Positions 1 through 35,217 of a stretch of DNA of 35,217 nucleotides are shown here, one piece after another. Each line of letters opens with the position of its first letter. Positions within the stretch are counted from its first letter, which is position 1. Location of the stretch: assembly GCA_030620655.1 (NCBI GenBank), contig JAUXEH010000001.1, positions 1-35,217 of the forward strand, given 5' to 3'. This stretch comes from Candidatus Aminicenantes bacterium. Lineage in GTDB: Bacteria > Acidobacteriota > Aminicenantia > Aminicenantales > Aminicenantaceae. Both the position numbers and the translations under genes were made by a program. The notes beneath the pieces were generated by a model. It saw only the letters and a list, made by a program, of their open reading frames with translations, was not told where the DNA came from and did no database searches.

Positions 1-22
1 GCGGCTATAATGTGACAGATTT

Positions 23-99
23 CGGGGCGTAGCGCAGCCTGGTAGCGCACAGCGTTCGGGACGCTGGGGTCGTGGGTTCGAATCCCACCGCCCCGACCA
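23..99 (+). tRNA. tRNA-Pro (anticodon CGG), CCA encoded
   Basis: 77-nt cloverleaf read by eye. Acceptor CGGGGCG/CGCCCCG; D arm GCGC-AGCCTGGTA-GCGC; anticodon arm CAGCG-TTCGGGA-CGCTG (anticodon CGG, G37); 5-nt variable loop GGGTC; T arm GTGGG-TTCGAAT-CCCAC; discriminator A plus CCA. Confidence 0.9.
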
Positions 100-262
100 G
101 CCATCCAACCACCCCCACTCTGTCTCCACCCACGCCGTCTCTCCACCCCAACCACCCGCCTTGAAAGGAGGGGGAGGGATTTGAGGCCGGCAATAAATCG
201 AGGATCATATGATGCGAGTCGAGGAAAAGGAGCTTGGAGGATAATATATCGGGCCAATAATA

Positions 263-292
263 CGACATAATGCGACATAATGCGACATTTGC
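263..292 (+). repeat. Head-to-tail 10-bp tandem repeat (CGACATAATG x2, plus a diverged third copy CGACATTTGC)
   Basis: Read directly at 263-272, 273-282 and 283-292, about 160 nt downstream of the tRNA in a non-coding stretch. Confidence 0.7.
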
Positions 293-390
293 CCAACTGG
301 CCTTGACAAGCCCGGCCTGCATGGTTAACTTCTGTGGTGCGGGAATAAAAGGTCGGGATTTTATTGGTCAGGCAAAGGGGGTTGACCCCT

Positions 391-1473
391 TCAATCCCAG
401 CTGCCGGGGCTAAGGTTCTTCAAATCATATTCCATGCGGCCCAGGCCTATCTCTGCGGCATGTCTAAGCTGAATGGACCAGTCGACGGGCTGGAGCTCCC
501 GCATGATATCTGTCCCGGCCCGATCGTTCACCAGGTCCACCGAAGCTTTGTCCAAAGCCACAGGATCACGGGATGCTAGAATGCCGATGTCCTCCATGAA
601 CGAAGGGGCATCCTTGCTCATGCAGTCGCAGTCCCGGGTCATCCGGATCAGGAAGTTAAGGTAGCCCGCACGTCCTTCGAACAGATTGTGGACACAAAAG
701 GCATATTCCGCCATCTTTTCCTGAATGCGGTTTTTATCATCGTCCCAACTCAGACCAATGGCTCCGGTGGGACACACCACGAGACACTCTCCGCACCCGA
801 TACACGTCTCATCCCGGATAAAGGCCGCCTCGGCTTCCTCCACGATGGCTCCGGTCGGGCAGTAATCGAAACACATGCCGCAGAGTGTACATTTCTTGGA
901 CTTCACCCAGGGATGCACATCTGAATGCTGCTCCAGTTTGCCGGCCCGGGATGCGCACCCCATCCCCAGGTTCTTGAGGGCGGCCCCCACACCCGAGAGG
1001 ATGTGACCCGTGAAATGGCTGAAGCACAGCAGCACGTCCGTGAACAGGAAGGTGGATGCGATCTTCGCGGATCGGACCCGGGGGAGATCTACCTCGATCT
1101 CATCATCATCCCGGCCGATCAGGCCGTCCGCGATCCAGACAGGAATCCCCAATGCCTCCAGGGAAAAACCGTGATCCCGGGCCAGTTTCAGGTGTTCGCA
1201 GGCGTTCGAGCGATTGCCGACGTAGAGGGTGTTGGTATCGGTAAAAAAGGCGCGTCGGGTTTTCTGTGTCAGGCGGGAGATCAGACGGGACAACCACTCG
1301 GGCCGGATGTACCCGGTGTTGTCTTTCTCTCCGAAATGGATCTTGAGGGCCACGAACGAATCCCGCCGGATGTGCGTTTCGACATCCAGGGCATCGTAGA
1401 GCACCTCCACCTTACGGGCCAGGCTGTCGGCTTCTTCAGAGCCTTTGGTCCCGATAAAATACACGTCCGCCAT
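391..1473 (-). CDS. DUF362 domain protein with a 2x[4Fe-4S] ferredoxin insert
   Basis: 360-aa ORF. Two CxxCxxCxxxCP cluster motifs (CTLCGMCFDYCP, CIGCGECLVVCP) sit inside a DUF362-like frame (VALKIHFGE, FFTDTNTLY). It starts 10 nt after the stop of the upstream aminotransferase, so it is probably in the same operon. Confidence 0.8.
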   Translation of the reverse strand: MADVYFIGTKGSEEADSLARKVEVLYDALDVETHIRRDSFVALKIHFGEKDNTGYIRPEWLSRLISRLTQKTRRAFFTDTNTLYVGNRSNACEHLKLARDHGFSLEALGIPVWIADGLIGRDDDEIEVDLPRVRSAKIASTFLFTDVLLCFSHFTGHILSGVGAALKNLGMGCASRAGKLEQHSDVHPWVKSKKCTLCGMCFDYCPTGAIVEEAEAAFIRDETCIGCGECLVVCPTGAIGLSWDDDKNRIQEKMAEYAFCVHNLFEGRAGYLNFLIRMTRDCDCMSKDAPSFMEDIGILASRDPVALDKASVDLVNDRAGTDIMRELQPVDWSIQLRHAAEIGLGRMEYDLKNLSPGSWD

Positions 1474-1482
1474 GGTAGATCC

Positions 1483-2628
1483 CTAAGCGGTCAGGGCATT
1501 TTTCGCGGCGGTCACACCGGCCCGGGCCTCAAAAGCATGCCCCAGGGAGGATAGGGTATCTTCCAGGGCCGCGACCGCAAATTCCACCTGCGAGAACGAC
1601 AGGTTACCCATGTGCCCCATGCGGAACACCCGGCCCGCGACCTCCCCTAAACCTCCGGCCACGATGACACCATTGTCCGCCAGAGTTGATCGGAAGGCGG
1701 CGTCTTCGACTCCTGGGGGATATGACATCACGGAAAGTGTTTCCGCCAGACAGTCATCCTGGGTGAAAGACCGGAATCCCAGGGCATGGAGCGCGGAACG
1801 GAAGGCCTCGGCGATCTTCTGGTGGCGGAGGAATCGCTCCTCCATACCCTCTTCCAGCATGATCCGGCAGGCTTCGGTGAACGCCCTTATCTCGTTGACG
1901 CAGGGTGTCGAAAAATATTTGGCCGGATCTTTCATGATCGGGAGCCAACGTAGGACATCGGAGTAGTAGGCCGGGATGGAGGTCATGCTCTGACGTTTGG
2001 CCATGGCCGCCTCCGAAAAGACCAGGACGGCGAGTCCGGGCGGTGTGCCGAAGCACTTCTGCGCAGCCGTGAGGATGACATCGACTCCCCAATCCGTCAT
2101 CCTCTCCTCAATACCGCCCGTGGCGCAGACCCCGTCGATCAGATACAGGCAGCCGGAATCCTTCAGGACATCCGCATAGGCCTTGACCGGGGCACAGGCG
2201 CCGGTGGCGGTGTCGACATGGGTAGAGACAACGGCCGTGTAGTCACGGCCGGCCAGCTGCTCTTCCAGCTGCTCCGGGGGGACCACTTCTCCCCAGGGGC
2301 TCTGCAGGATATCGCTGTCGATCCCAAAACATTGGCCGATATCCGACATCCGCTGCCCGAAATATCCCTGAGAAAGCACCAGGAACCTCTCTCCCTGTTT
2401 GACGGTATTGAGCAGGGCCATCTCCATGGCCAGGGTCCCGGCCCCGGCCACGATGATGGCCTCGCCCCGCTCACAGAAAACAATCTGTTTGAGCATGACG
2501 AGTGCTTCCTTCAGCTCCTGAACCATAGTCGGGCTGACATGAGAGACAGTGGGCTGAGAAAGGCTGTGGATGATGCGGGGATGGACAGGCGTGGGCCCGG
2601 GAATCAGCAGAAGTTTTTCTTGCGGCAT
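1483..2628 (-). CDS. Class-V pyridoxal-phosphate aminotransferase (alanine-glyoxylate / serine-pyruvate aminotransferase family)
   Basis: LLIPGPTPV N-terminal motif and a TAAQKCFGTPPG block (PLP lysine). The track ORF runs to 2673, but I prefer the ATG at 2628 because AGGAGA lies about 9 nt upstream and it gives the usual MPxxxLLIPGP start. Confidence 0.85.
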   Translation of the reverse strand: MPQEKLLLIPGPTPVHPRIIHSLSQPTVSHVSPTMVQELKEALVMLKQIVFCERGEAIIVAGAGTLAMEMALLNTVKQGERFLVLSQGYFGQRMSDIGQCFGIDSDILQSPWGEVVPPEQLEEQLAGRDYTAVVSTHVDTATGACAPVKAYADVLKDSGCLYLIDGVCATGGIEERMTDWGVDVILTAAQKCFGTPPGLAVLVFSEAAMAKRQSMTSIPAYYSDVLRWLPIMKDPAKYFSTPCVNEIRAFTEACRIMLEEGMEERFLRHQKIAEAFRSALHALGFRSFTQDDCLAETLSVMSYPPGVEDAAFRSTLADNGVIVAGGLGEVAGRVFRMGHMGNLSFSQVEFAVAALEDTLSSLGHAFEARAGVTAAKNALTA

Positions 2629-2673
2629 GTGTTGAGTTCTCCTCTTGAATTCGGACTTATCATTTTCATCCAT

Positions 2674-3273
2674 CTAGCCACCCAAATCAAGTGCTTTACT
2701 GGAAAGCCGTTCCTGCAGAGCGGGAATGGAGTCGAATACCTCGGCCCCCGTGCCCTCGAAGCGTGCCCTGTCCCGGTTGGTGTTGATGATCAGGACCCGG
2801 CGAATACCAGCCGCCTCCGCGGCCTGGACATCGAAAAGGGCATCCCCCACAACACCGCATTCATCCCTGTCCATTCCCCATTTGCTCAGGACATGCAGGA
2901 AGGGTCCTGAGGACGGCTTCCATAGACCGTCTTCCCGGGAGAGGACGATATCGAACTCGAGACGGAATTTCCCCAGCAGGAAACGCACGTTTTTCCCTGA
3001 ATTGTTGGAGACCAGCGCGATACGGACACCGTGGCTGGAAATGAACTCCATCAGCTGCGGGATGCCCGGCATTAGGACCGCATTCTCCGTCGCCGTTTTT
3101 TCATAGGCCTCCAGCACCGCCCACTTCCGGGACCGCTCCGGCTCAACGAGAGACTCCAGATGCTTGAGGATGGGCTGCCCCCCCGTGTCCAGCTCAGCCT
3201 TGATGCTGGGCCAGTCATAGGGCGCATCCACGATGGTCCCATCCAGGTCGAAGATCAGGCCCTTGAGCTTCAC
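2674..3273 (-). CDS. HAD-superfamily hydrolase (phosphatase-like)
   Basis: DxDGT nucleophile motif (IFDLDGTIVD), a VSNN motif II region and a VGDALFDV motif IV. 199 aa. Confidence 0.85.
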   Translation of the reverse strand: MKLKGLIFDLDGTIVDAPYDWPSIKAELDTGGQPILKHLESLVEPERSRKWAVLEAYEKTATENAVLMPGIPQLMEFISSHGVRIALVSNNSGKNVRFLLGKFRLEFDIVLSREDGLWKPSSGPFLHVLSKWGMDRDECGVVGDALFDVQAAEAAGIRRVLIINTNRDRARFEGTGAEVFDSIPALQERLSSKALDLGG

Positions 3274-3464
3274 TTCTGCACGCGCCCCACCTCGAACAGG
3301 GGCTCTCCCGCGTTGGCCGGAGGCGTGCCCAGGATTGCCATACCGGACCGAGTTGATCGCATCGCCACCTCCTCCTGTGAACTCTCAAACATTCTACTGG
3401 AATATATCCGCACGGTCCAGGGCTTTACACGTATCCTCACGGAACCAAGGATCCTTACCGGGGT

Positions 3465-3493
3465 TTTACACGGCAGGTTTTTTTTATTATAAT
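3465..3493 (+). promoter_or_regulatory. Sigma-70-like promoter (TTTACA-N17-TATAAT)
   Basis: -35 TTTACA at 3465-3470, a 17-nt spacer, and a perfect -10 TATAAT at 3488-3493. It lies about 45 nt upstream of the AGGAGG-ATG of the 3540 gene. Confidence 0.5.
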
Positions 3494-3539
3494 TGCGCCA
3501 TCGCACGTGGTCCATAAATCTGAATTTAGGAGGAATGTT

Positions 3540-3815
3540 ATGGGAAAAGTAATGGCGATTTTTATGGGGTTAGCGGCCATGGCCGGCGGGGTGCTCCTGA
3601 TCCTTTTCTTCTGGGGTCCCCTGGTCATCGACCTGATTCTCGCGTGCATCCCGCTCATCCTCCTCTTCGGAGGGCTGATCGCCTTCATCGCGGGTGTCAG
3701 CAGCATGAAGGATGCCGCCAGGGCTAAAAGACTGGAAGAGGAGACGGAAGAAGGATTCCAGGCCGCCCAAGAGGATGAGACATCTGAGGCGGACGTAGAC
3801 AAGGCTACCGAGTAG
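3540..3815 (+). CDS. Small two-helix membrane protein with an acidic C-terminal tail (function unknown)
   Basis: AGGAGG lies 6 nt upstream of the ATG at 3540. There are two hydrophobic segments (IFMGLAAMAGGVLLILFFWG and LILACIPLILLFGGLIAFIAGV), then a charged tail. No family recognised. Confidence 0.55.
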   Translation: MGKVMAIFMGLAAMAGGVLLILFFWGPLVIDLILACIPLILLFGGLIAFIAGVSSMKDAARAKRLEEETEEGFQAAQEDETSEADVDKATE

Positions 3816-3865
3816 ACGGTACCCTTTCCGATCCCACCGACCACCTGGCTGAATCACAGATTCTC

Positions 3866-3894
3866 TTGACAAATTGCGCATTTTTCTGTAATTT
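3866..3894 (+). promoter_or_regulatory. Sigma-70-like promoter (TTGACA-N17-TAATTT)
   Basis: Perfect -35 at 3866-3871, a 17-nt spacer, and -10 TAATTT at 3889-3894, about 30 nt upstream of the 3926 ATG. Confidence 0.45.
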
Positions 3895-3925
3895 GTAACT
3901 GAATTACACGTTACGGAGAATCGCT

Positions 3926-4315
3926 ATGATGAAAGACAACCCGGATAAAAACCCAGAGACCGAAGAAACAAAGGAAAAAGAACGTCACAATCCCCTGGAC
4001 GGATTGGGCAACCAGGTCGAAAAATTCGCGGTCAGGACAGCGGAATCTATAAAAAAAGTCATCGACAAGGCCCTGGCCGCGCGCAACACGGTCTTGACCA
4101 TCCGCGTCAACGATGAATCCAGCCAGAAGATGAACATGCTGGTCGACGCCGGGCTGTTCAAGAGCCGGTCCGAGAGTGCAGCGTTCCTGATCCAGGAAGG
4201 GATCCGGAGCCGGGAAGACCTCTTCGGCAAGATCGAAGGCAAGCTCAAGAAGATGGAAAAGATCAAAGACGAGCTGAAATCCATCGTCTCCGAGGAGATG
4301 GACGAGACGCCCTGA
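3926..4315 (+). CDS. Ribbon-helix-helix (CopG/Arc/MetJ-like) DNA-binding protein with charged N- and C-terminal extensions
   Basis: The segment TVLTIRVNDESSQKMNMLVDAGLFKSRSESAAFLIQEGI fits a beta-strand/helix/helix RHH pattern. GGAGA lies 7 nt upstream of the ATG. Confidence 0.55.
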   Translation: MMKDNPDKNPETEETKEKERHNPLDGLGNQVEKFAVRTAESIKKVIDKALAARNTVLTIRVNDESSQKMNMLVDAGLFKSRSESAAFLIQEGIRSREDLFGKIEGKLKKMEKIKDELKSIVSEEMDETP

Positions 4316-4364
4316 CTCCGGAAGCACGATTTACCCGGCCTGGAGTTTGTGCTAGAATCCGGGT

Positions 4365-4790
4365 GTGGGAAACGCGCTTATCCTCCTGCTGCTGCTGGCG
4401 ACTCTCTCCCCTTCCTCTACGACCCGGAGCATCGAGCGAGCCTTCCTGCAGAACAACGCCCGGATCCTCCTGGAGTTCCTGCCGGCAGGGGGACGCATCA
4501 ACCTTTCTTTGCCGGAACCCATATCCTTTTCTGATCAACTCTCCGATCAACAGACCTATCTGCTGCTGAAAAAGATCTTTACCACCTTCACCACCCAGGA
4601 ATTCTTTTCTGAGCTGCGGGAGGCGCCGCAGGGGGAAAAACGCTATTTTTTCAAGGCCCGGTGGTCCTTCCAGGATAAAAACAAGAACCTCTATGCCTTG
4701 GATGTTTTCTTCCAGCTCGGCCTGATCTCGGATGGATCGGAGGCCTCCCCGGACTGGAAGATCACGGATATCAGAGCGGAAAAGATTTGA
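4365..4790 (+). CDS. Secreted small protein, DUF4783-like (NTF2-like fold family, tentative)
   Basis: Starts at GTG. Hydrophobic signal-like N-terminus (ALILLLLLATLSPSS). The spacing pattern (INLSLP ... Q.YLLLKKIF ... RYFFKA ... WKITDI) resembles DUF4783 as I recall it. Its stop overlaps the kinase start. Confidence 0.5.
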   Translation: MGNALILLLLLATLSPSSTTRSIERAFLQNNARILLEFLPAGGRINLSLPEPISFSDQLSDQQTYLLLKKIFTTFTTQEFFSELREAPQGEKRYFFKARWSFQDKNKNLYALDVFFQLGLISDGSEASPDWKITDIRAEKI

Positions 4791-7700
4791 GCCAAAAAAC
4801 CGGATCCGGTCTCAGAGACCTGCTGCACATCGGGTTGTGGACCGCACTGGTCCTGGCGTTTGTCTTCCTGCTCCTTTCCCGGATCGCCCCCCCGCTTCTC
4901 TCCTCCAGCGATGAACAGAAGATCATCAACCGGCTGCGCGACCAGAAAGCCGCCATCCTCGATGAGTTCGAAGAAGCGGGCAGCAGGCTCCTGGCCAAAC
5001 ACGAGGCCCTCTCCGGCTCCGAATGGCCCGGGAGCACTCAGGAGCGATTCCTTTTTTTGAAGAGCCTGTGTGCCGATCCGGAACTGGAGGGCGTCGCCTT
5101 CTACGATCACTACATCGGTGACATCGGACTGTGGTATGGGACAGTCATCGACATCAATCCCATCTTCATGGAGGCTCAGTCCCTCGATCCGGAGGCCGTC
5201 ACGCTGCGGTCGACACTCCTCATCCGGCACAAGTCTTCAGTCTATCTCATCACCTACAATGAAATGCCCTCCGGAGACTATGTGGTCTTTTACAGGCTCC
5301 TCGCCTTCCTCCCGGAATTCAAGGCGCGCTATCTCCAGGAAAAACATTTCTTGAAAAAGTCACTCCTGGCTCACTGCACGATCGATTATCATGATTTCCG
5401 CGAAGACATCTCAGGAATAAGCGAGTTCTTTTCACGGAACGCTGATGAATTCATAGGCCAGCCGGACCTCCAGGGCCAGATCCAGAACATCTATTTTCCC
5501 TTCCGGAACGAGAAAGGCCGGCTCATGGCCAGCGTCGAACTGGCATCCCCTTCGCTGTCTTCGCGTCAGACCAGTCAAAAAGAGACCCTGCTGAGCATCG
5601 GCTATCTGTTTCTTATCACGACATTGATACTGCTGCTCCTGATCCAGACCAGACGTTTGGCATCTCCAACGGAACGACGCGTGTGGGTCCCTTTGACCAT
5701 CCTGATCCTTCTGGGAGGCTTGCGGGCCTTGTTCTTCCCCCTGAGCCGGCTGGTAAAATTCCGCGACCTGGACGTGTTTTCCCCTGCCGAAGCCGGTTTG
5801 ATTTCCATAGGAGATTTGACGAAATCGCCGGCCGATCTTTTCCTGAGCGGCCTGTGTCTTTTCGTAATGAGTGGCTTTATCTTCCATTTTCTGCGGACAG
5901 GAAGTGGGTCCCGTGCTCCTTTAGGGAGCGCTGCCACAAGGATACTGACCGCGGTGGGATTCTGCCTGGCCGCATTCTCTTCCCTCTGGATCTTCCACGT
6001 ATTCCTGCAGCGCACGGTCCTGAACTCCAGCTTCAGCCTGCTGGGCGTTTCCGCGCGTCCCGCGCACGTCCTGGTCCAGCTCGCTGTTTTTTTCTTTTTC
6101 AGCGCGTTTTTGTTCTTGATATACACGGCATTCCGGCTCTCCACCTCGCTCGTCGACGGCTATCGGACGATGGCCATCGCGTTGGGTGGAACCTACGGGA
6201 TCTATCTGACGGCCTTCTGGCGGGATATCCCCCTCCCGGTGCTTTTCCTGCACGGGCTCCTGGGTTCGATCCTTTATCTGGCAGCCATCACGTCCAGCCT
6301 CTCCCGGCGCAGGCAGATCCAGTTCCTGGCATTTTTTGCGGCGGTCCTTATGACATATTTCACGATCGACTACGCCGAGGACCAGAAAAACCGCTCCATC
6401 CTGCAGAACTCCATAAAGAACACGGTCCTCTCACAGGAGGAATGGGGAAGGTTCTATATCCGGCAGTCCCTGCCCTCCATCGACAAGGAGATCGGCCGGG
6501 TCATAGAGACGCTCAAAAGCACACGGAGGCATGAATTCGCACGAGAGCTGTGGAGAGGCACCTTGCTGGCCAAGTCGAACTGGTACTCCAGCCTGGCGCT
6601 GATCGCATCCGACGGGGCGATCGTATCGCGTTTCTCCCTGAACATCCCGGAGATGTACCGACCCGACTTTCCCCTCCCGGAAGCGCGAGACTGGCGGATC
6701 ATCTCAGCGAAGCTGTCATACTGGGGAAAGGACAAGGATTTCCTCATCGCCTACAAAGACTGGTTCGAAGAGGAGACGCGGGTGGGGCGGACCATGATCA
6801 TGCTGTCCGTCGATTATGAGATGCTGCCCTTCCTCTACTCCTCCAACCCCTATTCCGAGCTGCTCAGGATCGCCTCCTACCCGTCCCTCGACCGGCTGGA
6901 TCTGGGATTCGCGGTGTTCGACCTCGAGGGCAGGCTGCTCTTCAATCCCCATAACCTGTCCTCAGGGCTCCCTGAACCCCTGCTTCAGGACGCCCTGGCA
7001 GCCGAGGATTCTATCTGGACGGAATTCGTGGACAAGGACAGGTCCTTCCACACGCTGATGTTTCCTCACAAAGACAGGGTCTATGCTATCTTCCTTCCCC
7101 AAAAGACCTGGCTGAAATATGCGGTGGATTTCCTCAAGCTGTTTTTCATGTACTCCGCGTGCCTGGCCTTACCGGCACTGCTGGTTTATGCCGGGACTTC
7201 CCGCAAGAACAGGACCGGCCTGCTGTGGTCGTTCTCAAACCGGGTCTACATAGCTTTTATAGTCATTGCCCTCATACCCCTCCTCCTCTTCACGATGTCG
7301 ACTCAGAACTTCTTCGCCCGGGTCTACGCGCAGAAGGTCACTGAGGAAGCGGAGTCTCACGCCAATTACGCGCACCGGGTCTTCGAGGACTACGTCTTTC
7401 AGCAGCAGGAAGGCCAAGTCTCGCTCACCATCCCTCCGGAAGAGCTGCTCATCTGGATCAGCAACGCCATAGCGCACGATGTCCACCTCTACCTGGACGG
7501 CAATATCTACGGGACCAGCCTAAGGGAGTTTTTCGAGTACGGCCTGCTCCCGGATCTTATCGACGGGGAGATATTCTACAAGATCCAGTACGAGAACAAT
7601 CCCCTCTACACCCAGACCCAGAAGATCGGGGATTATTCCTTCCACACCCTCACGATCCCCTACTATTTCCAGGACAACTTTCTCCTCATCTCACTCCCGT

Positions 7701-8656
7701 TTCCCTTGGAAGAGCAGCAGGTTTCCCGTGCCCGGGCCGATTTTCTCGAGTTTCTCTTTTTGCTCTCCGTGCTCTTCATCCTCATCGTTCTGCTGTTCGG
7801 CCGTGCCGCCGGCACCACCATCACTTCCCCCATCCGCAAGCTGCTGGCCGGGACCAAAGAGGTCAGCCTGGGAAATCTGGAAATATCGATCCCCTACGAG
7901 CATGAAGATGAGATGAAGACCTTGGTCAGCGGCTTCAACGACATGGTCCTCAGCCTCAAGAGGCACCAGCAGGAGCTGGCCGACCTGGGCAAAAAGGTGG
8001 CCTGGGCCGAGATGGCCCGCAAGGTGGCGCACGAGATCAAGAATCCCCTGACTCCCATCCAGCTGTCTGCGGAGCACCTCCTCCGCGTCTATGCGGAACG
8101 ACCCGGAGAATTCGAGGACGCTCTTAAGGAATCCACGAGCTACATCGTCACCGAGGTGGAGCACCTGCGGAAGATCGCACAGGAATTCCTGGAAACCTCC
8201 AAGGAGGCGATGCTCCAGAAAGAAGATCTGGACCTGAAAGCCATACTGGAGGAAACCCTGGAGCCATACCAGAAGATCTTGACGGAGCGGATCCAGTTCA
8301 GCGTTTCCTTCTCAGGAGAGAGGTTCACTTTCTTGGGCGATCAGGCCAAGATCAAGATCGTCCTCCGCAACATCCTCACCAACGCCATCGAATCCATCCA
8401 GGACCGCGGCCGTATCAACATCAGCCTTTTGTCTTCAGAGTCAGGCCTGCAGCTGGACATCGCCGACACCGGGCGCGGCCTGGAGCCGGACATCTTGGAG
8501 CGTATCTTCGAACCCTACTTTTCCACCAAAGACGTGGGCACAGGCCTGGGGCTCCCGATAGCCAAGAAGATCATAAAAGATCACGGTGGAACCATCCTGG
8601 CCCGGCCCAATGAACCCCAGGGATTGAAGATCCGGATCAGCCTGCCCGGAACTTGA
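4787..8656 (+). CDS. Large multi-pass membrane sensor histidine kinase (NtrY-like HAMP-HisKA-HATPase C-terminus)
   Basis: 1289 aa with a TTG start. Many hydrophobic segments in the N-terminal two thirds. HAMP region (PIRKLLAGTKEVSLGNLE...FNDMV), H-box AHEIKNPLTPIQLSAEHL, N-box RNILTNAIES, G1 DTGRGL, G2 GTGLGL. Confidence 0.9.
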   Translation: MSQKTGSGLRDLLHIGLWTALVLAFVFLLLSRIAPPLLSSSDEQKIINRLRDQKAAILDEFEEAGSRLLAKHEALSGSEWPGSTQERFLFLKSLCADPELEGVAFYDHYIGDIGLWYGTVIDINPIFMEAQSLDPEAVTLRSTLLIRHKSSVYLITYNEMPSGDYVVFYRLLAFLPEFKARYLQEKHFLKKSLLAHCTIDYHDFREDISGISEFFSRNADEFIGQPDLQGQIQNIYFPFRNEKGRLMASVELASPSLSSRQTSQKETLLSIGYLFLITTLILLLLIQTRRLASPTERRVWVPLTILILLGGLRALFFPLSRLVKFRDLDVFSPAEAGLISIGDLTKSPADLFLSGLCLFVMSGFIFHFLRTGSGSRAPLGSAATRILTAVGFCLAAFSSLWIFHVFLQRTVLNSSFSLLGVSARPAHVLVQLAVFFFFSAFLFLIYTAFRLSTSLVDGYRTMAIALGGTYGIYLTAFWRDIPLPVLFLHGLLGSILYLAAITSSLSRRRQIQFLAFFAAVLMTYFTIDYAEDQKNRSILQNSIKNTVLSQEEWGRFYIRQSLPSIDKEIGRVIETLKSTRRHEFARELWRGTLLAKSNWYSSLALIASDGAIVSRFSLNIPEMYRPDFPLPEARDWRIISAKLSYWGKDKDFLIAYKDWFEEETRVGRTMIMLSVDYEMLPFLYSSNPYSELLRIASYPSLDRLDLGFAVFDLEGRLLFNPHNLSSGLPEPLLQDALAAEDSIWTEFVDKDRSFHTLMFPHKDRVYAIFLPQKTWLKYAVDFLKLFFMYSACLALPALLVYAGTSRKNRTGLLWSFSNRVYIAFIVIALIPLLLFTMSTQNFFARVYAQKVTEEAESHANYAHRVFEDYVFQQQEGQVSLTIPPEELLIWISNAIAHDVHLYLDGNIYGTSLREFFEYGLLPDLIDGEIFYKIQYENNPLYTQTQKIGDYSFHTLTIPYYFQDNFLLISLPFPLEEQQVSRARADFLEFLFLLSVLFILIVLLFGRAAGTTITSPIRKLLAGTKEVSLGNLEISIPYEHEDEMKTLVSGFNDMVLSLKRHQQELADLGKKVAWAEMARKVAHEIKNPLTPIQLSAEHLLRVYAERPGEFEDALKESTSYIVTEVEHLRKIAQEFLETSKEAMLQKEDLDLKAILEETLEPYQKILTERIQFSVSFSGERFTFLGDQAKIKIVLRNILTNAIESIQDRGRINISLLSSESGLQLDIADTGRGLEPDILERIFEPYFSTKDVGTGLGLPIAKKIIKDHGGTILARPNEPQGLKIRISLPGT

Positions 8657-8691
8657 CCCGAATCCGGTCTATTTGTAATCGGCATCTTTTA

Positions 8692-8704
8692 TGAATAATC
8701 CAGG
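8692..8704 (-). repeat. Copy of the intergenic motif CCTGGATTATTCA (exact core)
   Basis: The plus strand reads TCGGCATCTTTTA-TGAATAATCCAGG. Located between the kinase stop and the OMP start. Confidence 0.8.
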
Positions 8705-8782
8705 CTAACTGAACTCTGCTCTCACGACTAAATGGGCGCATACCGTTATACATCAAGAAAAACTGGAATTTTTCAAAGAAAT

Positions 8783-9751
8783 ATGGAAAAATACGTTGCG
8801 ATGAAATTCCCAACCATTCGACTGATCACAGCCATGGCCGTGCTCCTGGCCGCCGTTTCCGTGCCGGCCCGGAGCGAGCGCGTGAGCCTCAAGTTCAGCT
8901 ACAGCACCAACGGGATAACCGGGAACGATATCAACACCTGGATCGATTCCCTCAATCTCCTGTGGCAGGGCTGGCGGAATGTCAACGGAGGCGACCTGCA
9001 GGGGCAGTTCGTGCCCATCAATTTTTCCAACGGCCTGGAGATCGAGCTTCGCATACCCTTATACAAGGGCCTGGCCATCAACCTGGCCGGCAGTTGGCTA
9101 ACCAGCTCCGAAGAAGGGACCGTCAGCTTCCAGCATGCCAGCGGTGCCCAAAGTGAGGAGCAGTACATCCAGAACAAAGTCAGGGCCGTGCCCCTAAAGA
9201 TCGGGTTCAGCTATGCCTTCGCGCTCCCGCCCTTTCCCAGGCTATCCCTGTTGGCGGGGGTGGGGCAGCACATCGTGCTGGTTACCTACGACAGCATCAA
9301 CAACTACAAATCGACCATCACGGACTTTGGCAGGGAGTTCACATACCATATCAACAAGGACAACAAGTACTCCTCCGAGTCGCTTGGGATCTACGCCAAT
9401 CTGGGAGCCGAACTGGAGCTCCTCGAGTTCATGGCCGTGGTGGTGGAAGGCGAGAAAGTCTGGAATCAAACCGACGGTTTCAAGGGCTCGTATCGTCATG
9501 AAGCGCTGGGATTTCCCGGTGGTGATTACGTACAAGCCGGCAATGCCTCCCTCTACTTCTACGAGAGCGATCACATCGGCACCGGGACTTACTACAGCTT
9601 CCTAGCCGGGCATGATAAGAAACCCGAAGGCCAGCTGGAGTACCCTCTGGACGGGGGACCCATACCCGGGCCGGCGGTCAAGAACGTCCGTCAGGGAGAG
9701 CTGGATTTCAATACCATCTCCTTCAAGATCGGGATTCGATTTAAATTCTGA
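8783..9751 (+). CDS. Outer-membrane beta-barrel protein (family not recognised)
   Basis: Signal peptide (MKFPTIRLITAMAVLLAAVSVPARS), alternating-hydrophobicity strands, and a C-terminal IGIRFKF ending in Phe. The start is ambiguous (8732, 8783 or 8801). Confidence 0.6.
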   Translation: MEKYVAMKFPTIRLITAMAVLLAAVSVPARSERVSLKFSYSTNGITGNDINTWIDSLNLLWQGWRNVNGGDLQGQFVPINFSNGLEIELRIPLYKGLAINLAGSWLTSSEEGTVSFQHASGAQSEEQYIQNKVRAVPLKIGFSYAFALPPFPRLSLLAGVGQHIVLVTYDSINNYKSTITDFGREFTYHINKDNKYSSESLGIYANLGAELELLEFMAVVVEGEKVWNQTDGFKGSYRHEALGFPGGDYVQAGNASLYFYESDHIGTGTYYSFLAGHDKKPEGQLEYPLDGGPIPGPAVKNVRQGELDFNTISFKIGIRFKF

Positions 9752-9771
9752 CAGGACATAAGGTACCCAGG

Positions 9772-10278
9772 ATGTCAAAAATTCTCGTGACCTATTACAG
9801 CCGGACCGACAATACAAAACAGGTCGCCGAAGCGATCTACGATGCCTTGGAAGGGGAAAAGAGTATAAAACCCTTCCAGGAGCTGGCAGACCGGGAGAGC
9901 GATGCTTTCAGCCTGGTGTTTGCAGGCTTCCCCGTGCATTCTCACAGCGTCCCCTATGCCGTGGAGGAGTTCCTGAAATCCACACCTGAGGGCAAGAAGA
10001 TCGCCTTTTTCTCGACTCACGGCTCCCTCACCGGCAGCCGGCTGTCCAGAGAAGCCCTGGAAAACGCGACGGTGCTTTCTGCGAAAGCCCGTATGCTGGG
10101 CACGTTTTCCTGCCGGGGCAGGGTATCTCCTCAGGCTCTTGAAGTCCTGATGAAATCCCCGGAGCACAGGGCGTGGGCCGAGATGGCGGCCTCAGCCGCA
10201 ACGCATCCGGATGCGAGCGACCTGGCGGATGCCCGAGACTTCGCCGCCTGGATCCTCACCCTCGCCGCCCAAGACTGA
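9772..10278 (+). CDS. Flavodoxin-family protein
   Basis: N-terminal ILVTYYSRTDNTKQVAEAI FMN-phosphate loop pattern. 168 aa. Confidence 0.75.
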   Translation: MSKILVTYYSRTDNTKQVAEAIYDALEGEKSIKPFQELADRESDAFSLVFAGFPVHSHSVPYAVEEFLKSTPEGKKIAFFSTHGSLTGSRLSREALENATVLSAKARMLGTFSCRGRVSPQALEVLMKSPEHRAWAEMAASAATHPDASDLADARDFAAWILTLAAQD

Positions 10279-10309
10279 GGCAGCGCGGGAGCCAGGCCTT
10301 ATCCCTGCC

Positions 10310-10717
10310 CTACTCTTTTTGCTTGAGCTCGATCAGCACTCCGTTGAAACTCTGAGGATGGACAAAGGCGACACGGCTTCCCCCGGCTCCGGCTACGGGG
10401 CTCTCATGGATCAAGTCGGCCTCCCCGCTCTTCAACTCCTCCAGGGCCAGTTCGATATCATCGACCTCGAAGCAAAAATGATGGATCCCTTCACCGTTTT
10501 TTGCCAGGAAACGGGCGACAGGAGAGTCGTCGCCCAGCGGAGATATCAGCTCCAGGGCCGGGCTGCCCGGGGCTCTCAGCTTGCACAGACGCACGCCTCT
10601 TTCCGGGAGCTCTTCGATCCCACCGGCTTGCATCCCCAAGGAAGCGACCCAACGTGCCGCACTGTCTTCGATGTCTTCGACCGCGATCGCGACGTGGTCC
10701 ATTTTCGTGATTCCCAT
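10310..10717 (-). CDS. mce: Methylmalonyl-CoA epimerase (VOC/glyoxalase fold)
   Basis: MDHVAIAVEDI, LELISPLGDDSPVARFL, GIHHFCFEVDDI and VAFVHP blocks. Start taken at the ATG at 10717, with GGAGG 7 nt upstream. Adjacent to meaB. Confidence 0.8.
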   Translation of the reverse strand: MGITKMDHVAIAVEDIEDSAARWVASLGMQAGGIEELPERGVRLCKLRAPGSPALELISPLGDDSPVARFLAKNGEGIHHFCFEVDDIELALEELKSGEADLIHESPVAGAGGSRVAFVHPQSFNGVLIELKQKE

Positions 10718-10718
10718 C

Positions 10719-11654
10719 TCACACCTCCCGGTTCTCCCGCAGGACACGATCGGCTAGTGTATAGGGGTCGACTTCCCTTCGGCAGATCCTGTCTACCAGG
10801 GTCTCGAATTCGGCCGCGGGCAGCGCGTCGGTCAATCTTTCGGCGATCTTCTCACGCAGAATCATCTTGAACCTCCAGCTGATCCTGCGTCTCTGCCTCT
10901 GTTCCCGTTCCTCAGGTGATTGTGACCGGAGGCTGCGCTGCATCTCTTCCCAGAGGGCCTCGATCCCCTCTCCGCTGGTAGCGACGGTCTTCATGACCAG
11001 CGGTGGGATCACGCCCCTCTGCCCTCCTGAGTCCAGCAGGGCATTGAGCCTCCGTTCCATGGTACCGCTGTCAGGTGAATCGGCTTTGTTGAGGACAAAA
11101 ATATCGGCGATCTCCATGATCCCGGCTTTGAAGATCTGGACGTCGTCACCGGCATCCGGTGTAAGGATCACGAGGACCAGCTCCGCCAGCCGGACCACCT
11201 CCACCTCATCCTGGCCCACACCCACCGTCTCCACCAGGACCAGGTCCTTCCCCGCCGCCTCCAGCAGCGCGACCACATCGCCCGTGGCCCTGGCCAGCCC
11301 GCCCAAGTAGCCGCGTGTGGCCATGCTGCGGATGAAGACACTGGGATCGGCGCTGTGCCGCATCATGCGGATCCGGTCTCCCAGCACCGCTCCTCCTGTG
11401 AATGGACTGGAGGGATCCACTGCCACGATGCCGAGGTTCTTGCCGGATTGAGTGATCAGGCCGGCCAGCCCATCCACCAGGGTGCTCTTCCCCGAACCGG
11501 GCGCTCCGGTTATTCCCACCACCACTGACCTGCCGGTGTGGGGAAATACAGCCCGCAACAGATCCTGGGATGTCGGATGACGGTTCTCCACGAGGGTTAT
11601 GGCCCGTGCGAGCGCTCGTGTGTCTCCCCGTAAGAGCTCTTGTGCGATCTTCAT
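10719..11654 (-). CDS. meaB: Methylmalonyl-CoA mutase-associated GTPase MeaB/ArgK
   Basis: P-loop GITGAPGSGKSTL, VETVGVGQ (switch II) and NKAD specificity motif. 311 aa. Confidence 0.9.
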   Translation of the reverse strand: MKIAQELLRGDTRALARAITLVENRHPTSQDLLRAVFPHTGRSVVVGITGAPGSGKSTLVDGLAGLITQSGKNLGIVAVDPSSPFTGGAVLGDRIRMMRHSADPSVFIRSMATRGYLGGLARATGDVVALLEAAGKDLVLVETVGVGQDEVEVVRLAELVLVILTPDAGDDVQIFKAGIMEIADIFVLNKADSPDSGTMERRLNALLDSGGQRGVIPPLVMKTVATSGEGIEALWEEMQRSLRSQSPEEREQRQRRRISWRFKMILREKIAERLTDALPAAEFETLVDRICRREVDPYTLADRVLRENREV

Positions 11655-11697
11655 CGAAACAACGATCCGGGGCCTGGAAAAGGGCTCAGGCTGTGAA

Positions 11698-12840
11698 TCA
11701 GGACTTCAGAACCTGCTGAGCGATGATCCACCGCTGGATCTCCGAGGTTCCCTCGCCGAGGGTAGCCAGCTTGGAGTCCCGGTACAGCTTTTCGACCGGA
11801 TATTCCTTGATGAAGCCATAGCCTCCGTGGATCTGGACCGCCACCGATGAGGCTTTGACCGCCAGTTCACTGGCGAACAGCTTGGCCATGGCCGACTCTT
11901 TCGGGATCCTTTTGCCCTGGTCCTCCAGGAACGCGGCGCGGAAGGTGAGCAGGCGGGCGGCATCCAGCTCGGTGTAACCATCGGCCAGCATCCACTGGAT
12001 AGCCTGGAAATTGGCGATGGGCTGACCGAACTGCTCCCTTTCCTTGGCGTACTGCAACGATGCATCCAGCGCTCCAGCGGCGATGCCCAGGGAAAAGCCG
12101 GCGATGCTGACGCGGCCCCCATCCAGGACGGCCATGGCCTGGCGGTATCCCTGGCCCTCTTCTCCCAGGAGGGACTCTTCCGGCAGCTCAAGGTCCTCGA
12201 ACACGAGCTCGGATGTGTCCGCCGCACGGACGCCGAGTTTGTCTTCCTTTTTCCCCACCTTGAATCCGGGCATGCCCTTTTCCACGATAAAGGTGGATAT
12301 GCCTTTGCGGCCCTGTTCCGGGTCGGTGATCGCCATGATTACCTGGATCTCTGCCAGGGACCCGTTGGTGATGAACATCTTGCTTCCGTTCATCACCCAG
12401 CCGTCTCCTTTTTTTACCGCCCGGGTCTTCATGGCGGCCGCATCCGAGCCAGCCGCGGCCTCTGTGAGCGCCCAGGCCCCAAGCGTCTCTCCTGTGGCCA
12501 ACCGGGGAAGGTATTTCTTCTTCTGCTCCTCTGAACCGAAGAGGTTGATGTGGTTGGAACAGAGGGAGTTGTGGGCGGCTACCACCAGCCCCACAGAAGG
12601 ATCGACCTTGGAGAGTTCTTCCAGGATGATGACATAATCGACGTTGGAATAGCCGGCCCCTTCGAATTCAGGAGGGATGATGATCCCCAGCAGCCCCATA
12701 TCCGCCAGCTTGCGCGTGAATTCCGCGGGCCATTCTCCCCGGTCGTCGCAGTCCCTGACATAGGGTTGAATCTCTTTCTGGGCGAACTTCCGGATGGAGT
12801 CCTTCAGGAGCCCCTGTTCCTCGGTCAGCAGAAAATCCAT
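11698..12840 (-). CDS. Acyl-CoA dehydrogenase
   Basis: MDFLLTEEQ start with AAGGAG 6 nt upstream. Typical ACAD blocks (ALTEAAAGSDAAAM, NGSKMFITNG, QIHGGYGFIKEYPVEKLYRDSK). The track ORF extends 17 codons upstream without support. Confidence 0.9.
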   Translation of the reverse strand: MDFLLTEEQGLLKDSIRKFAQKEIQPYVRDCDDRGEWPAEFTRKLADMGLLGIIIPPEFEGAGYSNVDYVIILEELSKVDPSVGLVVAAHNSLCSNHINLFGSEEQKKKYLPRLATGETLGAWALTEAAAGSDAAAMKTRAVKKGDGWVMNGSKMFITNGSLAEIQVIMAITDPEQGRKGISTFIVEKGMPGFKVGKKEDKLGVRAADTSELVFEDLELPEESLLGEEGQGYRQAMAVLDGGRVSIAGFSLGIAAGALDASLQYAKEREQFGQPIANFQAIQWMLADGYTELDAARLLTFRAAFLEDQGKRIPKESAMAKLFASELAVKASSVAVQIHGGYGFIKEYPVEKLYRDSKLATLGEGTSEIQRWIIAQQVLKS

Positions 12841-12992
12841 GATCGCTCCTTCCCTGAGTTTGATGTATGCCCATCTTATCCACCACAACAAGAATTATCA
12901 AGCACATTTTCCCACTCTCATTCAAGGATTGAAAGGTTTCGAAAATGCCTCCTCAATTGACAACCCGGAGCATTTCCTCTACAGTTGAAAAC

Positions 12993-13250
12993 ATGCTGAT
13001 GAAGCTCTTCGCCTACGCTCTATTGGCCTACATCATCTATCTGATCGGCCGTTTCTTTTCCGCGATCTCCAGAGGGCGCAAACAAGTCGCCCCCCGGCAG
13101 GAAATATCGGGCACCATGGTCAAGGATGAGACCTGCAACACCTATCTGCCAAAGGATGAGGCGATCAGGGAAATGTATCAGGGACAGGAGTTCTTTTTCT
13201 GTTCTGAGGAGTGCCGTCAAAAATTCCTCCAGACTAAAAAGCCCCATTGA
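12993..13250 (+). CDS. Membrane-anchored YHS/TRASH-like zinc-ribbon protein
   Basis: N-terminal TM helix (LFAYALLAYIIYLIGRFF), then C-x(n)-FFFCSEECRQKF, which is typical of YHS/TRASH domains. The start is ambiguous (12945, 12993 or 12999). Confidence 0.55.
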   Translation: MLMKLFAYALLAYIIYLIGRFFSAISRGRKQVAPRQEISGTMVKDETCNTYLPKDEAIREMYQGQEFFFCSEECRQKFLQTKKPH

Positions 13251-13278
13251 TCCGCAATAATTATCAGATTTGGCTTAT

Positions 13279-13291
13279 CCTGGATAATTCA
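13279..13291 (+). repeat. Copy of the intergenic motif (CCTGGATAATTCA, one mismatch)
   Basis: Read directly. Lies in the convergent gap between the TRASH gene stop (13250) and the cupin gene stop (13333). Confidence 0.7.
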
Positions 13292-13332
13292 CGAGTCGAG
13301 GTTGCCGTAGCAGGTTATGTGAGATTGAAGGT

Positions 13333-13656
13333 TTACGGGGCGATGCTCCAGGCATCGATGGTCACCGCAGCCTCCAGAGTGATCTGTTCATGCGTGAAGT
13401 TGGAGGGCACGATATAGGAGTCGCCCGCCTCGATGATGATCTCCTCCCGTTCCCCCTCGTGTTCGATGATGATCTTCTGTTTTCCTGAGAGGATGGTTGT
13501 CACCTGCTCGTAGGAGTGTTTGTGAGCGGGGACCGTTGCCCCAATCGTATATTCAAAACGGGCCATCAACACATCTTTCCCGCCGGCCAGCGTATGCCGC
13601 ATGACACCTTCGAACATCTCCACTTCCGGTTGATCTTCTTTGTTTATCTTGAACAT
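13333..13656 (-). CDS. Cupin-domain protein
   Basis: 107 aa with a metal-site pattern, GATVPAHKHSYEQ ... and a second strand pair GDSYIVPSNFTHE. Confidence 0.7.
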   Translation of the reverse strand: MFKINKEDQPEVEMFEGVMRHTLAGGKDVLMARFEYTIGATVPAHKHSYEQVTTILSGKQKIIIEHEGEREEIIIEAGDSYIVPSNFTHEQITLEAAVTIDAWSIAP

Positions 13657-13683
13657 ATTTGTCCTCCCATCCCGCCGCCCGGC

Positions 13684-13956
13684 CTACCAGGTGATCTTGA
13701 AATCCTCGAACTCACCTTCGATTTCCAGCCACTCGACATCGGCATCCTCCACATAAGCCTGAGGCGGCCCCTGCTTGACGGCGGCGATCAGGCGTTTCAC
13801 CTGCTCTTTCTCACCTTCCGCCATGATCTCGACCCGGCCGTCGAAGAGGTTCTTCACCCAGCCCGTCACTCCCAGAAGGACGGCTTCTCGCTGGGAATAA
13901 GCCCGGAAGAACACACCCTGGACACGGCCGGATACCACGATATGTGCTCTTACCAT
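13684..13956 (-). CDS. acyP: Acylphosphatase
   Basis: Signature VSGRVQGVFFR and GWVKNLFDGRVE. About 90 aa from the ATG at 13956. The track's GTG at 13983 is an alternative start. Confidence 0.85.
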   Translation of the reverse strand: MVRAHIVVSGRVQGVFFRAYSQREAVLLGVTGWVKNLFDGRVEIMAEGEKEQVKRLIAAVKQGPPQAYVEDADVEWLEIEGEFEDFKITW

Positions 13957-14155
13957 CCTCTCGATCGCAAGCCATGTTATCACAATCAGTTTTCCAGGTA
14001 CAGCCTGGTTAGGATCAGATCCGGCGTCCAGGCGGCCGATCCTTCATCTATTTTAGTCGAGATTCACAGCCATAATACGCGATTCCCGGATCGGACCCCG
14101 CCTCGACATCACAAGCCGTTTACGCTCTCTCCTGGATCTGATAGGATGTAGAATC

Positions 14156-14929
14156 ATGGCAACCGAAGTCCTCATATCGCTGGCAGGCTTTGATCCCACT
14201 GCCGGAGCCGGAGTGGCCCTGGATCTCAAAGTCTTCGCGAGTCACGGCTTTCAGGGGATGGGTTTGTGTACCTCGATCACGGTACAGAACACCCAAGCCG
14301 TCAAGCGTCTGTACTGTCTCCCCTTTGAACTGGTGCTGGAGCAGTACCGGGCCCTGGCGGAAGATGTCCCTATCCGGGGTATCAAGGTCGGAATGCTGGG
14401 CTGCCGAGAACACATCCTGACCGTCACCGGGATCCTGGAACGAAGTGCCGACATACCTGCGGTCATCGATCCGGTCCTGCGCTCCAGCTCGGGGACATGG
14501 CTCCTGGGACAGGATGCAGTGGGTGATTATATGGCCGCCCTGGCGGGGCGCATCACGCTTCTCACACCGAACTTGGCGGAGGCCTCCTGGATCACCGGAT
14601 CAGAGGTATCCGGCCTGAAGGATATGCACGCGGCGGCCCGGCAGATCTATCAGGACCACCGCATCCCGAGCCTGATAAAGGGAGGCCACCTTGCGGGGGA
14701 CGCGGCAGATCTCCTTTACGATGGGTCATCGTTTCATGTCTTTGAAAAGGAAAAGGTCCCGGGAAATGTGCACGGGACAGGGTGTTTTTTTTCCTCTTCC
14801 GTCTTGTGTCTCCTGGTTCAGGGACATCCCCTGGGCGAAGCCTGCCGCCTGGCGGGAGACCAGACCCTGGAAGCCATACGCAGCGCGGTCCCCGTGGGAA
14901 AGGGACAGAGGCTTATCCTCCCGAAATGA
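14156..14929 (+). CDS. thiD: Hydroxymethylpyrimidine / phosphomethylpyrimidine kinase
   Basis: AGFDPTAGAGVALDLKVF, IKVGML, LLTPNLAEA and VHGTGC blocks of the ThiD/PdxK ribokinase-like family. Confidence 0.85.
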   Translation: MATEVLISLAGFDPTAGAGVALDLKVFASHGFQGMGLCTSITVQNTQAVKRLYCLPFELVLEQYRALAEDVPIRGIKVGMLGCREHILTVTGILERSADIPAVIDPVLRSSSGTWLLGQDAVGDYMAALAGRITLLTPNLAEASWITGSEVSGLKDMHAAARQIYQDHRIPSLIKGGHLAGDAADLLYDGSSFHVFEKEKVPGNVHGTGCFFSSSVLCLLVQGHPLGEACRLAGDQTLEAIRSAVPVGKGQRLILPK

Positions 14930-14976
14930 CCCCGCCCCGGATCAATCCGCATATTTTCATTTGACGGCCTCTAACG

Positions 14977-14989
14977 TGAATAATCCAGG
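14977..14989 (-). repeat. Copy of the intergenic motif CCTGGATTATTCA (exact; 15-mer CCTGGATTATTCACG)
   Basis: The minus strand reads TAA-CCTGGATTATTCACGT immediately after the stop of the 14990 gene. Lies in the convergent gap with thiD. Confidence 0.8.
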
Positions 14990-15976
14990 TTAGAACAAGG
15001 ACGGTTCCGAATCAATGACCTTATCCGCATTGTTCAAAACCTCCTCAGGGAAAACGATACCCTGCTTTTCCGCCATTTTCAAGTTGATGTGCAGCATGAC
15101 CCTGTCCATGTGCTGAAAAGAAATATTTTCAGGGCTTTCGCCGTTCTTGATCCTCAGGGCGATCTTCCCCGCCCTGTGACCGATGTCATAGAAATCCCAC
15201 CCCAATGCGGCGCATGCGCCCAACTCCGTGTGGAATAGGGCTCCCCCGAACAATGGGATCTCGTTGTCCACGGCCACACGGCCCACGGCCTGAAATGCCT
15301 GGTTGATGGTGTTGTCGGAGATCTGATAGATAACGTCGATCTTCTTGTTGATCAAGATCTGCGCTGATAACAGCACGTCACTGGCGTTCGCTATCGGGAC
15401 GGCTATCATCTCAAGCCCCAGCAAACCCGCTTCCTCCCTGGCTTTGTCCTTATAAAAAAGGGAGTTGAGCTCGGATGGCGTCCAAAGTGTACCGACACGT
15501 TTGATCCCGGGCATCAGGGACTTAATGAAGGCCAGGCTCTGGCCTATCGGCCCCTCGGAAGACACGCCGCTGACATTCCGCAGATGGTCTTCCGCCGACA
15601 CGCCGGCGCCTGCCAGATAGGGGTTAGCGACCGAGGCGAAAACGATCGGGATTTCACTCGTGGCGTGAAGGGCTGCCTGGAGACTGGGTGTGGAAAGGGG
15701 CACGATCATATCCACCCTGCGGGCCACAAAGCTCTCAGCGATCCGCCAGATTTCTGGGATCTGCCCGCGCGCGCTTTCGACCAGGATCCGTATTTCCCGA
15801 CCGTCCACAAGCCCCTCTTCAGCCAGCGATTCCACAAAACCCCTGCGTGTCTCCGTCATCGTGGAAGCATCATTCACCTGCAGGATACCGATGGTGTAGA
15901 GTTCAGGCTGCGGGCTTTGACAGCCGTATAGAAGAAAAAGCGAGAGGGCGACGAAGCCCCATATCGGTATACGCAT
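14990..15976 (-). CDS. ABC-transporter substrate-binding lipoprotein (ABC_sub_bind / PF04392-like), with no cognate permease or ATPase nearby
   Basis: Start taken at MRIPIWGFVALSLFLLYGC (signal peptide plus lipobox-like LYGC). The periplasmic binding fold pattern resembles PF04392 family members. The track's upstream extension overlaps the divergent DUF72 gene. Confidence 0.7.
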   Translation of the reverse strand: MRIPIWGFVALSLFLLYGCQSPQPELYTIGILQVNDASTMTETRRGFVESLAEEGLVDGREIRILVESARGQIPEIWRIAESFVARRVDMIVPLSTPSLQAALHATSEIPIVFASVANPYLAGAGVSAEDHLRNVSGVSSEGPIGQSLAFIKSLMPGIKRVGTLWTPSELNSLFYKDKAREEAGLLGLEMIAVPIANASDVLLSAQILINKKIDVIYQISDNTINQAFQAVGRVAVDNEIPLFGGALFHTELGACAALGWDFYDIGHRAGKIALRIKNGESPENISFQHMDRVMLHINLKMAEKQGIVFPEEVLNNADKVIDSEPSLF

Positions 15977-16080
15977 GAAACGTGTTGGCAACAAGTCTTG
16001 AATATCATAAAGAAAAAACTCCTCGCTGACAAGGCCTTCCCACCAGCCCATGGCTGTCTTGGGGTCCGGTGTGTGGTACA

Positions 16081-16983
16081 ATGGAAAAGGCAATGGCGCA
16101 ATTTCACATTGGCACAGCGGGGTGGAGCTACCAGGACTGGGAAGGGATCGTCTATCCCGCCCAGAAGAGCACTGGCTTTCACGCCCTGGTGTTTCTGGCC
16201 GACTACATCAACCTGGTGGAGATCAACAGCACCTTCTACCGCCCGCCGGTCATGCGCGTGGCCTTGGCCTGGGTAAAAAAAGTCCAGCATCGACCGGATT
16301 TTCTGTTCGCCGTGAAGCTTCACCAGAACTTCACCCATGGGGACCGACGATTCACACAGAAAGATACTGACGAATTCAAACTCGGGATCGAGCCGCTCCA
16401 GTCTCACTCCCGGCTGGGTGCAATACTCATCCAGTTTCCCTGGTCGTTCAAGGATTCGGGGATGAACCGCGAGCATCTAGAGCGCATATTTCGAGCATTC
16501 CGCGACTATCCCCTGGCCCTGGAGGTCAGGCACGGCTCCTGGAACCGGCCCGATTTTTTCCTGTGGCTTCAATCCAACAAGGTCGGATTCTGCAATATCG
16601 ATCAACCGGTCATCAACGATTCCCTCTCCCCGACTTCGATCCAGACCCACCCGGATTTCACGTATGTGCGCCTCCACGGGCGCAACTATCAAAACTGGTT
16701 CAGCCAGAGCGCAGGCCGGGACGCCCGCTACAACTACCTGTACGGCGGGGAAGAACTCGACGAATGGGTAGAGCGCATCAAGGGGCTGGGAGAAAAAAGC
16801 CGCAACGTGTTCGTCGTCACCAACAATCACTATCAAGGACAGGCGCTGGCCAACGCACTTCAGATCAAGAACAAGCTCACCGGAGAAAAGGTCGATATCC
16901 CGTTGGACCTGATAAAGCGTTATCCGCTGCTGCGCAAAATCGTCAAGAAGATCGAAAAGGGACAGATCGATCTGTTCGAGTAG
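16081..16983 (+). CDS. DUF72 family protein
   Basis: FHIGTAGWSYQDWEGIVYP N-terminal hallmark, and VRLHGRN...WF...YNYLY later. The start could be 16081 or 16093. Confidence 0.8.
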   Translation: MEKAMAQFHIGTAGWSYQDWEGIVYPAQKSTGFHALVFLADYINLVEINSTFYRPPVMRVALAWVKKVQHRPDFLFAVKLHQNFTHGDRRFTQKDTDEFKLGIEPLQSHSRLGAILIQFPWSFKDSGMNREHLERIFRAFRDYPLALEVRHGSWNRPDFFLWLQSNKVGFCNIDQPVINDSLSPTSIQTHPDFTYVRLHGRNYQNWFSQSAGRDARYNYLYGGEELDEWVERIKGLGEKSRNVFVVTNNHYQGQALANALQIKNKLTGEKVDIPLDLIKRYPLLRKIVKKIEKGQIDLFE

Positions 16984-17074
16984 GCCATCCTCCGATCCTC
17001 AGCCCTTGAGGCAGAAGCAGTCGATGGAGATGAATTCGTCGAGGGATTTTCGTCCCGGCCACGATGCCTCCCAG

Positions 17075-17335
17075 TCAGACCCTGAGGAATTGAATGATAT
17101 CTTCGATATCCGGAAGCACCGGGATATCATAGGTCTTCACATAAACCACCTGTCCGTTCTCATCGAGGATGACCTTGGCCCGTTGCGAGAATCCCTGCTC
17201 TTCGCGAAACAGCCCGTAAGACCTCGCGACTTCTCCGTGCTGCCAAAAATCCGACAGCAGTTTGGTGTCCGCAATGCCAAGCTCCTTGGCCCAGGCATTC
17301 TTGCAGGGGACGCTGTCTACACTCAGCCCGGAGGG
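17075..17335 (-). pseudogene. 5'-truncated peroxiredoxin/redoxin (AhpC/TSA-like) remnant
   Basis: The C-terminal 85 or so residues (LSVDSVPCKNAWAKELG...LSDFWQHGEVARSYGLF...RAKVILDENGQVVYV) look like the second half of a thiol peroxidase. Upstream of about 17335 the reading frame runs into AT-rich hairpin repeats. No peroxidatic-Cys half is found in any frame before dnaE2. Confidence 0.5.
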
Positions 17336-17342
17336 TAAAAGA

Positions 17343-17600
17343 TGCCGACAATAAATATTGAATGCTCTTTGAATCTGAATTTGTCGGCAGCTTTTATGAA
17401 TGCTCCCGGAGCCGGGATTATTCACAGGCCGAGATTGGTACAGATGCAAGGCATGGCGGACGAAGCTGTGGTTTACCACCGCGAGTCCGACGTAACACAG
17501 CAGATGTGCCGAGATTCGGCCTGCCCGAAGGGTAAGAATTGCCGATGATTATAGAGAGGTAGTAAGAAAATATATCGGCAATTCTTATGAATGATCCCGG
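17343..17600. repeat. Repeat nest: two hairpin-plus-motif modules and an inverted pair of the motif
   Basis: Module 1: TGCCGACAA (17343-17351) / TTGTCGGCA (17381-17389), followed after 7 nt by TGAATGCTCCCGG (17397-17409). An inverted partner CCGGGATTATTCA follows at 17412-17424. Module 2: perfect 14-bp arms TAAGAATTGCCGAT (17533-17546) / ATCGGCAATTCTTA (17574-17587), followed directly by TGAATGATCCCGG (17588-17600), which also encodes the last codons and stop of dnaE2. Confidence 0.75.
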
Positions 17601-20389
17601 AAGGAGCAGTTGAAGGCTTTGAGCTCCCCCCTCCCCCCGCTGCGGATCTCGGCGCGCAGGAAACAGGCCGGCGGCGTGCCGGACGTCAGGCACCTGGTCT
17701 CGCCCACCCCTTCCAGCAGCCCGGTCTCATCCTCGAACAGGAAAAAATACTTGCGACCGCCGTTGACACCCTTGAGCCGGGCGTCGACCATCCGGACCAC
17801 CAGCTCCACCTCGCGACCGGCATATCTTTTCAGGTCCTTGATCCGGAGCTCCGGACGCTTCCCCTCGAACAGCACGAGCGAATCGCCCTCCGGGTCAAAG
17901 CCCAGGGATTCCACCAGCATCCGCTTTTTCTGCCTGGCGTTGAGGTCGGCGACCTCCCCTATGCCCTCGAGCCCGTGGAAATAGCGCAGGATCTGCTGGG
18001 TGCGCGTCGGTTCCAGCGAATCGAACGCGCCGGCTTTGATCAAAGCGAACAGTTCGGCTTTGGTCAGCGACACCCGCAGTAGTAAATCCTCGATGGAGCG
18101 GTAGGGCACGTCCCTGCGCTCCTCGAAGATCTTGTCCGCGGTCCGGACGGCCAGCCCCTTGATGGACAGCAGGCCCACCCGGATGCTTTTGCCCTCCACC
18201 TCGAAATGATAGCCGCTGCGCTGGACATCCGGACCCAGGATCCGGATCCCGCACCGTTTGGCCTCCTCGATGTATTCGGGCAGGCCGTAATAGCCACCGC
18301 AGGCGTTGAGCACCGCCGTGAGGTACGGCAGCGTGTGATGGGTCTTGAGATACACCGCCTGGTAGGCCATGTGGGCGTAGGAAGCGCTGTGGGCCTTGTT
18401 GAAGGAGTAGGAGGAAAATTTGTCCATGATGGCCCAGAGCCTTTTGACCTCTCCCGGAGTGTACCCGCGCGCGCCCGCCTCCTGGAAAAATTTCTCCTTG
18501 AAAGGCGTGTCCGCCCTCTTTTTCTTGAGGCCGCGCCGGAGCAGGTCGCCCTCCTCCGGCGGCATCCCGGCCACGCGGTCCGCGACCTGCATCACCTGCT
18601 CCTCGTACAGCAGCAGCCCCCCGGTCTCGGGCAGGACCCGGGACAGGAGAGGGTCGCGGGACACCTGCTTCCCCTCCCGGCCGCGGAGCAGCGTCTGCTT
18701 CATCCCGCTTTCGGTCGGCCCCGGCCGGATCAAGGCCAGGGCCTGGATCAGGTCATAGATGGTCTCCGGCCGCATGCGGCGGAGCAGGTTCATCATGGCC
18801 GGGCTCTCCACCTGAAAACAGCCGATGGTCTCTGCCTTCTGCAGCCGCCGGAAGGTGGGGCCGTCCCGCGGTGGGATGCTCCGGAGGTCGAGTGTTTTTC
18901 GCGTGCTCGAGATGGCGGCCAGCCCCCGCACGGACAGTAGATCGAGCTTGATGAGCTTGAGATCCTCAACCGCGTCCCGGTCAAAGTGTGACATGCGCAG
19001 GCCCTTGGCGGACTCCTGCAGCGGAAGGTACCGGCGGACCGGAGCGGGCGTGAGCAGCACGCCTCCCACATGCAGGGAAATCTCGCAGTATACCGAAGTC
19101 AGTTCCGAAGCGGCGGCCCAGATCTCCCCACATCCGGGCAGCGGCCGGTCCTTCTTCAGGTATTCGGGCTCCTCGAACATGGGGATCCGCCTGCTCATGG
19201 AACGGCCCTCGGCCGGCGGCAGCCCGAAGGCGCGGGCCGTCTCGTACAGGGCCGACCGGGCCCGGTAGTTCTTCAGACTGCACACGAAGGCAGCCCCGGT
19301 CCGGCCCCGGCCGTACGTGTCCAGGACATACTCCAGCACCCGGTCCCGCAGGCGCGAGTCGAAGTCCAAATCAAAATCCGGAGGGGCGTCCCGCCCCGAG
19401 TTGAGGAAGCGGGCGAAGTAGAGGTCGAAGGTGATGGGGCTGATGTGGGAGATCCCCAGGAGATAGGCCAGGAAGGAGGAGGCTCCCGAGCCCTTGAGGT
19501 TGTGAAGGATGCCCTGCCGGCGGGCGAACTGCACCACGTCGTGCACCACCAGGAAATAGGGCGCAAACCCCGATCTCTCCACCACCTCCAGTTCCATCCG
19601 GGCCCGCTTCCTCTCCTTCCAACTGAGATCCCTCCTCCCCCGAAGCTTCTCCATCACCACGTCCCGCAGTGGCGTGGGGAAAAGGCCTCCGGGAAGCTTG
19701 GGGACGATGTCGTCGAAGGTGAACCGGCACTTCTCGGCCACCTCGAAGGTCGCGCGGAAGAGCGGCTTGATACCGGGGCCGAACTTTTTCACCGCCAGAT
19801 GCGCCTGGTCAGGCCCTAAAAGCGGCATCCGGCGGCCTAAGCGGTCCCGCTCCGGAGGGAAGGGGATCTTTTTATGGATGGCATGCAGCAGGATAAGCCG
19901 CTCGGGATGGCGGAGAAACTTCAGGGGATGGGCCCAGACCGCAGGCAGGCCGTGCCTTTTGGACCAGGCCTTGACCGTTTTCAGGTTGAAGAAACCGCTC
20001 CCCAGATACAGATCCTCACCCAGGAGCGGCACCAGCTCCTCGGGGAAGTCACGGTCCTCCGGCCGGGGGATAAAGACGGTCACCAGCCCCCGGGTGCTGT
20101 TAACAGCACGCCCGTTGAGGGTTTCCATGAGGGTCCAGTATCCTTCCCGCTCCTTGACCAGGAACAGGAACGTCCGCCCCCCGAGTTCCAGCTCACATCC
20201 GAAAACAGGGCGGAGCCCACTGTCCTGTGCGGCCCTCTTCCAGCGTGCCCAGCCGTAGAGGTTCTCAAGATCAGAGAGCGCCGCCGCCGGGAGCTTCTCC
20301 CGGACGGCCCAGGCGGCCAGCTCCCGCAGCAGCACCCCTCCCCTCCCCTTGCTGTAGACGGAGTGCACCCGCAGCGGTATAAACATCAT
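17585..20389 (-). CDS. dnaE2: DNA polymerase III alpha-type subunit, short DnaE2/ImuC-like (error-prone) form
   Basis: 934 aa, shorter than replicative DnaE. N-terminal PHP-like start (LRVHSVYS), catalytic PDFDLDFD pair, KLDLLSVRGL and a C-terminal OB-like segment. Operon context with lexA and a Y-family polymerase. Confidence 0.8.
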   Translation of the reverse strand: MMFIPLRVHSVYSKGRGGVLLRELAAWAVREKLPAAALSDLENLYGWARWKRAAQDSGLRPVFGCELELGGRTFLFLVKEREGYWTLMETLNGRAVNSTRGLVTVFIPRPEDRDFPEELVPLLGEDLYLGSGFFNLKTVKAWSKRHGLPAVWAHPLKFLRHPERLILLHAIHKKIPFPPERDRLGRRMPLLGPDQAHLAVKKFGPGIKPLFRATFEVAEKCRFTFDDIVPKLPGGLFPTPLRDVVMEKLRGRRDLSWKERKRARMELEVVERSGFAPYFLVVHDVVQFARRQGILHNLKGSGASSFLAYLLGISHISPITFDLYFARFLNSGRDAPPDFDLDFDSRLRDRVLEYVLDTYGRGRTGAAFVCSLKNYRARSALYETARAFGLPPAEGRSMSRRIPMFEEPEYLKKDRPLPGCGEIWAAASELTSVYCEISLHVGGVLLTPAPVRRYLPLQESAKGLRMSHFDRDAVEDLKLIKLDLLSVRGLAAISSTRKTLDLRSIPPRDGPTFRRLQKAETIGCFQVESPAMMNLLRRMRPETIYDLIQALALIRPGPTESGMKQTLLRGREGKQVSRDPLLSRVLPETGGLLLYEEQVMQVADRVAGMPPEEGDLLRRGLKKKRADTPFKEKFFQEAGARGYTPGEVKRLWAIMDKFSSYSFNKAHSASYAHMAYQAVYLKTHHTLPYLTAVLNACGGYYGLPEYIEEAKRCGIRILGPDVQRSGYHFEVEGKSIRVGLLSIKGLAVRTADKIFEERRDVPYRSIEDLLLRVSLTKAELFALIKAGAFDSLEPTRTQQILRYFHGLEGIGEVADLNARQKKRMLVESLGFDPEGDSLVLFEGKRPELRIKDLKRYAGREVELVVRMVDARLKGVNGGRKYFFLFEDETGLLEGVGETRCLTSGTPPACFLRAEIRSGGRGELKAFNCSFRDHS

Positions 20390-20426
20390 CTCTCTACCTG
20401 CATCGACATTCTTTTGTCACTCCAAT

Positions 20427-20553
20427 ACCTGGGTCATCTGCGGGTCGAGATGGCTGCAGCGGCAAGGAAGCGGTCCGTGAGGCTGTAGTGAACTACGCCG
20501 AACGGGCCGCAACGATGCCGATGTGGTGAGATCGACCCGCAGATGACCCAGGT
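20427..20553. repeat. 127-bp nested hairpin element with 22-bp perfect terminal inverted repeats
   Basis: ACCTGGGTCATCTGCGGGTCGA (20427-20448) is the exact reverse complement of 20532-20553. The second tier is GCGGTCCGT (20470-20478) / ACGGGCCGC (20502-20510), with one T/G position. The innermost hairpin is 20481-20499. The right arm abuts the stop codon of the polymerase IV gene. Confidence 0.85.
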
Positions 20554-21773
20554 CATTTGGTGAGGGAGGCGGTCTTGAGAACAAACCCCTGCCGCTTCTC
20601 CAAGCTGTAGATCTCGTCCAGCATCCTCTCGCGCGCCGTGAGCAGCGAGCCGAAACCGTACTTCTCCCGCACCCGGTCCATGGCCAACCCCAGGCGCTCC
20701 TGACGTGGCGAATAGGGCTCGAACAGGGAGAGGGGCCGACCCCGGACCAGGTCGGAAGCCTTGACCCCCACCAGGCGCAGCGAGAGGCGCGACCCGGTGT
20801 AAAGCTCGCCGAACAGCTCCCGGGCGATGCGGAAGATCTCGCCCATATCCTGCAGGGGTGAGATCAGGAGCCGGCGGCGGCCCTCGGTCTTGAAATCGGA
20901 ATACCGGACCTTGACCTCCACGATGTGGGCGAAAAGGCGGTCCTTGCGCAGGGCCAGGGTCATCCGGTCACAGAGGTAGGCCAGATGGGCCAGGAACAGT
21001 CGCTGCTCCCAGATATCCTCCAGGAAGGTGGTCTCCCGGGACACGGACTTGGGCACGGCGGGGGGGGCCAGGGGCCGGCTGTCCACGCCCCGGGACTGGA
21101 GGTAGATCTCCTCGCCGTTGAGGCCGAACAGCGAACGCAGAGTGGCGCGCGGCAGGCCCCACAGGTCGCCGATCCGCTGGATGTTCAGCATGCGCAGGAT
21201 GACCTGGGCCTTGGGCCCGATCCCCGGCAGCAGCTCGATCCCCAGGTCCTTGAGGAATTCCTCTTCCCCGCCGGGCGGGATCTCTAACAGCCCCCCCGGT
21301 TTCGCCCGGTTGGTGGCCAGCTTGGCCAGGGTCTTGTTGGGTCCCACCCCCACCGAGACCGTCAGCCCCAGTTCCCGCTCCACCCGCCGCTTGATATCCT
21401 GCACGGCCCGGGAAAAGGACGGATAGAGCGCCCGGCATCGGGTGAGGTCGAGATAGGCCTCGTCCAGGGAGGCGGACTCCACATCCGGGGTGTATTGGGA
21501 AAGAATCCGGAGAAAATTCTCCGAAAACGCGCTGTAGACCTGGTAGTTCCCCCTTATGAACACCCCGTGGGGGCACAGCTGGTGCGCCTGGCGGAGGGAC
21601 ATACCGGAGTGGACCCCGTATTTACGGGCGGCGTAAGACGCCGTGGAGGCCACGCCCCGCTCATGGGGGAGGCCGCCCACGATCACCGGTTTTCCCTTGA
21701 GGGAAGGGTCGAGCAGTTCTTCCACCGCGGCAAAAAAAGCATCGATATCGATGTGGACGATACACCTTCGCAT
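20553..21773 (-). CDS. dinB: Y-family DNA polymerase (DinB/Pol IV type, catalytic residues present) in the ImuB position of the cassette
   Basis: HIDIDAFFAAVE, SYAARKYGVHSGM and SLDEAYLDLT, so the acidic triad is retained. 406 aa. Starts 10 nt after the lexA stop. Confidence 0.85.
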   Translation of the reverse strand: MRRCIVHIDIDAFFAAVEELLDPSLKGKPVIVGGLPHERGVASTASYAARKYGVHSGMSLRQAHQLCPHGVFIRGNYQVYSAFSENFLRILSQYTPDVESASLDEAYLDLTRCRALYPSFSRAVQDIKRRVERELGLTVSVGVGPNKTLAKLATNRAKPGGLLEIPPGGEEEFLKDLGIELLPGIGPKAQVILRMLNIQRIGDLWGLPRATLRSLFGLNGEEIYLQSRGVDSRPLAPPAVPKSVSRETTFLEDIWEQRLFLAHLAYLCDRMTLALRKDRLFAHIVEVKVRYSDFKTEGRRRLLISPLQDMGEIFRIARELFGELYTGSRLSLRLVGVKASDLVRGRPLSLFEPYSPRQERLGLAMDRVREKYGFGSLLTARERMLDEIYSLEKRQGFVLKTASLTK

Positions 21774-21783
21774 CAGGCTGAGG

Positions 21784-22401
21784 TCAGTATTTCCGCATCA
21801 CCCCGATCACCCGCCCCAGGATCCGCAGCTGCGAGACCTCGATGGGTTCAAACTCCGGGTTCTCGGGCATGAGGGCGATCCGCCCCGCCTCAAGCCTCAG
21901 CCTCTTCAGGGTGACGGACCCGTCCTCCAGGAAAGCGATCACCATCTCGCCGGAGCTGGCGGTGTTGGTGCGCTCCACCAGCACGCGGTCGCCGTCATCG
22001 ATATAGGCATCCACCATGCTTTTTCCCTCGACCTGCACGCAGAAGACATTGTCTCGCTTACGGCCCAACATCCATTCCGGCACCTCCACGGCCTCGTGGG
22101 AAAGGTCGATCGCCTCCCGAGGGTGGCCCGCCGGGACAAACCCCAGCAGGGGTACCTTGACATGCGCTTCCACGGCGGTGGGAAAACCGGTGGGGCTCAA
22201 CTCTCCACTCTGTTTCCGGACATATCCCTTCTTTTCCAGGCTCCGGACATGCTTGAAAACGGCCGAAGGGTTGCTGATGTGCAGGATCTCCCCCAACTGC
22301 CGGATGGTGGGGGAATACCCTCGCTCCAGGATGAAGTCCTTGATGGCCTGCAGGACCTCTTCCTGCCTCTCCGTCAGTTCAATGCGCATTTTGTTTACCA
22401 T
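21784..22401 (-). CDS. lexA: LexA repressor (S24 autopeptidase)
   Basis: N-terminal winged helix (LTERQEEVLQAIKDFILERGYSPTIRQLGEIL), Ala-Gly cleavage site (VPAGHP), Ser in GKSMVD and Lys in VTLKRL. Three in-frame starts are possible (GTG 22410, ATG 22401, ATG 22389). AAGGTG precedes the ATG at 22401. Confidence 0.9.
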   Translation of the reverse strand: MVNKMRIELTERQEEVLQAIKDFILERGYSPTIRQLGEILHISNPSAVFKHVRSLEKKGYVRKQSGELSPTGFPTAVEAHVKVPLLGFVPAGHPREAIDLSHEAVEVPEWMLGRKRDNVFCVQVEGKSMVDAYIDDGDRVLVERTNTASSGEMVIAFLEDGSVTLKRLRLEAGRIALMPENPEFEPIEVSQLRILGRVIGVMRKY

Positions 22402-22410
22402 TTTGTTCAC
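22387..22410. repeat. Perfectly phased 12-bp tandem duplication at the lexA start (CATTTTGTTTAC | CATTTTGTTCAC)
   Basis: 11 of 12 positions identical. On the coding strand it reads GTGAACAAAATG GTAAACAAAATG, which produces the alternative starts (V/M)NKM-VNKM. Confidence 0.8.
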
Positions 22411-22417
22411 CTTTTAT

Positions 22418-22446
22418 ACAATAGGACCCGCCCCGGGGTTTGTCAA
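22418..22446 (-). promoter_or_regulatory. Candidate lexA promoter (TTGACA-N17-TATTGT)
   Basis: On the minus strand: -35 TTGACA (22446-22441), a 17-nt spacer containing the palindrome CCCCGGGG, and -10 TATTGT (22423-22418). Confidence 0.4.
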
Positions 22447-22486
22447 GTGTTTTTTCCGTGTTTTTCTGCTATAGTAACTCACCTGG

Positions 22487-22499
22487 CCTGGATTATTCA
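22487..22499 (+). repeat. Copy of the intergenic motif CCTGGATTATTCA (exact; 15-mer CCTGGATTATTCACG)
   Basis: Lies 11 nt downstream of a TATAGT hexamer (22470-22475) and 40 nt upstream of the SDR ATG (22540). Confidence 0.8.
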
Positions 22500-22539
22500 C
22501 GTTTATGACGGGTTCAGGTTCACTCACGGAGAACACAGA

Positions 22540-23256
22540 ATGAGCGAGAGAGTCGTCCTGGTCACCGGCAGCAACCGCGGGCTGGGGCGGGACATCGCCC
22601 TGACCCTGGCGGAAACGGCTTCAGGCGTGGCCGTGCATTATCGTCGGGACAGGGCCGCCGCCGAGGAAACGGTCCGGGATATCGAAAAAAAAGGCCGTCC
22701 GGCCGCGGCCCTGGCCGCCGACCTGACCGTCGAAGAGGAGGCGGCCCGGCTGATCCGGAAGACGGAAGACCGCTTCGGCCGCCTCGACATCCTGGTCAAC
22801 AACTACGGCCCTATCCTGGAAAAGGGCTGGGCCGAGCTCACCCGGGTCGACTGGGACCGCATCCTGCAGGCGAACCTCTACAGCGCCTGGTTCTGCATGA
22901 AGGCCGCGCTGCCCGGCATGCGCCGGCGGGAATGGGGGCGCATCATCAACATCGGGTACAGCCGGGTTGAGCAGCTGACCGCGTTCCAGAAAATCCTACC
23001 CTATGCCGTGGCCAAGACCGGCCTCCTGCTCCTGACCCGTTCGGCCGCGGCTTCGGAGGCGGCCGCCAACATCACCGTGAACATGGTCTCGCCCGGTCTC
23101 CTGGAAGGTGGGGTGCGGCCCAAGGATCCGGACATCCCGGCCGGGCGGCTGGGGCGGTTAGAGGACGTGGCGCATGCGGTGCGCTACCTCTCTTCCCCGG
23201 AGGCCGCCTACGTCACCGGGATCAACCTGACGGTGGCCGGCGGCTGGAAGCTGTGA
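22540..23256 (+). CDS. Short-chain dehydrogenase/reductase (FabG-like)
   Basis: VLVTGSNRGLG (TGxxxGxG), NNYG, and YAVAKTG (YxxxK). 238 aa. The track ORF's long 5' extension (21643-22539) is antisense to lexA and is rejected. Confidence 0.85.
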   Translation: MSERVVLVTGSNRGLGRDIALTLAETASGVAVHYRRDRAAAEETVRDIEKKGRPAAALAADLTVEEEAARLIRKTEDRFGRLDILVNNYGPILEKGWAELTRVDWDRILQANLYSAWFCMKAALPGMRRREWGRIINIGYSRVEQLTAFQKILPYAVAKTGLLLLTRSAAASEAAANITVNMVSPGLLEGGVRPKDPDIPAGRLGRLEDVAHAVRYLSSPEAAYVTGINLTVAGGWKL

Positions 23257-23286
23257 CATTGACTTTAACAGGCGCAGAATATATAA

Positions 23287-23299
23287 CCTGGATTATTCA
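23287..23299 (+). repeat. Copy of the intergenic motif CCTGGATTATTCA (exact; 15-mer CCTGGATTATTCACG)
   Basis: Directly follows a TTGACT-N17-TATAAC promoter-like element (23262-23290). Lies 13 nt upstream of the tdh ATG. Confidence 0.8.
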
Positions 23300-23312
23300 C
23301 GAAGGGTAATAA

Positions 23313-24311
23313 ATGTCGATTATGAATAGAAAGCACATTGAAAAGGGAAATGTCCTGGTGACCGGGGCCGGTGGACAGATCGGCTCCGCGCTGACCCCCC
23401 TGCTCCGCTCCCGCTTCGGCGCCGCCAACGTGCTCGCCACGGACATCCGGGACGACATCAGCCCGGCCCTGCGTGAGGCCGGCCCCTACCTGAAGCTGGA
23501 TGTCACGAGCCAGGAAGACATCCGCCGCACCCTGGAGAAACACGATATCGACATCGTCTACCACATGTCGGCCATCCTCTCCGCCAAGGGCGAAAATCAT
23601 CCCCAGCTCGCCTGGACCGTGAACATGAACGGCACCTTCAACATCCTGGAGGCCGCACGGGAAATGGGGCTGGAGCGGATCTTCGTTCCCAGCTCCATCG
23701 CCGCCTTCGGGCCCGAGACGCCGCGCGACCGCACACCCCAGGAAACGGTGCTCCGCCCCAAGACCATGTACGGCGTCACCAAGGTGGCTGGGGAGCTGCT
23801 GTGCGATTATTATGTGCTGCGGTACGGCCTGGACGTGCGCGGATGCCGCTATCCCGGGATCATAAGCCACGAGACCCTTCCGGGTGGGGGAACGACCGAC
23901 TACGCCGTGGAAATCTTCTACGCGGCCGTCAAATACGGGAACTTCACCTGTTTCCTTAAGCCGGACACACGCCTCCCCATGATGTACATGCCGGACTGCC
24001 TCAAGGCCACCCGGGAGCTCATGGAGGCGGACTCAGGCCGCCTTGAACACCACTCGGATTTCAATATCGGCGGGATGAGTTTTACGCCTGAGGAGCTGGC
24101 CGCCGAGATCCGCAGACACGTTCCGGATTTCCAGATCGAGTACAAACCGGATTTTCGCCAGCAGATCGCCGACTCCTGGCCCCGCAGCATCGACGACTCC
24201 GCCGCACGGGAAGAATGGGATTGGAAGCCCGATTTTAACCTGGCCACGATGACCGAAGACATGCTGCGCGTCCTCGGTGAACGCCACGATCGCGGCGCGC
24301 TCGGCTACTGA
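23313..24311 (+). CDS. tdh: L-threonine 3-dehydrogenase, SDR / UDP-galactose-4-epimerase-like type
   Basis: VLVTGAGGQIGS Rossmann motif, YGVTKVAGE (YxxxK), and the PGGGTTDYAVEIF and LPMMYMPDC blocks characteristic of this TDH class. Convergent neighbour of kbl. Confidence 0.8.
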   Translation: MSIMNRKHIEKGNVLVTGAGGQIGSALTPLLRSRFGAANVLATDIRDDISPALREAGPYLKLDVTSQEDIRRTLEKHDIDIVYHMSAILSAKGENHPQLAWTVNMNGTFNILEAAREMGLERIFVPSSIAAFGPETPRDRTPQETVLRPKTMYGVTKVAGELLCDYYVLRYGLDVRGCRYPGIISHETLPGGGTTDYAVEIFYAAVKYGNFTCFLKPDTRLPMMYMPDCLKATRELMEADSGRLEHHSDFNIGGMSFTPEELAAEIRRHVPDFQIEYKPDFRQQIADSWPRSIDDSAAREEWDWKPDFNLATMTEDMLRVLGERHDRGALGY

Positions 24312-24313
24312 CC

Positions 24314-25561
24314 TTACATCCCGTACCGGGCAATGATCTCCTGCTTGGTCTTGCCCAGGATATCGTACTTCTTGCCCACCTTGATGAAGGCATCCAGGGC
24401 CTTTTCCAGGTGATGCTGCTCGTGTCCGGCCGAGATCTGGGTCCGGATGCGGGCCTGGCCCTGCGGGACGACCGGGAAGAAGAAGCCGATGGCGTAGATC
24501 CCCTCCTCGTAGAGGTCGCGGGAAACATCCTGCGAGAGCTTGGCGTTGAACAGCATGACCGGTACGATGGGTGTGTCTCCTTCCTTGAGGACAAAACCGG
24601 CATCGGTGAGGCCCTGCCGCCAGAATGCCGCGTTCTTCTCGAGTTTGTCCCGCCGGTCCGTGCTCTGGAAGAGTATGTCCAGCACCTTGAGCACTCCCGA
24701 GACCACGACCGGGGCGATGGTGTTCGAAAACAGGTAGGGGCGCGCCTTCTGGCGGCACATCTCCACGATCTCCCTGCGGCCGGAAACACATCCCCCGGAG
24801 GCCCCGCCCAGCGCTTTGCCGAAGGTGGTGGTGATGATGTCCACCCGGCCCATGAGTCCGCATTTTTCATGGGTCCCGCGGCCGGTCTTCCCGATAAAAC
24901 CAGTGGAATGGGAATCGTCCACGAACAGCATGGCATCGTACTTATCGCACAGGTCGGCCATCTCATCCAGCTTGGCGGTGTCGCCGTCCATGGAAAACAC
25001 GCCGTCGGTGATGACCATCTTGAGCCGTTTGTCCGCGTGCAGCTGGAGCTTCTTCTCCAGATGGTCCATGTTCGAGTGCTTGAAAGTGTCGTGCTGGGCC
25101 GGCGCCAGCCGGATGCCGTCGATAATGGAGGCGTGCACCAGGCGGTCGGAGATCATGACATCCTGATCGGTCAGTACGGCCTCGGACATCCCGGTGTTGG
25201 CGTCCATGCAGGAGGGGAACAGAATCGTGTCCTCTGTCCCCAGGAATTCTGTGACCTTGCGCTCCAGCTCGTGATGGATGTCCTGCGTCCCGCAGATGAA
25301 GCGCACCGAAGACATGCCGTATCCCCTGTGATCCAGCCCCTCATGGGCGGCCTTCAGCACCTCGGGATGGCTGGACAGGCCCAGGTAGTTGTTGGAGCAC
25401 ATGTTGATGACACGCTTCAGGCTCGCTCCCTCGGGGAACTCCACATCTATGTCCGCCGCCTGGCTGGAATGGATGAAGCGCTCCTGCTTGAAGATCCCAG
25501 TGTCATGGATCTGCCGCAGCTGATCCTGGTACAATTCACGGATATTGTCGCTGAAACTCAT
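24314..25561 (-). CDS. kbl: 2-amino-3-ketobutyrate CoA ligase (glycine C-acetyltransferase), alpha-oxoamine synthase family
   Basis: Long blocks shared with E. coli Kbl as I recall it: NNYLGL, SVRFICGTQD, HASIIDG, DGVFSMDGD, GRVDIITTTFGKALGGASGG (PLP lysine), RPYLFSN, GQARIRTQISAGH. Confidence 0.85.
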   Translation of the reverse strand: MSFSDNIRELYQDQLRQIHDTGIFKQERFIHSSQAADIDVEFPEGASLKRVINMCSNNYLGLSSHPEVLKAAHEGLDHRGYGMSSVRFICGTQDIHHELERKVTEFLGTEDTILFPSCMDANTGMSEAVLTDQDVMISDRLVHASIIDGIRLAPAQHDTFKHSNMDHLEKKLQLHADKRLKMVITDGVFSMDGDTAKLDEMADLCDKYDAMLFVDDSHSTGFIGKTGRGTHEKCGLMGRVDIITTTFGKALGGASGGCVSGRREIVEMCRQKARPYLFSNTIAPVVVSGVLKVLDILFQSTDRRDKLEKNAAFWRQGLTDAGFVLKEGDTPIVPVMLFNAKLSQDVSRDLYEEGIYAIGFFFPVVPQGQARIRTQISAGHEQHHLEKALDAFIKVGKKYDILGKTKQEIIARYGM

Positions 25562-25585
25562 GGTGTCTGGCTCCTTTCGCCGTGC

Positions 25586-25831
25586 CTAACCCACGAACTC
25601 CTTGACCAGGTCGGCGATCTTGTTGACCGAATCAAAGGCCTCGGGCGTGGCTTTCTCGTCAGGGATAGAGATGCTGTATTTCGTCTCCAGGAAACGCTTG
25701 AGCGAAACCATGGAAAAGGAATCCACGATCCCGCCGGAAATGAGCGGCGTCTCGTAGGTGATCTCCTCGTCTTCGTCTTCCAGATACTCTTCCTTCACAT
25801 ACTCCAGGACGGCGGCCTTTATGTCTTCCAT
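25586..25831 (-). CDS. Stand-alone carrier protein (DltC-like phosphopantetheine attachment motif DSF)
   Basis: 81 aa, acidic. GGIVDSFSMVSLKRFLE resembles the DSF(G/S) serine motif of D-alanyl/aminoacyl carrier proteins rather than the FAS ACP motif DSLD. AAGGAG lies just upstream of the ATG. Confidence 0.65.
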   Translation of the reverse strand: MEDIKAAVLEYVKEEYLEDEDEEITYETPLISGGIVDSFSMVSLKRFLETKYSISIPDEKATPEAFDSVNKIADLVKEFVG

Positions 25832-25951
25832 CTCTCTGACTCCTTTTTTGGATTATTTCTTGTTTACGCACCACTGAGATGCGCATTTGTTACCGTCCAG
25901 TTTACACTAAACCGCTAAAAAATTCAGGCATTTTCGAGCGGACCTGGTTCG

Positions 25952-27655
25952 CTACTCATCCTCCAAGGTAGACGTATCCCCGATCTCCTCACCCCATTCC
26001 TGCGCGTGCAGCAGCCGGCGCATGATCTTCCCGCTGCGGGTCTTGGGCAGGGATTCCACATACTCGATCTCCTGGGGCATCGCCAGGGGGGACAGCTTCT
26101 TGCGGATGAAGTTCATGATCTTCAGCTCCAGCTCGGCATCGGGCTCAAAGCCCGGATTGAGCATCACGAAAGCCTTGACCACCTCCATGTTGACCTCGTC
26201 CGGCTTGGACACCACGGCGGATTCGGCCACGGCCTCGTGCTCCAGGAGGGCGGATTCAACCTCGAACGGGCTGACCAGGTGCCCCCCGGTGTTGATGACA
26301 TCGTCGTCCCGGCCCACGAACCAGAAATATCCCTCGTTGTCGATGCTGGCCCGGTCGCCGGAGAGGTACCAGTTGTTGACGAACTTGGCTTGATAGGTGG
26401 CCTCGTTGTTCCAGTAGGTCCGCATCATGGACGGCCACCCCGGCTTGAAGGCGATCAGCCCGATCTTGCCCGCCTCTGCGATGGGCTCGTGGGAGACGGG
26501 ATCGAGGATCACACCCGTGATCCCGGGGAAGGGCTTGCCCATGGATCCGGGTTTGACCTTCATCCCCGGATAGTTGGCGATCATTATGACGCCGGTCTCG
26601 GTCTGCCAGTAGGTGTCATGAAAGGGCTTCCCAAAGACCTTTCCCGACCAGATGACCGCCTCGGAGTTGAGCGGCTCCCCCACGCTGGCCAGGTGGCGCA
26701 GGCCGGAGAGGTCGTGATCTTTCACGACCTCCTCCCCCGCCCTCATCAGCGAGCGGATGGCCGTGGGGGCGGAATACCACACCGTCACACGGTGCTTTTC
26801 GATGAAGCGGTACCAGGCCGCGGCCGAGAAGCCGCAGTCCAGCACACACTGGGTGATGCCGAGGCTCCAGGGCCCGATGATGCCGTAGGAGGTGCCGGTC
26901 ACCCAGCCGGGGTCAGCCGTGCACCAGTATATGTCATCGTCCTGAAGGTCCAGCACCCATTTGGCCGTCAGGTACTGGGCGATCAGGGAATAGTGGACGT
27001 GCTTGACCCCCTTGGGCATGCCGGTGGTGCCGGATGTGTAATGGAGGACCGAGGGCGATTCCGCTTCCGTGGGGAAGACCTCGAGCTCCTCCACGGGGTC
27101 GGCATCATCCAGGGAGAACGCCTGTTCCCGCTCCTGGAGCGGCTTGCGGCCGTCATAATCGACGATGATGATGTGCTTGAGATGAGGGAGCCGGTCGCGG
27201 ATCTTCCGCACCTTGCTCACATGTTTTCTCTGCGTGATGATGGCGGACGTCTCCGCGTTCTCCAGCCGGACCAGCAGGGACTCGTCCCCGAAGGCGGAGA
27301 ACAGCGGCTGGGCTATGGCCCCGATCTTGAGGATGCCCAGGAATCCCAGATAGAGCTCGGGTATCTTGTCCATGAACAGGCAGACCCGGTCCTGATCCGC
27401 GATTCCCAAGTCGCGGAGGAACCGGCCGATGGTGTTGGCGGCCAGCCGGATGTCATTGAAGGTGTAGGTTCGGCTGGCGCCTCCCAGGCCTTCCCATATC
27501 AAGGCCGTCTTGTCGGCCTTGCCCATCCGGCAGATCCGGTCCGTGCAGTACCAGCCGATGTTTATCCGGTCGCCCGGGGTGTACTCCAGCTCTTTTTCAG
27601 ACAGGGACCAGTCGAATCCCTCTATGCGTTCCTCGTATGAACCGATGTTTGACAT
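25952..27655 (-). CDS. AMP-forming acyl-CoA/acyl-carrier ligase (AcsA / medium-chain acyl-CoA synthetase-like adenylating enzyme)
   Basis: YTSGTTGMPKGV (A3), GDRASIDNEGYFWFVGRDDDVINTGG (A8) and PKTRSGKIMRR (A10). 567 aa. Confidence 0.85.
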   Translation of the reverse strand: MSNIGSYEERIEGFDWSLSEKELEYTPGDRINIGWYCTDRICRMGKADKTALIWEGLGGASRTYTFNDIRLAANTIGRFLRDLGIADQDRVCLFMDKIPELYLGFLGILKIGAIAQPLFSAFGDESLLVRLENAETSAIITQRKHVSKVRKIRDRLPHLKHIIIVDYDGRKPLQEREQAFSLDDADPVEELEVFPTEAESPSVLHYTSGTTGMPKGVKHVHYSLIAQYLTAKWVLDLQDDDIYWCTADPGWVTGTSYGIIGPWSLGITQCVLDCGFSAAAWYRFIEKHRVTVWYSAPTAIRSLMRAGEEVVKDHDLSGLRHLASVGEPLNSEAVIWSGKVFGKPFHDTYWQTETGVIMIANYPGMKVKPGSMGKPFPGITGVILDPVSHEPIAEAGKIGLIAFKPGWPSMMRTYWNNEATYQAKFVNNWYLSGDRASIDNEGYFWFVGRDDDVINTGGHLVSPFEVESALLEHEAVAESAVVSKPDEVNMEVVKAFVMLNPGFEPDAELELKIMNFIRKKLSPLAMPQEIEYVESLPKTRSGKIMRRLLHAQEWGEEIGDTSTLEDE

Positions 27656-27666
27656 GAGCTTCTCCT

Positions 27667-28041
27667 CTAGATTTCCAGTGTAACGATCGAACTCGCGATG
27701 TCCCTGAGGTGCGTCAAGGAAACACAGATGTTTGTGATGCCTTTTTCCTCGATCAGCTTTTCGGCTTGGCCGTGCAGCCGGATCTCCGGTTTGCCCAGAT
27801 CGTCGTTCAGGATCTCGACCTGGTTAAAGGCCAGGCCGCCGCGCCAGCCCGTTCCCAGGGCCTTGAAAAACGCCTCCTTGGCCGCGAAACGGGCCGCATA
27901 GTTCTGGGCCTTGTTCTTCTTGGATTCGCAGTACGCAATCTCATCCGGAGTGAAGATCCTGTTCTGGAATCGCTCGCCCTGCGTGAGCTGCTTGCGGATC
28001 CGTTCCACCTCGATGAGGTCGATTCCGATGCCGTATATCAT
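27667..28041 (-). CDS. acpS: Holo-[acyl-carrier-protein] synthase (4'-phosphopantetheinyl transferase)
   Basis: MIYGIGIDLIEVERI start, FAAKEAFFKA and ISLTH-like VSLTH blocks. 124 aa. Its ATG overlaps the nhaC stop (ATGA). Confidence 0.9.
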   Translation of the reverse strand: MIYGIGIDLIEVERIRKQLTQGERFQNRIFTPDEIAYCESKKNKAQNYAARFAAKEAFFKALGTGWRGGLAFNQVEILNDDLGKPEIRLHGQAEKLIEEKGITNICVSLTHLRDIASSIVTLEI

Positions 28042-29441
28042 GCGTTTTCCCCCAGGTCTTCCGCAGGCAGTTTTTCCATGGTGATGCCGGTGTAGCCGTA
28101 GAAGATGGAGATAGCCGGAACCAGGAGGTTGAGAAAGGCGTAGGGAAGGTAGACCAGCGGGTTGACTCCCAGAGTAGCGCCCATGAAGGCTCCACAGCTG
28201 TTCCAGGGGATGAGCGGGGAGGTCATGGTGCCGGAGTTCTCCAGCACCCGGGACAGGTTCTTGGGATGCAGGCCCTTGGCGTCGAACGCACTCTTGAACA
28301 TGCGGCCGGGCACGACGATCGCGATGTACTGGTCCGCCGCGATGATGTTCATGCCGATGCAGCTGAAGACGGTGGTGGTGACAAGGGCCCCGGTGCTCTT
28401 GACGAACCTCAGGAGCGAACCCGCCAGGACCTGGAGCATGCCGGCGCGTTCCATGATCCCCCCGAAGGAGAGGGCACAGATGATGAGGGCTACGGTTTCC
28501 ATCATGCTCAGCAGCCCCCCCCGGGTGAGCAGCTCGTCCACCATGGCCACGCCGGTCTCGGACACATGTCCGGCGTGTGCGGCCGTCAGCACATCACCCA
28601 GGGAACGGGATTGGGCGACCAGGGCGAACACACCTCCCAGCAGCGTGCCTCCCAGCAGGGCCGGCAGCGGTGGGACTTTCAGGATCACCATCGCGATGAC
28701 CAGCAGGGGCGGGAGCAGCAGCACGGGATGGATGAAGAAGTGCTCCTTCATAGTGGACATGATGATCTCGATGTTCTGCGATTCCATGACCCTGCCCGAG
28801 AAGCGCATACCCAGAAATCCGTAAAGCGCAAGGGCGATGACGTACGCCGGCACCACGGTGTACACCATGTGCCGGATGTGTGAAAAAAGGTCTGTTCCCG
28901 CGACCGCGGGCGCCAGGTTGGTGGTGTCGGAGAGAGGGGACATCTTGTCGCCGAAATAGGCGCCGGATATGATGGCCCCGGCCACCATGCTCACGGGGAT
29001 ACCCAGCCCCTGTCCCACACCGATCAGGGCCACACCCACGGTGCCGGCCGTCGACCAGGACGATCCTGTTCCCAGGGATACCACCGAGCAGATAACCATG
29101 GTGGCTCCCAGGAAAATCCCGGGGGACAGCGCTTTGAGGCCGTAGAAGATCATCGCCGGGACGATCCCACCGGAGATCCAGGTCCCGATCAGTGTCCCAA
29201 CCACCATCAGGATGAGGATGGCCCCCATGGCCAGGTTGATCCCCTGCACCATGCCTTCCTGGATCTCTTTCCAGGCGTAGCCCAGGCGGGAGGCCACGGC
29301 CGCAGCCACGGCCGCAGCCAAGATCAGGGGGATGTGCGCCGACTGCCCCAGGATCACGATCGTGATGAACAGGGCGGAGACCAGAAAAATAACCGGGATC
29401 AGGGCCAGCCACACGCCGGCTTCTTTCTTCTCTTTCTCCAT
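28038..29441 (-). CDS. nhaC: Na+/H+ antiporter, NhaC family
   Basis: 467 aa with about 12 hydrophobic segments. Overall pattern typical of NhaC-family antiporters. A perfect TATAAT (minus strand, 29462-29457) and GGGAGA lie upstream of the ATG. Confidence 0.8.
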   Translation of the reverse strand: MEKEKKEAGVWLALIPVIFLVSALFITIVILGQSAHIPLILAAAVAAAVASRLGYAWKEIQEGMVQGINLAMGAILILMVVGTLIGTWISGGIVPAMIFYGLKALSPGIFLGATMVICSVVSLGTGSSWSTAGTVGVALIGVGQGLGIPVSMVAGAIISGAYFGDKMSPLSDTTNLAPAVAGTDLFSHIRHMVYTVVPAYVIALALYGFLGMRFSGRVMESQNIEIIMSTMKEHFFIHPVLLLPPLLVIAMVILKVPPLPALLGGTLLGGVFALVAQSRSLGDVLTAAHAGHVSETGVAMVDELLTRGGLLSMMETVALIICALSFGGIMERAGMLQVLAGSLLRFVKSTGALVTTTVFSCIGMNIIAADQYIAIVVPGRMFKSAFDAKGLHPKNLSRVLENSGTMTSPLIPWNSCGAFMGATLGVNPLVYLPYAFLNLLVPAISIFYGYTGITMEKLPAEDLGENA

Positions 29442-29535
29442 TCGGTCTCCCGGAAATTATAGACCTGGTATTGTATGTTAAACCAGGGGAAAAAGCAAAG
29501 AAACAACGGGGAAAAGAAGCACCGGGGAACGTCCC

Positions 29536-31755
29536 CTAGTTGAGTTTGTCCAAGGTGATGCCGCGGTAGTACTTCTTCAGGATTTCCTGGAAATCCGCAC
29601 CCGACTGGGCCATACCGAAGGCCCCGACCTGACAGAGGCCTACTCCGTGCCCCCAGCCCTTGCCGGTGAAGACGAAATGAGCCACATGCCCGTCCGCATC
29701 GTACTCTTTATCCATCACAAAGAGCGTCTCACGCAGGCCGAGGACGGTCCGGATGCGGAAACCGCGGACCACGGCGTCGGTCTCGCTGCCCTTGATGTGC
29801 AGCTCAATAACCCGCTGAGAGCGGCCGCGCTTCCCCGGCACCAGGTCCAGCAGCTCCCCTATCGGATAGAACCTATTGATCCGATCCTCCAGTTCCTCAC
29901 GAGATGTTCTCACACTCCAGGAATGGTATTTCGAGCTGCGGTCCAGGAGGTTGGAATAGGCCGAGTACAGGACCTCGAGGTAGACGATCTGACCGTCCCT
30001 GCTGATCCAGCGCAGGTTCTCGCCTCCCAGCAGGTCCAGGTTCCGGGCAAAGGTGTAGTGTCCGCTCTGGTTCCTCACCAGGAAGGCCTCAGGAGCCAGG
30101 CTGAACCTGAGCCCTTCTCCGTTCACGCGCAGCTCGAGTTCCTGCCCCTCCACTCCCTGGAATACACCGGCATCACGAAAGTCGCGGTAGCAGTTCAGAA
30201 CCCCGGCCAGGTAGGAGGCGGCCTCCCCGCGCGAGATTGCGCGGTCATGCAGCCCTACGCTTTCCGGTGACGGAAGGATCCCGGCCTGGATGAAATACGC
30301 GACCATGGACCGTGACCGTTCAGACCAGCCGTTGTCGCTGTTGAAGACAAACTCGGCTTCCTTGTCCTGAAGAAGGCGTGAGATACGCTCCTCCCACCCG
30401 AAAGCCTGCACCATGTGCGAGAGGAAGCCTTCTATAGTGACATCTTCCACCAGTATTCCAGGCGCCTCAACCCCCGGCTTGCCCAACAGGCTGCGTGCCC
30501 TGTCCACCCACTCCTGCATCTCTTTCCCACCTACCGGTTCCCCGAAATATGCGGGGTCGGTCTCTCTCGGGATCACTCCCAGGCTGATCATGAGCGCTAT
30601 ATCCGCACTCACGTTCCGGCCCTTGGCATAGACCGGGGCAAGAAACGTCCGCGTGGCCACCGGCCACTGCCTCTGCTTCTCGTACACGCATTCCGTGCCT
30701 CGCAGATACTTGAGGGCAGGACCCAGGAAGACGTTTTCCACATCCTCGGTGGCTCCCCCGCAGGTGCTGGTGTAGAGCGCGTCGATCAAGCGGCCCCTAT
30801 ATTTGGCCACGACCCCAGCCGTCTCATCCACCGCCTGCGTGCTCAAGGGATGCTCGGCATTCATCCCGCGGTAGAACTGGGAACGAGGTGTGTCCACCAG
30901 GTCGAATCCCAGGTCCCGGTAACGGCCGAGGTTCTTCAAGGCATAGGTCCGGGCGGCCACGGCCTGGGCCTTGAGCGCTTCGATCTGAGGATACGTATAG
31001 GGCGACAGCTCGCTCGGCACCACGGACCTGAGATAGTCTTCCAGGTTGAGCGTGTTGATGAGCACGATCCCTCTAGGGCTGGCCCTCAGGGTGAAGATGC
31101 CGCGGTAATCGCGCCCCTTGTAGGACAGGTAGCTCTGCGGGGTGCTGGGGATGAAATACAGGACCGTGGCGTCCCGCAGGCTCTTCAGTTCGTCGTTGAT
31201 GAGGATCCAGAGCGGCCGGGATTCCTTTTCCGTGACCTCTTCCCGGACGATCCAGGTATCCTTTACGCCCAAACGGTTGAGTTTGATGATGTAGCTGAGC
31301 GCATCATCCCGGGTGAGAAAGTCTCCGATATGGACCTTGAAGCTTCCCGCTACGCCCGTTTCATCGCCGGTTGTCACAAAGATCTTTCTATCGATGCTGA
31401 GCCTGAGCTGCTGAGCAATGCGCTCGGCCTTCTCCCGATCGCGCGACTGAGCCACCTGGATGAGGTATTTCTCGGTGATCTGCTCCTTGTTGCCCTTTAT
31501 AAGCGCCTCATCGGCATTTTCGGCAATGAGGTGGTAGTTGTTCTTTACCTCATATACCTTCATCCCCGAAGACGCCGCGATCTGGATCTGGCTGAGGTTG
31601 ACGCCCAGCCCGATTTGGATCACCGGCTTGGGGATCAGGTAGTCTTGGAAAAAAGTCTTTTCCTTTCCGAACTCCACAGGTTCCCCACCCAGCAGAAAAA
31701 AAGACAGCAGCGCGGCAAAGGCATATTTGAGGTAGGGAATGGGGGGTTTTCGCAT
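29536..31755 (-). CDS. SpoIID/LytB-domain protein with a SPOR-like peptidoglycan-binding domain
   Basis: Signal peptide. A SPOR-like segment (LIQVAQSRDREKAERIAQQL...FKVHIGDF...ALSYI). SpoIID hallmarks: YLRSVVPSE, ALKAQAVAARTYA, YTSTCGGATEDVENVF, GHGVGLCQVGAFGMA. Confidence 0.85.
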   Translation of the reverse strand: MRKPPIPYLKYAFAALLSFFLLGGEPVEFGKEKTFFQDYLIPKPVIQIGLGVNLSQIQIAASSGMKVYEVKNNYHLIAENADEALIKGNKEQITEKYLIQVAQSRDREKAERIAQQLRLSIDRKIFVTTGDETGVAGSFKVHIGDFLTRDDALSYIIKLNRLGVKDTWIVREEVTEKESRPLWILINDELKSLRDATVLYFIPSTPQSYLSYKGRDYRGIFTLRASPRGIVLINTLNLEDYLRSVVPSELSPYTYPQIEALKAQAVAARTYALKNLGRYRDLGFDLVDTPRSQFYRGMNAEHPLSTQAVDETAGVVAKYRGRLIDALYTSTCGGATEDVENVFLGPALKYLRGTECVYEKQRQWPVATRTFLAPVYAKGRNVSADIALMISLGVIPRETDPAYFGEPVGGKEMQEWVDRARSLLGKPGVEAPGILVEDVTIEGFLSHMVQAFGWEERISRLLQDKEAEFVFNSDNGWSERSRSMVAYFIQAGILPSPESVGLHDRAISRGEAASYLAGVLNCYRDFRDAGVFQGVEGQELELRVNGEGLRFSLAPEAFLVRNQSGHYTFARNLDLLGGENLRWISRDGQIVYLEVLYSAYSNLLDRSSKYHSWSVRTSREELEDRINRFYPIGELLDLVPGKRGRSQRVIELHIKGSETDAVVRGFRIRTVLGLRETLFVMDKEYDADGHVAHFVFTGKGWGHGVGLCQVGAFGMAQSGADFQEILKKYYRGITLDKLN

Positions 31756-31887
31756 TTTTGCTGACCGAAGTTAAGGGTATTTTATCCGGATCTAAACTCG
31801 GATGTCAAGGGAAAATCGCTATATATGCAACCTCTTTATTTTCTAATACTATATCTAGTGTTCTTATTGTTACGTAAAAGTCACCTT

Positions 31888-31916
31888 AATATAGCGGAAA
31901 ATCCCCCTGGTGTCAA
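31888..31916 (-). promoter_or_regulatory. Sigma-70-like promoter reading toward the SpoIID gene (TTGACA-N17-TATATT)
   Basis: On the minus strand: -35 TTGACA (31916-31911), a 17-nt spacer, and -10 TATATT (31893-31888). A second candidate (TTGACA 31808-31803, N18, TAAAAT 31784-31779) lies nearer the ATG. Confidence 0.45.
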
Positions 31917-31958
31917 GTCAATTAAATTGGGGGTCGTGCACCCAATTTAATTGACTTG
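31914..31958. promoter_or_regulatory. Perfect 18-bp inverted repeat with a 9-nt spacer (CAAGTCAATTAAATTGGG-N9-CCCAATTTAATTGACTTG)
   Basis: Arms at 31914-31931 and 31941-31958 are exact reverse complements. Each arm carries a TTGACT -35-like hexamer facing outward. Lies in an AT-rich divergent intergenic region. Confidence 0.8.
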
Positions 31959-32014
31959 GGACGAATTCCGCATAACAATGGACACACCCCAATTCCCGAG
32001 AGCGAGGACATGGC

Positions 32015-35000
32015 ATGAAAAAAATCGGCCTCATTTTTTGGCTTCTGTTATGGGTGTGGTTTTCATCCGGGGCAGCCCTGTATGCGGAGCGGCTCGACTG
32101 TCTTTCCCAGGTCTTTCTCACAGGAAAAGGCCTGCGGGATACGGACAAGGATGGATACGCCGACACTCCCGCTCTGCTGATCATTGTTCCGGACAACCCC
32201 AACGCCCATGAATCTGCTGTGGCCGGAGACCTGGCCGCACGCCTCAACCTGGAGTCCCTGGCTGTGGATTTTTCCTGTGTCCGGCAGGAGTCCGGATTCG
32301 AAGAGTCAGATCTCAAGAAAATCCCTGTCCTCATAGGGTCTCGCCTGGAACGGATCGCGAAACTGGCCCGGGACGGGCGGCTCCCGATCGACACGTTGGG
32401 AGAGCATCAGGGGCTCGTTTGGGTGTATGAGCAGGAGGGCCGCTCGGGGCTGGCCCTCGTGGCCGGCTCCGACCGGGCACTGCTGCAGACCGGACGCGCC
32501 TTTTTCCTGCGCTGGCCCTACCTGTGGGACATCTGGGGCCGGAAAGAAGGCCAGACCTACATGTCCATTGCCAGAGACCTCGGCACCCTGCTCGAACAGG
32601 AAGGGATCCCGGAAGCCCGGATCCGCATCACATCCGCGCTTTATAACTTCCCTGCCCTGGAATCCTCCTTCGACGCGGTCAAACGGCTCCGCTTCAACAC
32701 CGGTGAGATCCGTGAACTCACAGTCCGCGTCGCCTTCGCCGACCGCGGGGCACAGCAGGAGGCGCGCATCCTGCTGACAACCCTCGCGGAACAGCACAGG
32801 CGCGGGGAGCGGTCCGAGCTTCTGAGCTATGCCGGCTGCGGCCGCATCGCCTTTGTCCTGGAATGGGAGGGGCAGGAGGAGAGGGTGGATCTGAATCGTA
32901 TGGGCTATCCCAAACGGATGCTCACGCCCGGTTACAAGTCTCCGAGCCGGGCCCGGGTGCCGGAAAAGGATTTCGATCTTTTGGATCTCTTCTCAACCAA
33001 AGCCGTGTACGCGGATATGGACCGGGACAGGATCCCGGACAGGATCATCTCCCGGATGATCATACCCTCGGAAGACGCCGCTCCGGAGATCGCCCAGCTG
33101 GCCACACGCCTGGTCCTGCCCACGGCCGGAGGATCCTTTCCCCTGATCTACCTGGACTCCGAGATCGAAGAACCCAAAGCCCTGGATACGCCCTTTCTGA
33201 TAGGAAAAAACAACACCCTGGTCAAGGAGCTGATTCGGACCGCCAGGCTGGTGCCTCTTCCACTCGAGTCAGGTCAGGCTTCCGTCCAGGTCGTATCCCG
33301 GGCATTCAACAAGTCCAATGCGGTGGTGGTGTATGGTGAGGGGGACTCAAGCGTGGGAAAGGCCCTCGAGTATTTCAGCCGCACGTTCCCCCACTTCACA
33401 CGATTCGAAGACGGTGCTCCCGGCCTGCAGGATATCCCCGATACCATCCACGAGCTCCTCCAGGGTAAAAAGGGAAGCGGCGAGGCCTACCTGTACCACC
33501 AGCTGAAGAAGACCGTAGAAACGCTCCGGGACAAAGCCCTGGAGTCTTTCGAGGTCAAACTGACCCTCCCCCGGCCCGATCCGGATTTCGAGGAGGCGAT
33601 TCGGAGCTTCCTGGAGGAAAATCTCCAGGCGGATCGGATCGAGCTCCGGACGATCGCGATGGAAGAAGAGAAGGTCATCTTCACCAAGAGCGAGGAGTTC
33701 GAATGGGAGGGGCAGCAGGCGCTCGACCTCCTGAGGCAGCATCTCACAGGGCTGGATAAAGCTGTGGGCCCTGTTTCCGTTAGCCTGGGACTCAGCGAAT
33801 CTCCTGAGGTCCGATCCCGCCTCGCAGCGGAGGTAAACACCCTCCTGCAGGAATTATCGCTCACGCCGGGGACCATCGAAGTGCTTTCCGCCTACAAGCA
33901 GGGCTTTTTCTGGCTCAAGGAGCGCGTCCTGCCCCGGATCGCCCGGCTCGACGGGCTGCACGGCATCACCGTCCGGTTCGCGGCTGCGGAGGATGACCTC
34001 ACGTCGCCCAAGCGCTTCTACAGCGATCCCTACCGCTGGCTGCAGGAGCTTTATCCTGTGGACGAGTTCATCGCCCAGGACACATCCCTCCCTATGGAGA
34101 GGATAGTGTTCGAGATCAAGGACGATCCGGATCCGGTCTATGAGGTGACGGCCACGAACGCAGAAGGGGACGTGCTGTTCCATGACGTGTTTACGCCTCG
34201 AACGCGGCGCATGCCCTATCTCCAGGCCCTGCCGGAATGGGGAGATGTGTGTGTGGCCACCGGCTGGCTGACGATCCGGGCCGGAGACCAAACAGTGGCG
34301 GACACGGATATCCGCAGCGATCTGGAACGATTCTGGGCCTTCTACCAGGAGGACGTCCTCAAGGAGGTCTACACCCATATACTGGAAAAGACCGGCAACC
34401 GCCCCTCGTTCGACCAGCAGCCCTATTTCAAGCGGCTTTCTGTCGAGCTGTGGCTGAGCGAGCCGGACTACCGGCTGGGCCTGGACGAGGAGGTCGTGAG
34501 CAGCCTGGAGGCGCTCCATGACGAACTCTATTTCGACACGCTGGACTTCCTGCGCGGGATAACGGAGATCGATCCGGCGGAAGGTGACATGATCCCGGAA
34601 GATTCCTTGCGCTACTCGGCCCCGGGCAACATCCTCCCCATTTTCCACCCCTCGCTCGAGGGGGAAAAGGGCCGGGTGGAGGTCACCTTCTCGGACTGGC
34701 AGGCGCGCACACCCCAGATGGAGGTGAGCTGGCAGGAACCCGGGCGGCACAAGAACAGCCGGAAGGTGGTGTTCCCGAAGATCAAGCCCAAGGCGGTCCG
34801 GGTTCCGGCCCTGGTTTATGACGGCGGAAAGGACCGCCTCGATCGGGTCTACGCCACGATCGAGATCGAGACGGAAAAGGAGTATCTGGCTCTGCTCGAC
34901 ATCCTGGAGAACATGGAACGGCTGCATGCCCGGGATCTGATCCCGGCCCTGGAGCTCCCCGGACTCGGTTCGCTGAAGGTCCGGATCAGGTTCGAAGACC

Positions 35001-35217
35001 TGACCAAGGAGACAGCACTCCCTGTCGCACCACTCTCCGAGGGGGAGGCCGCAGCCAGGAGTGTCCCCACGGACGAGATCATCTCACCCGAGATGTGCCT
35101 CGAGATCGCCCGCAGGCTATCCACAAATCCCGGGATCAAGAGTTATATCGCGGGGAGTTCCTATGAAGGGCGCGACATCCCGGTACTGGAAATATTTGCA
35201 CCCCTCGGCCCCTACAC
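32015..35217 (+). CDS. Large secreted protein, 3'-partial: about 1040 aa of unrecognised N-terminal domains followed by the start of an M14 (carboxypeptidase) domain
   Basis: I translated it by hand: 1067 uninterrupted codons from the ATG at 32015 to the window end, with frame checked at 32039, 33002, 34022 and 35102. Signal peptide MKKIGLIFWLLLWVWFSSGAALYA. Two DxDxDG-like acidic motifs (DTDKDGYAD, DMDRDRIPD). It ends ...IAGSSYEGRDIPVLEIF, the canonical entry motif of M14 peptidases. Not in the supplied track because it has no stop in the window. Confidence 0.8.
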   Translation, partial: MKKIGLIFWLLLWVWFSSGAALYAERLDCLSQVFLTGKGLRDTDKDGYADTPALLIIVPDNPNAHESAVAGDLAARLNLESLAVDFSCVRQESGFEESDLKKIPVLIGSRLERIAKLARDGRLPIDTLGEHQGLVWVYEQEGRSGLALVAGSDRALLQTGRAFFLRWPYLWDIWGRKEGQTYMSIARDLGTLLEQEGIPEARIRITSALYNFPALESSFDAVKRLRFNTGEIRELTVRVAFADRGAQQEARILLTTLAEQHRRGERSELLSYAGCGRIAFVLEWEGQEERVDLNRMGYPKRMLTPGYKSPSRARVPEKDFDLLDLFSTKAVYADMDRDRIPDRIISRMIIPSEDAAPEIAQLATRLVLPTAGGSFPLIYLDSEIEEPKALDTPFLIGKNNTLVKELIRTARLVPLPLESGQASVQVVSRAFNKSNAVVVYGEGDSSVGKALEYFSRTFPHFTRFEDGAPGLQDIPDTIHELLQGKKGSGEAYLYHQLKKTVETLRDKALESFEVKLTLPRPDPDFEEAIRSFLEENLQADRIELRTIAMEEEKVIFTKSEEFEWEGQQALDLLRQHLTGLDKAVGPVSVSLGLSESPEVRSRLAAEVNTLLQELSLTPGTIEVLSAYKQGFFWLKERVLPRIARLDGLHGITVRFAAAEDDLTSPKRFYSDPYRWLQELYPVDEFIAQDTSLPMERIVFEIKDDPDPVYEVTATNAEGDVLFHDVFTPRTRRMPYLQALPEWGDVCVATGWLTIRAGDQTVADTDIRSDLERFWAFYQEDVLKEVYTHILEKTGNRPSFDQQPYFKRLSVELWLSEPDYRLGLDEEVVSSLEALHDELYFDTLDFLRGITEIDPAEGDMIPEDSLRYSAPGNILPIFHPSLEGEKGRVEVTFSDWQARTPQMEVSWQEPGRHKNSRKVVFPKIKPKAVRVPALVYDGGKDRLDRVYATIEIETEKEYLALLDILENMERLHARDLIPALELPGLGSLKVRIRFEDLTKETALPVAPLSEGEAAARSVPTDEIISPEMCLEIARRLSTNPGIKSYIAGSSYEGRDIPVLEIFAPLGPY

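Follow-up and report, generated by a model that had tools for sequence, protein, structure and literature searches.

The recurrent 15-mer CCTGGATTATTCACG found in the window, the whole stretch of 35,217 nucleotides of Candidatus Aminicenantes DNA analysed here, is very probably the terminal inverted repeat of a MITE family that shares its ends with IS1380-family insertion sequences. As the terminal repeat of IS1380-related MITEs, the motif would be commonplace debris of mobile DNA, not a site for a regulator. Just inside their left end, the MITEs carry an unusually well-conserved rod hairpin of ~100 nt (module X), in which strong compensatory covariation and a strand bias hint at selection on one single strand, possibly RNA. 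Eight element copies or remnants with sizes of 32-189 bp are present in 35 kb: one complete 189-bp MITE, one 125-bp variant, and six truncated, internally deleted, or solo-end remnants.

A motif search of the 35-kb window located exact copies of the 15-mer at 14975-14989 (minus strand), 22487-22501 (plus), and 23287-23301 (plus), a copy with one mismatch at 13279 (plus), and copies with two mismatches at 8690 (minus) and 17412 (plus). At up to three mismatches, six matches were obtained against 0.95 expected, and none of 100 shuffles reached six, bearing out the over-representation beyond chance claimed in a first-pass annotation of this DNA. The CCGGG-variant copies described there were likewise recovered, with 3 of 13 positions mismatched at 17397-17409 (minus), one at 17412-17424 (plus), and two at 17588-17600 (minus). 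An (A/T)CGGC(A/C) element, reported to lie 7 nt from the motif, is real and emerged as a repeat family in the window; it is the sub-terminal repeat (box B) of the same element to which the motif belongs. The original list lacked the diverged but complete copy at 20428-20552. Two look-alikes at 3844 and 25845 found no support, since the element profile has no match at either and about nine 13-mer matches with up to three mismatches are expected by chance per 35 kb (uniform base composition assumed). The view of the motif as genome-specific was mistaken, the exact 15-mer being found in many MAGs of several phyla. Among the identities offered, that of a MITE-end-like element held, while a REP-like element in the RAYT sense, an operator for a global regulator, and an uptake-type signal gained no support.

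The copies in the window are listed below, with A and A′ denoting the terminal repeats and B and B′ the sub-terminal boxes; the nhmmer profile was built from 14 full-length Aminicenantes-type MITEs of ~250 bp each.

8675..8704, plus strand: solo right MITE end, consisting of B′ (ATCGGCATCTTTTA) and then A′ (TGAATAATCCAGG), followed by CTAA (nhmmer match to positions 224-253 of the MITE profile, E 4e-5).
13279..13314, plus strand: 36-bp internally deleted remnant, consisting of A (1 mismatch), the first 18 nt of module X, and ...GCAGG (nhmmer 13279-13311, profile positions 1-33, E 9e-8).
14937..14989, minus strand: degraded short element with an exact A at 14975-14989 and a B-like box at 14946-14958 (3 mismatches); the nhmmer match covers the 15-mer only (E 0.19).
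17326..17409, plus strand: 5′-truncated element with a small hairpin GCCCGGAGGG, B at 17336-17348, a 35-nt loop, B′ at 17384-17396, and A′ at 17397-17409 (nhmmer profile positions 111-146 at 17326-17361, E 4e-4, and 221-250, E 0.013).
17412..17600, plus strand: complete 189-bp MITE with A at 17412-17426, rod hairpin X at 17425-17528, a small hairpin at ~17523-17532, B at 17533-17546, a loop, B′ at 17574-17587, and A′ at 17588-17600 (nhmmer 17413-17556, profile positions 2-144, E 1e-29; right end E 0.004).
20428..20552, plus strand: 125-bp variant MITE, in which perfect 15-bp inverted ends CCTGGGTCATCTGCG directly enclose the hairpin X module (nhmmer 20429-20540, E 4e-15; covariance model 88.9 bits).
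22487..22518, plus strand: 32-bp mini element, consisting of an exact A, TTTA, and a diverged A′ (TGACGGGTTCAGG, 9/13), with an inferred right boundary.
23287..23335, plus strand: remnant without the X hairpin, consisting of an exact A, CGAAGGG, box B (TAATAAATGTCGA, 2 mismatches), and the MITE-interior start ATTATGAATAGAAAG (nhmmer profile positions 115-160, E 0.018; positions 1-16, E 0.078).

The complete MITE at 17412..17600 scores 98.3 bits with the covariance model and folds at -96.8 kcal/mol (z -10.4); its terminal inverted repeats read CCGGGATTATTCA and, at the far end in reverse complement, CCGGGATCATTCA. The 125-bp variant folds at -100.1 kcal/mol (z -12.4), and its ends match each other in inverted orientation at 15/15 positions and are identical to the motif at 10/15. 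Neither of these two copies has a target duplication; a clean one occurs only at 13279-13314, where the direct repeat TTAT/TTAT occupies 13275-13278 and 13315-13318. The motif copy previously placed at 8692-8704 (minus) is the A′ of the solo right end. Copies 14975, 22487, and 23287 were called largely on the strength of the 15-mer and of short stretches of similarity next to it, and they have uncertain boundaries: the first has a possible diverged far end at 14937-14951 (9/15) with an uncertain far boundary, the flanks of the second (CTGG / TTCA) hold no matching target duplication, and the right boundary of the third is approximate. Mini elements of the type A-spacer-A′, comparable to 22487..22518, occur in L070, L082, L004, and L110, and the interior start ATTATGAATAGAAAG of 23287..23335 is found in the same form in a full-length copy (L013).

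Outside the window, a motif scan covered 185,579 species genomes and gave at least 120 loci among the matches listed. The exact 15-mer occurs as an element end in Acidobacteriota (including Aminicenantes-type MAGs), Cyanobacteria, Planctomycetota, Kiritimatiellae, and Chloroflexi records. At four loci (L112, L022, L061, and L076), it forms the left end of elements of ~1.6 kb whose right end is an inverted copy, TGAATAATCCAGG or a near match, and which are flanked by identical 4-bp direct repeats, CTAA/CTAA in three cases and CTAG/CTAG in one. The transposase ORF was scored for two of them, L112 and L022: the single ORF matches Pfam DDE_Tnp_1_4 (E 4e-136 and 3e-120, respectively) and scores 364 and 341 bits with the NCBIfam equivalog 'IS1380 family transposase', whose cut-off is 180. 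Once the transposase had been typed as IS1380, the IS5 family (YTAR target), IS200/IS605 ends, and IS110 targets were set aside. Among the matches listed (at least 120 loci), none in an Aminicenantes-type MAG was an autonomous element with these ends. One Aminicenantes MAG locus with ends 1.57 kb apart (L108) was considered as a full insertion sequence and rejected as two separate MITE ends, the ORFs between them being ordinary and without resemblance to a transposase. The models that define the IS1380 transposase are Pfam PF13701 and NCBIfam NF033539; Pfam scans of the window ORFs found no transposase gene. The elements of the window are therefore filed as non-autonomous derivatives and not as IS copies; for the same reason, mobilisation in this genome is something we infer, and every one of the copies may be a fossil.

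Non-coding elements of 170-300 bp flanked by 4-bp duplications are likewise bounded by the 15-mer and its inverted copy. These MITEs are very frequent in Aminicenantes-type MAGs, where their size is ~250 bp. Dozens of copies in related loci carry terminal inverted repeats at their two ends, and identical 4-bp flanks were found at no fewer than 17 elements of 140-290 bp, including the non-consensus pair GTGA/GTGA; ATAG/ATAG occurs in L014. Their layout comprises a terminal repeat, the rod hairpin, a small hairpin, a sub-terminal repeat, an AT-rich spacer, and the mirrored sub-terminal and terminal repeats. On the left, A is separated from B by ~110 bp; on the right, the two adjoin. Copies of the hairpin module in related loci lie outside ORFs of at least 100 aa in 45-46 of 46 cases (one possible exception). 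In one MAG (L008), the motif lies 7 nt upstream of the start of an aminotransferase gene whose ortholog in the window (1483-2673) lacks it; at 66% amino acid identity, the pair is too distant to define an empty site. Window proteins are 57-67% identical to those of two MAG loci. A long conserved extension of the motif was considered as a 5′ leader or riboswitch at orthologous genes, and this idea was dropped because the apparent starts (MAIKIKN..., MSIMNRK...) lie inside full-length MITEs bounded by target duplications. Rfam covariance models detected only a tRNA in the window and, on six loci with canonical elements, one tRNA and one sub-threshold chance match. In the searchable literature, nothing relevant turned up for the motif string, the terminal sequence, or the hairpin module, and no title or abstract retrieved with IS1380 and MITE describes this family.

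If the family behaves like its autonomous relatives, the 13-15-bp terminal repeat A, and probably also the adjacent 14-bp sub-terminal box B, would be recognised by an IS1380-family DDE transposase whose gene lies elsewhere. Insertion would occur at a TA-containing tetranucleotide (mostly TTAA, TTAG, CTAA, or CTAG) with duplication of 4 bp, and insertions within genes would presumably be lost. Since stop codons and -10-like hexamers contain target tetranucleotides, copies would then pile up at gene ends, in convergent gaps, and just downstream of promoters. In the window, the solo right end lies 18 nt past a histidine-kinase stop and 28 nt ahead of an OMP start codon, 13279..13314 lies in the convergent gap between a YHS and a cupin gene, and 14937..14989 fills the convergent gap between the ThiD and ABC-binding-protein genes, where its flank is CTAA, whose TAA serves the binding-protein gene as its stop codon. 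The variant at 20428..20552 abuts a Y-family polymerase stop, 38 nt upstream of the dnaE2 start and on the strand opposite the operon, and 22487..22518 occupies the intergenic region between the divergent lexA and SDR genes, 12 nt past a TATAGT hexamer. Stops, -10-like hexamers, and convergent gaps had been noted in the first-pass annotation as sites of the copies; a preference for TA-containing tetranucleotides at insertion could account for this pattern, and a regulatory role is not required.

The elements also seem to have contributed signals to their neighbours. The overlap of dnaE2 with the copy at 17588-17600, noted in the first-pass annotation, was confirmed: the last four codons (RDHS) and the TAA stop lie on the minus strand within A′/B′ of the complete MITE, which appears to donate the stop codon. 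Similarly, the stop codon of an unannotated ORF (17006-17338) lies within GGGTAA of the element 17326..17409. The remnant at 23287..23335 holds both candidate start codons of the epimerase/dehydrogenase gene (23313 and 23322) together with a Shine-Dalgarno-like GAAGGG, and seems to have given the gene both its start codon and this sequence. Very stable hairpins, including B/B′ with flanking A/T runs, as on either side of the B/B′ hairpin of 17326..17409, appear to be placed in untranslated regions by the elements, with possible effects on the adjoining genes. A terminator scan did not call the B/B′ hairpins, since their loops exceed its 3-8-nt limit; that they act as terminators is conjecture.

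A further reading adds to the MITE explanation without replacing it. According to this reading, the elements arose as MITEs, but X has a function of its own in single-stranded form, with RNA the likeliest, and copies persist through host or element selection for its structure; we regard this as possible, though unlikely. X could stabilise mRNA or provide a processing site, could act with the B/B′ hairpin as a terminator or insulator, or could be a control structure of the transposase-leader type. Compensatory double changes occur in 27 of the 35 X pairs, and 95.1% of X cells are paired against 84.5% in column shuffles (0/500 reach the observed value) and 30-39% with slid partners, but the significance of the shuffles is overstated, because the copies descend from common master elements and are not independent. 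On the A-to-B strand, G-U/U-G pairs outnumber A-C/C-A by 129 to 18, although three nearly fixed positions account for nearly half of the G-U count. Conservation extends to the internal-loop nucleotides (GAGGC / AACGAAG and GAA / GAA), there is a tandem G-A/A-G motif, and a Kiritimatiellae MITE (L058) likewise carries an X-type module, at 39.5 bits. Where the flanking genes are in tandem, the element shares the orientation of both in 15 cases and opposes it in four, counts that may include non-independent copies from related genomes. Against a function of X, the window copy 20428-20552, one of the two with X, is antisense to the genes of the lexA-polymerase-dnaE2 cluster in which it lies. Moreover, palindromic interiors are common in MITEs generally, and X was never seen detached from the terminal repeat A, the loci having been selected for containing A. 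A more specific proposal, also possible though unlikely, is that X is a strand-specific module of structured RNA (or single-stranded DNA) of a kind not described before, kept by selection and spread by IS1380-type MITEs among Aminicenantes-type genomes and into one or more further phyla. Portable mRNA-end stabiliser, processing site, terminator cassette, and transposase-leader-derived control structure are the roles named for X under that proposal.

Very improbable, by comparison, is the reading of the 15-mer as an operator for a global transcription factor, such as the SOS repressor LexA encoded beside one copy, with the copies marking a regulon. Two copies do lie between -10-like hexamers and start codons, one of the copies is in the lexA / SDR divergent region, and the core TGGAT-T-ATTCA is a weak imperfect palindrome (8/11, manual count). 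However, the same 15-mer ends transposase-bearing elements with target duplications in several phyla, the motif continues into a conserved element of ~250 bp, the adjoining genes are functionally unrelated, and copies 13279, 14975, 17397, and 17588 lie in convergent gaps or after stops, which makes no sense for an operator. By eye, sigma-54 promoters, extended -10 elements, complementarity to the 16S 3′ end, and integron attC sites did not fit in spacing or context.

Least probable of all are two further readings of the motif, one as a REP-type repeat that a RAYT (IS200/IS605-like Y1) transposase would mobilise, the other as a DNA-uptake sequence. The repeats described here do share traits with REPs and Neisseria uptake sequences: they are abundant, short, and extragenic, and some occur as hairpin-forming inverted pairs after genes. 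Yet the autonomous partners encode an IS1380 DDE transposase instead of Y1, the elements end in inverted repeats and are flanked by 4-bp target duplications, and the RAYT/IS200-like gene whose co-occurrence had been proposed as a check was not found, no Y1 transposase family being present among the window ORFs scanned. An uptake sequence would be expected in one competent lineage with many genic copies, whereas the motif spans phyla and avoids ORFs; it is also unnecessary as an explanation, since the motif acts as a transposon end in several phyla.

With a MITE family and its IS1380-type partner, a candidate global regulatory motif in a poorly studied, uncultured clade is replaced by an annotation whose masking should aid gene calling there. 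Through the elements, an SOS mutagenesis cassette has acquired very stable hairpins between its genes. If X does act as RNA, it would provide a further case of transposons distributing ready-made RNA structures in bacterial genomes.

Members of the IS1380 family have inverted repeats of ~15 bp that start with CC and direct repeats of 4-5 bp. The elements described here resemble them in their ends CCTGGATTATTCACG, which begin with CC and measure ~15 bp, in their 4-bp duplications, and in the IS1380-family DDE transposase encoded by autonomous carriers of the 15-mer; they differ in that the window copies lack a transposase and span only ~30-190 bp. ISEcp1, the best-studied member, has the IRL CCTAGATTCTACGT (PMC6061673), which is identical to the motif at 9/14 positions (manual count). 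IS1247 has inverted repeats of 16/13 bp (PMC3281130), and both IS1247 and ISEcp1 duplicate 5 bp of target (PMC3281130, PMC6061673), in contrast to the 4-bp duplication with a TA core seen here. IS1380 transposases have been used as the prokaryotic outgroup for piggyBac (PMC10813416). Eukaryotic piggyBac elements and the present family share a 4-bp, TTAA-type target duplication. The ends of piggyBac combine terminal and sub-terminal repeats with unequal spacers at the two ends, and the arrangement of A and B, ~110 bp apart on the left and adjacent on the right, may be analogous; unlike piggyBac, the bacterial elements show a relaxed target (TTAA, TTAG, CTAA, CTAG, and others), and the window holds no transposase. 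REPs are palindromic units of 20-40 nt linked to a Y1 transposase and, to our knowledge, have neither target duplications nor long inverted termini. The elements are REP-like as short, abundant, extragenic, hairpin-forming repeats, but have a DDE transposase partner, terminal inverted repeats, and target duplications. The Correia elements of Neisseria, enterobacterial ERIC/IRU, pneumococcal RUP/BOX, and bcr1 of Bacillus cereus are multicopy, non-coding, intergenic elements of ~100-250 bp with inverted ends, TA-containing target duplications, and long hairpins, which often lie at gene ends and can donate terminators, promoters, or RNA processing sites. We know of no sequence relationship between them and the family of the window, which is similarly small, intergenic, and multicopy, with inverted ends and hairpins, but is distinguished by its IS1380 parent, its composite architecture, and its Aminicenantes-type and other uncultured hosts.

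The 15-mer CCTGGATTATTCACG is the terminal repeat of a transposon family. A scan of 185,579 species, each represented by one genome, returned at least 120 loci with exact copies; most of those listed are non-coding, and TAA or TAG almost always stands directly before the motif. At four of these loci, in Acidobacteriota (L112 and L076) and Cyanobacteria (L022 and L061), the 15-mer forms the extreme left end of an element of ~1.6 kb. The inverted motif forms the right end, and the element sits between two identical 4-bp sequences in direct orientation (CTAA/CTAA in three cases, CTAG/CTAG in one). L112 and L022 each carry a single ORF of 437-449 aa, which matches Pfam DDE_Tnp_1_4 (E 4e-136 and 3e-120, respectively) and the NCBIfam equivalog 'IS1380 family transposase' (364 and 341 bits; cut-off 180). 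Many other listed loci contain non-coding elements of ~130-300 bp with the motif at one end and its inverted copy at the other. Identical 4-bp flanks occur around at least 17 of these elements, mainly TTAA, TTAG and CTAA, with GTGA/GTGA and, in L014, ATAG/ATAG also occurring. Since these flanks are direct repeats, not reverse complements, they represent target duplications outside the inverted repeat. The non-coding elements are MITEs sharing their ends with IS1380-family insertion sequences; a cognate autonomous copy would be bounded by CCTGGATTATTCA. A minority of the listed loci are chance matches in conserved coding sequence (L005, L016, L024, L025, L107, L113 and L115; likewise L002, L035, L045, L047 and L057). 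One recurrent match encodes ...YLDYSR, in a gene that we take to be that of the glycogen-branching enzyme, and a second lies in what appears to be a conserved cyanobacterial gene; such matches have no connection with the transposon family, and a naive motif count would be too high if it included them.

Full-length MITEs of the AMINICENANTES type, ~250 bp long, are found in MAGs labelled Candidatus Aminicenantes and in several TPA MAGs labelled 'uncultured Eubacteriales'.

Parts of the full-length MITE, in order
1, target duplication
2, A, the terminal repeat CCTGGATTATTCACG
3, X, a rod-like hairpin of ~100 nt
4, small hairpin CC(C)GAAGGG
5, B, the sub-terminal box TAAAAAATGCCGAT
6, AT-rich spacer of ~90 nt
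7, B', ATCGGCATTTTTTA
8, A', TGAATAATTCAGG
9, target duplication

The X module thus sits between A and B at the left end; B' directly adjoins A', so that the right end is a contiguous 27-nt repeat. This repeat is exactly what the first-pass annotation had described as '(A/T)CGGC(A/C)' at a fixed 7 nt from the motif, an element that is real and corresponds to B' beside A'. The searchable literature and Rfam yielded no match to the terminal sequence or to the composite element. MAGs labelled 'uncultured Eubacteriales' that harbor the ~250-bp element are represented by L003, L008, L011, L015, L033, L046, L048, L055 and L062 as well as L077, L081, L084, L089, L097, L101, L105, L109 and L118; this label appears to be wrong or provisional. 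Two of these MAGs encode proteins 57-67% identical to three proteins of the window, which probably makes the window lineage a relative of those MAG loci with a higher G+C. A 232-bp element in a Kiritimatiellae MAG (L058:4460-4691) shares the 15-mer end, has a CTAA/CTAA duplication and contains an X-type hairpin scoring 39.5 bits; the composite element therefore occurs in more than one phylum, which suggests that it spread horizontally or is old. In several MITE copies (L015:2635-2904, L094:10-175, L097:773-1039, L062:2471-2743 and L121:2413-2701) X is interrupted by a further short repeat, CCAACCCGCCCCACCCTAAC... or its complement GGTTAGGTTGGGTCGG..., suggesting a second, even smaller repeat nested within the MITE.

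In the window, exact copies of CCTGGATTATTCACG lie at 14975-14989 (minus), 22487-22501 (plus) and 23287-23301 (plus), one copy with a single mismatch at 13279 (plus) and two with two mismatches at 8690 (minus) and 17412 (plus). At up to three mismatches, six copies are observed versus 0.95 expected, and 0 of 100 dinucleotide shuffles gave six; the recurring motif claimed by the first-pass annotation is thus present, and its CCGGG variants at 17397 (minus), 17412 (plus) and 17588 (minus) were confirmed in the sequence. The good copies it listed are real, and a 125-bp variant at 20428-20552 had been overlooked; the look-alikes at 3844 and 25845 are at chance level (by our calculation, 35 kb should contain ~9 13-mers at three or fewer mismatches) and lack a match to the MITE profile. 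This nhmmer profile, built from 14 full-length MITEs, matches 17413-17556 (E 1e-29) and, at the right end of that copy, 17568-17599; further matches are 20429-20540 (E 4e-15), 13279-13311 (E 9e-8) and 8675-8704 (E 4e-5), as well as 17326-17361 and 17377-17406 and, weakly, 23301-23346. Together with the sequence itself, it resolves eight elements in the window.

Elements in the window
8675-8704, solo right end
13279-13314, internally deleted remnant of 36 bp with flanks TTAT/TTAT
14937-14989, degraded copy that fills its gap
right end at 17409, 5'-truncated copy
17412-17600, complete MITE of 189 bp
20428-20552, variant MITE of 125 bp with perfect 15-bp inverted ends (CCTGGGTCATCTGCG) directly around the X hairpin
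22487-22518, A-spacer-A' mini element of 32 bp
23287-23335, remnant without X

Both large copies are predicted to adopt extremely stable folds (-96.8 kcal/mol, z -10.4, for the 189-bp copy; -100.1 kcal/mol, z -12.4, for the 125-bp copy). Across 30 distinct copies, X conforms to one consensus rod structure of 35 pairs, 27 of which show double compensatory changes; 95.1% of the alignment cells are paired. Column shuffles give 84.5%, with none of 500 as high as the real alignment, and shifting the 3' partners one to three columns lowers pairing to 30-39%. G-U/U-G combinations exceed A-C/C-A combinations by 129 to 18 on the A-to-B strand, and by our own count still by ~67 to 18 without three nearly fixed wobble positions. 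Such an excess would be the expected product of selection on one single strand, not on a DNA duplex or cruciform. A covariance model built from the X alignment and searched in the window and the loci scores the two window copies at 98.3 and 88.9 bits, recovers among others the Kiritimatiellae MITE and finds X solely directly after A, in loci that had been chosen for containing A. In tandem gene contexts the MITE is co-oriented with both neighbours in 15 cases and opposed in 4. The compensatory changes, the strand bias and this co-orientation speak for an RNA-level role of X, layered on the transposon explanation. However, X copies are related by descent and cannot be counted as independent, and of the two X-bearing window copies the one at 20428-20552, inside the polymerase cluster, is antisense to that cluster; such a role is a minority reading, which we consider rather unlikely.

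The transposon explanation could also account for the regulatory-looking positions of the motif. The window ORFs were annotated by Pfam scan, and no transposase family was found among the ORFs scanned.

Genes in the window (Pfam)
4787-8656, histidine kinase
outer-membrane beta-barrel protein (weak match, under the Pfam cut-off)
flavodoxin; MeaB; acyl-CoA dehydrogenase
YHS-domain protein; cupin; ThiD
ABC substrate-binding protein; DUF72 protein
17585-22410, minus strand, lexA / Y-family polymerase (IMS domains) / dnaE2, a SOS-mutagenesis-type cassette
SDR; epimerase-type dehydrogenase; aminotransferase; among other genes

The sole Rfam match is a tRNA, called by ARAGORN as tRNA-Pro; this tRNA-Pro (CGG) gene lies at 23-99, at the left edge. 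Insertion would target a TA-containing tetranucleotide. At 59% G+C, such tetranucleotides should cluster in stop codons and -10-like boxes, and intragenic insertions would be selected against; targeting and purging from genes together could produce the observed distribution. The binding-protein gene ends in a TAA stop next to the copy at 14975 (CTAA|CCTGG), and the Y-family polymerase gene has its stop codon next to the copy at 20428-20552; the 22487 and 23287 copies come just after TATAGT and ATATAA, respectively, and convergent gaps hold several copies. A MITE copy or remnant occupies every junction of the lexA / polymerase / dnaE2 cassette (17326-17600, 20428-20552 and 22487-22518), with one upstream of lexA, one separating the polymerase gene from dnaE2 and two after dnaE2, so that four of the eight elements are grouped there. 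The G+C of the 18-24 kb stretch (0.60-0.65) is above that of most of the remaining window. The last four codons and TAA stop of dnaE2 (…FRDHS*) lie within the right end of the 189-bp copy (17585-17600), GGGTAA in the truncated copy (17326-17338) contains the stop of an unannotated ORF (17006-17338), and both candidate starts of the epimerase gene (23313-23335 region), with the preceding Shine-Dalgarno-like GAAGGG, lie within the 23287 remnant. Judged from these overlaps, sequence of MITE origin appears to serve in host reading frames, where the stops, starts and GAAGGG may function as such.

The MITE reading leaves little room for its rivals. An uptake sequence is unnecessary as an explanation and fits poorly with a phylum-spanning, ORF-avoiding motif. 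Three features contradict a REP/RAYT repeat: terminal inverted repeats, target duplications and a DDE partner. Three observations likewise contradict an operator or LexA box: copies lie in convergent gaps or follow stop codons, the motif continues into an element of 250 bp, and relatives of the element carry a transposase.

A consensus scan predicts a promoter-like site at 23319-23292 (minus; TCGACA, 16 nt, AATAAT; 10/12), which consists wholly of MITE sequence (box B and A) and points outward from the left end. Outward promoters are a known feature of ISEcp1 and other IS1380-family members. Both MITEs and the IS1380 family are well known; the MITE finding is chiefly useful for annotation, and the strand-biased X hairpin is the one feature deserving follow-up. 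Among prokaryotes, the relatives of piggyBac are the IS1380 transposases (PMC10813416). ISEcp1, the best-known member of the family, has the IRL CCTAGATTCTACGT (PMC6061673), to which the motif is identical at 9 of 14 positions.
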